Notes under the pieces: model-generated
What the model was told of the DNA's origin: nothing
What the model saw: the letters and a program-made list of their open reading frames with translations, nothing else
Databases searched by the model: none
Assembly (NCBI GenBank): GCA_040882355.1
Contig: JBBEBM010000068.1
Coordinates: 241-64,240, forward strand
Direction: 5' to 3'
Source: Dehalococcoidia bacterium
GTDB taxonomy: Bacteria > Chloroflexota > Dehalococcoidia > DSTF01 > RBG-16-68-14
Length of the DNA stretch: 64,000 nucleotides
Program-made: the position numbers and the translations under genes
Shown: positions 1 to 64,000 of the stretch, in pieces
Layout of the letters: each line of letters begins with the position of its first letter
Numbering within the stretch: position 1 is the stretch's first letter

Positions 1-1
1 C

Positions 2-847
2 GTCGAACTCGACGACGTCCAGGTCGTGCCGCAGGACAGCCTCTCGGCGCCGCCGCACTTCGGCCCGGGTGGCAGCCGTCTCGGCGTCGCGATCACGGGC
101 GCGGTGCTGGGTGCGGCCGCCGGCGTGAAGGAGAAGCTGATCAAGGTCGCGGCAAGCCTGCTGCAGGCCGACCCGGCCAACGTCGAGCTGATGGACGGCA
201 AGCTTCGCGTGAAAGGCGTCGATGGCGCTGAGATCGAAGTGCGTCGTGTGGCCGGTGTCATGCTGATGCGCAGCGATCTCTTGCCACCGGGCGTCGACCC
301 GAGCCCCGAAGCGACCTACGTCTGGACGGCGCCCGGTCGCACGGCAGGCGACGAGCAGGGCCGGTCGAAGGGGTACCTGACGGCGGCGAGCGCCTGCCAC
401 CTAGTGCTCGTCGAGGTCGATCCGGAGACGGGACAGGTGCAGATCCTGAAGTACTACATCGTCGATGACTGCGGCACGCGTCTCAACCCGGCGACGCTGG
501 AAGGCATGACGCAGGGCGCGGTCGCGCAGGGCGTCGGCGCCGCGCTGCTGGAGGAGTACGTCTACGACGACGAGGCGCAGCCGCTCACCTCGACCTACAT
601 GGACTACCTGCTGCCCACCATCCACGAGGTGCCGATGACGGAGAAGGCGGCGCAGGTGACGCCATCGCCGTTTACGCCGCTGGGCGCGAAGGGTGCCGGC
701 GAGGGCGCGATCAACACCACGCCCGCCGCCATCATGTGCGCGATCAACGACGCCCTTGCGCCGCTGGGCGTCCTCGCCACAGAGGTGCCGGCGAGCCCCA
801 ACCGCCTCTGGAAGCTGATCGACGAAGCGAAGGCCAGAGAACAGTAG
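2..847 (+). CDS. Xanthine dehydrogenase/CoxL-family molybdopterin-binding large subunit, C-terminal part (5' end outside window)
   Basis: Motifs VEVDPETGQV, DDCGTRLNP, GAVAQGVGAALLEE, YMDYLLPT and KGAGEG (catalytic Glu). Frame is open to the window start. Confidence 0.9.
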   Translation, partial: VELDDVQVVPQDSLSAPPHFGPGGSRLGVAITGAVLGAAAGVKEKLIKVAASLLQADPANVELMDGKLRVKGVDGAEIEVRRVAGVMLMRSDLLPPGVDPSPEATYVWTAPGRTAGDEQGRSKGYLTAASACHLVLVEVDPETGQVQILKYYIVDDCGTRLNPATLEGMTQGAVAQGVGAALLEEYVYDDEAQPLTSTYMDYLLPTIHEVPMTEKAAQVTPSPFTPLGAKGAGEGAINTTPAAIMCAINDALAPLGVLATEVPASPNRLWKLIDEAKAREQ

Positions 848-913
848 TTAGCTCCTTCCGGCTCGGCGGAGCTCGTACTTCTTGCGCTTGCGCTTGTCGA
901 CGGGAGACGCATC

Positions 914-947
914 CCTTACCATAGAAGTAAGAAGCGGACTCCTTACC
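914..947. promoter_or_regulatory. Probable autoregulatory operator of the TA pair
   Basis: CTTAC(915-919)-N7-GTAAG(927-931) inverted repeat plus a second CCTTACC at 941-947, directly before RBS GGAGG and ATG 960. Confidence 0.55.
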
Positions 948-959
948 TGCGGAGGGACT

Positions 960-1187
960 ATGCCAACAGCCAAGGTGACGAGCAAGGGGCAGGTCACGAT
1001 CCCCAAGAAGGTGCGCGACGGGCTCGGCATTCGGCCCGGTGATGAACTTGCCTTCGTGCAGGACGGCCGTGGCTACCGGGTGGAAAAGCGCATCCAAGCT
1101 TCTCCTCTCAAGAAATACCGCGGGTACCTCAAGCACCTGGCTGGCAGAGAATCAGACGAACTCGTGGAGGAGATGCGCGGGCGGTGA
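960..1187 (+). CDS. AbrB/MazE/SpoVT-family antitoxin
   Basis: MPTAKVTSKGQVTIPKKVRDGLGIRPGDEL is the AbrB signature. RBS GGAGG at 951-955. Stop overlaps the toxin GTG. Confidence 0.92.
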   Translation: MPTAKVTSKGQVTIPKKVRDGLGIRPGDELAFVQDGRGYRVEKRIQASPLKKYRGYLKHLAGRESDELVEEMRGR

Positions 1188-1651
1188 TTACCGCTGTTGA
1201 CACCAACATTCTATTGGATGTGCTTGTCCCCGGTGAAGTACACGGCGACCAGTCGGAACGGTTGCTTGGAGAGGCGCTTGGCGCGGGAGCGGTGATCGTG
1301 AGCGAGCCTGTGTATGCTGAGTTGGCGGCGCGATTCTCTGACCCGCAGCACCTGGACGGCTTTCTGGACGAGACCGGCATCGCGAGGAAACCGTGTGGCT
1401 CCGCTGCGCTCTTCCAGGCCGGAACGAGGTGGATCGAGTACGTTCGGCGACGTTCGTCCACCCTGGCCTGCCCGCGGTGTGGGGCGAAACAACAGGTTCG
1501 CTGCGAGCAATGTGGAGCGAACCTCCAGCCTCGACAGCACGTCGTTGCCGATTTCATTATCGGGGCGCATGCCCTGGCGCACGCCGATCGGCTACTTTCG
1601 CGGGACCGAGGTTTCTACTCGTCGTACTTTCCCGACCTCGCTCTGGACTAG
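1184..1651 (+). CDS. vapC: PIN-domain VapC toxin with internal CxxC..CxxC Zn-ribbon
   Basis: VDTNILLD, VYAEL, ADFIIGAHA and LLSRD acidic PIN motifs. GTGA overlap with the antitoxin. Confidence 0.9.
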   Translation: MITAVDTNILLDVLVPGEVHGDQSERLLGEALGAGAVIVSEPVYAELAARFSDPQHLDGFLDETGIARKPCGSAALFQAGTRWIEYVRRRSSTLACPRCGAKQQVRCEQCGANLQPRQHVVADFIIGAHALAHADRLLSRDRGFYSSYFPDLALD

Positions 1652-1668
1652 CTCGGCTGGCGGCTGCC

Positions 1669-2844
1669 CTAGCCGCGCGGCAGACCGAGGCCGCGCGTGG
1701 CGATGATGGTGCGCTGGATCTCCGACGTGCCGGCGATGAGTGTGGCCGTTGTCGACGAGATTGTCGCCGGTTCGATGCGCCCGCCGAGCGGCGCCTGCGT
1801 CTCGCGATGGCTCAGGTTGCCGTAGAGGCCGACCAGCCGCTGCGCCGTTGCGCCGAGCCGCTGATACGCCTCGCTGACGAAGAGCTTCGCCTCGGAGGCC
1901 TCGCGGTCGGGCAGCTCGTCGCGCGCCTGGAGGCTGACGACGTGGAGCGTGAGCAGCCGCCCGACGAGCCACTCGATCTCGTGCCGCGCGAGCAGGTGCC
2001 TGGCGCGCGCTCGCGCGCGGTTCGACAGGCTGTCATCGTGGAGTGCTGAGCGCAGGTCGTCAAGCAGCCGCCGGTACTGGCCGATGAAGAGCGCGTCGCC
2101 GCGTTCGTACTGGAGCAGCGTGGTCGCGTAGCGCCAACCCTCGTTCTCGTTGCCCACCAGGTTCTCCGCAGGCACCTCGACGTCGTCGAAGAACACCTCG
2201 TTCAGCGCGTGCTCGTCGATCGCGTCGCGGATCGGGCGGATGGTGATGCCGGGCGAGTTCGTTGGCACAAGGACGAGGCTGAGGCCCCGCCCGCGCGAGT
2301 GCTCGTCGCCCGTGCGCGCCAGGAGGATCAGCCACTCGGCGCAGTGGGCCATGCTCGTCCAGATCTTGTGGCCGTTCACCAGGTAGCGGTCGCCCCTGCG
2401 CTCGGCGCGTGTGCGCAACGAGGTCAGGTCCGAGCCGGCGCCGGGCTCGCTGAAGCCCTGGCACCAGATCACTGCGCCGTTCGCGATCGCCGGCAGGTGC
2501 TGCCGCTTTTGCTCGTCGCTGCCGTAGAGGATCAGCACCGGCCCGACGAGGTCGACGGAGATCGTTGTCAGGCGCGGAACCAGCGCGTAGCCAAGCTCCT
2601 CGTAAAGCGCGAACTGCTCGTATGGCGTGAGGCCGCGTCCGCCGTAGGCCTCGGGCCAGGCGGGCGCGAGCAGGCGCTTGGCGGCGAGGGCGAAGTCCAG
2701 CCTGCGCGCGAGGTCGAAGTGCTCGGGCCGCACGTCCATCGGCAGGAAACCGCTGCCCTGCCAGCCTGCGGGTAGCACCGGAGCGAGCGCCTCGCGCACA
2801 TCCCGGCGAATGCGCTCCATCTCAATAGTCGGCGCGAAGTCCAT
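1669..2844 (-). CDS. Acyl-CoA dehydrogenase (FadE26/29-like)
   Basis: WCQGFSEPGAGSDL, NGHKIWTS, NEVFFDDV, GTSEIQR..IA.RGLGLPR. Confidence 0.93.
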   Translation of the reverse strand: MDFAPTIEMERIRRDVREALAPVLPAGWQGSGFLPMDVRPEHFDLARRLDFALAAKRLLAPAWPEAYGGRGLTPYEQFALYEELGYALVPRLTTISVDLVGPVLILYGSDEQKRQHLPAIANGAVIWCQGFSEPGAGSDLTSLRTRAERRGDRYLVNGHKIWTSMAHCAEWLILLARTGDEHSRGRGLSLVLVPTNSPGITIRPIRDAIDEHALNEVFFDDVEVPAENLVGNENEGWRYATTLLQYERGDALFIGQYRRLLDDLRSALHDDSLSNRARARARHLLARHEIEWLVGRLLTLHVVSLQARDELPDREASEAKLFVSEAYQRLGATAQRLVGLYGNLSHRETQAPLGGRIEPATISSTTATLIAGTSEIQRTIIATRGLGLPRG

Positions 2845-2859
2845 TGGGGCTCTTGTGGG

Positions 2860-4017
2860 TCAGCCTTTGCGCAAGATGAGTGCGCTGGTGGGGACGACAG
2901 CGGCCGCGGCGACCAGCGCCACCGAGGCGTTGGCCACCTGACATGTCGAGGTGCCGCGGAGCTGGCGCACGCCTTCGAGGACATGGTTGAAGCCGTGGAC
3001 GTAGGCCTCGGAGAGGCTGCCGCCGTGCGTGTTCACAGGGATGTCGCCGTCGGGCCAGTCGATCCGGCCCTCCTCCACGAACGGCCCCGCTTCGCCGCGC
3101 TTGCAGAAGCCGTACGCCTCGAGCTGCCAGAGCACCATCGGGCTGAACACGTCGTAGAACAGCGCGACGTCGACGTCTTCCGGGCCGAGGCCCGCCATCG
3201 CGTAGACATCGCGGGCCGAGTAGAGCGGCGGCAGGTCGAACGGGTCGTCCTTGTAGATCAGCCCGCTCATCATGTAGTGCTGCGGGCCCATCCCCTGCGC
3301 GACGCCCGAGATGTACGCGGGTGGCTGCCTCAGGTCGCGGGCCCGCTCGGCGCTGGTGACGATGACGGCGCACGCGCCGTCCGTCTCGAGCGAGCAGTCG
3401 AGTAGGTGGAGCGGGTCGGCAATGAGGCGCGAGCTGAGCACGTCTTCGACCGTTATCGGGTCGCGGAAGAACGCGCGCTCGTTGCGGGCGGCGTTAGCGC
3501 GCTGGGTGACGGCGACGCGGGCGAACTGCTCCGAGGTCGCGCCGTACTCGATCATGTAGCGGCGGGTGAGCAGCGCGAGCTGCTGGACCGGACTGACGAG
3601 GCCGTACGGCAGCTCGAACGCGGCCGGCCCGCCGACGCGCATACCCGCCTTCGCCCACGGGCGCCCGCCGGAGCCGCGGTTGCGGGCCCGGAAGGCCACC
3701 GCCACCGTCGCCATGCCGCTCGCGACCGCGAGTGCGGCGAGCACGACGGGCGCGCAGCCGGCGCCGCCGCCGTAACCCGCGCCGGCCCAGGCGCGCAGGT
3801 TGGGCGCGCCCAGGTTGCGTGCCAGGTCGAGCTCGCTGACCGACTCCTCGCCGGGCGTCTCTATCTTGAAGATGGCGTCGACGTCCTTCGCCGTGAGGCC
3901 GGCGTCGTCGAGCGCTTCCGTGATCGCGTCAAGCGCCGTCTCCAGCTCGGAGCGGCCGATATTGCGCACGTACTCCGTCGTGCCGATGCCGGCGATCGCC
4001 GTCTTGTCGCGGATCAT
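2860..4017 (-). CDS. SCP2-thiolase-like lipid-transfer protein, Ltp2-type aldolase
   Basis: AIAGIG, GGGAGCA, DCSLETDG, YDVF and NTHGGSLSEAYVHG. Both Ltp2-type Tyr positions appear present. Confidence 0.88.
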   Translation of the reverse strand: MIRDKTAIAGIGTTEYVRNIGRSELETALDAITEALDDAGLTAKDVDAIFKIETPGEESVSELDLARNLGAPNLRAWAGAGYGGGAGCAPVVLAALAVASGMATVAVAFRARNRGSGGRPWAKAGMRVGGPAAFELPYGLVSPVQQLALLTRRYMIEYGATSEQFARVAVTQRANAARNERAFFRDPITVEDVLSSRLIADPLHLLDCSLETDGACAVIVTSAERARDLRQPPAYISGVAQGMGPQHYMMSGLIYKDDPFDLPPLYSARDVYAMAGLGPEDVDVALFYDVFSPMVLWQLEAYGFCKRGEAGPFVEEGRIDWPDGDIPVNTHGGSLSEAYVHGFNHVLEGVRQLRGTSTCQVANASVALVAAAAVVPTSALILRKG

Positions 4018-5093
4018 GACTCGCGGCTCGGCAGGGCCAGCGTGGCGGTGCAGGGCGTGGCCGGGCCGTCCTGCGTCGCGATCACGATCTCGAGATCGAC
4101 GCGCTTCTCGCCCGCGTCTTCGTACTTCTTGACGACCTTGCCGGTGATGATCATGTCGTCGCCGGCGCAGACGTTCTGGCGCATCTGGATCTTCATCCGC
4201 CGCACGCTGCTTCGCGGCCCGCCCCAGTCGGTGAGGAAACGGCTCACCATGCCCAGGTTGAACGGCGTGTTCACGAAGACGTCCTTCGTCTTCGAGCGCT
4301 GCCGGGCGTACTCAGGGTTCGAGTGCTGTGGCGAGAAGTCGCGCGTCGCCGACGCCAGGTAGACGCAGCGGGTCATCGTGATCGGCATGACCAGCCGCGG
4401 TAGATCTTCGCCCTCGCGCACGTCCTCCCAGACCCGCTCGTTGACCGCGGGCGGCTGGTAGCCGGTATCATCGCCGCGAATCGCCTCCTCGACCGCCGGG
4501 CTCCAGCCTGCGGCGTCGCTCGGCTTCGTTGGTGCCGGGCCATCTTCGCGCCCGTAGCCGAACGCGGTGAGCGACTCGCGGGCGACCAGCTCGCCGCGCT
4601 GGTTGCGGTAGAGGCGCTCCATTGTCCAGAAGTGGCCCTCGCCCAGGCGCGTGCGCCGCCAGGGCGAGATCGAGACCAGCCGCTGACTCACGCTCACCCG
4701 GTCGGCGATGACGAGCGGGAGAAATGTCTCCAGCTCCACTTCGGTGATGATGCCGACAGGCAGGTTGAGCAGCTCCTTCACGGGGTAGTGGATGTGGCGC
4801 GCCGGCGGGCCGTCTTGCGGCGGCCAGGGCCAGCGGTAGGGCGTCGTGAACGCCGTCATCACCGAACCCGGCGGCGCGACGAGGCCGGTGAAGCCCTGCG
4901 ATCTGGCGAACGCCTCGTCGAGGTAGAGGGGGTTACCGTCCTCCATCGTCTCGCACCAGTGGCGGATCAACGACTCGTTCACCTCGAGCGGGGCGGGTTG
5001 CGGCGCGGACTCCTTCGAGAGCGCGAGGAGCTGCTGCTTGACCTCGTCCGTTAGATATTCCGGGAGGTAGTCGAGGGTGCCCTCTTGCGTCAT
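4014..5093 (-). CDS. Fused double hot-dog (FAS1/MaoC-N + MaoC) enoyl-CoA hydratase, ChsH2/ChsH1-like
   Basis: N-domain IRHWCETMEDGNPLY..APP; C-domain ATRDFSPQH..VFVNT. Confidence 0.85.
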   Translation of the reverse strand: MTQEGTLDYLPEYLTDEVKQQLLALSKESAPQPAPLEVNESLIRHWCETMEDGNPLYLDEAFARSQGFTGLVAPPGSVMTAFTTPYRWPWPPQDGPPARHIHYPVKELLNLPVGIITEVELETFLPLVIADRVSVSQRLVSISPWRRTRLGEGHFWTMERLYRNQRGELVARESLTAFGYGREDGPAPTKPSDAAGWSPAVEEAIRGDDTGYQPPAVNERVWEDVREGEDLPRLVMPITMTRCVYLASATRDFSPQHSNPEYARQRSKTKDVFVNTPFNLGMVSRFLTDWGGPRSSVRRMKIQMRQNVCAGDDMIITGKVVKKYEDAGEKRVDLEIVIATQDGPATPCTATLALPSRES

Positions 5094-5102
5094 CGCGGTC
5101 GG

Positions 5103-6230
5103 TTAGGCGTCCAGGAGCTGTTCGGCGATGATCTCTTCCCAGTAGCCGCTGTGGCCCATCGAGAGCTGCAACTGCTTGCCGCGGCGCAGGTACAGCGTGG
5201 TGTCCATGTCCTCGTCAAAGCCGATGCCGCCGTAGATCTGCGAGCCGATCGCCGACGCCTGCTTGAACGTATCGCCGGCGAGCACCTTCGCCTTCGCGAC
5301 GCTCGCTCGCGACGGCAAGCCCTGGTCGAGCGACCAGGCGGCGTGGATCGCCGTGGTCTCGGCGCCGACGATCTCGGTGATCGTCTGCGCCAGGTAGTGC
5401 TGGATCGCCTGGAAGCTGCCGATCGGGCGGCCGAACTGCACGCGCTGCTTTGCGAAGTCGGTCGCCATTTCGTGGATGCGCTCCGAGGCGCCCACCATGT
5501 AGCCGCAGAGCGTCATCACGCCCTGATAGATGACCTGCTCGAGCAGAGGCCACGCGCCGCCCACCGGCCCAAGCACGTCGGCGGCCGGAACGCGCACGTT
5601 TTCCAGCGTCACCTTAAACTGGCGATCGCGGGCCATCGTGTTCAGCGGCGTCATCGTGATGCCGGGCGCCTTCGCGTCGACGACGAACATCGTGACGCCA
5701 TAGGCGCTGTCGGAGGTCCTTGCCACGACGAGCAAGCTGTCGGCGGCGCTCGCGAACTCGACGAACATCTTGGTGCCGTTGAGCACGAAGCCGTCTTGTG
5801 TTTCACGCGCCGTCGTCTGCACGCCGCTCGGGTCATAGTGGACGCTCGGTTCCTGGAGCGCGAACGCCACGATCATCTCGCCGGATACGATGCGCGGCAG
5901 GTACGCCTGGCGTTGCTGGTCTGTGCCGGCGGCCGCGATCGCGCCACCGCTCAGTACCACGGTGGGGATGTAGGGGCTGGGGCAAAGCGAGCGGCCCATC
6001 TCCTTCGCCAGCACGACCAGATCGACGGCGCCCATGCCGTAGCCGCCGTACGTCTCAGGCAGCGGCAGGCCGAGCCAGCCCAGGTCCACCATCTTCTGCC
6101 AGAGCCCGCGCGAGAAGCCTTCTTCGTTCGACTCCATCTCGCGCACCAGGCTGCTGGGGCACTCGCTCTCCATGAAGCGGCGGGCGGCGGCCTGCAACTG
6201 CTGCTGCTCCTCCGTGAACTCCATGTCCAT
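5103..6230 (-). CDS. Acyl-CoA dehydrogenase (beta-type partner subunit)
   Basis: LGWLGL.LPE.YGG and RVQFGRPIGSFQAIQH; paired with the upstream ACAD. Confidence 0.92.
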   Translation of the reverse strand: MDMEFTEEQQQLQAAARRFMESECPSSLVREMESNEEGFSRGLWQKMVDLGWLGLPLPETYGGYGMGAVDLVVLAKEMGRSLCPSPYIPTVVLSGGAIAAAGTDQQRQAYLPRIVSGEMIVAFALQEPSVHYDPSGVQTTARETQDGFVLNGTKMFVEFASAADSLLVVARTSDSAYGVTMFVVDAKAPGITMTPLNTMARDRQFKVTLENVRVPAADVLGPVGGAWPLLEQVIYQGVMTLCGYMVGASERIHEMATDFAKQRVQFGRPIGSFQAIQHYLAQTITEIVGAETTAIHAAWSLDQGLPSRASVAKAKVLAGDTFKQASAIGSQIYGGIGFDEDMDTTLYLRRGKQLQLSMGHSGYWEEIIAEQLLDA

Positions 6231-6252
6231 GTTGCTGGCTGTCCTCCGCTGC

Positions 6253-7422
6253 CTACCGGGGCAGTCCCAGGTGTCGCTGGGCGATGATGTTCTTCGAGAT
6301 GTCGACGCCCGCCGCGGCGACGCGCTGGTGGCCCGCCCAGAGGTAGTCGTCGACGAGGTCGCCGTCCATCGGCGCGTTCTCCTCGTCGTGCCAGAGGTAG
6401 CCGTATGGGCCCATGATGTCGAGCGCCTCGTCTGAGAGCGTCGTTTCGACGATGCCGCCCCACATCTTGTTCATCGCCGCCTCGATGTAGGGCACGTAGT
6501 CGGGCCGGACGGCGAGGCAGACGCAGCGCAGGTCGAGCATCTTCCCCATCTCGATCTGCACGGCGAGCCGCGCGATCCGGCGCCGGACGACTGGGTCCTG
6601 CGCGAGCGGCGTCCCGTTCAGCTTCGCCTCCTTCACCCACGCGACGAGCCGGTCGAACTTGCGGATCGTGGGCGCGAAGGAGGTCATCGCGAAGCGTTCG
6701 TATGTGAGCGCCTCGGTGATGTACTGCCAACCGTGGTTCAGCTCGCCGACGAGCCGCTCGCGCGGCACGCGCACGTTGTCGAAGAACATGTCGTTCGTGC
6801 GCTCGCCGATGATCGTCCACATCGGGCTGAGCGTGATGCCGGGCGCGTTCGCGTCGATGATCAGCAGGCTGATCCCTTTGTGCTTGGGCGCGTCGGGGTC
6901 GGTGCGCACGCCGGTCCAGACGTAGTCGGCGAAGTGGGCCGACGTGATGAAGCGCTTCTGGCCGTTCAGGACGTACTCGTCGCCGTCCAGCACCGCGCGC
7001 ATCTGCATGTTCGCGAGGTCGGAGCCGGCTTCCGGCTCCGTGTAGGCGAGGGCCCACTGGATCTCGTTGCGCAGGATGCGCGGGATGAACTCCTGCTTGA
7101 GTTGCTCGCTGCCGTGGTGCAGCAGCGTATTCACGACGACGCCCAGGTTCTTGCCCACGATCGGCGCCTGAGCCTTGTGCAGCTCCTCGTTCAGGATGTA
7201 CTGCGCCAGCGGCATCGCTTCGCCGCTGCCCCCGTACTCCTCCGGGAACCCCATCGACAGCCACCCGCGCTCCGCCATCTTCGTGACGAACTGCTGACGC
7301 TCGGGCGTGTCGAGCAGGCCGCCGAGCCAGCGCGAGCGGATCTCGTCCGTCATCTCCGCCTCGATGAACTCATGCACCTCTTTGCGGAACGCGTCTTCCT
7401 CGTCGCTGAATCGAAAGTCCAT
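6253..7422 (-). CDS. Acyl-CoA dehydrogenase (alpha-type subunit)
   Basis: YTEPEAGSDLA, NGQKRFIT, RTDPDAPKHKGIS, C-terminal LGLPR. Confidence 0.93.
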   Translation of the reverse strand: MDFRFSDEEDAFRKEVHEFIEAEMTDEIRSRWLGGLLDTPERQQFVTKMAERGWLSMGFPEEYGGSGEAMPLAQYILNEELHKAQAPIVGKNLGVVVNTLLHHGSEQLKQEFIPRILRNEIQWALAYTEPEAGSDLANMQMRAVLDGDEYVLNGQKRFITSAHFADYVWTGVRTDPDAPKHKGISLLIIDANAPGITLSPMWTIIGERTNDMFFDNVRVPRERLVGELNHGWQYITEALTYERFAMTSFAPTIRKFDRLVAWVKEAKLNGTPLAQDPVVRRRIARLAVQIEMGKMLDLRCVCLAVRPDYVPYIEAAMNKMWGGIVETTLSDEALDIMGPYGYLWHDEENAPMDGDLVDDYLWAGHQRVAAAGVDISKNIIAQRHLGLPR

Positions 7423-7454
7423 CTATGTCCTCATGTGGTCCGTCGGTGCGCACT

Positions 7455-8615
7455 TCATGCGATGGCCGCCGCTCGGCGGAGGTCGTCGATCGAAGCTTCG
7501 TCGTAGCCCAGCTCGCGGAGCAGATCGGTCGCGTTCGTCGTGGCTGGCCCGCGTACCTGGCCGGGCGTCCCGGACAACTTTACCATAACCCCGACCTGCT
7601 CGCGGCGAGCGCCTTCGGGCGTCTCCGTCTCCACGATGAGCTGTCGGTGGCGCAGGTGCGGGTCGCGCGCGACCTCGTCGATGGCGTTGACCGGCGCGAC
7701 GCACGTTTCGCCGGGCATCAGCTCCGCCACCCACTCGTCGCGCGTTTTGGTGAGGAAGATCGTCTTGAACGCGGCGAAGGCCTCCTCGAGCTGGGCGCCC
7801 TCGGCGTACTGGTGCGCGATCAGGTCATCGCGGCCGAGCAGGCGGCAGAGGTTCTCGTAGAACCAGGGCTCGATCGCTGCGACGGAGACGTACCTGCCGT
7901 CCTTCGTCTCGTAGACGTTGTACCAGGGATACTTGCCCGTCAGCAGCGTCTCGCCGCGGTGCGGCGCCTCACCCGTGGTCAGGTAGTCGTCGATCGTGAG
8001 AAACATCATCGTCACCAGGCCGTCGACCATCGCCATGTCGACGTACTGGCCAGCGCCGGTGCGCTCCCGCGCCAGCAAGGCCGATAGGATGCCGATCACG
8101 GCGTTCATGCCGCCGCCCGCGTTGTCGGCGATGGTGTTGCCCGGGATGATCGGCGGGCCGTCGCTGCGGCCGGTCATCGCGAGGATGCCGGCGACGCCCT
8201 GGTAGTTGAGATCGTGGCCCACGTAGCCGCTGTACGGGCCGTCCTGCCCGTAGCCGCTGAGCGATGCGTAGATGATGTCGGGCTTGATCGCGCGCACGCT
8301 GTCGTAGTCGACTCCGAGCCGCTTCACGACGCCCGGCCGGAAGCCCTCTGTCACGACGTCGGCGGTCGCCACCAGCTTGTAGAACACCTCACGGGCGGCG
8401 TCGCTCTTCAGATTCAGGCCGATGCTGCGTGAGTCGCGGCGGATGGAGGCGTCCGCGGGGAGGCGGATGAGCTTGCCGGCGCGCTTGCCTTCGCCAGGCC
8501 CCGGCTGCTCGATCTTGATGATCTGCGCGCCCAGGTCGGCCAGGATCTGCGCGCAATGCGGGCCGGGTCCCAACGGGGCGAGATCGAGGACACGAATCCC
8601 CTCTAGCGCCTGCAA
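7455..8615 (-). CDS. CaiB/BaiF family III CoA transferase (AMACR-like)
   Basis: LEGIRVLDL, LADLGA, EGFRPGV, GHDLNY. TTG start at 8615 after GGGAG. Confidence 0.88.
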   Translation of the reverse strand: MQALEGIRVLDLAPLGPGPHCAQILADLGAQIIKIEQPGPGEGKRAGKLIRLPADASIRRDSRSIGLNLKSDAAREVFYKLVATADVVTEGFRPGVVKRLGVDYDSVRAIKPDIIYASLSGYGQDGPYSGYVGHDLNYQGVAGILAMTGRSDGPPIIPGNTIADNAGGGMNAVIGILSALLARERTGAGQYVDMAMVDGLVTMMFLTIDDYLTTGEAPHRGETLLTGKYPWYNVYETKDGRYVSVAAIEPWFYENLCRLLGRDDLIAHQYAEGAQLEEAFAAFKTIFLTKTRDEWVAELMPGETCVAPVNAIDEVARDPHLRHRQLIVETETPEGARREQVGVMVKLSGTPGQVRGPATTNATDLLRELGYDEASIDDLRRAAAIA

Positions 8616-8754
8616 CGATCGCTCCCATTGGCACGCACAGCGGTAGTGTTGTACCGTGTGCTCGCCAATCGGGTCAAGCAGTGAGGCCGCGCCAGCCGGC
8701 ACCCGTCCGAGCGCGGCCTCATTACGCGAAACGAACTCGATCTGAGGAGCGCGG

Positions 8755-10386
8755 ATGGCCGATCGCTGGGACTTGGAGGTGAATGTCGCCGTCGTCGGAT
8801 CGGGCGGAGCGGGCCTGACGGCGGCGATCCTGGCGCACGATAACGGCGCGCGCGTCGCCGTTCTCGAGCGGTCGGACAAAGTGGGCGGGACGACCGCGGT
8901 CTCCGGCGGAGGCCTCTGGATCCCCCTTAACGACCACATGTCGGAGGTTGGTGTGCAGGACTCGCGCGAGGAGGCGCTCACATACTGCCGCCGGCTCGCC
9001 GCCGGCCGCACGCCCGACGAGCTGATCGAGACGTTCGTGGACGCCGGCCACGTGATGGTGCGCTACCTGGAGCAGCACACGCCGGTCAGGTTCAGCGCTT
9101 GTGGCATGCCGGACTATCGCTCCGAGGAAGAGGGCGCGAAGCCGCACGGGCGCTCCGTCGAGCCGCAGTTCTTCGCAAAGGCGGAGCTTGGCGGGTGGGC
9201 GGAGAAGCTGCGCCCCTCGCCGCTGATGTTCGTGCCGCTGACGATCGACGAGCAGATGGCGAGCATGTCCGACCCGAAGAGCCTGCCCGTCCAGCAGGTC
9301 GTCGAGCGGATGAAGGGGGGCATCGTCGGCTCGGGCAACGCGCTCGTCGCCCGCCTCCTCAAGGGCTGCCTCGACCGCGGCATCGCGATTCAGCTCGAGA
9401 CGCGGGCCCGCGAGCTGATCAGCGACGAAGGCCGCGTCGCCGGCTTGCGCGCTGAAGGCCCGTCAGGCGACGTGTTCGTCCGCGCGAAGGGCGGCGTCGT
9501 GCTCGCCAGCGGCGGCTTCGAGTGGAGCGCGGACCTGCGCGCGCGCTTCCTGCCCGGCCCGCTCAGCGAGCACTGCAGCCCGCCCTTCAACGAGGGCGAC
9601 GGGCTGATCATGGCGCAGGAGCTTGGCGCCGACCTCGGCAACATGAGCGAGGCATGGGTCTACCCCGGCGCGATGGTGCCCGGCGAGGAGCACGACGGCC
9701 ACCCGGTGAGCCGCTGGGTGATCGCCGAGCGCACGCTACCGCATACGATCCTGGTGAACCGCGCAGGAAAGCGCTTCGCAAACGAAGGCGTGAACTACAA
9801 CGACCTGAGCAAGGCCTTCTACCACTTCGACCCGCAGACGTACGAGTATCGCAACCTGCCGTGCTGGGCCATCATGGACGGCCAGTACCGCTCGAAGTAC
9901 CCGATTCTGACGGTCATGCCCGGCGACCCCGACCCCGACTGGCTGCCGGTGGACGGTAGCCTTGCCGGTCTCGCCGCGAAGGTTGGCATCGACGCCGGCG
10001 GCCTGCTGGCGACGGTCGCGCGTTGGAACGAGCTTGTCGGGCAGGGCAAGGACAGCGACTTCGGTCGCGGGGAGAGCGTCTACGAGCGCTGGATCGGCGA
10101 CTCGAAGGCGCCGCACCCGAACCTGGGCACGATCGAACGGCCGCCGTTCTACGCGCTCCAGATCGGCGCGCATTCGTCCGGCACCAAGGGCGGCCCGCGC
10201 ACGAACGCGAAGGCTCAGGTGCTGAACGTGCGCGGCGATGTGATTCCGGGCCTCTACGCCGCGGGCAACGTGATGGCGGGCGTATCGGGGCCCGGCTACT
10301 ACGGCGGCGGCGGCACGATCGGCCTCGCGATGACGTGGGGCTATCTCGCGGGCATCGACGCCGCGCAGCGCGCGAAGGGCGGCTAG
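8755..10386 (+). CDS. kstD: FAD-dependent 3-ketosteroid delta1-dehydrogenase-like protein
   Basis: GSGGAG, GGTTAVSGGGLWIP, PDY, RFANE..NY, GTKGGP and GYYGGGGTIG. KstD-type catalytic Tyr/Gly positions appear retained. Confidence 0.75.
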   Translation: MADRWDLEVNVAVVGSGGAGLTAAILAHDNGARVAVLERSDKVGGTTAVSGGGLWIPLNDHMSEVGVQDSREEALTYCRRLAAGRTPDELIETFVDAGHVMVRYLEQHTPVRFSACGMPDYRSEEEGAKPHGRSVEPQFFAKAELGGWAEKLRPSPLMFVPLTIDEQMASMSDPKSLPVQQVVERMKGGIVGSGNALVARLLKGCLDRGIAIQLETRARELISDEGRVAGLRAEGPSGDVFVRAKGGVVLASGGFEWSADLRARFLPGPLSEHCSPPFNEGDGLIMAQELGADLGNMSEAWVYPGAMVPGEEHDGHPVSRWVIAERTLPHTILVNRAGKRFANEGVNYNDLSKAFYHFDPQTYEYRNLPCWAIMDGQYRSKYPILTVMPGDPDPDWLPVDGSLAGLAAKVGIDAGGLLATVARWNELVGQGKDSDFGRGESVYERWIGDSKAPHPNLGTIERPPFYALQIGAHSSGTKGGPRTNAKAQVLNVRGDVIPGLYAAGNVMAGVSGPGYYGGGGTIGLAMTWGYLAGIDAAQRAKGG

Positions 10387-10388
10387 GC

Positions 10389-10937
10389 GTGCCGAAGGTC
10401 GACTACACCGCGGCGATCGAGGTGCCACGGGCGACCGTCTGGGACTTCGTGAAGGACATCAACAACTGGGCGCCCTTCGCGAAGGGCTACCAGGCGCACG
10501 AGGTAGTCAGCGACCGCGAGTCGTTCTGGACAGTGAAGGGCGATATCGGCCCGCTCTCGCGGGTGACGAAGTTCCACGTCATCATCACGGAGTGGACGGA
10601 AGGCGAGGGCGTCGCGTTCACGCTCAAGGGCCTGAACGAGCCGATCACGGGCGCGGGCGCGATCAAGCTTGTCGACGCCGAGGCGGGCACGCAGATCCAG
10701 GGCGAAGCGCTGCTGGAGTTCGGCGGCAGCATCGGGCCGATCGTCAACCACTTGTTCGTGCCCTGGGCGCGCGCCGGCGCGGACGAGCTGGTGACCAAGA
10801 TCGCCGTCGCGCTCCAGCCGTCGTACGTCAAGCCGGAGCGGCCGTTCTTCCTGCTGCGCTGGCTCCAGGGCGTCTGGCGTTTCATCGCCGGACTGTTCGG
10901 ACGCGGCGCGTCGAGTGACGGCCCGCTAGGTTCCTGA
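10389..10937 (+). CDS. CoxG/SRPBCC-family protein with C-terminal amphipathic tail
   Basis: IEVPRATVWDFVKDINNWAP start; GTG 2 nt after the upstream stop. Confidence 0.8.
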   Translation: MPKVDYTAAIEVPRATVWDFVKDINNWAPFAKGYQAHEVVSDRESFWTVKGDIGPLSRVTKFHVIITEWTEGEGVAFTLKGLNEPITGAGAIKLVDAEAGTQIQGEALLEFGGSIGPIVNHLFVPWARAGADELVTKIAVALQPSYVKPERPFFLLRWLQGVWRFIAGLFGRGASSDGPLGS

Positions 10938-10952
10938 GGAGGGAGTGCTCTC

Positions 10953-12002
10953 ATGCGAGTCGAAACGTTGCTACTGACACCAGGCGTCGCGGGAGGCGCG
11001 GGCTTTTCCGATATCGCGGGCATCGCCAAGTCGGCGAAGCGTATCGAGGAGCTCGGCTTCGACGGCACGACGGCGCCTGAGGCGGGCCACGACCCGTTCC
11101 TGCCGCTCGTCGTCGCCGCGGAGCACACGAAGCGGATCACGCTCGGCACGAACGTCGCGATCGCGTTTCCGCGCAGCCCGTTCGCGGTGGCGCAGATCGC
11201 TTGGGACCTGCAGTACTGGTCGGGCGGCCGCTTCAAGCTCGGCCTCGGCACACAGGTGAAAGGTCACAACGAGCGGCGTTACTCCACCCCGTGGACCGGG
11301 CCGCCCGGCCCGCGCCTGCGCGACTACGTGCTCTGCCTGAAGGCGATCTTCAAGACGTTCCAGGAGGGCGAGCGCCCGGCGTACCAGGGCGAGCACTACC
11401 AATTCACGCTGATCTCGCCCTTCTTCAACCCCGGTCCGATCGAGCACGCTCCCGTGCCGATCTACATCTCGGCGCTGAACACCTACATGGCGCGTCTCGC
11501 CGGAGAGCTGTGCGACGGCGTGCTGCTCCACCCGCTAGGCACGCACAAGTACACGAAAGACGTGGTTATGCCCGCCATTCGGGCGGGCGCGAAGAAGGCC
11601 GGCCGCAGCGAGAGCGACGTCGACATCGTCGCCGCGCCGTTCGTGATCACCGGCAAAGACAAGGCCACGGTGGAAGCCGCGCTCGCGCCGGTTCGACAGC
11701 AGATCTCGTTCTACGCCTCGACGCGCACCTACCACACCGTGCTCAAGTACCACGGCTGGGAGGAGATTGGCGGCACGCTCCACGCGCTCTCGATCGAGGG
11801 CAAGTGGCAGGAGATGATGAAGCTGATCACCGACGAGATGCTCGAAGAGTTCGCCACGATCGGAACCTTCGACGAGATCGGCCCGAAACTCAAGGAGCGC
11901 TGGGGCGGCGTCTGCTCGACGCTTTTCCTGGCGACAGGGCCGCAGGCCTGGGAGAGCGAGCAGCAGATCGGTGATCTCCTGAAGCTGCTGCGCGAGCCCT
12001 AA
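10953..12002 (+). CDS. LLM-class F420-dependent oxidoreductase (TIGR03617-like)
   Basis: EAGHDPFLPL, IAFPRSP, GLGTQVKGHNERRYS, ISFYAST. Confidence 0.9.
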   Translation: MRVETLLLTPGVAGGAGFSDIAGIAKSAKRIEELGFDGTTAPEAGHDPFLPLVVAAEHTKRITLGTNVAIAFPRSPFAVAQIAWDLQYWSGGRFKLGLGTQVKGHNERRYSTPWTGPPGPRLRDYVLCLKAIFKTFQEGERPAYQGEHYQFTLISPFFNPGPIEHAPVPIYISALNTYMARLAGELCDGVLLHPLGTHKYTKDVVMPAIRAGAKKAGRSESDVDIVAAPFVITGKDKATVEAALAPVRQQISFYASTRTYHTVLKYHGWEEIGGTLHALSIEGKWQEMMKLITDEMLEEFATIGTFDEIGPKLKERWGGVCSTLFLATGPQAWESEQQIGDLLKLLREP

Positions 12003-12763
12003 CCGCCGATCGGCAGCTCCCGCGCCTCGGCGATGGTGATGACGCGCCCGGTGTAGGAAGCGGGCTGCTCGATGAGGCGGACGATCGCCTCGGCGACGGC
12101 CTCCGGCGTCTCCCAGCCGGAGTAGTCTCCTTCCGGGTCGATGAAGAGCGCGCCTTCCGTCACGACCGCGCTCTCGATTCGCAGGCAGTTCACGGCGATC
12201 TGCGACGCCGCCAGCTCGAGGCCAAGCACCTTCGTCATCATCTCGAGCGCCGCCTTAGACGCGGCGTAGGCGGTGATGCCCAGCTCGGCCGACACCTCGG
12301 GCATCGTCACAGCCCCCGACGAGAGGTTCACGATGCGACCGCCGCCTTGCTTGAGCATGTGCGGCAGCACGGCCTGGGTGCAGAGCACCGGCCCGCGCAG
12401 GTTGACGTTCATCAGCAGGTCCCAGCGCCCGATCGGCGTGTCGGCGAAGGGCGCGCGGTAGTTCACCGCCGCGTTGTTGATCAGGATGTGGACGCGCCCG
12501 AACTCGGCGATCGTTCGCTCGACCAGCGCGTCGACCTCGGCCTGCTGGCTGACGTCGCAGGGCAGCGCCAGCGCACGTTGCCCGAGCGCTCGCACCTGAC
12601 GCGCCGTCTCCTCGACCGTGCCGGGCAGCTTCGCGGGCGCGGCATCCGTCGTGCGGGCGGCGCAGACGACATCGGCGCCGTCCGCGGCGAGGGCCAGCGC
12701 CGTGACGCGCCCGATTCCACGGGACGCGCCCGTCACGATGGCGACCTGGCCCTGGAGGTTCAT
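11999..12763 (-). CDS. Short-chain dehydrogenase/reductase
   Basis: TGASRGIG, NNAA, YAASK. Confidence 0.92.
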   Translation of the reverse strand: MNLQGQVAIVTGASRGIGRVTALALAADGADVVCAARTTDAAPAKLPGTVEETARQVRALGQRALALPCDVSQQAEVDALVERTIAEFGRVHILINNAAVNYRAPFADTPIGRWDLLMNVNLRGPVLCTQAVLPHMLKQGGGRIVNLSSGAVTMPEVSAELGITAYAASKAALEMMTKVLGLELAASQIAVNCLRIESAVVTEGALFIDPEGDYSGWETPEAVAEAIVRLIEQPASYTGRVITIAEARELPIGG

Positions 12764-12858
12764 CCGCTGCTTCGTCTCCTGAGACGGGCTGTGCTATATA
12801 TCTACAGCCGCCAGCTTACCATCCGCGCTGGCCGGACGCAGCGACAGGAGAACTCGCC

Positions 12859-13683
12859 ATGACCTCGGAAGACTACGTGCTCTTCGAGCAGCAGGACGGC
12901 GTGGGCGTCGTCACCTTCAACCGGCCGGAGCGGCTCAACGCCATCAACTGGGAGATGGCCGTGCAGCTCATCGACCTGTTCCGGGGCCTGCGAACCAACG
13001 ATGACGTGCGCACGATCGTCCTCACCGGTGCCGGCGGCCGGGCGTTTTGCGCCGGCGGCGACGTCGAGTGGCTCAGCGGGTCCACTGACCGCCCGATCCC
13101 CGGCCTCTCCGACCTGCCCGTGCCTCGCCACCAGCGCAAGACGCCGGGCGGCCCTTTCGCCGAGTTCATGCGCACGATCATTGAGGTCGACAAGCCGGTG
13201 ATCGCCGCCATCTCAGGCGTTGCTGTCGGCGCCGGCCTTTCGTTCGCTCTCGCCTGCGACCGGCGCTTCGCTGATACGAAGTCGCGTTTCTCGGCGATCT
13301 TCGTCAAGCGCGGCTTGGGCGCCGACATCGGCATCACCTGGTTCCTGCCGCGCATCGTCGGCCTGCCGATGGCGCTCCAGATGGTGGAGACGGGCATGAT
13401 GCTCGACGCACAGACGGCGAAGGACGCCGGCGTCATCGATGAGCTGGTCGAGGAGGGCGAGGCGCTGAACGCGGCGCTCGAGTACGCGAAGTCGCTCGCG
13501 AAGGGCGCGAGCGTCGCTGTCGACATCAACCGACGCCTCATCTACAAGTCGCTCACGTCGACGCTCGAAGAGATGCTCGACTACGACGCGATCGCCGCGA
13601 CGCTCACCGCTATGACGCTCGATGCCAAGGAAGGCACGGAGTCGTTCATGGAGAAGCGCGAGGCCCAGTTCAAGGGCCAGTAG
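12859..13683 (+). CDS. Enoyl-CoA hydratase/isomerase (crotonase)
   Basis: FNRPERLNA, AFCAGGD, KPVIAAISGVAVGAG. Confidence 0.92.
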   Translation: MTSEDYVLFEQQDGVGVVTFNRPERLNAINWEMAVQLIDLFRGLRTNDDVRTIVLTGAGGRAFCAGGDVEWLSGSTDRPIPGLSDLPVPRHQRKTPGGPFAEFMRTIIEVDKPVIAAISGVAVGAGLSFALACDRRFADTKSRFSAIFVKRGLGADIGITWFLPRIVGLPMALQMVETGMMLDAQTAKDAGVIDELVEEGEALNAALEYAKSLAKGASVAVDINRRLIYKSLTSTLEEMLDYDAIAATLTAMTLDAKEGTESFMEKREAQFKGQ

Positions 13684-13684
13684 C

Positions 13685-14863
13685 TCAGCGCTTGAGGACA
13701 GTAGCGGTGGCGTTGCCGCCGAGGCCGAGCGTCTGCGCCAGCGCGATCTTCGCGTTCGGCACCTGACGCGCGCCCGAGTCGCCGCGCAGTTGCCAGGTCA
13801 GCTCGCAGATCTGGAAGACGCCCATCGCCGTCGTCGCCTCGCCGAAGCAGAGGAAGCCCCCGCTGGGGTTGATCGGCAGGGTGCCCTCGGGCATCGTCTC
13901 GCCGCGCTCGACCAGCGACTCCGCCTCGCCCCGCTCGCAAAGGCCCCACTCTTCCGGGAACGCCAGTTCGTAGTAGACGGTGTTGTCCTGTAGCTCGACC
14001 AGGTCGACGTCGCGCGGATCAGCGCCGGCGCTAGTCAGCGCCTGCCGCACGCAGGACGCGGCCTCGCTGTGGTGCGTGAGACCGGGCGGTACGACACACG
14101 ACAGCCCCCTCGGAATGCCGTCGTCGAAGCTCGCCGTCGCGACGGCGCTCGACGCGACCCAGACGGGGTCCGTCGCGCGCTTGCGCGCCTCTTCGGCGGA
14201 GCAGAGCACGACGGCGGCGGCGCCGTCGCTCACCGGGCAGATCTCGTAGAGCCGCAGTGGGTAGCTGACGAGCGGCGAGTTGAGCACGTCCTCCAGCGTG
14301 AAGTCCTGGCGGAAGCGAGCGTTCTCGTTGTGCTGGGCGATCTTGTGCGCCTTCACCGCGATGCGCGCGAGCTGCTCCTCCGTCGTCCCGTGTTCGGCCA
14401 TGCGATGTGTGGTGAGCATGCCCCAGAAGGCCGGCCCGGGCATGCCGACGGCGAGTTGACGCACATACTCCTGATCGTTCACGTCCTCGACGCCGGAGGT
14501 CTGGATGAAGCCCTTGGGTAGCTTCTCGCCGCCGATGACGAGCACCATCTCGTACATGCCGCTGGCGACGAGCGTGTGACCGATGTTGAAGGCGTTGCCG
14601 CCCGCCGCGCACCCCGCCGACAGGTTGTAGACCGGCACCCCGGTGTTGCCCATCTCGTCGACGATGTCGTTGCCGTTGAGGCCCCAGCCTTTGCCGCCCG
14701 AGAAGCGCGAGCTGGCCGCTGAAACGGCCTGCACGTCACGCCAGCCGATGCCGGCGTCCTGCAGCGCCGCGACCGTCGCTTCGCGGCAGAGCTGCGTGAT
14801 CGACTTGTCGGGGAACTTGCCCCAGGGGTGCATCCCCACGCCCAGCACTGCGACATCTCTCAT
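13685..14863 (-). CDS. SCP2-type thiolase-family protein (divergent C-terminal motifs)
   Basis: VAVLGVGMHPWGK, AGCAAGG, CPVSDGAAA, INPSGG. Confidence 0.88.
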   Translation of the reverse strand: MRDVAVLGVGMHPWGKFPDKSITQLCREATVAALQDAGIGWRDVQAVSAASSRFSGGKGWGLNGNDIVDEMGNTGVPVYNLSAGCAAGGNAFNIGHTLVASGMYEMVLVIGGEKLPKGFIQTSGVEDVNDQEYVRQLAVGMPGPAFWGMLTTHRMAEHGTTEEQLARIAVKAHKIAQHNENARFRQDFTLEDVLNSPLVSYPLRLYEICPVSDGAAAVVLCSAEEARKRATDPVWVASSAVATASFDDGIPRGLSCVVPPGLTHHSEAASCVRQALTSAGADPRDVDLVELQDNTVYYELAFPEEWGLCERGEAESLVERGETMPEGTLPINPSGGFLCFGEATTAMGVFQICELTWQLRGDSGARQVPNAKIALAQTLGLGGNATATVLKR

Positions 14864-14875
14864 GCTTCCTGTCCT

Positions 14876-15295
14876 CTAGCTCGGGCGGAACTTCCAGGTG
14901 ATAACGTCGTTGCCCTGCGGATCGGTGTAGAGCGGCTCCAGCACCAGCTCGACGGGCATGCCCGCCTTCACCTGCGTGAGGTCGTCCACGGCAACACGCG
15001 CTAGCAAGCGCAGCCCTTCCGCGAGGTCGACGAGCGCCATCGCATACGGGACATAGGGCTCGTCGTACTTTGCGGGCGGCGGCGGCGGGTAGTGCTGGAC
15101 GGTGTAGCTCCAGAGCGTGGCATTCGGCCCGAACGCCGCGTCCTCCATCGCGCTGCCGTCGCACGTCGGCTGGCGGCAGAGCGCTGACTTCGGGAAGTAG
15201 GGCGTACCGCAGGCCGCGCAACGAGAGCCGAGCAGGCGCGGCCCATCCGGCGTCTCGGCGAACAGCCCTTCGGCGACGGGGACGCGCTCACTCAT
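14876..15295 (-). CDS. DUF35 Zn-ribbon/OB-fold protein (thiolase partner)
   Basis: CAAC..CRQPTC, LWSYT, GMPVELV. Confidence 0.88.
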   Translation of the reverse strand: MSERVPVAEGLFAETPDGPRLLGSRCAACGTPYFPKSALCRQPTCDGSAMEDAAFGPNATLWSYTVQHYPPPPPAKYDEPYVPYAMALVDLAEGLRLLARVAVDDLTQVKAGMPVELVLEPLYTDPQGNDVITWKFRPS

Positions 15296-15509
15296 CGGCG
15301 AGGAAGAGGCTGCCGGACTCGCACCAGACGGCGTCCCAGGGGTAGCCGGGCGGCTTGCGCGTCAGGTTGGTCATCTCGTACCAGCGCCACGGCGGGTCGC
15401 CGTGATCGACATAGGCTCCCGTCAGTGTGCCCGTGAACTCCTCGCGTCCGCCGAGCGCGCCGCCCGCGACCGGCCCGCCGCCGTCGCACTCCGCGACCCG
15501 GCCGGTCAT
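15288..15509 (-). CDS. Small hypothetical protein (start may be 15563)
   Basis: In-operon orientation; stop overlaps the start of the DUF35 gene (ATGAGTGA); GC3-rich codons. Confidence 0.55.
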   Translation of the reverse strand: MTGRVAECDGGGPVAGGALGGREEFTGTLTGAYVDHGDPPWRWYEMTNLTRKPPGYPWDAVWCESGSLFLADE

Positions 15510-15587
15510 CGCTTCGTCGAAGCCCGCGCGTCGAGGGTAGGGCTCGTTGGGTCGAGTCGGCACGTTTGGCGCTACCAGGGTCGTCTC

Positions 15588-16703
15588 CTAGGGCGAGGCG
15601 CTCACGGGCGAGCCGCCCGCCACCGCCTCGAACGTCGCACGCGCTTCGTCGACGAGGTCGCGCACGATCTGCGCCGCCGGACGCACCGATTTCACCGCGC
15701 CGACGCCCTGGCCGGCCGCCTCCACCATGAACGACTCGATGCGATAGTCCTTCGCCGCCTGGTGCAGCTCGGCGGCGAGCAGGAGCTGGTAGGGCGCGGG
15801 CAACGGGTCGGGCGCGTCGTCCGACTCCCAGTCCTTCGTCCACTGGGACTTGAGGACGCGCATCGTGAAGCCGGAGATGCAGCGCGAGAGCGTCGTATCG
15901 TCCGCACCGGCATCGACCAGCTTCTGCTTGATGATCGGGTCGCGGTCCGACTCGTCCGTGGCGAGCCAGAGCGTGCCCGTCCAGACGCCGGCGGCGCCCA
16001 GACAGAGTGCGGCGGCCAGGTGCTGGCCCGTTGTCACGCCGCCAGCGGCGACGACCGGCGTGTCGCCCGCGATCGCGACGACCTCCGGCACGATCGAGAA
16101 CGTGCCGATGGCGCCGGTGTGGCCGGCGGCGTCCGTGCCCTGCGCGATGATCAGGTCGACGCCGGCTTCGATCTCGCGGACGGCCTGACGCGGCTTGCCG
16201 ACAAGACCGAAGACTTTGATGCCGCGCTCGTGGGCAGCTTCGAGGATGAAGCTGGGGCTGCCCAGCCCGAACGCGAGCACCGGCACGCGCTCCTCTAGCA
16301 CGACGTCGAGCTGGCGGCGGGCGGTGTCCTGGTTGATCCAACCCAGGTTGTAGAAGTCGGGCGGGTTCTTCGGGTCGGGGATCTTGTAACGCTCCTTCAT
16401 CTCCTGGACGAAGCGCTTGTGCTCCTCGGGGATCTTCGCCTTCAGCTCCTTGATCGAGCCCTGCGGCGGCGCCGATGCCGGCAGGAGCAGGTCGATGGCG
16501 AACGGCTTGCCGTTCACGCGCTCGCGGATCCAGTGGATCGAATCGGCGATCTGGTCCGGCTGGAGGGGCGCGCCCGCGAGCACGCCGAGCCCGCCCGCGT
16601 TGATCACCTCGACGACGACCTCGCGGGTGGGGGTGAACGCGACGATCGGGTACTCGATCCCGATCATGTCCGTGAGTTTCGTCTTCAGCGGATCCTTGGC
16701 CAT
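15588..16703 (-). CDS. Nitronate monooxygenase/FabK-like flavoprotein (IpdC-like)
   Basis: IGIEYPIVAF, NAGGLGVL, AQGTDAAGHTG, AAGG, GAAGVWTGT. Confidence 0.88.
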   Translation of the reverse strand: MAKDPLKTKLTDMIGIEYPIVAFTPTREVVVEVINAGGLGVLAGAPLQPDQIADSIHWIRERVNGKPFAIDLLLPASAPPQGSIKELKAKIPEEHKRFVQEMKERYKIPDPKNPPDFYNLGWINQDTARRQLDVVLEERVPVLAFGLGSPSFILEAAHERGIKVFGLVGKPRQAVREIEAGVDLIIAQGTDAAGHTGAIGTFSIVPEVVAIAGDTPVVAAGGVTTGQHLAAALCLGAAGVWTGTLWLATDESDRDPIIKQKLVDAGADDTTLSRCISGFTMRVLKSQWTKDWESDDAPDPLPAPYQLLLAAELHQAAKDYRIESFMVEAAGQGVGAVKSVRPAAQIVRDLVDEARATFEAVAGGSPVSASP

Positions 16704-17002
16704 GCAGGTTCCTCGATTCGAGAGAGTGACGACCAGACGATAGCGAATCTGCGAGCGGCGGCACAAGTTGAACGGAGGGTCAATAAGCCAGCGTCTCGCG
16801 GTTCGCGCCGTGGCTGCGGCAGGCAAGCGAAACGTGGCAGTTGGTTTTGCAAAAGCGCCTTTTCAGGCGATCCACGGCCAAATCCCTTCGATCACGTGAA
16901 TCTGGGGACTGGGCACCGGGCGCTGGATAGCCACGCCGCATTGTCGAGGGACAGGATAAGGGCGGGCGGCGAGAGCGCGAAGGGGGCGGTGGCACGGCCC
17001 TG

Positions 17003-17132
17003 GCAGGACGCTGAGAATGGAGGTCATCGTTCCCACCCGCCCGCCCAGCAACGTAAGTGAATCTGGGGGACACCCCCAGACCCCCAGCAGGGGCGCTGCG
17101 CCCCCTGCACCGCCGCTCTTTCGGCCCGTCGC
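17003..17132. mobile_element. Degenerate copy of the MITE at 26249-26389
   Basis: 22-nt identity (17027-17048 = 26284-26305), shared GTGAATCTGGGGGACACCCC..CAGGGGCGCTGC core, decayed ends. Confidence 0.7.
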
Positions 17133-17189
17133 CTTGTCCGGCCCCGAGGGCTGTCGTATGATACGGCTCGCAGCTTCAAAGGAGGACGC

Positions 17190-18404
17190 ATGCCAGGAGG
17201 GGCGCTCGAAGGGTACCGGGTGGTCGAGCTGGGCTCGCTCGTCTCCGCGCCGTACTGCGCGAAGCTGTTCGCGGACTACGGCGCGGACGTGATCAAGGTC
17301 GAGCCGCCCGGCGAGGGCGACGCCTCCCGTTCGTGGGGGCCGTTCCCGAACGACGAGCCGCATCTCGAGAAGAGCGGGCTCTTCTTCTTCCTCAACACAA
17401 ACAAACGCGGCGTGACGCTGGATGTCGCGTCGGAGCGCGGGCGGGAGCTCTTCCTGGAGCTCGTTCGGAACGCGGACATCGTAATCGAGAACCAGCGGCC
17501 GGCGCAGATGCGCGACTGGGGCGTCGACTACGCGGCGTTGTCGAAGGCGAACCCGGACCTGGTGATGATCTCGATCACGCCCTTCGGGCAGACGGGGCCG
17601 TACAGCGACTGGAACGGCTACGACCTGAACGCCTACCACCTCTCGGGGACGGGCTACCGCTACTGTGGCAGACCAGGCGAAGCGCCGCTGGAGCACGGCG
17701 CGTTCTCCGCCGACTTCTTCGGCGCGATCGCGGGCGCGGCGTGGGGCCTCGCCGCCGCGTACGGACGGGCGCAGGCGGGCGGCGGCCAGCAGCTCGATGT
17801 CTCGTGCGCGGAGGTGACGGCGGCGCTGTTCGTCGGCGCGCAGAACATCGGCGGGTACGCGCAGGACGGCGTCGCCCTGAGCCGGACGGGCGTGGGCATG
17901 CCGCTCGGCGCGCCCGCGACGATCCTGCGCTGCAAGGACGGCCACGTCTGGATGCTGGCGCTGGAGCCGGGCCAGTGGGACGGCCTGGCGCGCGTGATGG
18001 GCAACCCGGACTGGATGCGGCTCGAGATGTTCCAGGACATGTTCGTTCGGGCCGAGAACGCCGAGGCGATGTACCCGCTGATCGAGCAGTGGACGGTGGA
18101 GCACACGAAGGAGGAGATCATGGACCGGTGCCAGGCGGAGGGCTGCCCGACGACGGCGATCTTCAGCGTCGCGGAGATCGCGGAACAGCCGCACCTCAAG
18201 GAGCGCGGCTACCTCGTCGACGTGGAGCACCCGCTGCTGGGTACTGTCCGCGACCTCGGCGCGCCGTTCCGCCTGCCGGAGAGCCCCGGCGGGCCGGTCC
18301 GCGCCGCGCCGCTGCTGGGCCAGCACAACGACGAGGTCTACGGCTCGCTGCTCGGCCTGAGCGCCGGCAAGATCGACGCGCTGCGGCGGGAGGGCGTCGT
18401 CTGA
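17190..18404 (+). CDS. CaiB/BaiF CoA transferase (BbsE-like subunit)
   Basis: LEGYRVVELG, GADVIKVEPPG, LNTNKRGVTLD, SITPFGQTGPY. Confidence 0.9.
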   Translation: MPGGALEGYRVVELGSLVSAPYCAKLFADYGADVIKVEPPGEGDASRSWGPFPNDEPHLEKSGLFFFLNTNKRGVTLDVASERGRELFLELVRNADIVIENQRPAQMRDWGVDYAALSKANPDLVMISITPFGQTGPYSDWNGYDLNAYHLSGTGYRYCGRPGEAPLEHGAFSADFFGAIAGAAWGLAAAYGRAQAGGGQQLDVSCAEVTAALFVGAQNIGGYAQDGVALSRTGVGMPLGAPATILRCKDGHVWMLALEPGQWDGLARVMGNPDWMRLEMFQDMFVRAENAEAMYPLIEQWTVEHTKEEIMDRCQAEGCPTTAIFSVAEIAEQPHLKERGYLVDVEHPLLGTVRDLGAPFRLPESPGGPVRAAPLLGQHNDEVYGSLLGLSAGKIDALRREGVV

Positions 18405-19624
18405 TGGCGAAGGCGCTGCCCCTCAAGGGCGTTCGCGTCGCGAACTTCGGCTGGGTGTGGGCGGGCCCGGTCGTGGGGCAGACGCTCGGCTTTATGGGCG
18501 CGGAGGTCTACAAGATCGAGTCGCGGGCGCGCATCGACATCAACCGCACGCTGCCGCCGTTCGCCGAGGGCGTGCGCGACCCCGACCGCAGTTTGCAGAA
18601 CCACGCCGGCTGGGCGGGCAACGGCAGCATCACGCTCAACCTCAAGCAGCCCGAGGCGCGCGAGCTAGCCCTGCAATTCGTCGCGACGTGCGACGTCGTG
18701 ATCGAGAACTTCGGGCCGGGCGCGATCGCTCAGATGGGCCTCGGCTACGACGTGATGCGCGGCGCGAAGCCGGACATCGTCATGGTCTCGATGCCCGCGG
18801 CAGGGCTGGACGGGCCGCTGAAGGACGTGCGCACCTATGGCATGAGCCTGACTTCGCTGACGGGGCTCGACAGCGTCACCGGCTACGCGGGCGGCCCGCC
18901 CGTGCCGATGGAGAACGCCTTCGTCGACCCGTACAACGGCGTGCTCGCCGCCTTCGCCGTGCTCGTCGCGCTGGCGCACCGCGACCGCACGGGCGTGGGC
19001 CAGCACATCGACTACTCGCAGCAGGAGGCGGTGATGCAGCTCATGGGCCCCGCCTTCATGGACTACGTGCTGAACGGCCGCGTCGCGAGCACGATCGGCA
19101 ACAAGCACCCGCAGGGCGTCGGCGCGCCGCACGGCGTCTTCCCGTGCAAGGGCGAGGACCGCTGGATCAGCATCGCCGTAATGAACGACGACGAGTGGCG
19201 CGGGCTCGTCGAGGCGATGGGCTCGCCGGAGTGGGCGACGTCGCCTGAGCTGGCGAACGCCGCCGGCCGCCGGGAGCGCGTCGACGCGCTGCACGAGCAG
19301 CTCGCGTCGTGGACGACCGGCTTCGACGACTACGAGCTGGCGCAGCGACTGCAGGAGCACGGCGTCGCGGCGGCGCCCGTGCTCAACGTCGCCGACCTGC
19401 TGAACGACCCGCACTACCGCGCGCGCGCCACGTTCATCGAGGTGACGCACCCGCTGGGCTTCCGTGAGACGATCTACGGCGCGTACGTGAAGACGAGTCG
19501 TACGGAGGCGGACGTCCGTCCGGGCCCCGTCATCGGACAGGACAACGACCACGTCTTCCGGGGGCTGTTGGGCCTGCCGGAGGAGCGCTACCGCCGGCTG
19601 ATCGACGAGCAGGTAATCTACTGA
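18404..19624 (+). CDS. CaiB/BaiF CoA transferase (BbsF-like subunit)
   Basis: LKGVRVANFGWVWAGP, GAEVYKIES, IENF. TGATG coupling to the upstream paralogue. Confidence 0.9.
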   Translation: MAKALPLKGVRVANFGWVWAGPVVGQTLGFMGAEVYKIESRARIDINRTLPPFAEGVRDPDRSLQNHAGWAGNGSITLNLKQPEARELALQFVATCDVVIENFGPGAIAQMGLGYDVMRGAKPDIVMVSMPAAGLDGPLKDVRTYGMSLTSLTGLDSVTGYAGGPPVPMENAFVDPYNGVLAAFAVLVALAHRDRTGVGQHIDYSQQEAVMQLMGPAFMDYVLNGRVASTIGNKHPQGVGAPHGVFPCKGEDRWISIAVMNDDEWRGLVEAMGSPEWATSPELANAAGRRERVDALHEQLASWTTGFDDYELAQRLQEHGVAAAPVLNVADLLNDPHYRARATFIEVTHPLGFRETIYGAYVKTSRTEADVRPGPVIGQDNDHVFRGLLGLPEERYRRLIDEQVIY

Positions 19625-19733
19625 AGGCGGGAGATCAGCGCACGGCGGCTCGAAACGGCCTCGCACCGAGGATAACCCCGAACAAGCTTATCACTTGAAG
19701 AGCTTACGGCGGTGAAGTACCATGCTGTGAGCG

Positions 19734-20771
19734 ATGGCGTTTGAAGAGCCCGCATTCGAGCAGAAGCTAATTGATATCGCTGGTGAGGCGCTGGCTGGCT
19801 ACGCAGACAGCATCGATTACCTGCGCGAAATCGACTTAGACCCGTTAGATGTCATCAGCAATTGGCGTTCGGCGCACTCCTATCCGCTTAACACATTTCA
19901 GATGACGCTCAGGACACGTGCCAGGCAAGTGAACGCGCAAAGCCTTGTCTCGCAGCGACTTAAGCGCCTTTCGGCCATCGGGGACAAGCTTGACCGAATG
20001 CCTTCGCTCAAGCTGTCCGAAATGCAAGACCTGGGCGGTTGCCGGGCTGTGTTATTCACGGTCGACGAGGTCTATCAGCTGGATGAACTGTATACACACA
20101 GCGGGTGGAAGCACGTGCTCGACGATCGGGATGACTACATACGACGTCCGAAGTCATCCGGCTACCGAGGTATACATCTGATATACAAGCACTGTAGTTC
20201 GAAATCCGAGTGGGACGGCCTCAAGATCGAGATACAATTGCGCTCGGCTCTTCAGCACGTGTGGGCTACCGCCGTTGAGACCGCGGATGTGTTCCTCAGG
20301 CAGGGCCTCAAGGCGAGTCGAGGGTCTGCTGAGTGGAGACGGTTCTTTGCGTTGATGGGCACGGCTCTGGCGCGGAGAGAGAATTGCCGCCGCGTGCCTA
20401 AGACCCCGAGTGATGAAGGAGAGCTGGTGGCGGAGATACGCCAGCTTGTGGCTCATCATGCCATCTTGCCAAAGCTCGAGGCCTTCGGCCGGACCTTACA
20501 TGTGATTGAGGACGTCAGCGTGATGAAGAACGCCCGACACGTCATTCTAGAACTGGACATGAATGCACCTAACTTGAGACTCTACGGCTATGTTGCCAAG
20601 GAGTCGGAGGAGGCAGCTCGACGCTATATGGAACTGGAAAAGCGACGGGTCCCGGGCGTGGACGTTGTGCTCGTTTCAGTGGAGCACGCGGTGGACCTCC
20701 GGCGGGCATATCCGAATTACTATCTCGACACGACGAGCTTTGTACAGTTTGTCCGTGAGACAATTGGCTGA
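19734..20771 (+). CDS. capRel: CapRel-like fused toxSAS toxin-antitoxin (RelA/SpoT nucleotidyltransferase + C-terminal antitoxin), probable anti-phage gene
   Basis: NWRSAHSYPLNTF, QRLKR, MQDLGGCR, DYI..PKSSGYRGIH, IEIQLRS.LQH.WATAVE and C-terminal LRRAYPNYYLDT (YxxY switch). Lower GC than neighbours. Confidence 0.8.
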   Translation: MAFEEPAFEQKLIDIAGEALAGYADSIDYLREIDLDPLDVISNWRSAHSYPLNTFQMTLRTRARQVNAQSLVSQRLKRLSAIGDKLDRMPSLKLSEMQDLGGCRAVLFTVDEVYQLDELYTHSGWKHVLDDRDDYIRRPKSSGYRGIHLIYKHCSSKSEWDGLKIEIQLRSALQHVWATAVETADVFLRQGLKASRGSAEWRRFFALMGTALARRENCRRVPKTPSDEGELVAEIRQLVAHHAILPKLEAFGRTLHVIEDVSVMKNARHVILELDMNAPNLRLYGYVAKESEEAARRYMELEKRRVPGVDVVLVSVEHAVDLRRAYPNYYLDTTSFVQFVRETIG

Positions 20772-20808
20772 TCACAGGCTACAGCCGGGCACGCTGGCTG
20801 GTGCGCGT

Positions 20809-20895
20809 CTACCTGAACTCCGGCATGACCTCGGCGGCGAACCAGTCCATCCACTCCAGGAAGGGCTCGACGCCGGGGGCGGGCGGCGGGACGAC
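20809..20895 (-). pseudogene. Orphan 3' end of an LLM F420 oxidoreductase homologue
   Basis: 20814-20895 matches 21754-21835 at 72/82 nt. Reads VVPPPAPGVEPFLEWMDWFAAEVMPEFR with its own TAG. Confidence 0.88.
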
Positions 20896-20921
20896 AGCAG
20901 CCCTCGGCGAGCGCCCGGGCC

Positions 20922-21644
20922 TTACTTGCGGGCCAGAAAGACGGCACGGTCGTCGTGGTCTCGATATGTTTTCACCAGCGATACGCTCCGAAAGCCAACT
21001 TCTCGCAGCATCAGCTTCACGCAGCTAAGAGTCGGACCCCAGAAATTGGTCGGATCGTCGTTCAGCGAGCTTCCCGGATAGAACCGCAGGAATGGCTGGC
21101 GGCTCGATGTGATGTAGTGTGTTTCTACCACGGCACATTCTTTGGTAAGCCGGGCCAGGTGCTCAAGCGCCAGAAGGGGGTGCCGCTCATGATAGAGCAC
21201 GCCCAGGAAGAGCACGATATCGAACGATCCTTGGAGAGAAGCAAAGTCACGCTTCTCAAGCTTCAAGCGCGAATCCAGGAGGCGAGCGGCCACTCGAAAG
21301 CCCTCTCCGCCTTGCAGTTCTATCCCATACTTGTCTCTGACAAAGTCCCTGTGTTGGAAGTCATCAATCGGCGTCACCACCGCGCCGCGGCGTTCACACC
21401 AGAACGAGAAGAATCCATCCCAGCAGCCAACGTCTAGGACGGTTTTCCCCTCTAACGAACCTGGGATGGTGTTGGCCCGAACGACCTGGCCTCGCGTGCT
21501 GCTGTGGCCTGGTGTCGTTACTCCATCGCCCAGATCGATGGTGTGCCACCAGAACGGAACCCTGGCGACGGCTTTCAGCTTCCTCTGCCGAAGATCAGGA
21601 ATCGACGCCAACAGAGACACCTCCACAGCTACATTCCTCGCCAC
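20922..21644 (-). CDS. Class I SAM-dependent methyltransferase (CmoB/DUF1698-like)
   Basis: WWHTIDLG..TPG, VLDVGCWDGFFSF, FLGVLYH..HPL, DPTNFWGP. Lower GC. Confidence 0.85.
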   Translation of the reverse strand: MARNVAVEVSLLASIPDLRQRKLKAVARVPFWWHTIDLGDGVTTPGHSSTRGQVVRANTIPGSLEGKTVLDVGCWDGFFSFWCERRGAVVTPIDDFQHRDFVRDKYGIELQGGEGFRVAARLLDSRLKLEKRDFASLQGSFDIVLFLGVLYHERHPLLALEHLARLTKECAVVETHYITSSRQPFLRFYPGSSLNDDPTNFWGPTLSCVKLMLREVGFRSVSLVKTYRDHDDRAVFLARK

Positions 21645-21739
21645 CTACCTTCCGGATCGCGGCGTGACAAGTCTAGCGGAATTTCCGCGTATGGGAAGCA
21701 CCAGACTTAGTGCCACCTGTTGCTGTGTAGACAGGTGCC

Positions 21740-22672
21740 CTAGCTGCCGGCTTTGAACGCCGGCATCACTTCGGCGGCGAACCAGGCCATCCACTCAAGG
21801 AACGGCTCGACGCCGGGCGCGCGGGGCGGGGCGACGAGGGTACCGGTGGCGCCGGCGTCGCGCAGCAGGCCGATCTCGTCGACGATGGCGTCCTTGGTGC
21901 GCGGCGCCTTCGTGCGGCCCAGCTCCTTGTGGGTGTAGTCCTCGACGTTGAGGGGCGCGAGCGGCATGATCACTTCGAACGGGCGCACGCTTTCATCGAA
22001 GCCGGGCTGCTCCTTGATGTAGGCGACCTTGTCGGCGAGCTGGTCGCGCTTCACGAGCCACGGCAACCAGCCGTCGCCGAGGGCGGCGGCGCGCTTCATC
22101 GCCGCCGGTGAGTTGCCGCCGATGAGGATCGGCGGGTGGGGCTTCTGGACGGGCTTCGGCTCGAAGACGATCTTATCGAACTTCACATAACGTCCCTGGA
22201 ACGAAGGGTGGTCGCTCGTCCACAGCTCCTTCATTACGCGCAGGTACTCGTCGGTGATCCGGCCGCGCTCGTGGAAGGGCACGCGCAAGATCTCGAACTC
22301 GCGCTCGAGGTGGCCGGCGGCGGTGCCGAGCGTCATCCGCCCGCCCGAGAGGAAGTCGGCGGTGGCGATCTGCTTCGCGAGCAGCACCGGGTCGCGGTAG
22401 GGGAGGACGAGGACGTAGCTGAGGACGTGGACGCGCTTCGTCGCGCCCGCGAGCAGCGCCGCCGCCGAGAGCGCCTCCGGGAAGCGCGGGCCCATGATCT
22501 CCGCCATCTCGTCCGGCATGACGATGTGCTCCGGCACGGTGAGCCAGTCGAAGCCGAGCTCGTCGGCGTGCTGCGCGATGCGCACGATATCGGCGCCGGT
22601 GGCGTCCTTCTCCCATGCGCTCATCACCGGCGGGTAGAGGATGAGGGCGGGCATGCCCAGGCCGAACTTCAT
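21740..22672 (-). CDS. LLM-class F420-dependent oxidoreductase (TIGR03619-like)
   Basis: GFDWLTVPEHIV, LAKQIATADFLSGGR, PKPVQKPHPPILIGG. Confidence 0.92.
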   Translation of the reverse strand: MKFGLGMPALILYPPVMSAWEKDATGADIVRIAQHADELGFDWLTVPEHIVMPDEMAEIMGPRFPEALSAAALLAGATKRVHVLSYVLVLPYRDPVLLAKQIATADFLSGGRMTLGTAAGHLEREFEILRVPFHERGRITDEYLRVMKELWTSDHPSFQGRYVKFDKIVFEPKPVQKPHPPILIGGNSPAAMKRAAALGDGWLPWLVKRDQLADKVAYIKEQPGFDESVRPFEVIMPLAPLNVEDYTHKELGRTKAPRTKDAIVDEIGLLRDAGATGTLVAPPRAPGVEPFLEWMAWFAAEVMPAFKAGS

Positions 22673-22685
22673 CGGTGTGCTCCTT

Positions 22686-23480
22686 TCATCGTCCCTTAAA
22701 CTCGGGACGTCGCTTCTCGGCGAAGGCGCGCGGGCCCTCCTGCGCGTCCTCGGACGAGAAGACGCGCGCGGCGAGCGAGCGCTCCAGCACGAAGCCCGCC
22801 TCCTGGCCGAGCGCGCGCACGGCGATCTCCTTCGCTGTGCGGACTGCGAGCGGGCCGTTCTTGCAGATCGTTTCGGCCAGCTCGTGCGCCGTCGACATGA
22901 CCTCGCTGCCGGGCACGACGCGGTTCACCAGGCCGATGCTGTACGCTCGCTGCGCGTCGAGGGGGCGGCCGGTGAGCAGCAGCTCCATCGCGACCGCCCA
23001 GGGGACCTGTCGCGGCAGGCGGATGTGGGCGCCGCCCATCGGCACCAGACCCCAGCGCACCTCGCCGAGGCCGAACGTCGCGTGCTCGGCGGCGACGCGC
23101 AGGTCGGTGCCGACCACCATCTCCAGCCCGCCTGCGATGCAGAGCCCGTTCACCGCCGAGATGATCGGCTTGAATGTGTCGGAGAACTGGCGCTTCGTCG
23201 GGTCGTCGTAGCCGAGCATGTCGCCGGCAGTGACGCGCGGGATCGCCTCCTTCAGGTCGAAGCCGGTGCAGAACGCCGGAGCCTGTCCTGAGCCCGGCGA
23301 AGGGCCGGCGCCCGTGAGGATGATGACCCAGAGGTCGTCGTCGGCGTTGAACGCCTCGAAGGCGGCGTCGATGCCGGCGGACATCTCGCCGGTGACGGCG
23401 TTCATCGCCTCCGGGCGGTTGATGGTGATGGTGGCGACGTGGCCGCTCGTTTCATAGAGGATGGTCGGTGGCAGGTCCAT
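22686..23480 (-). CDS. Enoyl-CoA hydratase/isomerase with an in-frame repeat-derived insert
   Basis: INRPEAMNA, KPIISAVNGLCIAGGLE, FGLGEVRWG. AAGGAG RBS before ATG 23480. Confidence 0.9.
   Translation of the reverse strand: MDLPPTILYETSGHVATITINRPEAMNAVTGEMSAGIDAAFEAFNADDDLWVIILTGAGPSPGSGQAPAFCTGFDLKEAIPRVTAGDMLGYDDPTKRQFSDTFKPIISAVNGLCIAGGLEMVVGTDLRVAAEHATFGLGEVRWGLVPMGGAHIRLPRQVPWAVAMELLLTGRPLDAQRAYSIGLVNRVVPGSEVMSTAHELAETICKNGPLAVRTAKEIAVRALGQEAGFVLERSLAARVFSSEDAQEGPRAFAEKRRPEFKGR
23281..23304 (-). repeat. REP-like element CCCTTCGCCGGGCTCAGGACAGGC inside the coding sequence
   Basis: Encodes PSPGSGQA between LTGAG and AFC. Resembles the CCCTTCGACAGGCTCAGGACAGGC intergenic repeat family. 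Confidence 0.6.
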
Positions 23481-23544
23481 GGTGCGCTCCTTCTCCTTTC
23501 CTACCGCACTGTGAACGGTGTGGCGTGCTTCGGTCGACAACGTT

Positions 23545-23592
23545 GTTGCGGCGACCTGCGGTCGCCCAGGGCGACCAGATGGTCGCCCCTAC
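23545..23592. repeat. Inverted doublet of GTAG-type REP sequences (REPIN-like)
   Basis: GTTG-CGGCGACCTGCGGTCGCCC on + and GTAG-GGGCGACCATCTGGTCGCCC on -, each a GGCGACC/GGTCGCC palindrome. Confidence 0.7.
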
Positions 23593-24002
23593 GGGCTCCG
23601 GCGGAACATGGGCAGCGTGATCTCCGGCGTGACGTCCTCGAACGCGACGTCGACCGGCATGCCGATATCGAGCTCGTCCGGCGGGCAGTCGATGACCTGG
23701 CTGACGAGCCGCACGCCTTCCTCCATCTCGATGACGGCGGCGGCGTAGGGCGCGTCGTCCGCGAAGGCGGGGTGCATCGCGCGCGCCGCGACCGTCCACG
23801 TGAAGACGGTACCGCGTCCGCTCGACGGCGCCCACTCCCACCCGAACGACCCGCACCGCGCGCACATCGCGCGTGGGACGTGGCGCCAGGCGCTGCACGA
23901 CGAGCAGCGCTGGAAGCGCAGCTCGCGCTTCTTGCACCAGCCGTAGAACTCGCCGGCGAGGCCTTCGAGCAGCGGCAGCGGCTTCGCGTAGGGCGCGCTC
24001 AT
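23589..24002 (-). CDS. DUF35 Zn-ribbon/OB-fold protein
   Basis: LRFQRCSSC..CARC, SSGRGTVFTWT, IGMPVDVAFE. Confidence 0.92.
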   Translation of the reverse strand: MSAPYAKPLPLLEGLAGEFYGWCKKRELRFQRCSSCSAWRHVPRAMCARCGSFGWEWAPSSGRGTVFTWTVAARAMHPAFADDAPYAAAVIEMEEGVRLVSQVIDCPPDELDIGMPVDVAFEDVTPEITLPMFRRSP

Positions 24003-25168
24003 CGTCTCAGCACCGCGATGCTGCCGTCCCCGAAATCGCCCCAGCCGGTGACGACGCCGATCTTCGCGTCCGGCACCTGACGTGCGCCCGCCTCGCCACG
24101 GAGCTGGCGCACAGCCTCGACGATGTGGTTCATGCCGAGCACGTGCGCCTCGGAGAGTAAGCCGCCGTGTGTGTTCACCGGGAGCTCGCCGCTCAGCTCG
24201 ATGCGTCCGCCTTCGACGAACGCGCCGCCTTCGCCGCGCTTGCAGAAGCCCGCCTCCTCGATCTGCTGGAGCGCCTCGAAGGTGAAACAGTCGTAGACCT
24301 GAGCGAAGTCGACGTCTCTCGGGGTCACTCCAGCCATCGCGAACGCGAGCGGCGCGGCGCTAGTCAGGCCGGTGCGGAAGATGTCCGCGCGGTTCGTGAT
24401 CTCGTCCGCCGGGTAGGGGTGGCCCTCCGCGACACCCGAGATGAAGACGGGCCGCTGCTTCAGGTCGCGCGCCCGCTCGGCGCTCGTTACGACGACCGCC
24501 GCCGCGCCGTCGGTCTCGAGGCAGCAGTCGAAGAGCCGGTACGGCCCGGCGATCTCCGGCGACGCGAGGTACTCTTCGATCGTCATCGGGCGGTCGCGCA
24601 TGACGGCCCTCGGGTTGAGCTGGGCGTGCTTGCGCATGGTGAGCGCGATCGCGCCGAGCTGCTCGGGCGTCGTGCCGAACTCGTGCATATGGCGACGCGC
24701 CATCAGCGCGTACCACTGCGGCGGCGCGGTCAGCCCGTACGGCAGGTAGTAGTCGCGGGCGATGGCGCCGCCCGGCATCGACGAGACGTCGGTCGCGACC
24801 GTCTCGCTCGCGCGGCGCCCGGAGTAGGCGTTCCAGCCCGCCGGAATCAGCACGTGCGTCGCGACGCCGCCCGCGACGGCCATCGCCGCGCTCTGGAGCG
24901 AGGCGACCGGCGCGGCGCCGCCCATGTGCACGGTCGCCGCGAAGCGCAGGTCGTCGATGCCCAGGTTCGCGGCGAACTCTTCGGCGCTGCCGAGGCCGGG
25001 GAACGGCATGATGCCGTCGATCTGCTTCGGCGTGAGGCCGGCCTCCTCGATCGCGCGCAGCGACGCTTCGAGCTGAAGCGTGAGCGAGCTTGCGGTCGAG
25101 GTCTTGTCGCGGGTGTAGGCGGTCTCGCCCACACCGACGATGCAGGCCTGGTCCTTGAGCGAGGGCAT
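23999..25168 (-). CDS. SCP2-thiolase-like lipid-transfer protein
   Basis: IVGVGET, DCCLETDG, YDCFT, NTHGGLLSEAH. Confidence 0.9.
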   Translation of the reverse strand: MPSLKDQACIVGVGETAYTRDKTSTASSLTLQLEASLRAIEEAGLTPKQIDGIMPFPGLGSAEEFAANLGIDDLRFAATVHMGGAAPVASLQSAAMAVAGGVATHVLIPAGWNAYSGRRASETVATDVSSMPGGAIARDYYLPYGLTAPPQWYALMARRHMHEFGTTPEQLGAIALTMRKHAQLNPRAVMRDRPMTIEEYLASPEIAGPYRLFDCCLETDGAAAVVVTSAERARDLKQRPVFISGVAEGHPYPADEITNRADIFRTGLTSAAPLAFAMAGVTPRDVDFAQVYDCFTFEALQQIEEAGFCKRGEGGAFVEGGRIELSGELPVNTHGGLLSEAHVLGMNHIVEAVRQLRGEAGARQVPDAKIGVVTGWGDFGDGSIAVLRR

Positions 25169-25183
25169 TCGGGAGAGAGCGGG

Positions 25184-26173
25184 TCAGCTACCGGCGGCGC
25201 TCTCGGCCTGCCCGGGAGGCGACTGCACGCGCTTGGTGGGTTCGATGCCGGTGAGCTTCGCGAGGTTGAGGCCGAGGATCTTCGCGCGGATCTCGTCCGT
25301 GATCGCCGGGTAGCCCCACTGCTGCTGTAACTCGACGGGGATCTCGAGCGTGCGGATGTAGTCGACGCAGTCCTTCATCGTGACGCCGGGCCAGTCGAGG
25401 CCGAAGACGACCTTGTCGGGCCCGGCCCATTCGAGCGCCTCGCCCAGCATGTGGTAGCCGCGGTAGGGCGCCCGCGCGAACCAGCCGACGATGCCCGAGA
25501 TGCCGACGTAGAGGTTGCGGTGCTTGCCGGCGAGGCCGAACAGCTCCTCGTGGTAGGGCCAGCCCATGTGGTAGGCGATGATCCGCAGGTCCGGGAAGTC
25601 GAGGCAGACGTCGTCCAGCAGGATGGGCAGCGTGTACTTCGTCGGCTGCGGAACGACGTAGGACATGCCGGTGTGGATCGTGAGCGGCACGCCCAGGTCC
25701 TGCGCCTTCTCATAGAAGGGCCACATCTCGGGGTCGTTGAGCGGGCCGTCCTCGCAGGCGTAGACCTTGCAGAGCTTGGCGTCGCGCTCCTTCACCAGGT
25801 ACTCCAGCTCCCAGATCGCGTGCTTGACGCCGCGCTTCAGAATCGGCCCGACGTTGCACTCCAGGTACATGCGGTCGGGGTAGGGCTCGATCTCCTTCAT
25901 GATGAAGCCGTTGGTCGACATCGGCGCCGCGAAGCCGGTCACGTCCATCATCGACTCGCGCAGCCCGAACGCGACGTCTACGCCGGCCTCGTCCATCTGC
26001 TTGATCAGCTCCGACGCGCGGGGCGGCGCGGGGGTGTGCGGGCCACCCCATACTCGCGCGACGCCGCTCATCGCGCTGCGGAACCAGCGCCGCACGTCCG
26101 GGTAGTAGCCGACCTCCGAGAAGTCGCCCATGAGATGGCATTCGGACGCGGCGATGAAGTAGTCAGTGGTCAT
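25184..26173 (-). CDS. Amidohydrolase_2 family protein
   Basis: MDEAGVD, GVPLTIHTG, FPDLRIIAYHMGWP, FGLDWP, KILGLNLAKL. Confidence 0.88.
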   Translation of the reverse strand: MTTDYFIAASECHLMGDFSEVGYYPDVRRWFRSAMSGVARVWGGPHTPAPPRASELIKQMDEAGVDVAFGLRESMMDVTGFAAPMSTNGFIMKEIEPYPDRMYLECNVGPILKRGVKHAIWELEYLVKERDAKLCKVYACEDGPLNDPEMWPFYEKAQDLGVPLTIHTGMSYVVPQPTKYTLPILLDDVCLDFPDLRIIAYHMGWPYHEELFGLAGKHRNLYVGISGIVGWFARAPYRGYHMLGEALEWAGPDKVVFGLDWPGVTMKDCVDYIRTLEIPVELQQQWGYPAITDEIRAKILGLNLAKLTGIEPTKRVQSPPGQAESAAGS

Positions 26174-26248
26174 GCCGGGTATCGCCTCGAGCTAGTCGCT
26201 CGGCGGAGTTTACCTTAGCGTTTCGTCGCTTCGACCGTCAAGCCACTC

Positions 26249-26389
26249 GCAGGGTACTGAAAAAGCCCATGAACCAATGTCATTCGTTCCCACCCGCCCG
26301 CCCAGGGGAGTGTTGGTGAATCTGGGGGGACACCCCGAGACCCCCGGCAGGGGCGCTGCCCTCTGCACCCCCGTTTTTCAGCACCCTGC
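26249..26389. mobile_element. MITE (141 bp) with IS5/IS1182-style terminal inverted repeats
   Basis: Left end GCAGGGTACTGAAAAA (26249-26264) vs reverse complement of the right end GCAGGGTGCTGAAAAA (26374-26389), 15/16. CTAG at the right end, CTCG at the left. No ORF. Confidence 0.8.
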
Positions 26390-26790
26390 TAGGCGTCCAG
26401 CACGAAGACGGGCAGCGACTGCTCTCGCCAGTCCTCCCACTCGACGTGGACGGGAGTGCCGATGCTCACGGGAGCATCTTCCGCCGCCCGCAGTTGGGCG
26501 ATCACGCGCGGGCCCTCCTCCATCTCGACGAGCGCCACGGTGTAGGGCGCTGGAAACGCCGGGTGCGTCTGGTGCCTCACGATGGTGTAGCTGTAGATCG
26601 TGCCGCGCCCGCTCGACGTGATCCACTCGGACTCGAAGGTGCGGCACGCCGGACAGAGCGGGCCCACGGGGTAGCGGACCGACTGGCACTGCGTGCAGCG
26701 CTGGAACTTCAGCTCATGGTTGTTCTGCGCCTCCCAGAAGGGCGCCGTGTCGCGGTCCGGAATCGGGAAGGGCCGGGGTAGTTCGCCCAT
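26389..26790 (-). CDS. DUF35 Zn-ribbon/OB-fold protein
   Basis: PFWEA, FQRCTQC..CPAC, SSGRGTIYSYT. Confidence 0.92.
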   Translation of the reverse strand: MGELPRPFPIPDRDTAPFWEAQNNHELKFQRCTQCQSVRYPVGPLCPACRTFESEWITSSGRGTIYSYTIVRHQTHPAFPAPYTVALVEMEEGPRVIAQLRAAEDAPVSIGTPVHVEWEDWREQSLPVFVLDA

Positions 26791-27953
26791 CAGGACGGCT
26801 CCTTAGCGAGGATGATCGCGCTGGTCGGCACGCCGACTCCGCTCGTGACGAGGCAGGTTTTCACGTCCGGTACCTGGTTCACGGCGGTGCCCCGGATCTG
26901 CCGCACGCCTTCAACGATGTGCCCGAAGCCGTGGAGGTAACCGTCGCCCAGGTGGCCGCCGTGCGTGTTGAAGGGCATCGCTCCGTCCAGCTCCAGGCTT
27001 CCGTCGTGGAAGAGCGCGGGCGCTTGTCCGGGCGCGGCGAAGCCGTACGCCTCGAGCTGCATGAGCACCATCGGCGTGAAGGGGTCGTAGATCTCCGCCA
27101 CGTCGATGTCCTTCGGCTCCAGCTCGGCGACGCGATAGATCTCGCGCGCTGTCGATTCTGACTCCTCCAGCCGCGCCAGGCTTTCGCGCTGGTAGCTGGT
27201 CATCATCTCGGTACGGCTGCCGGTCCCCTGCGCGGCCGCGGCGATGTAGGCCGGTACGCCCTTTAGCGCCTTCGCTCGTTCCGCGGATACGACGACCGCG
27301 GCGCAGGCGCCGTCGGTGTCGAGGCAGCAATCGAGGAGCCGCAGCGGCTCCGCGATCCAGCGGGAGGACTGGTGGTCCTCGAGCGTGATCGGCCGTCCGT
27401 ACATCATCGCGTGCGGGTTGGTCGCAGCGTGCTTGCGCGTGAGCACGGACACGTGACCGAGCTCTTCGGTGCCATAACCGTACTCATGCAGGTAGCGCTG
27501 GCCGAAGATCGCGACCCACTGGGCAGGTGTCACGAGCCCGTGTGGCAGGTAGTACTGTCGCCAGTGCGTCACGCCGCCGCCGAAAGCCGAGACGCCGAAA
27601 CGGCGCTCCGACCGCTCGTTGAGCGAGCGAAACGTGACGACGACGTCGGCCATGCCCGCCGCGACGGCGGAGGCGCCGACGGCGATCGTCCCGCAGGCCG
27701 CTCCTCCGCCGTGAGGCACCTCGGCGAAGTAGCGAAGGTTCGCGAGATTGAGCGAACGCAGGAGGTCGATCTCGAAGATGTCGTCGTTCGCGCTCATCTT
27801 GACGACGGCGTCTACGTCTTCAGGCTTCAGCCCTGCGTCGGCCAGCGCCTCCAGGATCGCTTCCAGTGCCATGTGCAGCGTGCTGCGCCCAGAGTCCTTC
27901 GAGAACTCCGTCTGGCCGACGCCGACAATCGCCGCCTTGTTGCGGATGGTCAT
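26790..27953 (-). CDS. ltp2: Ltp2-like steroid side-chain aldolase (SCP2-thiolase fold)
   Basis: AAIVGVGQTEFSKDSGRS, HGGGAACG, FRSLNERS..RFG, YDPFTP, NTHGGHLGDGYLHG. Flanked by ACAD pair, MaoC pair and DUF35. Confidence 0.75.
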   Translation of the reverse strand: MTIRNKAAIVGVGQTEFSKDSGRSTLHMALEAILEALADAGLKPEDVDAVVKMSANDDIFEIDLLRSLNLANLRYFAEVPHGGGAACGTIAVGASAVAAGMADVVVTFRSLNERSERRFGVSAFGGGVTHWRQYYLPHGLVTPAQWVAIFGQRYLHEYGYGTEELGHVSVLTRKHAATNPHAMMYGRPITLEDHQSSRWIAEPLRLLDCCLDTDGACAAVVVSAERAKALKGVPAYIAAAAQGTGSRTEMMTSYQRESLARLEESESTAREIYRVAELEPKDIDVAEIYDPFTPMVLMQLEAYGFAAPGQAPALFHDGSLELDGAMPFNTHGGHLGDGYLHGFGHIVEGVRQIRGTAVNQVPDVKTCLVTSGVGVPTSAIILAKEPS

Positions 27954-29047
27954 GCGTTCGCCTCCAAAGGTGCTGTGAGGTGTAGTGACCCCAGCGTCCG
28001 CGCGACCATCTCGTTCATGGTGCCGCCGCGCACAGCGAACGCGGAGACGCCCTGCGTGAACAGGTGCAGCGGGTGCTCCATGCCGACGCCCACGCCGCCG
28101 TGGAGCAGGTGGCTGATCTGGAAGACGCGGTCGGCGGCGCGGATCGCCCAGTGCTTGGTGAGCCAAATCTCATCTCGCTCGTTCGGGTCGGCTTCGAAGC
28201 GCCAGAGCGCATGGTATGCGGCCCATCGGGTGGACTCGACCTGCATCAGCAGCTCGGCGGCGCGATGACGGGCCGCCTGGAACTTGGCGACCGGCTGGCC
28301 GAACTGCTGGCGCGTTGAGATGTGGGTCGTGGTCATCTCCAGCACGCGCTGCATCATGCCCACCGCCTCGATCACCGAGAAGGCCGTGACGAGCGCCTCG
28401 CAGCGCTCTCGCAGCCCGCCGGCGTCGCGCCCCGTGGCCAGCACGACCGCGTCGCCGAGAGATGCGTCGCGCCAGCGGACGCCGGCGTAGCAGCGTCGGT
28501 CGATCAGGTGGGCCGGCGTCAGCTCAGCGTTCGCGAGAGGAAGCGCGGCGAACGCCGGCTCGCCGTCGATGAGCAGCGGCGCCAGCACGAAGGCGCTGAG
28601 GTCCGCGAACGGCACGAGCGGCAGCGCGCCGGTGAGCTTGCCGCCAGCGGCGGTGATCGCCGCGTCGGGCGCGTGCCCCCGCGTCGCCTCCGCGACCGTC
28701 ACGAGGCGCGTGCCGCTCGATAGGTCTGCGAGGTGTTCGGGCGGGGCATGCGCGTTCCGCAGCAGCCACGCCGCGACGTTGGCGGGCGCGATCGGCGAAG
28801 GCACGCCCGCGTAACCGACCTCCTCGATGACGGCCGCCGCGTCGAGGAGCGACGCGCCGCCGCCCTCTGGCTCCGGCACCAGCAGCCCGAACCACCCCAG
28901 GTCAGCGAGCTCGTGCACGTCCGCCTCGGTGAGCGGCTCCTCGCCGCTCTCGATGCGGAAGAGGCGCTCCCACGGGCAGGCGTCCGCGAGATAGGATCGC
29001 GCGGTGCTCCGCAACAACCGCTGCGTCTCCGAGTCGACGAACTCCAT
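27950..29047 (-). CDS. Acyl-CoA dehydrogenase (ChsE1/FadE28-like beta subunit)
   Basis: LADLGWFGL, RQQFGQPVAKFQA, LHGGVGV. Confidence 0.88.
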   Translation of the reverse strand: MEFVDSETQRLLRSTARSYLADACPWERLFRIESGEEPLTEADVHELADLGWFGLLVPEPEGGGASLLDAAAVIEEVGYAGVPSPIAPANVAAWLLRNAHAPPEHLADLSSGTRLVTVAEATRGHAPDAAITAAGGKLTGALPLVPFADLSAFVLAPLLIDGEPAFAALPLANAELTPAHLIDRRCYAGVRWRDASLGDAVVLATGRDAGGLRERCEALVTAFSVIEAVGMMQRVLEMTTTHISTRQQFGQPVAKFQAARHRAAELLMQVESTRWAAYHALWRFEADPNERDEIWLTKHWAIRAADRVFQISHLLHGGVGVGMEHPLHLFTQGVSAFAVRGGTMNEMVARTLGSLHLTAPLEANA

Positions 29048-29049
29048 CG

Positions 29050-30213
29050 CTACCGGGGCAGCCCCAGGCCGTGAAAGCCGATGATGTCGCGCTGGATGTC
29101 GTTGCTGCCACCGCCGAACAGGTTCGTGGACGAGTCGCGTAGCTGCCGCTCGATCGTGTCGCCGGAGCTGTCGGCCTGAGCGCCCGGCGAGTCCCGCCGG
29201 ATCAGCGCCTCGGGCCCGAGCATCTGCACGGCCTCGGCGCAGAGCGTCACGCGGAACTCGTTCGAGAGCACCTTCAACACCGACGCCTCGTACACCGGCA
29301 CCTCGCCGTTCGCCACCATCGACGCGAGCTTCAGGTCGAGCACCTTCAGCATGTTCAGGTCCGCCGCGAACCGCGCGAGGGTGACGCGAGTCCAGTCGCC
29401 GCTGTTCACCAGCGAGCCAGCGCGGTAGCGATCGCAGAGCCAGTCGAAGATCCGCTCGATGTGCGCGACCGGGCTGATCGCCACCCGCTCGAAGTCGAGC
29501 TGCGTGGTGATGTACTGCCAGCCGCGGTTCTCCTCGCCGACGAGCGCGGAGACGGGCACGCGCACGTCGCTGTAGAAGGTGATGTTCGTGCGGCCGCCGC
29601 CCATGATCTGCAGCGGCCGCACCTCGATCCCTTCGCTGCCCAGCGGCACGATCAAGATCGAGATGCCGCGGTGCTTCGGCGCGTCCGGATCGGTGCGCAC
29701 GGCCAGCCAGAGGTAGTCGCCGTGATGGGCGCCGCTGGTGAAGACCTTCTGGCCGTTGACCACGTACTCGTCGCCATCGCGGACGGCGCGCGTCTGGAGC
29801 GACGCCAGGTCGGTGCCGGCCTCAGGCTCCGTGTAGCCGATGCAGAACTCGGCATCGCCGCGCAGGATCTTCGGCAGGTATTCCTGCTTCTGCTGCTCGC
29901 TGCCGATGCGCATCAGCGTCGGCGCGACGGTGTTCAGCGTCACGACCGGCACGGGCAGCCGGCGGTAGTTCATCTCGTAGTTGAAGGCGTGCAAGAACCA
30001 CATCGACTTGCCGCCGCCGCCATACTCGACGGGCCAGCCCATGCCGAAGTAGCCGTCCGCGCCGAGCCGGCGCCAGAACTCCTTGGTGCGGGCGCCGCCA
30101 AAGCCGCCTTCGCCGCGGATCTCATCGACCAGATCGGGCGTCGCGACGGTTTCGAGGTAGCGTCCGAACTCCTTGCGAAACGCGGCGGCTTCGGCGGGAT
30201 AGGTGAAGTCCAT
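29050..30213 (-). CDS. Acyl-CoA dehydrogenase (ChsE2/FadE29-like alpha subunit)
   Basis: FCIGYTEPEAGTDLASL, RTDPDAPKHRGIS, FGGGSNDIQRDII..GLGLPR. Confidence 0.92.
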   Translation of the reverse strand: MDFTYPAEAAAFRKEFGRYLETVATPDLVDEIRGEGGFGGARTKEFWRRLGADGYFGMGWPVEYGGGGKSMWFLHAFNYEMNYRRLPVPVVTLNTVAPTLMRIGSEQQKQEYLPKILRGDAEFCIGYTEPEAGTDLASLQTRAVRDGDEYVVNGQKVFTSGAHHGDYLWLAVRTDPDAPKHRGISILIVPLGSEGIEVRPLQIMGGGRTNITFYSDVRVPVSALVGEENRGWQYITTQLDFERVAISPVAHIERIFDWLCDRYRAGSLVNSGDWTRVTLARFAADLNMLKVLDLKLASMVANGEVPVYEASVLKVLSNEFRVTLCAEAVQMLGPEALIRRDSPGAQADSSGDTIERQLRDSSTNLFGGGSNDIQRDIIGFHGLGLPR

Positions 30214-30215
30214 GG

Positions 30216-30644
30216 CTACTCGGCGTAGGGCGAGACGGCGATCGGGAGCTGCACGGTCACCTTGACGTCGGTGGTGGGGCCGTCCTCGGTCGCGAGCGTG
30301 ACGCTGGCGTCGACGAGCCGACAGCCGTTCGACTCGCGAGTCTCCGTCACGGCGCCATCAGCCGTGAGCGTGCGGCCGACGTAGTTTGAGCCACGCATCG
30401 CGATCTCGAGCCGGCGCAGGAAGGCGTCGTTGCCGAACCACTCGCAGACCGCCCGCCCGACGAATCCCTGGAGGAACATCGTGTTGAAGAAGAGTCCCTC
30501 GGCGCCGCTCTCACGGGCAAAGCGTTCGTCGTGATGCACCGGGTAGTAGTCGCGCGTGCCGGCGACTGCTTGCACGGAGCGCCTGAGCGTGAGTTCCAGG
30601 CTGACCGGCGGCAACACGTCGCCAGCCTGCCACTGCCCGCTCAT
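30216..30644 (-). CDS. MaoC-family hydratase (ChsH1-like)
   Basis: TRDYYPVHHD..A...G..FFNT. Confidence 0.87.
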   Translation of the reverse strand: MSGQWQAGDVLPPVSLELTLRRSVQAVAGTRDYYPVHHDERFARESGAEGLFFNTMFLQGFVGRAVCEWFGNDAFLRRLEIAMRGSNYVGRTLTADGAVTETRESNGCRLVDASVTLATEDGPTTDVKVTVQLPIAVSPYAE

Positions 30645-31147
30645 GCGCTGTCTCCAGTGGCAGTCCTATAGAGGAACAGCGTGAAGGTGTGCGCGCCAAC
30701 GACCTGGTCGAGCTGGTTGCGAAAGGTCTCGACCGTCGTCACGAAGTGGCCGGTGCCCAGGCGCGTCGTCTTCTCCTCACTGACCGACGCGAGCCGGCTC
30801 GTTGAGGTGAGGGTGTCGCCGTACCGGAGCGGCAGGAAGTACTCCTGGACGGCGTTCACGGCGATGGTCATCGGGCAGCCTTCGATGGCGAGCTGATCGA
30901 CGAGGTTCACGCGTTCCACTGCCGGCCAGACGGGCGGCCGGCCCCACGTGTAGAGCATCGCCGGCGGCGCAAAGGCGCCCTGCAGCCACGTCGCCCGCGC
31001 GTACGCCTCGTCGAAGTAGATCGGGTTCGCGTCTTCCACCATCTCGCACCAGTGCCGCGCCATCGCTTCGTTGATGGCGTAGGGCGCCGCGTACGGCGCA
31101 GTCTCCTTGCCGATGAGCGCTTGCTGTCTGGGGCTGATCGCGGGCAT
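30641..31147 (-). CDS. FAS1-like/MaoC-N hydratase subunit (ChsH2 N-domain-like)
   Basis: INEAMARHWCEMVEDANPIY, APPAML.TW, EKTTRLGTGHFVT. Confidence 0.87.
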   Translation of the reverse strand: MPAISPRQQALIGKETAPYAAPYAINEAMARHWCEMVEDANPIYFDEAYARATWLQGAFAPPAMLYTWGRPPVWPAVERVNLVDQLAIEGCPMTIAVNAVQEYFLPLRYGDTLTSTSRLASVSEEKTTRLGTGHFVTTVETFRNQLDQVVGAHTFTLFLYRTATGDSA

Positions 31148-31163
31148 CAGGCTGCTTGGAGCG

Positions 31164-31913
31164 TTACTGCGCCGTCATCGCGCCGTCGACGGCCATGCAG
31201 AGCCCCGTGACGTACGAGGCGGCGTTGGAGCAGAGCCAGATCACGGCTTCGGCGACCTCCTCGGGCTGGCCGATCCGGCCGGTCGGCACGTACTTGTCCG
31301 CGCCGGCCTGCGTCGCGCCCGCGCGCTGGACCAGAGGTGTATCGATGAAGCCCGGACAGACCGCGTTGACGCGGATGTTGGACTTCGCGTAGTCGAGCGC
31401 GGCGGCTTTCGTCGCGCCGGCGACGCCGTGCTTGCTCGCGACGTACGCGGGCATGCGCGCCATGCCGGTCAGCCCCGCGCTGGATGCGGTGTTGACGATC
31501 GCCCCGCCGCCTTGAGCGAGCATCTGCGGGATTTCCGCTCGCATGCAGAGCCAGACGCCCTTGAGGTTGATGGCGATGATCCGGTCCCACTCTTCTTCGC
31601 TGCAGTCCGCCGTCTTCGCCGGGTTGCCAAGGACGCCGGCGTTGTTGTGGGCGCAGTCCAGCCGGCCGTAGGTCTCGACACACTGGGCGACGAGCCGCTC
31701 CACGTCCGTGGCGCTGGTGACGTCGGTCTTGACGAAAATCGCCCCGCCGCCGGCGCGCTCGATCATGCCAACGCTCTCCTCACCGCCGGCCGCGTCGACG
31801 TCGGCGAGCACGACACGTGCCCCCTCGCGGGCGAAGGCGAGCGCCGACGCGCGCCCGATGCCCGACGCGGCGCCCGTGACCAGGGCGACCTTATCGGCGA
31901 AGTGACCCGTCAC
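31164..31913 (-). CDS. Short-chain dehydrogenase/reductase
   Basis: TGAASGIG, NNAG, YVASKHG, VCPGFIDT. Confidence 0.92.
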   Translation of the reverse strand: MTGHFADKVALVTGAASGIGRASALAFAREGARVVLADVDAAGGEESVGMIERAGGGAIFVKTDVTSATDVERLVAQCVETYGRLDCAHNNAGVLGNPAKTADCSEEEWDRIIAINLKGVWLCMRAEIPQMLAQGGGAIVNTASSAGLTGMARMPAYVASKHGVAGATKAAALDYAKSNIRVNAVCPGFIDTPLVQRAGATQAGADKYVPTGRIGQPEEVAEAVIWLCSNAASYVTGLCMAVDGAMTAQ

Positions 31914-31915
31914 GG

Positions 31916-33124
<1,209 letters not shown>

Positions 33125-33220
33125 CTAACAGAGGGTCGGCAGGGTGACAACCGGCGTTCGGCGATTCTGTCCGTGTATACTGAGGCCGCCCGATTACGCG
33201 GGGTTGGAAAGGACGATGTC

Positions 33221-33844
33221 GTGACGTGTCGGATCGTGTGCATCTCGCGCTCGTTGGGCGCGGGCGGAGAAGAGATCGGCCGGCGTGCCACCGAGGCGCT
33301 TGGCTATCGCTACGCCGACGAGGACATCATCACGCGGGCCGCGGAGCACGTCGGTGTCTCTCCCGAGACCGTGGCGCAAGCCGAGCGCACGCCCGGGCTG
33401 ATCGGCCGCATCCTGGAGGCGATGGGCCGCACGGCGGTCGAGCCTGCCGGCTGGTCCGGCGCGCCTCCGGTGACGCTGGAGAGTGACCCGGCCTTCGAGC
33501 CGATCATCAAGCGCATGATCGCCGAGACGGCCGCGGCTGGAAACGTGGTCATCGTGGCCCACGGGGCCAGTTTCGCCCTCGCCGGTACCCAGGGCCTGCT
33601 CCGGGTGCTCGTCACAGCTTCGCCCGAGCGCCGTGCGGAACGACTTGTGCGGGACGGAGGCATGGCGGAGCGCGCAGCAGCGGACGCTGTGCGAAAGTCG
33701 GACGAGCAGCGCCGTCTCTACCTCCAGCGGTTCTACAGCGTCTCGCAGGAACAGCCAGCGAACTACGACCTGACGGTGAATACGGACGCGCTGCCTTTGC
33801 CGCTGGCCGCCGACCTCGTCATCAAGGCCGCGCAGGGGGCGTAG
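33221..33844 (+). CDS. Cytidylate kinase-like family protein
   Basis: ISRSLGAGGEEIG, GNVVIV.HG, D..R..Y..RFY, YDLTVNT. Confidence 0.85.
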   Translation: MTCRIVCISRSLGAGGEEIGRRATEALGYRYADEDIITRAAEHVGVSPETVAQAERTPGLIGRILEAMGRTAVEPAGWSGAPPVTLESDPAFEPIIKRMIAETAAAGNVVIVAHGASFALAGTQGLLRVLVTASPERRAERLVRDGGMAERAAADAVRKSDEQRRLYLQRFYSVSQEQPANYDLTVNTDALPLPLAADLVIKAAQGA

Positions 33845-33980
33845 TGAATCGAACGCTGGTCCCGGTGCGCGAAAGGCCCGCCCTCCGCTAGCCGCACGCA
33901 GGTGCCCGATCACCCTGCTATACTCTCTCTCAAGCTGAGGCCGAGGGCATCATAGCGGTCTCAGCTGAACAAACCCGCTC

Positions 33981-36881
33981 ATGAAGGTCATCGAGTTCGT
34001 TGGCAGAGAGAAGGAGCTGTGTCAGCTCCACGAGCGGCTCCAGGAGGCCGTCGCGGGGCAGGGCGGCGTCGCCCTTGTTCGGGGCGAGGTAGGTGTCGGC
34101 AAGACCCGCTTGCTCAGGCAGTTCGCCCGAAGTGCCGCCGGAGAAGGCGTGGTTCTTACGGAGGGGAATTGGTATGAGTCGCAGCAGACACCTGCGTACG
34201 TAGGCTTTCGTGAGTGTTTGCTTCAGCTCGTGGCGCAGAACGCCGTCCGCCGGACGATTAGGCCGGAGAGCCCGTACGTCCGTGACCTTGCAAGGCTCGA
34301 TCCGGAGTTCGCGCGATTGCTCGGCGTCGAGCCCGATCGCCTTGGCGACTCCGATGAACCCTACCGGCTCTGGCAGGGAGTGTCGTTGCTGCTCAAGGCG
34401 GCCGCCCGCGCCGCACCGACCATCGTCGTCCTGGACGACCTGCAATGGGCCGATCAGGGCAGCCTGGAGCTGCTTGGCTTCCTGGGTCGAGATGTGGGCG
34501 AGACACGCCTGCTCATCCTCGCCGCGTACAGGGAGGACGACGTTGCCGACGATCACCCGCTGCTGAAGAGCATCTGGTCGCTCCGGCAGGCGCGGAGCCT
34601 CTCAGTGATCAACTTGCGAGGCCTCAACAGCACGGAGGTGCGAAGCATGGCGGAGAGCGTGTCGGGCTCGCGCGTTGACGACCCGGTGCTTGACTCGCTC
34701 TACGAGCTCACGCAGGGCAACCCGCTCTTTGTTGAGGAGATGATGCGAGACCTGGTGAGCCGGGAAGTGATGAGCTCCACGCATGCGCCCGAGTCGATGG
34801 TTGCGCTGCTCGGCAAACAGGTGCCGGAGGGCATCCGGGAAGTCATGGCGCGGCGGCTATCAGTGCTGAGCTCGGAGTGCCAGTATTTCGTCCAGCTCGC
34901 GGCGTGTGTCGGCAGGCACTTCGATTTCTCGCTGATAGGCCAGGTCGGCGACCTGGGTCAGCCCGCGCTCCTCGCGCTCACGCAAGAGGCGACCCTGGCC
35001 TCGATCGTGGAGGAGAGCGCGCCGGGCCTGTTCTTCTTCTCGCACCCGCTGATGCGCGAAGTCGTGTACAACGCCATGACCGCGCCCAGCAAGATCGCTA
35101 CGCACCAACGTGTCGCGATCGCGCTCGAAGCGCAGTACGGCGCCACCGCCGCCGCCCATTCGCAGGAGATCGCGAACCACCTGGTCTCCGCCGGCAGCCT
35201 GGCCGATCCGCGACAAACACTTACCTACTGCGTCGAGGGCGCGCGCCAGGCGCGGGCGCTCTTCGCCTTCGACGAGGCGCGGCGCCTCGCGAGCGCCGGC
35301 CTCGGGGCCCTCGAGCGCGTCGGCACCGACCTGCCCAGGCTGCGGGCGGCGCTCCTGCTGCAGCTCGGCTACGCCGAGTCCGTTTCCGGTCTGCCGGACG
35401 ACGGACTGCAGCGCTATCGCGACGCGCTGGCCATCTACGAGGCGCAGGGCGACGACGAGGGGCGCACCGACGCCTATCGCTGGATCACGACCGTGCTGCT
35501 TCGTCACGGTCGCTGGGGCGAGGCGTTTGCCGCCGCTGGGGATGGTCTCGCTACCGCTGCTGAGCGGCCCACGCACGCATTCGTTGGCCTGGCAAGCGCC
35601 TACGCGCTGGCGCTGCTCGTCGTCGGGCAGACAACGAAAGCTGCGCTGTGGGCGCAGAAGATCGTCCCGCTCGGCTTCGATGACGAGACACGGGCGGTGG
35701 TGCATCACGCCCTCGCCGGCCAACACTCCTGGGGAATCGAGGACCCAGAGGAAGCGACTGCCCACTTCGAGCAGGCGCGGCGGCTCTTTCTCAAGGAGGG
35801 GCGCGATGCTACTTCGGCCCAACTGGCGCTGGACCACGCGGTTGCGTCCTACTTCCGCGGGGAGGTCCAGACGTCGCTTGATGCGATGAGTGAGAGCGAA
35901 CGGCTGGGAGGCGCGACGAACCGCGTCTCGGTGATGGCCGATCTGGCTGCGTTTCGGAGCGTGGTGTACGTCCACCAGGGTCAGTGGGAGCGGGCGCATG
36001 AGGCGTGGGAGCGTTGGGAATCGCTCCGCTCCAGCCTCGGCGGCAGCACCATCTACGGACAGCTCGCCGAGCGCGCCGCGGCGCTGGAGCGGTTTTGGAA
36101 GCAGGGGCCCGATGGCGCGGCCGAACTGCTCCATGCGTCCTTCCCGATGCACACGGAGTCATTACGGGCGTATCTCCAGGTAGAGCAGGGCGCTGACCGC
36201 GAGGAAGCCCTGCGCCGCATTGATGAGCTGGCCTGCTCTGTGCCCGCCGGCCGGGGCCTGTTCTGGCTGTCGAGCGTGCTGCCACTTGAGTCGGCGCGCT
36301 CGACGCTCTGCGATACACAGTCCACCTTCACAGAGGGAATCGAGCGGCACTCGGGTTACTTGCTCGACTGGTTCCTCGTCGATCTCGAGCTGGGCCGCTC
36401 GGCGCTCTGCCGGCAACGCTGGGAAGAGGCCGACCAGCACTTCCGGAAGGCCACCGGAATCTGTCAAGAGGCGGGACTGCGCGGATTCCTGGGCCAGGTG
36501 CATATGCATCATGGCCTGATGTTCCTGGGGCGGCGCGCGACCGGTGATCGCCGAAGAGGCGGCGAGCTGCTTGAGCAGGCGGGCGCGCTCTTCACCGAGC
36601 TGGGGCTTGATTACCTGAAGGCCAACCTGGATGCGGTCCTCGCCCGGCCCAGCCGCGGCCGGCCGTACAGCCAGGGCCCCGCCGGACTGACTCAGCGCGA
36701 GCAGGCGGTGCTTGGCCAGGTAGCCAAAGGCCTCTCGAACCGGCGAATCGCTGAGGCGCTCTATATCAGCGAGAAAACGGTCGAACGCCACCTGGAGAAC
36801 TGCTATCAGAAGATGGGCGTCGCCAACCGGGCAGGGGCGATCACCTGGCTAACGAAAAATAATCAGGGGAACTCGAATTAA
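33981..36881 (+). CDS. LAL-type regulator (AAA ATPase + TPR-like + LuxR HTH)
   Basis: FVGREKEL, GEVGVGKT, LDDLQWAD, GNPLFVEE; C-terminal LTQREQAVL..GLSN..IA..LYISEKTVERH. Confidence 0.92.
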   Translation: MKVIEFVGREKELCQLHERLQEAVAGQGGVALVRGEVGVGKTRLLRQFARSAAGEGVVLTEGNWYESQQTPAYVGFRECLLQLVAQNAVRRTIRPESPYVRDLARLDPEFARLLGVEPDRLGDSDEPYRLWQGVSLLLKAAARAAPTIVVLDDLQWADQGSLELLGFLGRDVGETRLLILAAYREDDVADDHPLLKSIWSLRQARSLSVINLRGLNSTEVRSMAESVSGSRVDDPVLDSLYELTQGNPLFVEEMMRDLVSREVMSSTHAPESMVALLGKQVPEGIREVMARRLSVLSSECQYFVQLAACVGRHFDFSLIGQVGDLGQPALLALTQEATLASIVEESAPGLFFFSHPLMREVVYNAMTAPSKIATHQRVAIALEAQYGATAAAHSQEIANHLVSAGSLADPRQTLTYCVEGARQARALFAFDEARRLASAGLGALERVGTDLPRLRAALLLQLGYAESVSGLPDDGLQRYRDALAIYEAQGDDEGRTDAYRWITTVLLRHGRWGEAFAAAGDGLATAAERPTHAFVGLASAYALALLVVGQTTKAALWAQKIVPLGFDDETRAVVHHALAGQHSWGIEDPEEATAHFEQARRLFLKEGRDATSAQLALDHAVASYFRGEVQTSLDAMSESERLGGATNRVSVMADLAAFRSVVYVHQGQWERAHEAWERWESLRSSLGGSTIYGQLAERAAALERFWKQGPDGAAELLHASFPMHTESLRAYLQVEQGADREEALRRIDELACSVPAGRGLFWLSSVLPLESARSTLCDTQSTFTEGIERHSGYLLDWFLVDLELGRSALCRQRWEEADQHFRKATGICQEAGLRGFLGQVHMHHGLMFLGRRATGDRRRGGELLEQAGALFTELGLDYLKANLDAVLARPSRGRPYSQGPAGLTQREQAVLGQVAKGLSNRRIAEALYISEKTVERHLENCYQKMGVANRAGAITWLTKNNQGNSN

Positions 36882-36899
36882 ATGGGGGTTTTCCCGCAT
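36882..36899. promoter_or_regulatory. Possible operator palindrome just after the LAL regulator
   Basis: ATGGGGG-TTTT-CCCGCAT imperfect inverted repeat abutting the stop codon. Confidence 0.4.
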
Positions 36900-37202
36900 G
36901 CGCCGACTGAGGATTCGTAGGAGACTAGGCGCAAGGCCGTTTTGACATGCGGGCCTGGAGACAGGCTTGGCGAACCGTAGGTTAGCGGCCCCGTGGGGGG
37001 GTCTCATTCCCCAGGAAATCCACCAGCACCTCTTGCATTTTCCCGCCATCTGTACTACCCTGTCCTACGCGTGGGGACCCCCCCACGTAGGCTCCGCGTA
37101 GCCGCCACTGCGCAGGGCCTCATTCTATTTTCAGGCCAGCGCAGGACGACCGGGAGCGCCGTTTCGCGAGGAGCGAAGGGGCGGCTCTGGGTAGACGCGG
37201 CG

Positions 37203-38561
37203 CTACTGTTCGACGCGGTCGGCGCGCATCGCGGCGGCCGAGACCCCAGCCGTCGATTCGACAATGCGAATGGCGGCTCGGGTGACCGGCGCCAGGCTGG
37301 CGCGGTGGACCTTGTCCATCGTGTCCATGGAGTCAAACAGGTAGAACGGCGCTGTCAGGTAGTTCACGATCGGGACCCCGGCGACATAGAACTCGCTGCC
37401 ATCGGTGGTCGGGCGCGGGCCGAAGACCTCGGGGTGGAGCACCAGCGAGCGACGCAGGTCCTCCGCTTCGATCGCTCGTCCCACGGCTGTTTCGAGCCGT
37501 CCGACCCGCGACGTAAACCACCAGCGCGCCTCCGGCTCTCCTGTCGAGCGCAGCTCTCCGTCCTGCTCGGCGAACTCGTTCGCAGCGTGCTCCAGGTGCA
37601 CTTCCAGGACGACGCTCTCGAGTTCCGCGCGATGCGCTTCGCAGAATGCTGCTGCGCCCGCGCCGCCCGTCATGTGTCCCGCGTTGAGCAAGAAGAGCAG
37701 GCGGTGCGGCCGTTCCTCCCGCGGAAGGCACGACCAGTAGGCCGCCTGCGCCAGCACGAGCGCGATTCCGGATCCATCCTCGACCGCCGATGACCAGGGG
37801 CCGTCGTGGTGCGAGCCGACGATCACGACCTCTTCGTCCGCCCCCGGCAGCTCACCGACGATGTTGTACGAGGTGATCGTCTCGCGCTGTGCGTTCACCG
37901 CGAGGCGCGCGCGCAGCGGCCCCGTCGTCAGCGACTCGCGCAGGCGAGCGCCGTCCCTGCCGCTCACCCAAACGCCGGGGATCGGCCGGCTCACGCCGTC
38001 GTAAGGGACGTAGTAGTCGCGCGAGTCGCCCGGGTAGTTGCTGAGCGCGCCCACGAAACCAACCGCGCCCGCCTCGATCGCCGGCTCCATCACCGCCTGG
38101 AACTCGCGACCGAACGGCAGCAGGTGCGTGGACGACGCGAACGAGCCGTCCGGGTCGTACGTGGACGTAGCGCCTGCGACGAACCAGCTATGCGGCACGC
38201 GCAGCAACGAAACATCGTAGAGCGCGATGGCGCCGCGCACGCGCTCAGGCCGGTCGGGATCGAACGCTACCAGGTCTGCTTCCACACCTTCGGCCGACGC
38301 CGCGTGCGGCAACGGAAAGCACGGGACAGACGGTTCGCCGGTCAGGCCCTGAACGACAAGAGAGGCGCCCTTCGGCTCCCAGTACCGAAGCTGAACGGGC
38401 TCGCGCCTCACGCGCTCCAGCCCAAAGGCGCGAAACTGGCGCTCGGCCCAGTCCTCGGCCCAGCGGTCCGCGGCGTAGCCGGGCCGGCGGACGCCCTGGC
38501 GGAACACCTCGTCGATCCAGGCGTAGATCTGGCCTTCAGGCGGGACGTGATCGGCGCGCGT
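37203..38561 (-). CDS. M28-family peptidase with PA domain; apparent ACG start
   Basis: NIVGELPG, GSHHDG, EDGSG, GH, LEH. RBS TAAGGAG 8 nt before in-frame ACG at 38561; first canonical start is GTG 38507. Confidence 0.85.
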   Translation of the reverse strand, partial: TRADHVPPEGQIYAWIDEVFRQGVRRPGYAADRWAEDWAERQFRAFGLERVRREPVQLRYWEPKGASLVVQGLTGEPSVPCFPLPHAASAEGVEADLVAFDPDRPERVRGAIALYDVSLLRVPHSWFVAGATSTYDPDGSFASSTHLLPFGREFQAVMEPAIEAGAVGFVGALSNYPGDSRDYYVPYDGVSRPIPGVWVSGRDGARLRESLTTGPLRARLAVNAQRETITSYNIVGELPGADEEVVIVGSHHDGPWSSAVEDGSGIALVLAQAAYWSCLPREERPHRLLFLLNAGHMTGGAGAAAFCEAHRAELESVVLEVHLEHAANEFAEQDGELRSTGEPEARWWFTSRVGRLETAVGRAIEAEDLRRSLVLHPEVFGPRPTTDGSEFYVAGVPIVNYLTAPFYLFDSMDTMDKVHRASLAPVTRAAIRIVESTAGVSAAAMRADRVEQ

Positions 38562-38810
38562 GGTGGTGGCTCCTTAGCGCGGCCATCGGGTTGACGATGC
38601 CACTAGACCGCGAGGGACGGAGTGACCGGCATAAAGAGAGGCCTCGCGCAGTGGCGGCTACGCAAGGCCTGCGTGAAGGGGTCTCCACGCAACGCTCAGG
38701 ATAGGGCTCTGCGGCGCCGCCGTCAATACCCATTTTCGAGGATGGGCGGAGGCGACCGGGTGCGCTGTATCGCCGAGACCCCCTCGTGCTAGACTCGTGC
38801 TCCAACCGCC

Positions 38811-41405
38811 ATGAGCGTCCCGCAAGCCGTCGACCTCCGCTGCGAACATCTGACCAACCCGCTCGGGACCGGCGTCGCCCGGCCGAGGCTCTCGTGGCGG
38901 ACCGCCACAGATCTGGAAGGGTGGACGCAGTCCGCCTACCAGGTCGAGGTGCGCGACGTCGATGCGGGCGAGGTGCTCTGGGACTCGGGCCGCGTCGCCT
39001 CCGCCGAATCGGTGCTCGTGCCGTACGATGGCCCGCCTCTGCGCTCACGCCAGCGGTGCGATTGGCGAGTCCGCGTGTGGGGCAGCGACGGTGTGTCGAG
39101 CGAGTGGAGCGAGACCACCAGCTTCGAGACCGGCCTGCTCGACGCCGGCGACTGGTCGGCGCGGTTCGTGACGCCCGACTGGGACGAAGACACGTCGGTC
39201 TCCCAGCCCTGCCCCTACCTGCGACGCGGGTTCGAGCTTGCCGGCCACGTGACGAAGGCGCGGCTGTACGTGACCGCGCTCGGCGTCTACGAGATCGAGA
39301 TCAACGGCGAGCTTGTTGGCGATCACGTTCTGTCGCCCGGCTGGACGAGCTACGACCGCCGCCTCCGCTACCAGACCTACGACGTGACGGGCCTGCTGCG
39401 ACCCGGGGCGAACGCCATCGGCGCGGTCCTCGGCGACGGCTGGGCGCGCGGCTACCTCGGCTTCCTGGCGAAGCGCAATCGCTACACGGACCGCCTCGCC
39501 CTGCTCGCGCGGCTCGAGATCACCCTGGCCGACGGCTCGACCCAGCGCGTCACCACGGACGAGTCATGGCGAGCGGCGACGGGCCCGATGCTGGCATCCG
39601 ACATCTACAACGGCGAGACGCACGACGCGCGGCGCGACCTCCCCGGCTGGTCACGGCCGGCCCATGACGACAGCGCCTGGCCCGGCGTGCGCATGCTCGA
39701 ACGTGACCTCGGGACGCTCGTGGCCCCGGCCGGCCCGCCGGTGCGCCGCATCGAGGAGCTGCGACCGGTATCGATCGCCGCGTCTCCCTCCGGCAAGACA
39801 ATCGCTGACTTCGGTCAGAACCTGGTCGGGCGGGTGCGCCTGCGCGTCTCTGGGCCGGCGGGGACGACGATCACGCTTCGTCATGCCGAGGTGCTCGACG
39901 ATGGCGAGCTGTTCACGCGCGCGCTGCGCTCCGCGCAGGCCACGGACCGCTACACGCTCAAAGGAGATGGTGTCGAAGAGTACGAGCCGCGCTTCACCTT
40001 CCACGGCTTTCGATACGCGGAGGTGGACGGCTGGCCCGGCGAGCTGAGCGCCGGCGACCTCGCCGCCGTGGTCTGCCACTCCGACATGGCGCGGACAGGA
40101 TGGTTCGAGTGCTCGGACGCCGACGTGAATCGGTTGCACGAGAACATCGTCTGGTCCCTTCGCGACAACTTCCTCGACATTCCGACGGACTGCCCGCAAC
40201 GCTCCGAGCGCCTCGGCTGGACAGGCGACATCCAGGTGTTCGCGCCGACGGCCTGCCTCCTCTACGACGTCGCGGGCTTCCTCTCCTCATGGCTGGCCGA
40301 TCTCGCCGCCGACCAGCTTCCGGACGGAGGCGTGCCCCACGTCGTGCCGGACATCTTGGCGCAGGACTTCCCGCGCGCGTCAGCCGCCGCCGGTTGGGCC
40401 GACGCTGCCGTTGTGGTCCCCTGGGTGCTCTACCGTCACCACGGCGACCGCGGCCTCCTCGAGACCCAGTACCCGAGCATGCGCGCCTGGGTTGAGCACA
40501 TGGGCAGGCGCGCCGGCGACGATCTGATCTGGGACGATGGTCATCAGTTCGGCGACTGGCTCGATCCGGCCGCGCCGCCCGACAAGCCGGGTAACGCCCG
40601 CACCGACCCCTCCCTCGTTGCGACGGCGTACTTCGCCCACTCCACCGAGCTGCACGGGCGCGTGGCGGCCGCGCTCGGCAAGGACGAAGACGCCGCTCGC
40701 TACGCGGATATCGCACGTCGCGTGAAGCAGGCCTTCCGCGAGCGGTACGCGCCGGGCGGCCGGCTCACCTCCGATGCGCAGACGGCCTATGTCCTCGCCC
40801 TCGACTTCGACCTGCTGCTCGACGGGCATCGCGCGGCAGCGGCGGCGCGCCTCGTCGAGCTCATCGCGGCGGAAGGAGGGCATCTGGGCACCGGCTTCCT
40901 CGGCACGCCACGCCTCTGCGATGTGCTGACCGACGCAGGCTACGTCGACGTGGCGTATGCGCTGCTCCTCCAGCGCACCTGCCCATCGTGGCTCTATCCG
41001 GTGACGAAGGGCGCGACGACGATCTGGGAGCGCTGGGACGCGATCCAGCCCGACGGCTCGATCAATCCCGGCGAGATGCTCTCGTTCAACCACTACGCCT
41101 TCGGCGCTATCGGAGCGTGGCTCTACGGCACTGTTGCCGGCGTCCAGGCGGACCCGGACGTCGGCTGGCGCCGGCCGCGCATCCGGCCCCGTCCGGGTGG
41201 TGGGCTTACGCACGCGAAAGCGCGCGTCGTAACTCCGTACGGGCCCGTCGAATCCACCTGGCGCAGCGAAGGCTCGCGCTTCTCGCTCGCCATCGAGGTG
41301 CCGCCGAACACGACCGCGGAGGTCTGGCTGCCTGGTCGAGACGGCGCGCCGCTCGACGTGGGATCAGGACGGCACGAGTGGTCGTACGAGTTACACCGAA
41401 GCTGA
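38811..41405 (+). CDS. Alpha-L-rhamnosidase, GH78
   Basis: LRCEHLTNPLG, DFGQNLVG, FTFHGFRY, PTDCPQRSERLGWTGD, GATTIWERW, SFNHYA. Confidence 0.95.
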   Translation: MSVPQAVDLRCEHLTNPLGTGVARPRLSWRTATDLEGWTQSAYQVEVRDVDAGEVLWDSGRVASAESVLVPYDGPPLRSRQRCDWRVRVWGSDGVSSEWSETTSFETGLLDAGDWSARFVTPDWDEDTSVSQPCPYLRRGFELAGHVTKARLYVTALGVYEIEINGELVGDHVLSPGWTSYDRRLRYQTYDVTGLLRPGANAIGAVLGDGWARGYLGFLAKRNRYTDRLALLARLEITLADGSTQRVTTDESWRAATGPMLASDIYNGETHDARRDLPGWSRPAHDDSAWPGVRMLERDLGTLVAPAGPPVRRIEELRPVSIAASPSGKTIADFGQNLVGRVRLRVSGPAGTTITLRHAEVLDDGELFTRALRSAQATDRYTLKGDGVEEYEPRFTFHGFRYAEVDGWPGELSAGDLAAVVCHSDMARTGWFECSDADVNRLHENIVWSLRDNFLDIPTDCPQRSERLGWTGDIQVFAPTACLLYDVAGFLSSWLADLAADQLPDGGVPHVVPDILAQDFPRASAAAGWADAAVVVPWVLYRHHGDRGLLETQYPSMRAWVEHMGRRAGDDLIWDDGHQFGDWLDPAAPPDKPGNARTDPSLVATAYFAHSTELHGRVAAALGKDEDAARYADIARRVKQAFRERYAPGGRLTSDAQTAYVLALDFDLLLDGHRAAAAARLVELIAAEGGHLGTGFLGTPRLCDVLTDAGYVDVAYALLLQRTCPSWLYPVTKGATTIWERWDAIQPDGSINPGEMLSFNHYAFGAIGAWLYGTVAGVQADPDVGWRRPRIRPRPGGGLTHAKARVVTPYGPVESTWRSEGSRFSLAIEVPPNTTAEVWLPGRDGAPLDVGSGRHEWSYELHRS

Positions 41406-41572
41406 CCGGGCGGATCGTGGGCGGGGCGAAGGCTATCAGTCCAGGTCGGCGCTGAGGAACGGCCGCGTGGTGGCCCTCGGTGATCACCACGGTGGTCGCA
41501 CCGGAGAGGTCGGCGTTGATCGCCGTCACTCCCTCGTTAGCCGTTGAGCGGCTGTCGCCGGCTTGCGATCCG

Positions 41573-43429
41573 CTAGACGGCGGCCGGCTCCACTGTGCCT
41601 GTGCCGAACTGCGCCATGAAGAGGCGATAGTACTTGCCACGCGCCTCCATCAGCGCCTCGTGACTGCCCTGCTCGGCGATCCGGCCGTCCTCCAGGAAGT
41701 AGATCCGGTCGACGTTGCGGATCGTCGAGAGGCGGTGGGCGACGATGAACACCGTGCGCCCCTCCATCAGCTCCGTGAGGCCTTCCAGGAAGTCGGCCTC
41801 GGTTTGCAGGTCCAGCGCGGAGGTCGGCTCATCTAGCAGCAAGATCGGCGCGTCTTTCAGGAAGGCCCGCGCGATGGAGATGCGCTGCTGCTGGCCGACC
41901 GAGAGCTTCACGCCGCGCTCGCCGACCCCGGTTTCGTACTTCGCCGGCAGGTCCTGGATGAAGCCCTCCGCACGCGCCGCCCGGGCCGCGGCTTCGACCT
42001 CCGCCGGCTCCGCGTCGAGGCGGCCGTACAGGATGTTCTCGCGGACCGTGGCGGAGAAGAGGAGCGGCTCCTGCGGCACCATGCTCACCAGATCGCGGAG
42101 GGAAACGAGCTTCAGTTGCCTCACGTCGATGCCGTCGACCTCGACAGCGCCGTCCGAGGCGTCGTAGAGGCGCGGCATGAGATTGAGGATCGTCGTCTTG
42201 CCGGAGCCCGTCTCGCCGACGATCGCCACCTTTTCACCCCGACGTACCTCGAAGTCGATGGAACGCAGGACGGGCCGTTCCGGCTCGTACTGCATCGACA
42301 CCTCGCGGAAGCGCACTGACTGATCGAACGACGGCTTCGCGACAGCGTTCGGGTCCTCGCGGATGTCGGAGACCTGGTCGAGCACCTCGAATGCACGTCC
42401 CACGCCGACCACCGCGTCCTGGAACGGCCCGTACACGAACATGATCTGGTTCATCATCTGGTACAGGCCCTGCATGTACGCGACGAAGACCCAGAGATCG
42501 CCGACGGTCAGTGGCCCTTCGACCACCCGGTACGAGGCGACCAGCAGGACGGCAGCCGTGCCAATGCCCGTGATCGCCACCGTCGCGACGTTGAGCGCCT
42601 GTTCCGCCAGCCGGAAGCGCAACTGCGCGCGAACGAAGCTCAGGCTAGTCCCCTCGAAGCGTTCCTGCTCCTTGCCTTCGCGGCCGAACACCTGCACAGC
42701 CCGGATCGCGCCCATCGTCTGTTCGATCAGTGACGTGAGCCGGCTCATGTGCTCGCGGCTCTCCTGCGACGAGCGCTGGATCCGGCCCGTAAGCAGGTGG
42801 ATGCAGTAGAACAGCGGCGGCAGCACCGCAAGGGACACCAACGTCAGCCACACATCCAGCACCAGCATCAGGGCAACCATCACGATCAGCCGGAAGATCA
42901 GCGTCGCCCAGCTCTGGACGCCGAAGATCATCACTTCCTGGATGCTCCTGGCGTCGTTGATCGCGCGCCAGATGCTGTCGCCGACCGACTGACTGGCGTG
43001 GTAGCGCAGCGACAGCGAGCGCAGATGCCCAACGATGCGCGAGCGCAGCGTGTGGATCATCATCAGCGCCGTCCGAGCGATCGCGTAGAAGCTGGCCGCG
43101 TTGAAGAGCACCCCGCCGACCGTAATCACCAGATAGACGCCTGCGAGGCCCGCCGCCGTCGCCATCTTCTCGGCGTTCGTCTCGGACACGATCTCGCCGA
43201 AGGGGCCAAGGTCCAGCACGTCGCCCGCCAGCACGCCGTCGATGAGGAACTTGATCGGCCAGGGTTGGAGCGTGACCAGCAGCGAGCTCGCCATCGCCAG
43301 CCCTATGCTCAGGCCGATCCCCTGCTTGAACTCCGACATGTAGCGGAGGATGCGCCGGTAGATGTGCGCGACCGGCGCCTGGGCGGCGTCGGGCGGCAGC
43401 GGCGCGGACGGGTCGAACCAGCGGCTCAT
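41573..43429 (-). CDS. ABC exporter, fused TMD + NBD (MsbA-like)
   Basis: TM helices, LQPWPIKFLID, GETGSGKT, LSVGQQQR, LLLDEPTSALD, AHRLST. Confidence 0.93.
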   Translation of the reverse strand: MSRWFDPSAPLPPDAAQAPVAHIYRRILRYMSEFKQGIGLSIGLAMASSLLVTLQPWPIKFLIDGVLAGDVLDLGPFGEIVSETNAEKMATAAGLAGVYLVITVGGVLFNAASFYAIARTALMMIHTLRSRIVGHLRSLSLRYHASQSVGDSIWRAINDARSIQEVMIFGVQSWATLIFRLIVMVALMLVLDVWLTLVSLAVLPPLFYCIHLLTGRIQRSSQESREHMSRLTSLIEQTMGAIRAVQVFGREGKEQERFEGTSLSFVRAQLRFRLAEQALNVATVAITGIGTAAVLLVASYRVVEGPLTVGDLWVFVAYMQGLYQMMNQIMFVYGPFQDAVVGVGRAFEVLDQVSDIREDPNAVAKPSFDQSVRFREVSMQYEPERPVLRSIDFEVRRGEKVAIVGETGSGKTTILNLMPRLYDASDGAVEVDGIDVRQLKLVSLRDLVSMVPQEPLLFSATVRENILYGRLDAEPAEVEAAARAARAEGFIQDLPAKYETGVGERGVKLSVGQQQRISIARAFLKDAPILLLDEPTSALDLQTEADFLEGLTELMEGRTVFIVAHRLSTIRNVDRIYFLEDGRIAEQGSHEALMEARGKYYRLFMAQFGTGTVEPAAV

Positions 43430-43433
43430 GTCG

Positions 43434-44714
43434 CTACCAGTAGGCCAGGTCCGTGTACGGGCGCTTCACCTTGACCTCGACGTCCAGCCCGGCTTCGTGG
43501 AAGCCGTCGACGCTCATCGTGCGGGTCTCCAGCGCCGGCTCGTGCGACTGCATCCGTTCGACGAGCGCGGGGAGTTGCTCGATGGGCGCCAGCAGCTCGT
43601 GCCGCCCGATCTCCTGCGTGACACCGATGAGATAGCTCAGCAAGCGCGCCATCGCGTCCTCTCGGCCCTCCGCGTAGCCGAAGTCCATCAGCGCGGTCGG
43701 CTCGACGCTGGTGACTTCGCCTGTCGTCGCGTGCCGCCAGACCTCGCGGACGTGGCGGCCGCGGTCCCAGAGCCCTGCGCACGCGACGATGCGGCCCGCC
43801 TCTTCGAGCACGTAGTAGTCGTCCCAGTTGTACACCGGCACAATGAAATGCGGCTTGGGCCCCCAGCCCTGGTCGCACAGCCGGTCGTTGAGGAAGTCCG
43901 CGCTGTACGGGCGGAAGAAGTCGAGCCCCCTGTGGGTCCGGTTGATCAACGCGACGCAGCGCCGCGCGTCGGACCGGCGCCCCTTGCGGACGCCCGCCCG
44001 GTCGCCGCGGAACGGTCGCGCGCGGAAGTGGTGGACCGACACGAGCAGACCGGGCAGGTCCTGGCCGTCCGGAGCGGCGGCCTCGGCGATCTCGGGCCTC
44101 AACGCCTTGATCCAGTTCGCCGCGTCGAAGTTGCCCGCGCGGACGTAGAAGTAGTTGATCAGGCCGAACCACGCGCATGCCGGTCCGCCCAGGACGCGCA
44201 TCAAGCCGGTCATGCCCTGGCCGCGGCACTCCTTCCGGACGCGCCAGGCCGTCGAGATGTGCGCCGTCAGCCGCTGCCCATCGACGATCGTGTTGCGCGA
44301 CGAGTGCGCCGCCGCGGCGAGCACGACGCCCCGTTCCTCGAGAATCTGGACGTTGGCGTGCTCCTGGAGGCGGAACTGCGCGTAGGGGTACGGGCTGCGC
44401 TCCACGGTCACTTCCCAATCGCCTATCTCCTCCGGCGCGTTCGCGTACATGTCGGCGACGGCCTCGTCGTCCGACCACGTCGCCTCGCGGGCGCGGATCA
44501 TGCCGAACTGCAGCCGTTCCTTGTTATCCAGATGTTTCGCGATCCGTTCCGCCGGCGTGCTGAATTCGAGCCAGTACTCAATGTCGTAATGGGGGACGCG
44601 CAGCTTGACGGCGCGCTCCAGGAGGCCCACCGGCCAGCCCTGCTCGCTGGCTTTTCGGTCGTACTCCGCCGGCACCTCGATGGCCCGGTCGAAGATGGAT
44701 GGCTCTACGGTCAT
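43434..44714 (-). CDS. Tandem GNAT-fold putative acyltransferase
   Basis: REAT..D, ERSP, RVRKECRGQG (acyl-CoA binding motif A); second lobe with GRIVACAGLWD. RBS GAGGG. Confidence 0.65.
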   Translation of the reverse strand: MTVEPSIFDRAIEVPAEYDRKASEQGWPVGLLERAVKLRVPHYDIEYWLEFSTPAERIAKHLDNKERLQFGMIRAREATWSDDEAVADMYANAPEEIGDWEVTVERSPYPYAQFRLQEHANVQILEERGVVLAAAAHSSRNTIVDGQRLTAHISTAWRVRKECRGQGMTGLMRVLGGPACAWFGLINYFYVRAGNFDAANWIKALRPEIAEAAAPDGQDLPGLLVSVHHFRARPFRGDRAGVRKGRRSDARRCVALINRTHRGLDFFRPYSADFLNDRLCDQGWGPKPHFIVPVYNWDDYYVLEEAGRIVACAGLWDRGRHVREVWRHATTGEVTSVEPTALMDFGYAEGREDAMARLLSYLIGVTQEIGRHELLAPIEQLPALVERMQSHEPALETRTMSVDGFHEAGLDVEVKVKRPYTDLAYW

Positions 44715-44756
44715 CGTTCGTTCCCTCAACACTCATGCCAGCTTACGCCGGCTTCG

Positions 44757-44772
44757 TGACAACTGTCTGTCA
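44757..44772. promoter_or_regulatory. Palindromic operator candidate upstream of the GNAT gene
   Basis: TGACA-ACTGTC-TGTCA. Confidence 0.4.
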
Positions 44773-44791
44773 GTAGATCGGGCGCCCTTAC

Positions 44792-44825
44792 CAAAGAAAC
44801 AGCCCGCTTCTTGTGGAAGCGGGCT
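44792..44825 (-). terminator. Rho-independent terminator
   Basis: On the - strand: AGCCCGCTTC-CACAA-GAAGCGGGCT (10-bp stem) followed by GTTTCTTT. Confidence 0.75.
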
Positions 44826-44852
44826 CGCTCGAAGTCTTGCGTTCGTGCGATG

Positions 44853-44948
44853 TCAGGCGGGCCCGCTCGTGTTTGAGAAATGCGGCTGGAGGACGCACTC
44901 CCCCCTCGGGGTAGTGGTGCCGTGATTGGTGCCAAGAATCATTGCCAT
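44853..44948 (-). CDS. 31-aa small peptide MAMILGTNHGTTTPRGECVLQPHFSNTSGPA (not in the ORF track)
   Basis: GGAGGAGAGGAGG RBS, upstream sigma70-like promoter and downstream terminator. Confidence 0.55.
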   Translation of the reverse strand: MAMILGTNHGTTTPRGECVLQPHFSNTSGPA

Positions 44949-44973
44949 AGCCTCCTCTCCTCCAGTGGCCACT

Positions 44974-45003
44974 ATCGTACTGCTACTGGCCGTCACGAGT
45001 CAA
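44974..45003 (-). promoter_or_regulatory. Sigma70-like promoter of the small-peptide gene
   Basis: TTGACT (45003-44998)-N18-TACGAT (44979-44974). Confidence 0.6.
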
Positions 45004-45025
45004 GAGCGAAACGAGCCGTCCGATG

Positions 45026-46378
45026 TCAGGTTGCGACGCAGACGTTGGAGACGATGCGGGAGAGCACCCGCAGGCCGCGTTCCAGGTTCTCGACCGAGAC
45101 CCGCTCGTCGACGCCGTGGATCGTCTCCAGCTCCTTGTCGTCCAGCTCGAACGGTATGTGGCCATAGCAGACGATGCCCTTGGGACGGAAGTGCTTGCAG
45201 TCGGTGCCGCCCGGGGTCAGATAGGGCACGATCAGCGCCTCTGGCCGTTCGGCCAGGACGGCGTCGCGGATCGCGACCATCAGCTCGGTCTCCGACGACG
45301 ATTCCGTACCGGTGCTCGACTTCACAAGCTCGAGCGCCACCTCACTGTCGTCGATCACGTCCGCGACTTCGGCGAGGAGCGCGTCGCTGGTCACGCCGGG
45401 TACGGTTCGGCAGTCGACAAACGCCTCGCAGACAGGCGGAATCACGTTCTGGCCCAGGCCGGCGTTGACAATCGTGGGCGAGAAGGTGTTTCGCAGCATG
45501 TGCTGGATGCGGCTTCCGCCGCTCAGCGCCGCGATGAGCGCCTCCATCTCGTCATCGCTCAGATCGGCGACGGTGCGCCCATCCGCGATCCTCAATGCGG
45601 CTGGCGGGAAGGCCGAGAGGTAGCGTCGCGCCAGATCTCGCGCCGCCGGCGGCGACCGGTAGTCGCCGAGGCGCGCCAGCGCCCGCCCGATGCGCACGAC
45701 GGCGTTGTCTTCGCGCGGCGACGACGCGTGGCCCGGCTTGCCTCGCGCTGTGAGTTTGACGGTGCTCACACCCTTTTCCGCCACCTGGACGGTGTAGTAG
45801 GTGGCGCGAGGGCCGGCGCGCGCGAAGGCGCCCTCCGTGAGCAGGAACTCGCCGCCCGCCGCCTCGACATGATTCGCCGCGAGCCATTTCGCGCCGTCGA
45901 TCCCGCCGACCTCTTCGTCAGCGGTGGCCAGCAGTCGGATCGGACGCCGTAGCGGCACGCCCAGCCGCTTGAGCGCGAAGACGCAGACCAGGGTGATTAC
46001 GCCGAAGCCCTTCATGTCCAGGGCGCCGCGTCCCCAAATGAAGCCGTCGTGGAGCGCGCCGCTGAACGGATCGACCGACCAGTCCGTGCGGACCGCCGGG
46101 ACGACGTCCATGTGGTGCGCCAGAACGAGCGGCTGCGCGGCTGCGACGTCGCCAAGCGTGGCGATGACGTTCGGCTTCTCTGCCGATGGGCCCAGCCGGA
46201 GCGGGTCGAAGCCTTCGCTGCGGAGGAGCGCCTCGACCCAATCCGCGGCCTTCGAGACGTCTCCGGGCGGGTTGGTGGTGTCGATCGTGATGTACTCGCG
46301 CAGGAGCGTGACCGCTTCCGTCACCAGGCCGGGGGCGTTGATTTCGGTCTCCGCGCTGCGGGCAGCTTCGCTCGGCAT
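45026..46378 (-). CDS. M20/M25/M40 metallopeptidase (ArgE/DapE-like)
   Basis: IDTTNPPG, HHMDVVP, WGRGALDMKG, ADEEVGG, GGTD, IHGVDER. TGGTATGCT extended -10 upstream. Confidence 0.92.
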   Translation of the reverse strand: MPSEAARSAETEINAPGLVTEAVTLLREYITIDTTNPPGDVSKAADWVEALLRSEGFDPLRLGPSAEKPNVIATLGDVAAAQPLVLAHHMDVVPAVRTDWSVDPFSGALHDGFIWGRGALDMKGFGVITLVCVFALKRLGVPLRRPIRLLATADEEVGGIDGAKWLAANHVEAAGGEFLLTEGAFARAGPRATYYTVQVAEKGVSTVKLTARGKPGHASSPREDNAVVRIGRALARLGDYRSPPAARDLARRYLSAFPPAALRIADGRTVADLSDDEMEALIAALSGGSRIQHMLRNTFSPTIVNAGLGQNVIPPVCEAFVDCRTVPGVTSDALLAEVADVIDDSEVALELVKSSTGTESSSETELMVAIRDAVLAERPEALIVPYLTPGGTDCKHFRPKGIVCYGHIPFELDDKELETIHGVDERVSVENLERGLRVLSRIVSNVCVAT

Positions 46379-46652
46379 CGTGGCACCAAGCATACCACGG
46401 CGAGAGCGCCTGTTTGCTGGCTGCTTTGCCGGAGCAACCAAGACTGCGGTGAGACATCCGCCACTCGTGAGACGCCAACTCTTCCCTTTGGACAATTGGC
46501 CTCAGCGCGGCTGGCTCCGATTACGTTAGAGGAGACTGGATACATCTCTGCAAGCGCGGCCGGTCACGCGGTCTTTGCCGAGTACCTCCTACCTCGCGCT
46601 TCGGGAAGTCGCCGGGCGTGAAGCGCGCTGAGCAGCCTCGTGAGGTGAACGC

Positions 46653-47102
46653 ATGACGATGGACACACGTACAGCACCCATTGAGATACTGCTGGTGGAA
46701 GACAATCCGGGTGACGTGCGGCTGACACGGGAGGCGCTCACGCAGGGCAAGGTCTGGCACAACCTGCACGTCGCCGCTAGCGGCGCCCACGCCTTCTCGT
46801 ATCTTCTTCGGGAGGGTGCCCACCAGGACGCGCCACGACCGGACCTGATCCTGCTTGACCTTGACCTGCCCGGGATCGACGGCCGGGCGGTGCTGGAGCA
46901 CGTCAAGGCAGATGACGAGCTCAGCCGCATCCCGGTGGTCGTCCTGACCGCATCGAAGGCACAGCAGGACGTCCAGGAGACATACAAGCTCCACGCCAAC
47001 TGCTACGTGACGAAGCCCGTGGACTTCGACCAGTTCATCGGCGTGGTGAAGGCGGTAGAGCATTTCTGGCTCTGTATCGTGAAGCTGCCGCCCAAGATCT
47101 GA
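46653..47102 (+). CDS. Single-domain response regulator (Rcp1-like)
   Basis: ILLVEDNPGD, PDLILLDLDLPGIDG, VLTAS, HANCYVTKP. Confidence 0.93.
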   Translation: MTMDTRTAPIEILLVEDNPGDVRLTREALTQGKVWHNLHVAASGAHAFSYLLREGAHQDAPRPDLILLDLDLPGIDGRAVLEHVKADDELSRIPVVVLTASKAQQDVQETYKLHANCYVTKPVDFDQFIGVVKAVEHFWLCIVKLPPKI

Positions 47103-47372
47103 CGATCTAGGCGACTCGCGCGTCGGCGGTCCTCCTAAACGATGGCGCGCGGCACGCTAACCTGATGCGGTCGTCGGCGACCCAGCGCCCGGCGCGCCCG
47201 CGTCTCACCGGTCCAAGCTAGACCCTGACAGCGCTGTTGGCTAGAATTCGGCTCTACCGTCCCGGCGAGCGCGTATCGATCATCGATTCGCAGGGAGGGC
47301 TCGACCGTCGGGGCGTCCATGACGCATAGCCGTCGGCTGCCCATCCCTGTTCACCTCTGGAGGTGTCCACAC

Positions 47373-49033
47373 GTGAGCGAGCAGCCAGGCCAGCTTCCCG
47401 TCCCCCCTGAATTCGCGTTCGACTGGGATTCGCCGGATGAGGCGCTGCGCCTGTGGGCGGCAGACCTGATGCACTGGCCGAACGGCATCTCTCAGCTCGC
47501 AGCCACGATGGACATGCCGGCGTTCGGGCGGGGTATGACGAAGGCCGCCCAGGAGCTCTGCATGCCCTTCGAGCGCGTCCACTTCAAGTACATCCGCGGC
47601 TACGTCTACACGAGCTTCGACCCTTCTCCACGGACCCGGCCCGGATGCAGCAGCGGCTCGAACAGATGCAGGGCAAGATGATGCAGCACGTGCCGGGCCT
47701 GCTCGACCGCTGGCGCGCAGCCTACGAGCCGGAGGTGCGTTCGATCAACGAGGATACGCTCAACGGCGACTATGCCAAGTTGGGCGACGCGGACCTGAGC
47801 GACTTGCTCCAGACGCTCGTCGATAAGCGCGAGCGGGAGGGCGAGCTCCACTTCCTGGCGGTCTTTCCGGCGGGCGGCGCCGTGGCCTTCTTTGAGGAGG
47901 TCTACACGCAGCTCGTCGGCCCGCCCAAGGCCGCCGAGCACCTGCAACTGCTGCAGGGGTTTCCCAACAAGAGCGTCGAGACCGACACGGGCCTCTGGCG
48001 CCTGGCGGTCGAAGCGCGGAAGCGCCCGGCGGTCATGCGCGTCCTGGAGCAGGCTGAGCCGTCGACGGTCCATGCCACGCTCGCCAAGAGCGACGAGGCA
48101 CGCGCCTTCCATGACGCGGTCGAGGAGTTCCTTGGCGTCTACGGCTGGCGCAGCAACGAGCTGGACGTTGGCGAGCCCACCTGGAAAGAGGACCCGACGA
48201 CCGTCTACCAACTGATCAGGCAGTACGCCTCGCGGCCCGAATACGACGCCGAAGCCGAGATGACCTCGCTGGCGGCGGCTCGCCAGGCGCGCGAGCGCCT
48301 CGTGCTGGAGCGCATCCCGAGCGAGCAGGCAGGGCTCTTTCAGATGGCGCTTACGGGCGCCCAGCAGTACCTGCCGATCCAGGAGGACCACAACTTCTGG
48401 ATCGACCAGCAGGGCGTCGCCGTCGAGCGCGTGCCGGCCCTCGAGGCCGGCCGCCGGCTCGTCGCTGCGGGGCGGATCGGCGGCGCAGCCGACGTCTTCT
48501 CCCTCGCATACGAAGAGCTGCAGGACGCGCTCCGAGGTGGCAGCGGCGATCTCAGGGAGCTGGTCGCGCGGCGCCGCCGCGGGCGACAGGAGAACCGCGC
48601 GATGACGCCGCCGCCTGCCGTCGGCACGCCGCCGCTGGAAGACCCGCTCGCGGACAATCCAATGCTGACCAAGTTCTTCGGGGCGCCGTTGGAGCAGGGC
48701 CCCGACCCGCGGGTGATCAGGGGGAACGCTGCCTCGTCGGGCCAGACGACGGGCACCGCTTGCGTGATCGCATCGATCGACGACAGCGGCCGCCTCCAGC
48801 CGGGCGAGATCCTGGTCTGCCCTGCCACCAACCCGCCCTGGACGCTGCTCTTCGGCATCGCTGCAGCCATCGTCACCGATCACGGCGGCGTGCTTTCGCA
48901 CACGGCGATCGTCGCCCGTGAATACGGCATCCCGGCGGTCGTCGGCACCAAGGTGGCGACGACGCTCATCAAGGACGGTCAGACGATTACGGTCGATGGT
49001 GACGAGGGCGTGGTCAAGCTGGAGGGCGAGTGA
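47373..49033 (+). pseudogene. PEP-utilising enzyme (RPH/PpsA-like substrate + His swivel domain), split by a 1-nt frameshift near 47621
   Basis: GGAGG RBS + GTG 47373. Frame A reads ..YVYTSFDP; frame B continues PFSTDPARM.. to GGVLSHTAIVAREYGIPAVVG. Confidence 0.8.
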
Positions 49034-50463
49034 CCCCGGCTGGTGCGCCGCGCTCCTCTCGCTATCCGCTCCTTCTCGCAACGGTCGCATTCGGGGGCAT
49101 CCTCGCCCCGCTCAACTCGACGATGCTCGCCGTGGCGCTGCCGGAGCTGCGCGACGACTTCTCGATCGGGCATGGGGCGATCGGCTGGCTTATCTCGGCC
49201 TACCTGATCGCGATGGCGGTGGCGCAGCCTTTGGGCGGGCGCCTCGGCGACCAGTTGGGCCGCGCGCGAGTCTTTCGCCTCGGGCTGCTGGCGTTTCTCG
49301 TGCTCTCGCTGGCGGCGGCGCTCTCGCCGTCCTTCCCGGTGCTCGTCCTGCTGCGCACCGGCCAGGCCCTCGTCGGCGCGGCCGTGATCCCGAACGGCAT
49401 GGCCATGCTCCGGACGTCGCTCCCGCCGGACCGCCTGGGGCGGTCGATGGGCATCACCGGCGCGACGATGTCGTTCGCCGCGGCCGTCGGCCCGCTGCTC
49501 GGTGGCGCCCTCCTGGCCGTGGGGTCGTGGCGCCTGCTCTTCCTCGCTAACGTTCCCATCGTCCTTGTGGCCCTGGCGTGTCTCGCCGCGCTCCGCTATC
49601 CGGAGCCCCTGGAGACAAGGCGCCTTGAACTGGACTGGCCCGGCGCGCTCACGTTCGCCGGCGCGCTGGTGGTCCTGACCCTGGTCCTCAACTCGTTGGG
49701 CGGCGGCAACGCCGTAGTGCTCGCTGCGTCCGCGATAGGCCTGGTGGTGCTGGGCGCCATCTTCGTCCAGCGCCAGCGGACCAGCCTCGCGCCAATTGTG
49801 GAGTGGCGTCTGTTTCGCAGTCCTTCATACGCCGGAGCGACCGGCTACGTGCTCCTGAGCAACCTCGTCATGTACACGACGCTGCTCTCCATTCCGTTCT
49901 TCATCGAGGAGGTACAGGGGAAGGGCAGCGGGACATCGAGCACCCTCCTGGGCGCGATGTCGATCTTGATCGCGGCCATGTCGCCAATCGGGGGCCGGCT
50001 CTCGGACGAGCTTGGCCGGCGAACCCCCGCCCTCGCTGGCAGCCTGTTGGTCGTGGGCGCGTTGGTCATGCTGCTTTCCGGCATCAGTCGAGACGTCTCC
50101 TACGCGTACCTGGCGGCGTCGCTTGGGGTCCTCGGCATGGGCATGGGTCTGAGCTTCGGCCCCGCAAGCACCGCCGCGATCGAGTCAGTCTCATCCACAC
50201 TTGCCGGGACCGCGTCGGGCACGAACTCCATGATGCGCTACGTCGGCAGCATCATCGGCGTGGGCATCCTGGGAGCGATCCTGAGCGAGGGCTCGACGCC
50301 AAGCATCGGCCTTTATCGCGGCATGTTCGCTGTCCTCCTGGGCATGGCGGTCCTCGGCTCAATGACGACCCTCCTCATCCACCGGCGGCTGGCCCTGGAG
50401 GGGCGCGAGCGAGAGGGACTTCCGGCCGTCAGCATCGAGCCGCCCACTATCACGCCGGGTTGA
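49030..50463 (+). CDS. MFS transporter (DHA2-like)
   Basis: LAPLNSTMLAVALP, GRLGDQLGR, GPLLGG..SWR..F.AN.P. GTGA overlap with the upstream gene. Confidence 0.92.
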   Translation: MTPAGAPRSSRYPLLLATVAFGGILAPLNSTMLAVALPELRDDFSIGHGAIGWLISAYLIAMAVAQPLGGRLGDQLGRARVFRLGLLAFLVLSLAAALSPSFPVLVLLRTGQALVGAAVIPNGMAMLRTSLPPDRLGRSMGITGATMSFAAAVGPLLGGALLAVGSWRLLFLANVPIVLVALACLAALRYPEPLETRRLELDWPGALTFAGALVVLTLVLNSLGGGNAVVLAASAIGLVVLGAIFVQRQRTSLAPIVEWRLFRSPSYAGATGYVLLSNLVMYTTLLSIPFFIEEVQGKGSGTSSTLLGAMSILIAAMSPIGGRLSDELGRRTPALAGSLLVVGALVMLLSGISRDVSYAYLAASLGVLGMGMGLSFGPASTAAIESVSSTLAGTASGTNSMMRYVGSIIGVGILGAILSEGSTPSIGLYRGMFAVLLGMAVLGSMTTLLIHRRLALEGREREGLPAVSIEPPTITPG

Positions 50464-50619
50464 TTGCGCCGGCCGTCTGCCGATCACAGATAAGGGGTTG
50501 GCGTGGCGCCGGCCGGCTCCGGCTGCGGACCGGCGAATCTGATTCGACCACCAGACCCCGTCCAACTGGTACGATGAATGAGACGCGGCGTTTCTTGAAC
50601 GAAGCCTCATGAGGTGTAG

Positions 50620-52497
<1,878 letters not shown>

Positions 52498-52518
52498 TCG
52501 GCCGGCCGGCTGTCGTGC

Positions 52519-53274
52519 CTAGGTGACGTCCATCCTGTCCAGACGGCGGACCGCGAGCCACAGGAATCCGGCCGTCACGATCACCACGCCCAGGATGCCC
52601 GCGGGGAACTCGATGACCCGGTCGCTCAGCTCCGCAAAGCTCTTGTCGTCGAGGCCGTGCATGATGGCGAGCGTGTAGCCGCGCACGCTCAGGTAACGGA
52701 CGCCGTCGAGAATCGAGCTGATCAGGCCCTCCCAGATCACGACGTACACCAGCGCATACGGAAGCGCGCGCGTGCTGACCAGGCCGGCCCACGTGAACAG
52801 GGCGCAGTAGGCGACGAAGCCGGCGAACAGCGCCACCCCGACGGCCAGCGTGGCCTGGAACGTGCCATCCAGTTCCACGATCCTCGCGCCAGGGCCGCTG
52901 CCACCGACGAGGGTCGCCGTTAGGCCGCTCACGATCACCAGCGGACAGCCGACCGCAATCGCCGCCAGCAGCTTCGCCGAAACGATTCGCAGGCGCGAGA
53001 TCGGCTTCAGCACCAGGAAGCTCAGCGTCCGGTCCTCCACCTCGTTGCCGAACGCCGCTGTTGCCAGCACCATGCTGACGATCGGCATGATCGTTCCGAT
53101 CAGGAGACCGTCGAGCAGCGTGTTGATGAACTCGCGGTTGGACGTCTCATCTTCGCCGATCGTCGCGGATACCAGGATCGCCAGCCCCACGGGAAGACTG
53201 ACCAGGATCAGCAGAAGCAGCAGGCGGCCTCTGCTGGCGAGCTGACGAAGGGAGAACGTGAACAGCGGCCCCAT
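52519..53274 (-). CDS. ABC-2 type permease
   Basis: Multiple TM segments; EVEDRTLSFLVLKPISR. Confidence 0.88.
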   Translation of the reverse strand: MGPLFTFSLRQLASRGRLLLLLILVSLPVGLAILVSATIGEDETSNREFINTLLDGLLIGTIMPIVSMVLATAAFGNEVEDRTLSFLVLKPISRLRIVSAKLLAAIAVGCPLVIVSGLTATLVGGSGPGARIVELDGTFQATLAVGVALFAGFVAYCALFTWAGLVSTRALPYALVYVVIWEGLISSILDGVRYLSVRGYTLAIMHGLDDKSFAELSDRVIEFPAGILGVVIVTAGFLWLAVRRLDRMDVT

Positions 53275-54216
53275 CTACGTGTCCACCAGGTAACCGAAGA
53301 CGCTCTCGAGCGATTCGTCCAGCGGCTCCACGCGCAGCAGGCGGATCGCGCGGTCGCGGGCCAGGCGCGGGATCGATCGCTGGAGAGCGTCGACGTTCTT
53401 GCTCAGCACGACCAGGGCGCCCTCCCTGTCAACCGCTACCGATTCCACCGCCTCCAGCTCGATGAGCGCCGCCGCCATGGAGCGCGGATCACCGGCGACA
53501 ACGCGTACCTTGTAAGGACGCTCGTCTAGCTTCGCCCGGATGGCGTGGAAGTCGCCGGACGCGGCGAGCTTTCCGCTCACCATCAGAAGGATGCTGTCCG
53601 CCAGCGTCTCGACCTCCTCCAGAATGTGCGAGGAGATGAGGATCGTTCGCCCTTCGGCAGCGAGGCGGTGCATGACCTCCTGAAACTCGATGCGCTGCCG
53701 GGGGTCCGTCCCGTTGAGCGGTTCGTCCAGCAGGATCACCTCGGGATCGTGGACCAGCGTCGCACCCAGCCGGATCCGCTGCCGCATGCCGCGAGAGTAG
53801 GTGCCGATCGCCCGGTCCTGCACGTCGACGAGTCCGACGATCTCGATGGCCCGGTCCACCGCCGGCGCCAGCCGTTCGAGGCCATGCAGGCGCCCGGCGA
53901 ACTCGACGAGCTCCCGGCCGGTCAGCTTCTCGTAGACAGCCTCTTGCTCCGACATCACGCCGACTCGTCGATACAGGTTCGGATTGACGCGCACCGCCTC
54001 CCCCAGCATGCGCGCCGACCCCTCCGAAGGCTTGGCGAGGCCCGCGATCACCCGCAGCAACGTGGTCTTGCCGGCGCCGTTCGCTCCGAGAAGGCCCGTG
54101 ATCCCTGGATACACCTGAAGCGACACGTCATTCACAGCCACGACGTTGCCGAACCACTTCGATAGACGATCGACTTCGATAGTTGGTGTGGCCGTGCCGG
54201 TCGCTGGCCCCGTCAT
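53275..54216 (-). CDS. ABC transporter ATP-binding protein
   Basis: GANGAGKT, YSRGMRQR, LLDEP, SSH. Confidence 0.93.
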   Translation of the reverse strand: MTGPATGTATPTIEVDRLSKWFGNVVAVNDVSLQVYPGITGLLGANGAGKTTLLRVIAGLAKPSEGSARMLGEAVRVNPNLYRRVGVMSEQEAVYEKLTGRELVEFAGRLHGLERLAPAVDRAIEIVGLVDVQDRAIGTYSRGMRQRIRLGATLVHDPEVILLDEPLNGTDPRQRIEFQEVMHRLAAEGRTILISSHILEEVETLADSILLMVSGKLAASGDFHAIRAKLDERPYKVRVVAGDPRSMAAALIELEAVESVAVDREGALVVLSKNVDALQRSIPRLARDRAIRLLRVEPLDESLESVFGYLVDT

Positions 54217-55154
54217 GTCCGGAACCTGCGATAACGCCACCAGAGCACGAACCCCGGTCCAGCAGTGAGGACCACGTACCAGCCGATGGGGACGGCGCTG
54301 GGATGCTCCCTCACGCGCGCGGCGAACTCCGACCCGCTGTCTTCGTCGAAGATCACGTCGCTTACGTGCATCGGCACCTCGGGAAGGGAGAGGAGCGCGA
54401 ACCACTTCGCCGCGTCTCCCGTAACGGGTTCGCACTTCTCTTCGGGAGCGCCGGCGGCCTGTGTCCCTTGCGACTCTTCATCCCCGCACAGCGACAAGAC
54501 GCCGGCGACCGGCAGCGAGACCAGGTAGAGCGCAATGACGATCGCTGCGGCGTACGCCCGACGTGTTGTGAAAGTCGACACAGCCAGGGGGAGTGTCGTG
54601 GCGAAGATCGCAATGACGAGTCCAGCGCTGAGGAAGCGGGGCACATCTAACCAGTTGTCACGTAGGTACTCGATCGGTTCCTCGTCGGCTAGGGTCAAGC
54701 CCCCGAACAAGACGATCTGACCGATCCATACCAGCGCAAGCGTCACCGACAGAAACGCCGCCCAGCGTGCGGCCACGTAGTCCGTCGCGGTCAAGGGACG
54801 CACCAGATACAGATCGATGACTCGGTCTCGGCGGTCCGGGCAAAGCAGCTCTGGAGCGATGGTCGCGGAGAACAGGAACAGGACCACCGCGACGATGCGG
54901 TAGTAGTCGGCATGGGTTGGCAGCTCGTCACCGATCTCGGCTGTTGCGGCGGCCAGGCTCATGAAGACCGCAGGGAACACGACCGCTACAAACAGCAGCG
55001 CCGGGAGCACTTTGGACGGCCAGCCTCGCCCAATCCCAAGCGCCGTGCGCACGCCATCCTGCCAGAGCGCCTTCCGCGCGCGCGTTCGCCCCTGGCGCGG
55101 CCCGTCATAGTGATGGTAGCCGAGGTCGAAGATCTCGCCGCGGGCCTCGCTCAT
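54213..55154 (-). CDS. ABC-2 type permease
   Basis: IFDLGYHHYDGPR, APELLCPDRR..LYLVRPL, TM segments. Confidence 0.88.
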   Translation of the reverse strand: MSEARGEIFDLGYHHYDGPRQGRTRARKALWQDGVRTALGIGRGWPSKVLPALLFVAVVFPAVFMSLAAATAEIGDELPTHADYYRIVAVVLFLFSATIAPELLCPDRRDRVIDLYLVRPLTATDYVAARWAAFLSVTLALVWIGQIVLFGGLTLADEEPIEYLRDNWLDVPRFLSAGLVIAIFATTLPLAVSTFTTRRAYAAAIVIALYLVSLPVAGVLSLCGDEESQGTQAAGAPEEKCEPVTGDAAKWFALLSLPEVPMHVSDVIFDEDSGSEFAARVREHPSAVPIGWYVVLTAGPGFVLWWRYRRFRT

Positions 55155-56059
55155 TCCGGGCTGCTCCGGAAGATGTCGGCGAGTCCCCCACGACGCGGCG
55201 CCAGCCGGCGCAGGCGGACGTCCGCTTCCACAATCGCGTCCCGGATCTCGTCGTACAGCGCCTCATCCGTGAGCTCGACGACGACCGACGAGCCGTCCAC
55301 CTTCCCCTCGATTCCCCTGGTAGCCAGCGCAGCGGCCAGCTCTTCGCATCCGGCGTCCACCTCGATGACGATGCTTGAGGTCTCCTGAGTGAAGCGAGCG
55401 ACCGCTCCCTCTTCGGTGACGTGACCGCCGTCAAGCACGATGATCCTGTCGCAGGTCCGGTCGATATCGCCCATTAGGTGCGACGACAGGAGGACGCTGA
55501 TGCCGGCCTCGTGGCTAGTCCGTCGAATGAGCTCCAGCATCTCCTCGCGACCGCCCGGATCGAGGCCGGCGGTAGCCTCGTCTAGCAGCACGAGGACAGG
55601 ATCGTGCACCAGCGCCTGCGCCAGTTTCACCCGCTGCTTCATGCCCGTGGAGAACTCGTTCAGGGGCCGGTAGCGCTCTTCGTGCAGGCCCACGTGTCGT
55701 AATGCGTCCGCCGCGCGGACCCGGGCCTGGGTCGGCGGTAGCCCGCTGACCTGCGCCATGTGCGCCAGAAACTCCGAGGCGTTGATGGCGGACGGCAGGC
55801 AGTCGTGCTCGGGCATGTAGCCCAGGCGCGCCCGAACCTCCACGGACTCGTAGGCCTTCTGACCCATCACCTCCGCCGAGCCTTCTGTTGGCGTGAGCAG
55901 TCCCAGGAAGAGCTTGATCGCGGTGCTCTTGCCGGCGCCGTTCGCGCCGAGCAGCCCGGTCACTCCTGCGTGGACCTGGAAGTCGACAGCATCAAGGGCG
56001 ATGGTGTTCCCGTACCGCTTGGTCAGACCCTTCGCTTCGAGGAGCGGCGCCGCTGTCAC
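55151..56059 (-). CDS. ABC transporter ATP-binding protein
   Basis: GANGAGKS, FSTGMKQR, LLDEAT, SSH. TATACT 6 nt before the GTG (probably leaderless). Confidence 0.92.
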   Translation of the reverse strand: MTAAPLLEAKGLTKRYGNTIALDAVDFQVHAGVTGLLGANGAGKSTAIKLFLGLLTPTEGSAEVMGQKAYESVEVRARLGYMPEHDCLPSAINASEFLAHMAQVSGLPPTQARVRAADALRHVGLHEERYRPLNEFSTGMKQRVKLAQALVHDPVLVLLDEATAGLDPGGREEMLELIRRTSHEAGISVLLSSHLMGDIDRTCDRIIVLDGGHVTEEGAVARFTQETSSIVIEVDAGCEELAAALATRGIEGKVDGSSVVVELTDEALYDEIRDAIVEADVRLRRLAPRRGGLADIFRSSPE

Positions 56060-56131
56060 GTGCCAAGTATATTCGAGGCTCGCCCTAGCGGAGAACACCT
56101 TGCCCGGTCGGAACGGCCCGAAGTTTGGAGA

Positions 56132-56305
56132 TGGTGGAGACGGGGGAGAATTGAACTTCCCGTCCGCAGTTAGATCAACGGGCCAGCCTGGCCGGCCTAA
56201 GCCCGCGGGTGTGCGGTTGGTGGAGACGGGGGAGATCGAACTCCCCGTCCCCAGTCAGAAGACGGGCCGGCCCCGGTTGCGGGCACGACCTGCGCTCATT
56301 GTGGT
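56132..56305 (-). repeat. Two extra tandem copies of the tmRNA 3' end (T-arm + acceptor strand + CCA)
   Basis: TGGTGGAGACGGGGGAGA..GAACT.CCCGTCC at 56132-56165 and 56218-56250 vs 56306-56339; period 86/88 nt. Confidence 0.92.
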
Positions 56306-56653
56306 TGGTGGAGACGGGGGAGAATTGAACTCCCCGTCCAGAGAAGGGCCGGCCTGAGGTACTACAGGTGTGTCCGGCGGTTCATTCTCGTCCGGTGGGC
56401 CATCGCCGGCCCGGCTTCACCGGATAGAGCCGATGAGACTTAGGCGACCCGTATCGGCGTCAGGCCGTCGCACCTCGACTGATCGTCGCTGCTTCACAGC
56501 CCGTCGAGGAGAGGCTTGTGGGCAACGTCACCGCCTAAGCGGCGAGGGCGAGCTGTTGTTCGCCGGTTAGCTGTTTGCCACCAGTTTAACGAGGCAGCGG
56601 CACCTCGACCTGCACCTCAGGTTCACGCTTCCCTGTCGAACCCTTTCGTCCCC
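56306..56653 (-). ncRNA. ssrA: tmRNA; tag peptide (A)GEQQLALAA
   Basis: 5' GGGGACG pairs with 3' CGTCTCC-ACCA including G3.U; TTCGAC near the 5' end; TAACC-GGC GAA CAA CAG CTC GCC CTC GCC GCT TAG; 348 nt. Confidence 0.96.
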
Positions 56654-56666
56654 AGAGTGCGCCCTC

Positions 56667-56675
56667 AGTATACCA
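56667..56675 (-). promoter_or_regulatory. Extended -10 promoter of ssrA
   Basis: TGGTATACT 13 nt upstream of the mature 5' end. Confidence 0.65.
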
Positions 56676-56697
56676 CGCCGCGGCGAGGGCCTCGCGC

Positions 56698-57426
56698 CTA
56701 CGGGTCGGCGTCGACGGCCACGGGGGCCGTGCCGCCCAGCGCCGGGCTCGTCTCCGCCGTGTCGATCCGCCCGTCCAGCATGCGCACGATACGGTCCGCC
56801 GCGGCCGCGATGGTCGGGTCGTGGGTCACGAGGAGCAGCGTCGCACCGTGAGTGCGCTGCACCTCGCGCAGCACCTCCAGCACGCGCAGGCCGGCTTTCG
56901 AGTCCAGGTTTCCGGTCGGCTCGTCCGCCAGCAGAATCGGCGGGTCGTTGCTCAGCGCCCGCGCGATGGCGACGCGCTGGCGCTCGCCGCCCGAGAGCTC
57001 CGTTGGGCGCTTGTTCGCCTTGTCGCCCAGGTCGACCAGCTCCAGCAGCTCCTGCGCGCGCTGCCGGCGCTTGCCCGCCGAGAGCCCCGTCTCGTACATC
57101 GGCACCTGCACGTTCTCGCTCGCCGTCAGCGTGGGCAGCAGGTTGTGGAGCTGGAACACCAGGCCGATCGTGCGCGCCCGGTAGCGGCTGAGGTCGCGCT
57201 TGTGCGTGATCTCTTCGCCGTTGACGAAGATCTCGCCTTCGTCGGGGCGCTCCAGCGCCGCGATCACGTGGAGCAGCGTCGACTTGCCGCAGCCCGACGG
57301 CCCGGTGAGCGCGACGAACTCGCCGCGCCGCACCTGGAAGGTCGCTCCGTCGAGCGCGCGCGTGCGCCCGTCGTCGAACGTCTTCACGATGCGGCGTACG
57401 TCGATCGCGATGTCCTGGTCACTCAT
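56698..57426 (-). CDS. LolD/MacB-type ABC ATP-binding protein
   Basis: GPSGCGKS, LSGGERQR, LADEPTGNLD, VTHD. Confidence 0.93.
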   Translation of the reverse strand: MSDQDIAIDVRRIVKTFDDGRTRALDGATFQVRRGEFVALTGPSGCGKSTLLHVIAALERPDEGEIFVNGEEITHKRDLSRYRARTIGLVFQLHNLLPTLTASENVQVPMYETGLSAGKRRQRAQELLELVDLGDKANKRPTELSGGERQRVAIARALSNDPPILLADEPTGNLDSKAGLRVLEVLREVQRTHGATLLLVTHDPTIAAAADRIVRMLDGRIDTAETSPALGGTAPVAVDADP

Positions 57427-58543
57427 AGCGGATCGCCTGGGCCGGCGAGAAGCTCGCAGCGCGATACGCCGGGTAGAGCGCCCCGAGCAACGCGACTGTA
57501 AGGCCAATCGCGAAGCCCCTCAGGAACACCTCCAGCGGGTACTCAGGTGTGATAAACGCACGGACCGTCGGAAGCGTCACGATGAGGCGGGTTAGCGCGA
57601 CGGCAACCAGCGACCCCAGGACCGACGCGATCAAGCACAGCACCAACGATTCGCCCAGCACCATCTGGAGGATGCGCCTCGTTCGCCAGCCCACGGCGCG
57701 CAGAATGCCGAACTCTCGCGTCCGTTCGAACACCGCCATGACCATCGTGTTCATCACCGCTATCCCTCCAATGAAGACGGCCAGGATGGTGATCCCCAGG
57801 TTGATCGCGTTCATGATCTCCAGGCCCTGGTCCACCTCCCCAATGTCGTCGATCTCCACGAGCGTCGCCAGGGCGGTGTGGTCGGCCTCGATCTGGTCCG
57901 CGAAGGTTTGTACGGCGACTCCTGGCTGGACGCGGACGAAGAAAAGAGAGTAGAGGTCAGGCGTGTTCTCAAGCTCACGAAGGTCGTCGAGGGACAGCAG
58001 CGCGCCACCGTCCAGGTAGGTCGTTCCACTGTTGTAGATGCCGACGACGGTGAACGCCTCATCGGGCTCCCTTCGCATGATCACCGTTTCGCCGATCTCG
58101 GCGCCCAGGTCGCTCGCCGCCTGGTCGCCCAGCATCACCTCGCGCGTCGCGCCTTCCTCGAGATGCCGGCCTTCCACGAGCGGCGCGTCGAAGTAGTCGA
58201 GGTCCGCCGGGTGAATGCCAAGCTGCGCGAAGAACGGGTTCGATCCAACGCGGGCGAACGCCATCAACACCGGCGTCACGTGCTCGATGTCGTCGTACGC
58301 TTCGACGTCTGCGAGGTCGTCCTCGGTAAGGACGCTCAGCGTCAGATCGGAGCTGCCCGCCCTGCCAATCGCGAAGTCGGAACCGCCCGCGGTGAACAGC
58401 TCGCCGGTGGCGCTCAGGGCGCTCTCGGTGATGATGCCCAGCGCGACCACGGCGGTGATGCCGATGCTCATGCCAAGCACGGTGAGGCTCGTGCGGATCT
58501 TCTGACGTAGCAGGTTGCGCAGGATGAGCAGGACAAAGGGCAT
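57419..58543 (-). CDS. MacB/FtsX-type ABC permease
   Basis: RNLLRQKIRTSLT, NTMVMAVFERTREFGILRAVGW, YPAYRAA..P..AIRYE. Confidence 0.93.
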   Translation of the reverse strand: MPFVLLILRNLLRQKIRTSLTVLGMSIGITAVVALGIITESALSATGELFTAGGSDFAIGRAGSSDLTLSVLTEDDLADVEAYDDIEHVTPVLMAFARVGSNPFFAQLGIHPADLDYFDAPLVEGRHLEEGATREVMLGDQAASDLGAEIGETVIMRREPDEAFTVVGIYNSGTTYLDGGALLSLDDLRELENTPDLYSLFFVRVQPGVAVQTFADQIEADHTALATLVEIDDIGEVDQGLEIMNAINLGITILAVFIGGIAVMNTMVMAVFERTREFGILRAVGWRTRRILQMVLGESLVLCLIASVLGSLVAVALTRLIVTLPTVRAFITPEYPLEVFLRGFAIGLTVALLGALYPAYRAASFSPAQAIRYE

Positions 58544-58770
58544 GGTGGGGGCCTCCCAGGCTCGGTCCGTATCCTCCGTATTCTATCAGTGCGCTCGTGG
58601 CGAGAGGCGATGGCCGGATGGGGCACCTTCTCGCGGGCTGTCCGGCTCTCGTTGTGCGAGCTAGCTGACAGAAACGAAGCTCCGAGCGGCGGGTACGGGT
58701 ATGGTCTTTTCGGACTCGATGGGTGCTATCATGCCCTCGGCACACGCTGGTGCGTTCACAGGAGGTCCCC

Positions 58771-59898
58771 ATGTACGATGCAATCGTGGTCGGCTCCCGC
58801 TGCGCAGGTTCACCTACAGCCATGCTGCTCGCCCGCAAGGGCTACAAGGTGCTCCTGGTCGACAAGGCCAGCTTCCCCAGCGACATCATGTCCACGCACT
58901 ACGTCCATATCCCGGGCGTCGCGCGGTTGCAGAACTGGGGCCTGCTGGACAAGGTCCACGCGTCCAACTGCCCGCCGATCACCAGCATCACGCTGCACAT
59001 GAACGGCCTGCCCTTCACGCCGCCGCCTCCGCCCGTGCCCGAGGGCGCCGAAGCGCCGCCCGCCTACTGCCCGCGCCGCACCGTGCTCGACAAGATACTC
59101 GTCGATGCAGCGGTCGAGGCCGGCGCGGAGCTGCGCGAAGGGTTCGCCGTGCGCGAGCTGGTCCGCGACGGTGACGCTGTTGCCGGCATCACGGGCGGCG
59201 CCGTCGGTAGCAGCTCGCTCGTCGAAGAGCGGGCGAAGTTCGTCATCGGCGCGGACGGCATGCACTCTGTCGTCGCCCGCGAGGTGCAGGCGCCTGAGTA
59301 CAACACGAAGCCGTCGCTCAGCTTCGGCTACTACGCCTACTGGAGCAACGCGCCCGGCGGCGCCGAGATCCACTTCACCGACGACGGCGGCGCGCTCTGC
59401 TTTCCCACGAACGACGGCTTGACGTGCGTGGCCGTTGGCGGCCCGACCGACATGTTCCCGGAGTTCCGCAAGGACATCGAAGCGAACTACATGAAGATCG
59501 TCGGGAAGATACCTCTGGTCGCCAAGCGCCTGGGCAACGCCAAACGCGAGGAGCGCTTCGTCGGGACGAACGACCAGCCAAATTTCTTCCGCAAGCCCTA
59601 CGGCCCCGGCTGGGCCCTGGTGGGCGATGCCGGTTACCATCGCGACTTCATCACCGGCCTGGGCATCAGCGACGCCTTCCGCGACGCCGAGTACCTCACG
59701 GACGCGCTCGACGAAGGGTTCTCCGGCAAGCGGCCGCTTGACGAGGCGCTCCGCGACTACGAGCAGCGCCGTAACAAGATCGCCGAGCCGCTGTACGATC
59801 TGACGATTCAACTCGTCAGCGGCGACCCGCCTCAGCCCGAGCAGTTCCTGGCCTTCGGCGCCGCGATGGCCGCCATGATGCCGAACGGCGCCGAGTAA
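58771..59898 (+). CDS. NAD(P)/FAD-dependent oxidoreductase (geranylgeranyl reductase-like)
   Basis: YDAIVVGSRCAG, PRRTVLD, IGADG, GWALVGDAG..D...G.GI. GGAGG RBS. Confidence 0.9.
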   Translation: MYDAIVVGSRCAGSPTAMLLARKGYKVLLVDKASFPSDIMSTHYVHIPGVARLQNWGLLDKVHASNCPPITSITLHMNGLPFTPPPPPVPEGAEAPPAYCPRRTVLDKILVDAAVEAGAELREGFAVRELVRDGDAVAGITGGAVGSSSLVEERAKFVIGADGMHSVVAREVQAPEYNTKPSLSFGYYAYWSNAPGGAEIHFTDDGGALCFPTNDGLTCVAVGGPTDMFPEFRKDIEANYMKIVGKIPLVAKRLGNAKREERFVGTNDQPNFFRKPYGPGWALVGDAGYHRDFITGLGISDAFRDAEYLTDALDEGFSGKRPLDEALRDYEQRRNKIAEPLYDLTIQLVSGDPPQPEQFLAFGAAMAAMMPNGAE

Positions 59899-59901
59899 CG
59901 C

Positions 59902-60381
59902 ATGGACGTCGCGTCCTTCGCCGAGATCGAGGCCGAATTCAATGCCCGCATCAGTCGCATCGTCTGGTGCACCATGGCGACCGTCGACCGCCAGGGTCGC
60001 CCTCGCACGCGCATCATCCACCCGATCTGGGAGGGCGCGACGGGCTGGATCGCTACCGGTCGCCACTCGCTCAAAGAGAAGCACCTTGCCCGCAACCCGA
60101 ACGTCTCGCTCAGCTACTGGGACCAGCAGCACCAGCAGGTGTACGTCGACTGCACGGCCGAGTGGGTGGACGACCAGGCGGAGAAGGTGCGCATCTGGGA
60201 GCTGTACAAGAATACGCCGCCTCCGCTGGGCTACGACCCGCAGATGATCTGGCAGGCCGGGCCGGACGATCCCGGCTACGGCCTGCTCAAGCTCACACCC
60301 CGGCGCATCGAGCTGTTCTCGCTCGCCGACCTGATCACGGGCACGGAGCCCAAGATCTGGCACGCAACGGGGCGCGTGTAG
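59902..60381 (+). CDS. Pyridoxamine 5'-phosphate oxidase-like (split-barrel flavin/F420) protein
   Basis: WCTMATVDRQGRPRTRIIHPIWE, K...LARNPNVSLSYW, GYDP. Confidence 0.88.
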   Translation: MDVASFAEIEAEFNARISRIVWCTMATVDRQGRPRTRIIHPIWEGATGWIATGRHSLKEKHLARNPNVSLSYWDQQHQQVYVDCTAEWVDDQAEKVRIWELYKNTPPPLGYDPQMIWQAGPDDPGYGLLKLTPRRIELFSLADLITGTEPKIWHATGRV

Positions 60382-60431
60382 ACGGCGGCTCCGGCGGGGA
60401 GCGGGATCTATTGTTCGTCGCCTTTTTTTCG

Positions 60432-61010
60432 TTATTCGACACCGGGCAGTCCCTGAACGTCTACGTCTATGCGGGTGAGGGGCGCGTCGCGTCCCTGGCG
60501 ACGATCCTGCAGGGCCTGGAGCTCATGCAGAGCGTGTAGGAGCTGGCGACTGAGTCTTGCCTCGTACTTTGAGAGGGTCTGGAGGACCTGGGCCTCCGGA
60601 AGAACCGCGGGCGGCTCAGGCGGCAGACGTGGTGCAGGGAGCGTCTCGGAGACCTCCTCGGGGAAGAATTGGCGACCGAGAGAAAGGACGAGCGCGGCCG
60701 GCGGGCTGACGGCGGGTCCGCCTTCGAACGCGCGCCGCCTGGCTATGGCGATGGCGGCATCGCGCTCGGCGCGGGGGGCGCGCCGGAGGCGCCAGAGGAG
60801 CGTGGCGACGCGCTCAGCGAGGGCGTACTCGACGGCGCCGATGGGTGCGAGCGCGGTTAGCGCATCGGCAAGGAACTGGTCCCAATCGTTCTGTAGCTCA
60901 AGGCCAGGAATGACGATACAGGGGGAGCGAAGGCCGTGGCGGACGGCGTTCTTGCTCACGCGGGCCTTGGCCCGGGGTGACCGAGGACCGGTTTGTGTCA
61001 TAGACATCAT
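60432..61010 (-). CDS. Hypothetical protein of the TGPR..K..S.NA.RHGL family
   Basis: TGPRSPRAKARVSKNAVRHGL, WRLRRA, YEARLSRQL..ALHELQALQ. Confidence 0.75.
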   Translation of the reverse strand: MMSMTQTGPRSPRAKARVSKNAVRHGLRSPCIVIPGLELQNDWDQFLADALTALAPIGAVEYALAERVATLLWRLRRAPRAERDAAIAIARRRAFEGGPAVSPPAALVLSLGRQFFPEEVSETLPAPRLPPEPPAVLPEAQVLQTLSKYEARLSRQLLHALHELQALQDRRQGRDAPLTRIDVDVQGLPGVE

Positions 61011-61072
61011 GCTGCAAGGTGGCGCGCGATCCTGGAAGGGGTTAGTGGCGCAGGAGGGCCACGCCGGCTACC

Positions 61073-61147
61073 ACGACCCGCAGATGATCTGGCAGGCCGG
61101 GCCCGACGACCCCGGCTACGGCCTGCTCAAGCTCATCTCCTGGCGCA
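61073..61147 (+). pseudogene. Orphan 3' part A of a PNPOx-like gene homologue
   Basis: Matches 60233-60307 at 69/75 nt. Confidence 0.9.
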
Positions 61148-61207
61148 ACAGCAAGGCCCAACTTCTCAGCATGCCCTGCTCCTTGATTAAAGAGCTCAAG
61201 TAGACAA

Positions 61208-61441
61208 TTAGCCATCGACGAGCTCTGCTCTCAAGTACGGAGTCCGAAACTCATACTGAAGTGCCTCGAGGTATCTATCTCCATCACTGGGCTGGAGTCG
61301 CTCCTGTGGATTCCCTGGCTGAAGGACAACCATGGTGGCGATCATATCTAGGTCAATATCTCCTGTTACACGGAGTGATTGCCGGCGAATACTCACTTCG
61401 CCGAGTATCTTACTATCGATATCCTTAAAGATCAGCTTCAT
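61208..61441 (-). CDS. 77-aa hypothetical protein on a low-GC insert
   Basis: ATG..TAA ORF with AT-richer codons fills most of the 61148-61455 insert. Confidence 0.65.
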   Translation of the reverse strand: MKLIFKDIDSKILGEVSIRRQSLRVTGDIDLDMIATMVVLQPGNPQERLQPSDGDRYLEALQYEFRTPYLRAELVDG

Positions 61442-61455
61442 TCGGGATCCAACAT

Positions 61456-61519
61456 CATCGAGCTCTTCTCGCTCGCCGACCTGATCACCTACGCGGAGCC
61501 GCAGGTCTGGCGGCCCTAG
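61456..61519 (+). pseudogene. Orphan 3' part B of a PNPOx-like gene homologue, with its own stop
   Basis: 61456-61510 matches 60306-60360 at 47/55 nt; reads IELFSLADLITYAEPQVWRP*. Confidence 0.88.
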
Positions 61520-61520
61520 C

Positions 61521-62537
61521 TCAGGAGCGCCCGTCGTGGCGTCGCCTGGCTAGCAGGGCGGCACCCGTGGCGCCCGCGCCTGCGGCGAACGCCAGCGCAA
61601 CGAGTGCTTCCGTGACCTGAAGACCGCCTCCATGATTGGGCGCGTCGACGGCAGCGGCGTCGGCTGCTCGGCCGGGCGGCCTCGCGATGCCGCCCACGGC
61701 CGCACTCGAGGTGATGACGTGATCGTAGAGGAAGACGCTGGACCAGTCGGTGATCTCGTTCAGGAACGGGCCGAACTTGCCGTGCCCCACGCCGTCCAGC
61801 GTGTGCAGCTCGTACGTCACGCCCACTTCTTCGGCGCGGGTCACGATCGCCTGGGCCAGGCTGTAGGGCACGGTCGCGTCGTTCGTGCCGTGGACGATGA
61901 GCACGGGCGGCTCGCCCGTCTCCATCAGCGGTGTGAGCAGCCCGCCCGAGACGTCGATCACCGCGGACACATCCGACGCGTAGCCCGGGTTGCCGCTGTC
62001 GCCCGGATCGCTCGCGTTGTACCCCGCGAAGAGCGCCGTGGCCGCGCCCGCTGAGTAGCCGCCGATCGCGATGCGGTCCGCGTCGATCGCGTAGGTGCCG
62101 GCGTTCGCGCGGAACCATCGCACCGCCGCCTGGGCGTCGTGCTGCGCGTCGAGGATCGCCAGGATCTGCTGTTCCGGCGGAAAGCCGCCTTCGCGCAGGC
62201 GGTAGCTGATCGATGCCGTCACGTAGCCGCGCTTCGCGAAGCGCGTCACCATCGTGACGATATCTGGGTTCGTCTTGCTGCCGCCAACGAAGCCGCCGCC
62301 GTGGACGAAGATCAGCACCGGCCGCTCCGGCAGCGTGTCGCCCGACGGCTGGTAGAGGTCGAGTAGCAACGTCTGAGGTTCGCCGAACTCATCGATCGCC
62401 TCGCCGTACGCGATGTTCGACGTCACGGACACTGACGGGAAGACCTCGTCCAGGTAGCGGGTCTGAGCATGCGACGGACGCGCCTGGCTGACGGCCAGCG
62501 CGGAAGCGACGGCGATGAGCGCCAGGATTCTCAGCAT
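61521..62537 (-). CDS. Exported alpha/beta-hydrolase (esterase) with C-terminal membrane anchor
   Basis: Signal peptide ..PSHA-Q, LDLYQP, HGGGF, GYSAG, HGTND, GH; tail VGGIA..TM..RRR. Confidence 0.88.
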   Translation of the reverse strand: MLRILALIAVASALAVSQARPSHAQTRYLDEVFPSVSVTSNIAYGEAIDEFGEPQTLLLDLYQPSGDTLPERPVLIFVHGGGFVGGSKTNPDIVTMVTRFAKRGYVTASISYRLREGGFPPEQQILAILDAQHDAQAAVRWFRANAGTYAIDADRIAIGGYSAGAATALFAGYNASDPGDSGNPGYASDVSAVIDVSGGLLTPLMETGEPPVLIVHGTNDATVPYSLAQAIVTRAEEVGVTYELHTLDGVGHGKFGPFLNEITDWSSVFLYDHVITSSAAVGGIARPPGRAADAAAVDAPNHGGGLQVTEALVALAFAAGAGATGAALLARRRHDGRS

Positions 62538-62603
62538 GGGTCGCAAGCTAGTATAGCGAAGGGTCGCATGGCTGATCGGGCTTTGCTCCCGAGTCATGAG
62601 CTG

Positions 62604-62742
62604 CCCTCACCCGAGCTGGCGCTCACGCCTCCCCCGCGCCGGGCGGGAGAGGGGCTGCCCTCGATTCGAAGCGAAGTGGCTTGGGGAGAGGGTCACTCCC
62701 GCTTCCCGATCCGCTCGTACCACTCAACCCTCACCCCGAGCT
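62604..62742. repeat. Degenerate CCCTCACCC/GGGAGAGGG REP-like cluster
   Basis: CCCTCACCC(C)GAGCT at 62604 and 62728; GGGAGAGGG at 62645 and 62684. Confidence 0.5.
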
Positions 62743-63046
62743 ACAGGAAAGCCCTTGGGCCTCAGGCTCAGGGGCTTCTTGGCTTGAGAAGCTACAGCTT
62801 CCTCGTGCGGTGTAGCTTCGATTCACTGCCGAGTTCAGCGCAAAGCGGCAATAGGCTACGGGGCTAGGGGCCGTATAGTCTAGGCATTTAGGTGATGCCT
62901 AACCTTTTTGCTATAGGCAAAGATGCCACAGGGCTAGGGCCCTCCTCCACGCGTTCATCGCAGAGGTTCGTTAGCGCGACCTGCCAGCCGCTTCAGTGGA
63001 TTCGGAGCTCGGCCGAGAACTCCAGTCCCCGAGCGCGGCCGCCGGA

Positions 63047-64000
63047 CTACGACGAGAGTTCAGCCCGACGCGACCACCAGGCCTCGGCGGCGGTCATTGC
63101 GCTCTCGGCCTCGTGGATGCCGTCGCCCACGAGCCCTGCGGTGGCAGCCCAGTGCAAGGGTACAAGGGCTAGAGCCCCGGGGAGCCAACGGTGCTCGTCG
63201 CGAGTCAGCGGTTCCGGAGCCGTGCCTTCGTAGGCGTCGAGCAGTCGTCGCGGCTCGAGCAATTCGCCGCCATGTGCGACGTGGTGCAGGCTGGCCGCGA
63301 TGTCGTACAGCCGCTCTCTGACCCTCGCAAAATCCAGGTCGAAGGTGGCCCATGAGCCGTCTGACAGTTCTCCCGCGTTGCCCAATTTGTAGTCCCCATG
63401 AATCGGAGTGCATGGCAGTTCGACCTCCTTCCGGAGCTTGGAGAGCTCGCCAGTCAGTTGGCGCATCCGATGCACGACCGGCTCGCTGCGGGGTCCGAGC
63501 CTGCGGCGTGTAAAGCCGACCGAGTAACGCAGTTGGCCGAGGGTTCTGTGGTCGTCGAGGGGTTCGGGCGGACTGGGCTCCCAGACTGCTTTGAGCGCAG
63601 TGTGAAGGCGTCCGAGCTCCTCGAATAGGCGGACGTAGGAGTCCTCGTCCGCCCGTGGCTGCACGTGATCGATGAACTCCTCAAGCTCAGCCCAACGATC
63701 AGCGACCCTCAGGAGGTCGCAGCCGGAAATCCGAATCGGCCGAGCGACGCGGACTTGCGTCCGCTGGAGCCGCTCCCGCAGGCGCCGCAGTCCCGCTACC
63801 CGGCCGCGGCGGACCCAGGGTCTATGAACCCGGAGGACAACCGGCGGCTCAGCGTCTATCCGCACGTTGAGGTTGAACCCACCGCCGATGTCTGCCCATC
63901 CGGCCCCGCGCGCGACGCGGTCGATCAGGGCCGAGACGGCCGGGTCATCTGGGCTGGCTCTAGGTCCGAACCAGCGCGGCAAGGGAGGGGGAGAGGTCGA
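63047..64000 (-). CDS. APH/homoserine kinase type II-family phosphotransferase (start possibly outside window)
   Basis: VLRVH, LGRLH, IHGDYKLGN, FDLDF, YDIA. Frame open to the window end (TTG at 63982). Confidence 0.85.
   Translation of the reverse strand, partial: STSPPPLPRWFGPRASPDDPAVSALIDRVARGAGWADIGGGFNLNVRIDAEPPVVLRVHRPWVRRGRVAGLRRLRERLQRTQVRVARPIRISGCDLLRVADRWAELEEFIDHVQPRADEDSYVRLFEELGRLHTALKAVWEPSPPEPLDDHRTLGQLRYSVGFTRRRLGPRSEPVVHRMRQLTGELSKLRKEVELPCTPIHGDYKLGNAGELSDGSWATFDLDFARVRERLYDIAASLHHVAHGGELLEPRRLLDAYEGTAPEPLTRDEHRWLPGALALVPLHWAATAGLVGDGIHEAESAMTAAEAWWSRRAELSS

Follow-up and report, generated by a model that had tools for sequence, protein, structure and literature searches.

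The window analysed here is the whole 64,000-nt stretch of DNA, which comes from an uncultured sediment Dehalococcoidia MAG (3.33 Mb, 82 contigs). In this window, a luciferase-like monooxygenase (LLM) gene, a PNPOx-like gene and ssrA are each intact and are followed downstream by orphan copies of their own 3' ends (Table 1). The first-pass annotation had described these three loci as genes with stranded downstream tails, in a window without integrase or transposase. All three are indeed present, and no Pfam match to integrase, resolvase or transposase families was found among the 58 window ORFs scanned.

Table 1. Features of the three loci, with positions in the window
Feature	Position	Strand	Basis or remark
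Orphan LLM tail (T2)	20809..20895	-	own TAG at 20809-20811
LLM cargo	20896..21753	-	858 nt, GC 0.58
Methyltransferase ORF	20922-21644	-	sole ORF of LLM cargo; within ~800-nt unit (about 20923-21687)
LLM gene, intact	21740..22672	-	Pfam Bac_luciferase 1.3e-49; orthologs 71-75% aa in G010, G006, G012
Attached LLM tail copy (T1)	21754..21835	-	repeat search and alignment: 82 nt, 88% to orphan
Second orphan ssrA 3' end	56125..56165	-	blastn 34 nt at 97.1%
First orphan ssrA 3' end (T-arm, acceptor strand, CCA)	56211..56251	-	blastn 37 nt at 94.6%
ssrA (tmRNA) gene	56306..56653	-	ARAGORN; Rfam RF00023, 142.6 bits
PNPOx-like gene, intact	59902..60381	+	Pfam PNPOx_N 1.4e-16; attached tail 60233-60361
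PNPOx cargo	60382..61068	.	one 192-aa ORF, 60432-61010 (-), no Pfam family
Orphan PNPOx tail, first part	61073..61147	+	92% to 60233-60307
Nested insert in orphan PNPOx tail	61148..61455	.	308 nt, ~50% GC
Orphan PNPOx tail, second part	61456..61519	+	own TAG; terminus EPQVWRP
Alpha/beta-hydrolase (esterase) gene, convergent	61521..62597	-	Pfam

Gene ends and orphan tails at the three loci

The LLM repeat pair (20814-20895 and 21754-21835) has an offset of 940 nt. The final codons of the LLM gene (PAFKAGS and the stop) lie outside the repeat and are supplied by cargo-adjacent DNA, and the orphan tail terminates in WMDWFAAEVMPEFR before its stop, resembling the terminus WMDWFAEEIMPEFRK of the G012 ortholog. 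The methyltransferase unit of the cargo was also found, at 80-88% identity, in unrelated contexts in three other genomes of the family, and it has the same ends in all four contexts, this genome included. An LLM-linked donor arrangement for this unit was looked for and none was found.

In the PNPOx-like locus, the orphan tail matches the attached one in two repeats of different offset, 60233-60307 with its copy 61073-61147 (75 nt, offset 840) and 60306-60361 with 61456-61511 (56 nt, 86%, offset 1150), so the tail is divided by the nested insert. This insert contains a 77-aa ORF (61208-61441, minus strand) without a Pfam family and occurs nowhere else in the genome; its join is marked by a CA overlap of 2 nt. 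By comparing the C-termini of orthologs, the attached terminus (KIWHATGRV) is unlike the family-typical WRP, and the orphan terminus agrees with the orthologs (QVWRP in G006). A single nucleotide lies between the orphan tail and the stop codon of the esterase gene, which is convergent. PNPOx is directly convergent on the esterase in the relatives G008, G004 and G001 (tblastn synteny); thus, the esterase is the native neighbour, and these three genomes show the empty site. A donor-type arrangement occurs in metagenome contig L160, where a FAD-monooxygenase, PNPOx and a homolog of the cargo are contiguous and no orphan tail follows. L160 is colinear with the PNPOx locus over the gene end, the intergenic region and the 192-aa ORF, with 75% identity over 700 nt across the gene end.

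The three copies of the ssrA 3' end have a ~35-nt T-arm/acceptor/CCA core in common, and there is no cargo between the tails, which are spanned by k=31 metagenome contigs (X1 record 1, X2 record 9). ssrA-targeted islands with tandem 3'-end repeats have already been described in Dehalococcoides (McMurdie et al. 2011, PMC3146451). Because of the missing cargo, the single common core and this precedent, ssrA is to be kept apart from the protein-gene loci, and its tails more probably represent relic att sites left by elements that target ssrA.

Recurrence and divergence of the tails

With crude gene calls made for this analysis, 18 of the 81 isolated direct-repeat HSPs in the genome were classified as gene 3' ends that have an orphan counterpart downstream, corresponding to 17 protein-gene loci. 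The opposite arrangement, with the orphan upstream, was seen once in the 81, and the only two inverted HSPs that passed the same filters genome-wide did not belong to the gene-3'-end class. The recurrence suspected in the first-pass annotation, and its excess over chance (18 downstream cases, a single upstream one and none inverted), were therefore confirmed by the genome-wide check for repeated gene 3' ends. Repeat length ranges from 39 to 226 nt and identity from 84 to 100%. The cargos, each single-copy, measure 0.24-3.3 kb and hold 0-3 mutually unrelated accessory or defence genes. Duplications of 5' heads, the mirror image of the tail scars, also occur. The same architecture is present in relatives, with two loci in 760 kb of a same-family genome and one in 761 kb of a same-order genome, densities not significantly lower than in this genome. 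In G006, a single target gene is followed by orphan tails of 45, 80 and 135 nt; the proximal one (T2, 45 nt) is identical to the gene end, the distal ones are 90-91% identical, and one G006 orphan contains an in-frame TAG. The claim that cargo was inserted behind the gene is upheld only at PNPOx and at C34b. At C34b, a further 2.8 kb separates the orphan from the conserved neighbour, a point against the recombination reading given below. At the remaining loci, synteny with relatives is lost at the same point, so the direction of insertion is unreadable there.

Since the genome is an 82-contig MAG and the tails resemble two alleles, an assembly chimera could have joined two co-existing strains on one contig. 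The PNPOx copies even have an exact 31-mer in common, at which k=31 contigs branch. However, the cargo-to-orphan joint of PNPOx, which must be present in reads if the locus is real, was found in k=31 contigs from four sediment metagenome runs of one study (X1 record 6, 60234-61102; X2 record 16; X3 records 23 and 24), a support that is only partly independent because X1 is perhaps the source sample. At most loci, no long exact word is common to both copies, which leaves the assembly graph unambiguous, and scars also occur in the single-contig MAG G027 (one locus) and the 20-contig assembly G006 (two loci). Chimerism is thus hardly credible. Against the recombination reading given below, no circular form, empty-site allele or actual donor was seen, and none of the joints listed (15 of 35) in these contigs, which make up all the read data, skips the cargo.

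The mismatches in 16 tail pairs (429 codons) are distributed 27/27/68 over the codon positions, and 61 of the 106 changed codons are synonymous, with 45 replacements. Random placement of changes with an unaltered substitution spectrum predicts 24.9±4.3 synonymous ones, and none of 2000 simulations reached 61. The tails thus look largely like alleles under purifying selection and not purely like decayed local duplicates. Moreover, the repeat often halts at the stop codon and the stops differ between copies (TAA/TGA, TAG/TGA, TAA/TAG), as would be expected when two orthologs with different neighbours are compared. On the other hand, among 13 polarisable replacements the orphan holds the derived state in 11 and the attached copy in two, so part of the divergence is decay after insertion. 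The allelic reading of the tails in the first-pass annotation therefore needs this correction, and its view that the old tail was left stranded is borne out: judged from these substitutions, the orphan is the stranded, decaying copy.

The orphan-derived replacements could also mean that the target was duplicated in situ by the insertion itself, through staggered breaks, template switching or replication-based repair, the copies being identical at first and the orphan then decaying. The fully identical pairs, 95 nt at the Ku gene end and 61 nt at the C79 head, fit such an event equally well, and the identical proximal orphan of the G006 array, its diverged distal orphans and the in-frame TAG point the same way. 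However, the synonymous share (61/106) exceeds both the rough expectation for a neutral orphan and a constrained gene (0.35-0.4) and the random value (0.235), and another lineage naturally carries a colinear counterpart of the attached PNPOx end plus its cargo. The absence of stop codons from the 429 orphan codons is a weaker argument against it, since 32% of the simulations also give none. Duplication in situ is therefore considered improbable as a general explanation.

Recombinases and junctions

No recombinase was found among the 26 cargo proteins of 18 loci or among 25 proteins encoded beside homologs of the cargos elsewhere, in other genomes, and no DsiB-like serine recombinase or integrase is present in or near any cargo. 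The whole genome gave three matches to non-Xer tyrosine recombinases and one to the resolvase family, and the full-length non-Xer enzymes adjoin tRNA genes and not scar loci. These matches would agree with site-specific elements bearing replacement 3' ends, of which the loci could be remnants or trans-mobilised minimal (CIME-like) forms with the integrase lost or encoded elsewhere. In layout, the loci correspond to attL/attR sites that bracket an insert at a gene's 3' end and leave the gene complete, and the methyltransferase unit keeps its ends in four contexts. For ssrA, with three copies of one core, this explanation fits best; Dehalococcoides has documented tandem repeats at ssrA, and integrase-less units between att repeats are discussed in the same report (PMC3146451). 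The synonymous excess would be expected under this reading as well, because element-borne replacement tails would also diverge synonymously. Against it stand the lack of recombinases in cargos and beside their homologs, the many specificities that seventeen different targets would require, junctions without a shared core, three repeat lengths at one G006 target, cargos down to 0.24-0.7 kb and the tRNA location of the full-length non-Xer integrases. For the protein-gene loci, such an origin appears rather unlikely.

The first-pass annotation had further suggested that the lineage has a general trans-acting route, that is, a dedicated system that recognises gene ends and installs single-gene cassettes. 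The density of 17 loci in 3.33 Mb, cargo borders near ORF ends, the methyltransferase unit with its constant ends in four genomes and the C79 HEPN/nucleotidyltransferase cassette with stop-start overlaps at both sides would agree with this. However, the shared junction motifs that it had proposed to look for did not appear: no common motif or core was found by comparing junctions across loci, and no common sequence or hairpin at junctions or among cargos. Both repeats and cargos differ in length between loci, the cargos hold 0-3 genes, heads are duplicated as well as tails, and a different family has a density of a similar order of magnitude. A dedicated system is thus very improbable, and the claim of a lineage-specific route is not supported.

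Proposed homology-anchored integration and known systems

We hypothesize, with moderate confidence, that DNA from diverged relatives was integrated at the protein-gene loci by a single crossover or by one-sided homologous recombination, without an integrase, and that the loci are the scars of these events. Homology-anchored recombination was already among the mechanisms considered in the first-pass annotation, and it is judged the best one. In its favour are the orientation bias, the absence of recombinases, the allele-like tails, the limits and varying length of the repeats, the empty PNPOx site, the L160 arrangement, the precedent in E. coli and the host functions described below. The donor DNA would come from a related, diverged genome and carry the end of a conserved gene with the donor's neighbouring or accessory gene(s), and it would recombine into the resident gene end through the general recombination functions of the host. 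Most likely, a fragment that was circular or had recircularised would enter the chromosome by one Campbell-type crossover, so that the insert would be flanked on either side by a copy of precisely the segment that the two molecules share. In a variant route, one-sided homologous recombination would be completed by an illegitimate second join landing upstream. In this model, we infer the circular intermediate, the way in which DNA enters the cell and the enzymes that act on it. The outcome would be a whole gene followed by cargo, with a useless second tail decaying on the old downstream DNA, and arrays would arise from repeated events at one gene. We propose that gene-truncating events are lost in a tightly packed genome and that only tail- or head-restoring outcomes are therefore observed. 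Homology alone cannot explain the constant ends of the methyltransferase unit in four contexts. The loci nevertheless look like scars of ordinary homology-driven recombination and not like a new dedicated gene-capture machine.

The closest parallel is the one-sided-homology assay in E. coli, where 109-950-bp duplications of the homologous segment were reported in 56 of 60 clones and ascribed to a single crossover of a circular molecule, not to true homology-facilitated illegitimate recombination (HFIR) (Amarir-Bouhram et al. 2011, PMC3240628). As described there, the insert lies between direct duplications of exactly the homologous segment, a gene end can serve as anchor and no site-specific recombinase takes part; the setting was laboratory conjugation in which a plasmid carried the identical lacZ segment (PMC3240628). 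The present scars differ in being natural, with repeats of varying length and identity, chromosomal accessory cargo and a presumed intermediate.

HFIR originally comes from work on Acinetobacter and pneumococcus. In natural transformation it likewise uses one homologous anchor and adds foreign DNA without an integrase, but in the classical form recipient DNA of similar size is usually deleted (PMC3240628), whereas here the recipient segment is duplicated. An HFIR reading would need a sister-chromatid bridging variant, as described for pneumococcal merodiploids (PMC3784515). The first-pass annotation had proposed to look for competence genes; the genome encodes ComEC and DprA, as well as Ku and an ATP-dependent ligase in a 912-aa ORF.

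Integrative elements that restore the 3' end of their target gene are exemplified by e14 in icd of E. coli. The downstream 3'-end repeat, the intact gene, tandem accretion and integrase-less units are also features of Dehalococcoides ssrA islands (PMC3146451) and tycheposons (bioRxiv 10.1101/2020.12.28.424599). The islands described in Dehalococcoides have 20-bp repeats and are kb-sized (PMC3146451), in contrast to the longer core and cargo-free tails of ssrA here. Unlike att-flanked elements, the present loci involve many protein-gene targets and a variable repeat length, and no integrase accompanies their cargos.

Orphan rhs/cdiA-CT modules and Neisseria minimal mobile elements acquire new 3' modules or cassettes via recombination in conserved flanks, and where C-termini are displaced, the old ends persist as orphans in arrays. 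The G006 array (C7) is comparable to such arrays of displaced ends. In these systems, either a variable toxin tip is displaced together with its immunity gene, or the event leaves no duplication behind, whereas the duplicated part here is the conserved tail of ordinary metabolic genes.

The three duplicated gene ends in the window

The studied metagenome-assembled genome (MAG; 3.33 Mb in 82 contigs, 67% GC) contains the window as a part of its contig C68. The first-pass annotation had described three genes in it, encoding a luciferase-like monooxygenase (LLM), a PNPOx-like protein and the tmRNA (ssrA), whose 3' ends recur further downstream, and all three loci are real, as their coordinates and alignments show. 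In the two protein-gene loci, the 3' end inside the intact gene (the attached tail) is separated by cargo DNA from a stranded copy (the orphan tail). The insert that splits the orphan PNPOx tail has a 2-nt overlap at its join and is single-copy in the genome. It had also been claimed that the window is free of integrases and transposases, and none of the integrase, resolvase or transposase families was found among the 58 window ORFs scanned against Pfam.

Features of the studied genome and of one related genome (bare positions refer to the window; C, contig; L, locus; G006, relative of the same family)
Feature	Position	Strand	Description
LLM gene	21740-22672	minus	followed by an 858-nt stretch, 58% GC, with one methyltransferase ORF
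Orphan LLM tail			82 nt, 88% identical to the gene tail, own TAG; past the methyltransferase cargo
RelA_SpoT-domain gene	19734-20771		adjoins the orphan LLM tail; 345-aa protein, RelA_SpoT synthetase its only domain (5.5e-16), small alarmone-synthetase-like
PNPOx-like gene	59902-60381		followed by a 687-nt cargo with one 192-aa ORF (without known family), then the orphan tail
Insert in orphan PNPOx tail	61148-61455		308 nt, ~50% GC; splits the tail; 77-aa ORF, no Pfam family
ssrA			two extra copies of its ~35-nt T-arm/acceptor/CCA end behind the gene, spacing 88 and 86 nt
Toxin-antitoxin pair	882-1651		at the window start; overlapping MazE-type antitoxin and PIN-domain toxin genes
Catabolic gene run	1669-33082		long series of paralogous genes for acyl-CoA dehydrogenase, thiolase-like, ChsH2-type OB-fold, hydratase and CoA-transferase proteins; reminiscent of clusters for steroid or side-chain degradation
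Ku tail duplication	C35:27899-28516 (L027)		last 95 nt repeated perfectly 523 nt downstream; TAA and TAG stops
C79 cassette	C79:21260-22141 (L028)		HEPN/nucleotidyltransferase pair inserted in the head of a 523-aa gene; perfect 61-nt head copies on both sides
Three-cassette array	G006:C7:95060-100550 (L147/L148)		behind a 345-aa gene

In one study of sediment metagenomes, k=31 contigs of four runs (X1-X4), one possibly from the source sample, contain the junctions between the PNPOx cargo and its orphan tail, and these contigs also span the ssrA tails with zero differences. A joint skipping the cargo was seen in none of the 15 listed of 35 (k=31 contigs of X1-X4, positions 55800-61800), and contigs of this kind cannot show its absence. 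A hairpin past the LLM stop was discarded, since 6 of 200 shuffles folded at least as well (z -1.85). The RelA_SpoT-domain neighbour is absent beside the LLM ortholog in relatives.

Gene-end duplications and cargos across the genome

The whole genome was aligned to itself by blastn, and HSPs of 35-260 nt with at least 84% identity and a spacing of 250-5000 nt were kept. After 67 of the 148 HSPs had been dropped (repeat-rich regions, more than three other hits), 81 isolated direct-repeat HSPs were left. According to our own crude gene calls, on which the classes rest, 18 of these join a gene 3' end to an intergenic copy downstream, versus one with the copy upstream. The 18 HSPs correspond to 17 protein-gene loci, 14 of which carry one or more called ORFs in their cargo, so the pattern first noted in the window is genome-wide. 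Inverted repeats under the same filters numbered only two, neither of them in the class of a 3' end with an orphan. Mirror cases, in which an orphan 5' head and cargo precede an intact gene, numbered three by the strict classifier and about six by eye. A further perfect tail duplication of 95 nt, at the Ku gene, was missed by the classifier; its insert sits between Ku and an ORF of 912 aa for an ATP-dependent ligase about 3 kb further on.

The cargos are 0.24-3.3 kb in size, mostly of lower GC, and single-copy. An all-against-all blastn of 37 cargos ruled out a shared cargo sequence, the only relationships being a tandem pair on contig C42 and a few matches of at most 36 nt. Pfam families were found in 16 of the 26 cargo proteins and none in the other 10. 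They include CAP12-type TIR, HEPN with nucleotidyltransferase, PIN with MazE, AbiEi with AbiEii, and MerR-DUF433, and furthermore ABC1 and APH kinases, SnoaL, a cyclase and a TadE-like family. There was no recombinase among the 26 cargo proteins or among 25 proteins flanking cargo homologs in other genomes.

The cassette on contig C79 is inserted in a gene head. The native GTG and upstream DNA have stayed with the orphan head, which now forms a 24-codon ORF, the stop of which overlaps the nucleotidyltransferase start (TGATG), and the new TTG start of the host gene is overlapped by the HEPN stop. Because of these stop-start overlaps and the retained native start region, the cassette seems to borrow the expression signals of its host gene.

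Divergence of the copies and their context in relatives

The first-pass annotation had taken the tails for alleles from related genomes and not for decayed duplicates. Codon tests were made on 16 of 19 tail pairs (ungapped, 429 codons; the pairs C4, C42b and C59, gapped or largely non-coding, were left out). The 122 mismatches in these pairs fall 27, 27 and 68 at codon positions 1, 2 and 3, and the changed codons comprise 61 synonymous and 45 replacement changes. Random re-placement of the same substitutions in 2000 trials gave 24.9±4.3 synonymous changes, never more than 40, and 38.2±4.6 changes at third positions. The synonymous share was 0.575, versus about 0.35-0.4 expected by rough arithmetic if an identical duplication were followed by neutral decay of the orphan and constraint on the gene copy. 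On the other hand, 23 replacement differences at five loci were polarised by hand against the orthologs of relatives; 11 were derived in the orphan, two in the attached copy, seven were ambiguous, and three matched neither copy. It thus seems, from the synonymous excess, that much of the tail divergence predates the event and arose under purifying selection and, from the orphan-derived replacements, that the orphan has also decayed since insertion. The allelic reading is therefore supported by the excess of synonymous changes and weakened by 11 of the 13 polarisable replacements being orphan-derived, and pairs with 100% identity are assignable to neither origin. A diversity-generating retroelement was rejected because the mismatches are of all substitution types, without adenine specificity.

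The repeats are 39-226 nt long across the loci. No shared motif was found at either repeat end in a boundary listing of 17 pairs; the right end lies at or just past the stop codon, and the stops of the two copies differ at four loci (TAA/TGA, TAG/TGA, TAA/TGA and TAA/TAG). In the LLM and PNPOx pairs the similarity is lost two codons ahead of the stop, the C-terminus of the attached gene being different. The orphan PNPOx end (..VWRP*) is that of most orthologs, and the attached end (..IWHATGRV*) is reminiscent of ..VWHAG* in the relative G008. Two orthologs that differ in their downstream neighbours would give such a picture when compared.

In three relatives (G008, G004 and G001) PNPOx is directly convergent on the esterase gene that here lies behind the orphan tail, and this arrangement represents the empty site; the PNPOx loci of the other five relatives have other arrangements. 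The neighbourhood of the FAD-monooxygenase, PNPOx and esterase genes (58723-62597, compared with the loci L034-L041) varies within the family, and four of the eight relatives have about 0.3-0.9 kb inserted between monooxygenase and PNPOx, and the convergent gene behind PNPOx is another one in them. Relatives of the 192-aa cargo protein are encoded on five metagenome contigs. On one of them (L160) the FAD-monooxygenase, PNPOx and the cargo homolog follow in the same order and orientation, the nucleotide similarity continues past the gene end without a break (75% over 700 nt), and there is no orphan tail behind them; on the remaining four the homolog lies between unrelated housekeeping genes. 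Judged against L160, microhomology at the join of the PNPOx cargo and the orphan is only 2-3 nt and uninformative.

The methyltransferase cargo shows 80-88% nucleotide identity in three other genomes of the family, and the LLM gene only 73-79% to its orthologs. The conserved methyltransferase unit begins about 75 nt before the ORF, extends about 10 nt beyond its stop and occurs in four unrelated contexts. It is flanked by a 32-nt gene-head repeat (29/32) in the relative G015 and by a 21-nt repeat (20/21) in G011, and a flanking repeat above shuffles was absent at 10 of the 12 methyltransferase-homolog loci tested, G014 included. Among 36 genome loci with the methyltransferase, an LLM, RelA-like or ECH neighbour was never seen, and an LLM-linked donor arrangement was not found. 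An empty site was also seen for C34b, a sucC-type tail on contig C34, where the flanking genes are 115-295 nt apart in six relatives, 660 nt in G003, 1867 nt in G010 and 3.4 kb here; the orphan at this locus is not contiguous with the conserved neighbour. A donor-type or empty-site arrangement was not found for LLM, C17a (on contig C17) or C34a, and the direction of insertion at C17a and C34a is unreadable because synteny in relatives breaks at the gene end. The host gene of the locus C1a has an ortholog in only one of 16 relatives.

Possible origin of the duplicated gene ends

A site-specific integrative element also leaves a direct repeat of its target 3' end that bounds the insert and keeps the gene intact, and in this feature it resembles the loci described here. 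However, such an element carries its integrase, whereas none was found among the scanned window ORFs, the cargo proteins or the proteins flanking cargo homologs elsewhere. It also has a fixed crossover point, whereas the array in G006 has repeats of 45, 80 and 135 nt at one gene. There the gene is followed by cargo, a 45-nt tail (100%), cargo, an 80-nt tail (90%, in-frame TAG), cargo and a 135-nt tail (91%), the last being contiguous with the native downstream gene; two of the cassettes have ORFs of 476 and 297 aa, and one is without a convincing ORF. That a single target has three different repeat lengths speaks against a fixed site of crossover. An integron-type cassette array, with attC at each cassette end and IntI, was likewise rejected, since the cargos share no sequence save the one tandem pair and there is no junction motif. 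Five tyrosine-recombinase matches were found in the genome, comprising two with Xer-like scores, which we take to be Xer from their score and length, two directly beside tRNA genes and one contig-end fragment. Neither these five nor the one short resolvase-family ORF (C4:86033) lies at a tail-duplication locus.

Only ssrA is compatible with a fixed crossover, as its three copies share one core. It is a well-known attachment site, and for this reason, together with the shared core and the lack of cargo, it is kept apart from the protein-gene loci. A simple tandem repeat was rejected, since the spacers of about 50 nt do not align and TRF detected nothing beyond a micro-repeat of 9 nt. In Dehalococcoides, tandem islands that carry a serine-recombinase module are bounded by ssrA repeats of 20 bp, of which over a dozen are described (PMC3146451). 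Copies of the ssrA 3' end behind the gene are common to both cases. However, the Dehalococcoides islands are kb-sized, with a T-loop crossover in the 20-bp repeat and a DsiB/DsiA module, whereas here the whole T-arm is part of a core of about 35 nt; no recombinase is near ssrA, the single resolvase-family match being on another contig. Due to the longer core, the short spacers and this lack of a nearby recombinase, the ssrA copies were filed as putative relic att-type repeats and not as members of the Dehalococcoides island family.

Homology-facilitated integration has been shown mainly in laboratory crosses. The closest experimental parallel that we found is the E. coli assay of Amarir-Bouhram et al. 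(PMC3240628), in which one-sided lacZ homology gave duplications of 109-950 bp of the homologous segment in 56 of 60 clones, which the authors explain by a single crossover with a circular molecule, true homology-facilitated illegitimate recombination with deletion being rare. For pneumococcus, another study (PMC3784515) describes interchromatid integration of transforming DNA that creates duplications. Based on these precedents and the architecture found here, we hypothesize as the best explanation, with somewhat more belief than doubt, that the protein-gene loci are scars left when DNA from diverged relatives was added by homology-anchored integration without an integrase. DNA of a diverged relative would integrate at a conserved gene end via homology, and selection would retain only those outcomes that leave the tightly packed neighbouring genes whole; a circular intermediate, the entry route and the enzymes involved are likewise inferred. 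The duplications of variable length (39-226 nt) without a junction motif fit the prediction of homology anchoring. By gene presence only, the genome encodes ComEC, DprA, Ku and an ATP-dependent ligase.

The same pipeline gave one locus in 761 kb of G027, a single-contig MAG of the same order, and four HSPs at two loci in 760 kb of G006, versus 18 HSPs in 3.33 Mb here. With so few loci, neither a difference between the genomes nor a special position of this one can be shown. A dedicated, lineage-specific and trans-acting capture route, as proposed at first, found no support, there being no shared motif, variable lengths and no demonstrable excess in density.

The scar type itself is already known from integrative elements and from laboratory single-crossover products; modestly new are how often it occurs in an environmental genome, that it does so there without integrases, and that it bears an allelic signature. 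A few keyword searches of the literature returned no genome-wide description of integrase-free scars, and absence from print is not claimed. The loci bear on the question of how genomes poor in plasmids, phages and transposons gain accessory and defence genes. If the scars are a natural footprint, they offer a simple countable signature, a gene end repeated beyond a small insert with synonymous differences between the copies, which could gauge frequency, donor distance and cargo of such events in environmental bacteria. More tentatively, in Dehalococcoidia and perhaps in many element-poor uncultured lineages, much single-gene gain might proceed without an element-encoded recombinase. DNA fragments of diverged relatives, circularised or with one-sided homology, would be integrated at conserved gene ends by host recombination, the duplicated ends would be a measurable footprint, and some cassettes (such as the toxin-antitoxin pair on C79) would borrow the promoter and translation start of the host gene. 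From such ends one could then read, genome by genome, the natural rate of this gene gain, its donors and its range of cargos. For annotation, short orphan gene ends should be taken neither for random pseudogenes nor for proof of a lost integrase, and att relics of the tmRNA type should be kept separate from them.

Other repeats were also observed in these genomes. Short GC-rich palindromes of the GTCAGCCTGAAGGCTGAC type, often in tandem, lie behind native gene ends (C17:118801-118830 and C34:24900-24928), and similar ones occur in relatives (L037 1985-2066 and L038 1983-2132). A dispersed 73-nt repeat is present at C17:133449, 134611 and 134819.

Follow-up and report, generated by a model that had tools for sequence, protein, structure and literature searches.

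Short tandem units ending in copies of the tmRNA 3' end downstream of ssrA in a Dehalococcoidia bacterium: possible gene-less cassettes at an island attachment site

Tandem ssrA-specific genomic islands with the serine recombinase DsiB are described from Dehalococcoides; according to the accessible parts of that work, the crossover of these islands lies in the T loop and the tail of the dsiB gene overlaps the attachment site (McMurdie et al., 2011, PMC3146451). Islands at ssrA restore the gene on integration (accessible text of PMC4383910), and ssrA repeats of approximately 36 nt are usual in Klebsiella islands (10.1101/2020.11.02.365908, in the portion available), with 34–36 nt a usual length for ssrA repeats of tDNA-bounded islands in general. 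The Islander and Klebsiella surveys drop anything shorter than 2 or 3.5 kb, and Islander additionally needs an integrase (PMC4383910; 10.1101/2020.11.02.365908; available sections of both). Units such as those described below therefore fall below these filters and are invisible to island finders. From another setting, Escherichia coli and its tyrT operon, the existence of a repeat-derived RNA, rtT, is reported (PMC3318445; 10.1101/2024.07.17.603846; excerpts of both). A literature search returned no description of ssrA arrays with units below 100 bp; Williams (2002), Williams (2003), and Bosl and Kersten (1991) may describe similar remnants, and the accessible parts of PMC9897764 and PMC5294841 contain nothing on such arrays.

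The array reported here lies in a stretch of 64,000 nt (the window) from a genome of the class Dehalococcoidia (G000, 3.33 Mb in 82 contigs). Its features, in window coordinates, are the following.

56653..56306, minus strand: ssrA, the tmRNA gene, with the tag GEQQLALAA (ARAGORN; Rfam RF00023, 142.6 bits)
56306-56339, minus strand: last 34 nt of the tmRNA gene, listed as the third copy in the preliminary description
56218..56305, minus strand: unit 1, 88 nt, consisting of an A/C-rich flank, a GC hairpin, a 13-nt linker, and a copy of the tmRNA end
56265..56290, minus strand: predicted core hairpin of unit 1 with GGGCCGGCC as its 3' strand (folding; 38 of 300 shuffles equal)
56218..56250, minus strand: 33-nt extra copy 1 of the tmRNA end, whose T loop has one base substituted and another deleted
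56132..56217, minus strand: unit 2, 86 nt, with the layout of unit 1 but a 14-nt linker
56178..56206, minus strand: predicted hairpin of unit 2 (folding; 25 of 300 shuffles equal)
56132..56165, minus strand: 34-nt extra copy 2 of the tmRNA end, substituted at one base of the T stem (5' strand)
56110..56131, plus strand: flank past the last copy, likely a relic of the 3' tail of a large serine recombinase gene that abutted ssrA

Re-measurement confirmed the copies at 56132, 56218, and 56306 that had been noticed in the preliminary description, with start-to-start distances of 86 and 88 nt and spacers of 52 and 55 nt. The positions and lengths of these three copies stand, but the one at 56306 is the 3' end of ssrA itself according to ARAGORN and Rfam, and therefore only two extra copies, and two units, are present. 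Genome G000 contains no copy of the tmRNA end beyond these three; from base composition, perfect matches to the last 17 nt would arise by chance 5e-8 times per 200-nt stretch and 0.002 times per genome. A 6,021-nt contig of run X1, possibly the sample of origin, covers positions 55600-56991 with 0 differences and a flat depth of 15.3, and a 540-nt contig of run X2, obtained from a second sample of the same study, covers positions 55795-56334, again with 0 differences. Runs X3 and X4 cover the array in part only. Because the array comes out identical, letter for letter, in contigs from two samples of one study, the assembly artefact that had been named as a possible refutation is ruled out and the array is genuine. 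The six genes flanking the ssrA array are parts of ABC transporters. A four-gene ABC-2 transporter operon (window positions 52519-56071, minus strand) begins 74 nt past the last copy; a TATACT hexamer is located 6 nt ahead of the GTG at 56059, where a leaderless message would fit, although a full promoter was not called. No promoter and no U-tract terminator was called between positions 55900 and 56900.

Comparison of the ssrA downstream regions of relatives, a check proposed together with the initial observation, revealed homologous units of 86–94 nt in three genera, with 2, 2, and at least 5 units. The family set comprised 16 genomes, 13 of them with an assembled ssrA locus, and arrays were found in 3 of the 13, namely in G000, G001, and G004, each of which represents another genus. 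In these tallies, G060 enters as a count only. G000 has 2 extra units of 88 and 86 nt, G004 has 2 of 91 and 92 nt, and G001 has at least 5 of 93–94 nt, a count taken from a gapped short-read scaffold with an N gap in the array. The array is absent from three further genomes of the genus of G001 in which the ssrA locus is present. On the tmRNA tree, the distribution of the carriers needs 3 changes; one origin with losses is possible, since the starred branches force only 1. The spacers of G001 and G004 are homologous at z 4.1–4.8 (0 of 500 shuffles), those of G000 unit 1 and G001 at z 3.3 (1 of 500), and those of G000 unit 2 and G004 at z 3.0 (1 of 500). The weaker cross-genus pairs were equalled by 10–22 of 500 shuffles, and all eight cross-genus pairs lie within 0–22 of 500. 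The two G000 units are only moderately similar to each other (z 2.7); adjacent units within G001 and within G004 are near-identical.

Wider searches were made at the level of the order, the class, and beyond. Among the 150 matches listed for 93 genomes of the order, no further array was found, and the covariance model R1 returned from the same 93 genomes only the training units (63–103 bits) plus tmRNA or island ends (at most 46 bits). A looser pattern matched 31 of 401 genomes in the class sample, with no further array; among the 30 loci, ssrA-type ends were seen only in G000 and G439, as judged by the listed sequence (L120 and the window locus in full). Metagenome contigs gave 0 matches to the tandem-unit pattern and 8 matches, without an array, to the single-unit pattern. 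GTDB-wide, the tandem pattern was found at 46 loci, of which two are the arrays of G001 and G004, two are other tmRNA ends with short, dissimilar copies (L079, L080), and three are repeats linked to tRNA-Ala (L050, L056, L076); the remainder are coding or simple repeats. At these three loci (one Saccharimonadia, two Firmicutes), the tRNA-Ala gene is followed by units of approximately 100 nt that combine a terminator with the tRNA 3' end and that repeat near-identically in L056 and L076. The suggestion that the spacers might be traced in phage-derived sequence did not lead to a source: three scans of viral contigs for attP or the unit (5, 6, and 17 loci) contained no unit, and one prophage record carries a tmRNA with a distal copy (L196, L201). 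A partial version, in which an ssrA-type end with hairpin is followed by a left-arm copy (GGAC, T stem, and the start of the loop) and then by other sequence, occurs in G197, twice in G439, and at L099 (L132 4562, L133 1298, L175, and L099 1307); this search gave seven matches, including two tRNA-Ala terminators and one unrelated sequence, and its reversed control gave two. G439 has two occurrences of the left-arm module, which runs out, 18 nt later, in the final 10 nt of ssrA.

On the transcript, every unit leads from the preceding CCA through 11–15 A/C-rich nucleotides, a GC hairpin with the GGGCCGGCC motif as its 3' strand, and a linker of 13–14 nt to GGAC, the T arm, the 3' strand of the acceptor stem, and ACCA. 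The motif GGGCC(A/G)GCC common to the spacers and the tmRNA, and the ACC(A/G)CA with which the spacers start, are present as claimed in the preliminary description. The same account had divided each unit into approximately 55 nt of diverged tmRNA end and approximately 30 nt of flank, a division that is not established, because past the last 33–34 nt only the GGCC motif resembles tmRNA. In a global alignment, the whole unit runs along the last approximately 88 nt of the tmRNA with a common insertion of approximately 8 nt before GGAC. Against positions −90 to −35 of the family tmRNAs, the spacers of G000 unit 1 and of the G001 units reached z 2.2–4.9, and those of G000 unit 2 and of G004 at most 2.4. 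When the GGCC motif was left out, the similarity to the host tmRNA was gone (791, 1532, 798, 81, and 250 of 2000 shuffles score as high). The best local matches of the spacers to 32 tmRNAs are mostly non-significant (beaten by 82, 46, 12, and 4 of 100 shuffles), and matches to 45 post-CCA flanks are no better than those of shuffles (24, 196, 15, and 82 of 200). Since the upstream part and the flank matches remain at shuffle level, as the local matches mostly do, only the last 33–34 nt of each unit are, judged by sequence, demonstrably derived from tmRNA. Rejected were, accordingly, a spacer that is diverged tmRNA throughout, for which similarity beyond the GGCC motif is at shuffle level, and a spacer copied from one particular post-ssrA flank, which is at shuffle level over the 45 flanks. 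The first bases of the unit resemble the host linker between pk4 and helix 2, which looked striking, or pk4 itself, but shuffles do as well and both derivations were discarded.

A hairpin a few bases past the CCA is the rule at ssrA ends of this order, where 39 of 45 post-ssrA flanks fold at −15 kcal/mol or below within their first 55 nt (median −22.1). The hairpin regions of the units have folding energies of −17.7 to −24.2 kcal/mol; compared with their own shuffles, the unit hairpins are not convincing (25–89 of 300 shuffles fold as well). The GGGCCGGCC motif is present in the units of G001 and G004 and absent from the tmRNAs of these two genomes. The part of the unit outside the tmRNA-end copy is probably a terminator-type flank; as the matches between spacers and flanks are at shuffle level, it is position and stability that argue for this origin.

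Within this order, ssrA is a busy insertion site. Other genomes of the family carry kilobase inserts at ssrA, and the distal copies match 16, 17, 18, 18, 27, and 46 nt. Five of the six true island-distal copies measured in the family thus match only the last 16–27 nt, and none of the family's island-distal copies has the hairpin and linker of the unit. Tandem cargo islands without an integrase are common at ssrA in the family (G002, G003, G006, G010). The unit was not found as the end of a full island, either at the family ssrA loci or in the covariance scan of 93 genomes of the order, and no genome with an island inside a unit array was found. Distal ssrA 3' segments of approximately 90 nt or more were observed in G006, on the far side of a 2.5-kb insert that carries an aminotransferase gene (L032 1272-3808), and in G009, beside a recombinase on another contig (L038 1-361). 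The preliminary description had connected the array with elements that target ssrA, and this connection is borne out by the busy insertion site in the order and by the recombinase-tail-like last flank. Its proposal that the units are scars of successive integration and loss holds as far as this link to ssrA elements is concerned; as ordinary independent scars the units do not qualify, being homologous across genera and fixed in geometry.

The plus-strand frame of the flank past the last copy ends in ERPEVWRWWRR, and the flank is identical to that of L028 in 20 of 22 nt. Eight of the 10 most similar among 56 other flanks belong to loci with a tblastn match to a large serine recombinase, and the recombinase genes of these loci run into the ssrA end on the opposite strand. 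The Pfam domains Resolvase and Recombinase were both detected in L014 and L027, Recombinase only in L007, and no domain in the fragment at L016. In total, tblastn matches to the recombinase at ssrA loci were obtained for ten genomes of the order and one metagenome contig. These resemblances make it likely that the flank at 56110..56131 is the relic of an island formerly located at this site. No ssrA-type recombinase is encoded in the assemblies of G000, G001, and G004 (completeness 94, 82, and 71%); each contains only a distant homologue with 29–32% identity, and one is also present in G008 and G009. The homologue of G000 (G000:C19, L140) is a large serine recombinase of 471 amino acids, approximately 30% identical to the ssrA type, which occurs in 5 of 5 family genomes tested and has no ssrA-end copy inside its locus. 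In all three array genomes, the flank of the last copy is unlike the unit's own flank, and in G001 and G004 it is one and the same strong hairpin. The loop of this end hairpin (G004/G001: L031 1796-1850 and L040 5585-5636, minus strand) contains an inverted copy of the acceptor 3' strand, and its 3' arm recurs just before the first distal ssrA copy of G002 (L033, approximately position 3860).

Copies of a gene's own 3' end were also observed downstream of tRNA genes in the same genome: 101 nt downstream of tRNA Arg-GCG (G000:C18:36693-36769, minus strand), 77 nt downstream of tRNA Ser-GCT (G000:C77:40548-40639, minus strand), and 73 nt downstream of tRNA Leu-TAA (G000:C56:62071-62156, minus strand). 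The Arg and Ser modules include the 5' side of the T stem and have a hairpin of 23–25 nt inserted in the T loop; the Arg module resembles a crippled whole tRNA in which a GC hairpin replaces the anticodon arm. Including ssrA, 4 of 41 genes of G000 have such a module, with controls of 0 upstream, 0 in reverse complement, and 12 of 1640 cross pairs. A GIY-YIG element as the driver of the array found no support at this locus: none of the six GIY-YIG matches in G000 is on the ssrA contig; none of the five GIY-YIG genes inspected in this genome is flanked by tRNA-end copies. At L134, L136, and L139 of G000, small GIY-YIG genes lie between similar palindromic repeats that are unrelated to tRNA ends. 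A CRISPR array was likewise dismissed, given that the spacers are mutually homologous (near-identical in G001 and G004), the locus is flanked by genes for ABC transporters, and Rfam gave no CRISPR match.

The explanation we favour, and to which we assign about an even chance, is that both units belong to one family of gene-less ssrA cassettes of approximately 90 bp that were multiplied by recombination in the core between the T loop and the CCA, their mobility being putative. The right half of the core carried by such a cassette would restore the tmRNA end; a hairpin of the post-ssrA type, probably derived from a terminator, and the linker of 13–14 nt would follow, and the cassette would close with a sequence that imitates the core's left half, that is, GGAC and the 5' strand of the T stem. 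The catalyst may have been an ssrA-specific, DsiB-like large serine recombinase acting earlier or in trans or, alternatively, unequal crossing-over between the 33-nt cores. We infer it indirectly because the carriers are without an ssrA-type recombinase and the assembled contigs showed neither circles or excised units nor a strain in which the number of units differs. Under integration of this kind, each right half, but no left half, would at one time have been the functional end of the tmRNA. All 9 of the 9 extra copies retain the last 18 nt without change, and 5 of the 8 that are readable depart from the host tmRNA in the left arm or loop, a small tally that represents 4 independent copies and consists partly of slips in G runs. 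In G001, parsimony resolves the variants into two haplotypes, ordered A,A,B,(gap),B, only with a unit boundary that falls between the 5' strand of the T stem and the base following the CCA; with the boundary at GGAC, four haplotypes are needed. On this reading, the haplotype switch of G001 falls within the core from T loop to CCA, the region in which the crossover of ssrA islands takes place. Because the last flank is unlike the unit flank, the geometry is one of insertion, with the units between ssrA and an older flank, and not one of plain head-to-tail copying. The intact last 18 nt as opposed to the drifting left arm, the haplotype switch, and the differing last flank together suggest recombination in the core.

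In a precursor fold without pseudoknots, the two extra copies pair with the 5' strand of the tmRNA at 0.00 and 0.03 and with themselves at 0.93 and 0.85. In this model, self-pairing would make the units harmless; they may be tolerated because self-pairing copies would not steal the 5' acceptor strand of the tmRNA, and they presumably have no function for the host. The units are more likely leftovers at a known insertion hotspot than a new RNA. If they are cassettes as proposed, they would be about the smallest that can be borne and multiplied by an ssrA attachment core, and they would provide a record of past island traffic as well as a compact substrate on which to locate where DsiB-type recombinases cross over.

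Other histories of the array have to be weighed against cassettes multiplied at the core. An old, integrase-independent duplication of the last 34–90 nt of ssrA plus flank in the family ancestor, which then diverged, was mostly lost, and was re-expanded neutrally by slippage or by homologous recombination between the 33-nt copies, would agree with the global fit of the unit to the last approximately 88 nt of the tmRNA with its insertion of approximately 8 nt, with the z values of 2.2–4.9 against family tmRNA positions −90 to −35 for G000 unit 1 and the G001 units, with carriers that have no ssrA-type recombinase, with the single origin compatible with the tmRNA tree, and with the recent local amplification indicated by near-identical neighbours in G001 and G004. 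We nevertheless consider it unlikely, because the similarity to the host tmRNA vanishes once the GGCC motif is removed, the flank of the last copy differs from the unit flank in 3 of 3 genomes, and the units of G001 and G004 contain GGGCCGGCC, which their tmRNAs do not. The near-identical neighbours in these two genomes speak against each unit being the separate scar of a full-size ssrA island whose interior was deleted and whose left-end hairpin was joined to the right attachment site. Random deletions, moreover, would not yield 86–94 nt with a linker of 13–14 nt in three genera, and the island-distal copies match 16–46 nt, none of them with the hairpin and linker of the unit. Separate scars are therefore improbable, even though tandem cargo islands without an integrase are common at ssrA in the family and in Dehalococcoides (PMC3146451, accessible parts), the units of G000 are only moderately alike (z 2.7), and the flank past the last copy is a likely island relic of this kind. 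The nearly whole T-arm site kept in the copies, and the left-arm copies of G197, G439, and L099 that enter foreign sequence at the T loop as if recombined, could be taken as signs that the host keeps the units as spare or decoy attachment sites, which divert elements from the working ssrA. A decoy, however, would gain little where island integration restores ssrA (PMC4383910, available text). With left arms that are degenerate and no island found inside such an array, we regard decoy sites as very improbable indeed.

A minihelix of acceptor stem and T arm with the G3.U70 pair is, in engineered form, a textbook substrate of alanyl-tRNA synthetase (AlaRS). The units might be co-transcribed with the tmRNA and processed, by an RNase P cut at G1 and 3' trimming to the CCA, into small alanine-accepting minihelices of putative expression, which would serve as sponge or decoy RNAs for SmpB, AlaRS, EF-Tu, or toxins directed at tRNA. 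By prediction, 7 of 7 acceptor pairs including G3.U70 can form in G000 unit 1 and in both G001 types, and 6 of 7 in G000 unit 2 and one G004 unit, as compared with 5 of 7 in the tmRNA end itself; the six unit types thus comprise three with 7 of 7 pairs, two with 6 of 7, and one with 5 of 7 and without G3.U70, and several of their T arms are damaged. Together with two upstream G, extra copy 1 can fold as an acceptor and T minihelix with 7 of 7 pairs, G3.U70, and ACCA. In addition, the unit geometry is conserved in three genera, no consensus terminator is located between ssrA and the units, and the E. coli rtT RNA, which originates from a repeat unit of the tyrT operon, is a precedent (PMC3318445, excerpt). 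We still judge such minihelices to be rather improbable: five of the seven pairs, among them G3.U70, arise automatically from copying the GGACG of this clade, and the extra G's fit a micro-duplication of 8 nt. The T stem or loop is damaged in 5 of 8 readable copies, G3.U70 is lost in one G004 unit, the covariation is non-significant (59 of 500 shuffles, 6 distinct rows), and 10 of the 13 family genomes that have the locus are without units. In the RNA contigs of runs X17, X18, X21, and X22, only tmRNA of near relatives is represented, the host itself is not shown, and the missing cover of the spacers counts neither for nor against expression; at gathering scores, Rfam detected only the tmRNA in the window. 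A shade more doubtful again is the broader idea that mobile micro-cassettes of approximately 90 bp on the ssrA attachment site yield natural alanine minihelices in adjustable copy number, as decoys for SmpB, AlaRS, or tRNA-cutting toxins. If true, the same logic would also explain the self-paired 3'-end modules behind the three tRNA genes of G000, and charged minihelices made from the units would show in nature an RNA that has been known chiefly from experiments in vitro. As the evidence stands, the modest interpretation as gene-less cassettes is likelier than that of charged minihelices.

Compared with the engineered alanine minihelix, unit 1 and the G001 units can take exactly its shape, including the ACCA end, in the predicted fold, but most of the pairing is here a by-product of the tmRNA sequence. 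The tyrT repeats (rttR) are similar to the array in that short non-coding tandem units directly follow a tRNA-type gene and each ends in a copy of the 3' end of this gene. The tyrT units reportedly have a length of 178 bp and contain the 3' end of the tRNA. They differ in gene and phylum; the units described here are half as long, and their RNA product is putative.

With tDNA-bounded islands the array shares a displaced 3' fragment in the same orientation (PMC4383910; 10.1101/2020.11.02.365908; accessible parts of both). An island of the Islander type, with an integrase and a size of 2–200 kb, differs from the locus, where units of 86–88 bp have ABC transporter genes as neighbours (PMC4383910, available text). 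The islands of Dehalococcoides, as far as the accessible parts of their description extend, agree with the array in the host class, the target gene, and the tandem direct repeats of the ssrA 3' end downstream of it (PMC3146451). Both have a recombinase tail at the attachment site, which belongs to a gene in Dehalococcoides and is a likely relic past the last copy here. The Dehalococcoides islands measure kilobases and carry cargo, often with a six-gene module, whereas the units are gene-less, 86–94 bp long, and of fixed geometry; the island repeat comprises approximately 20 bp from the T loop with a non-ssrA motif before it, whereas the repeat found here extends over 33–34 nt and includes GGAC and the 5' T-stem strand (PMC3146451, same parts). 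A DsiB-like module or cargo between the repeats, characteristic of Dehalococcoides, is absent from the spacers of 52–55 nt, into which no gene fits. The array works like the attachment-site repeats of tandem ssrA islands, yet, having no cargo or integrase and a longer repeat, it stands outside that family.
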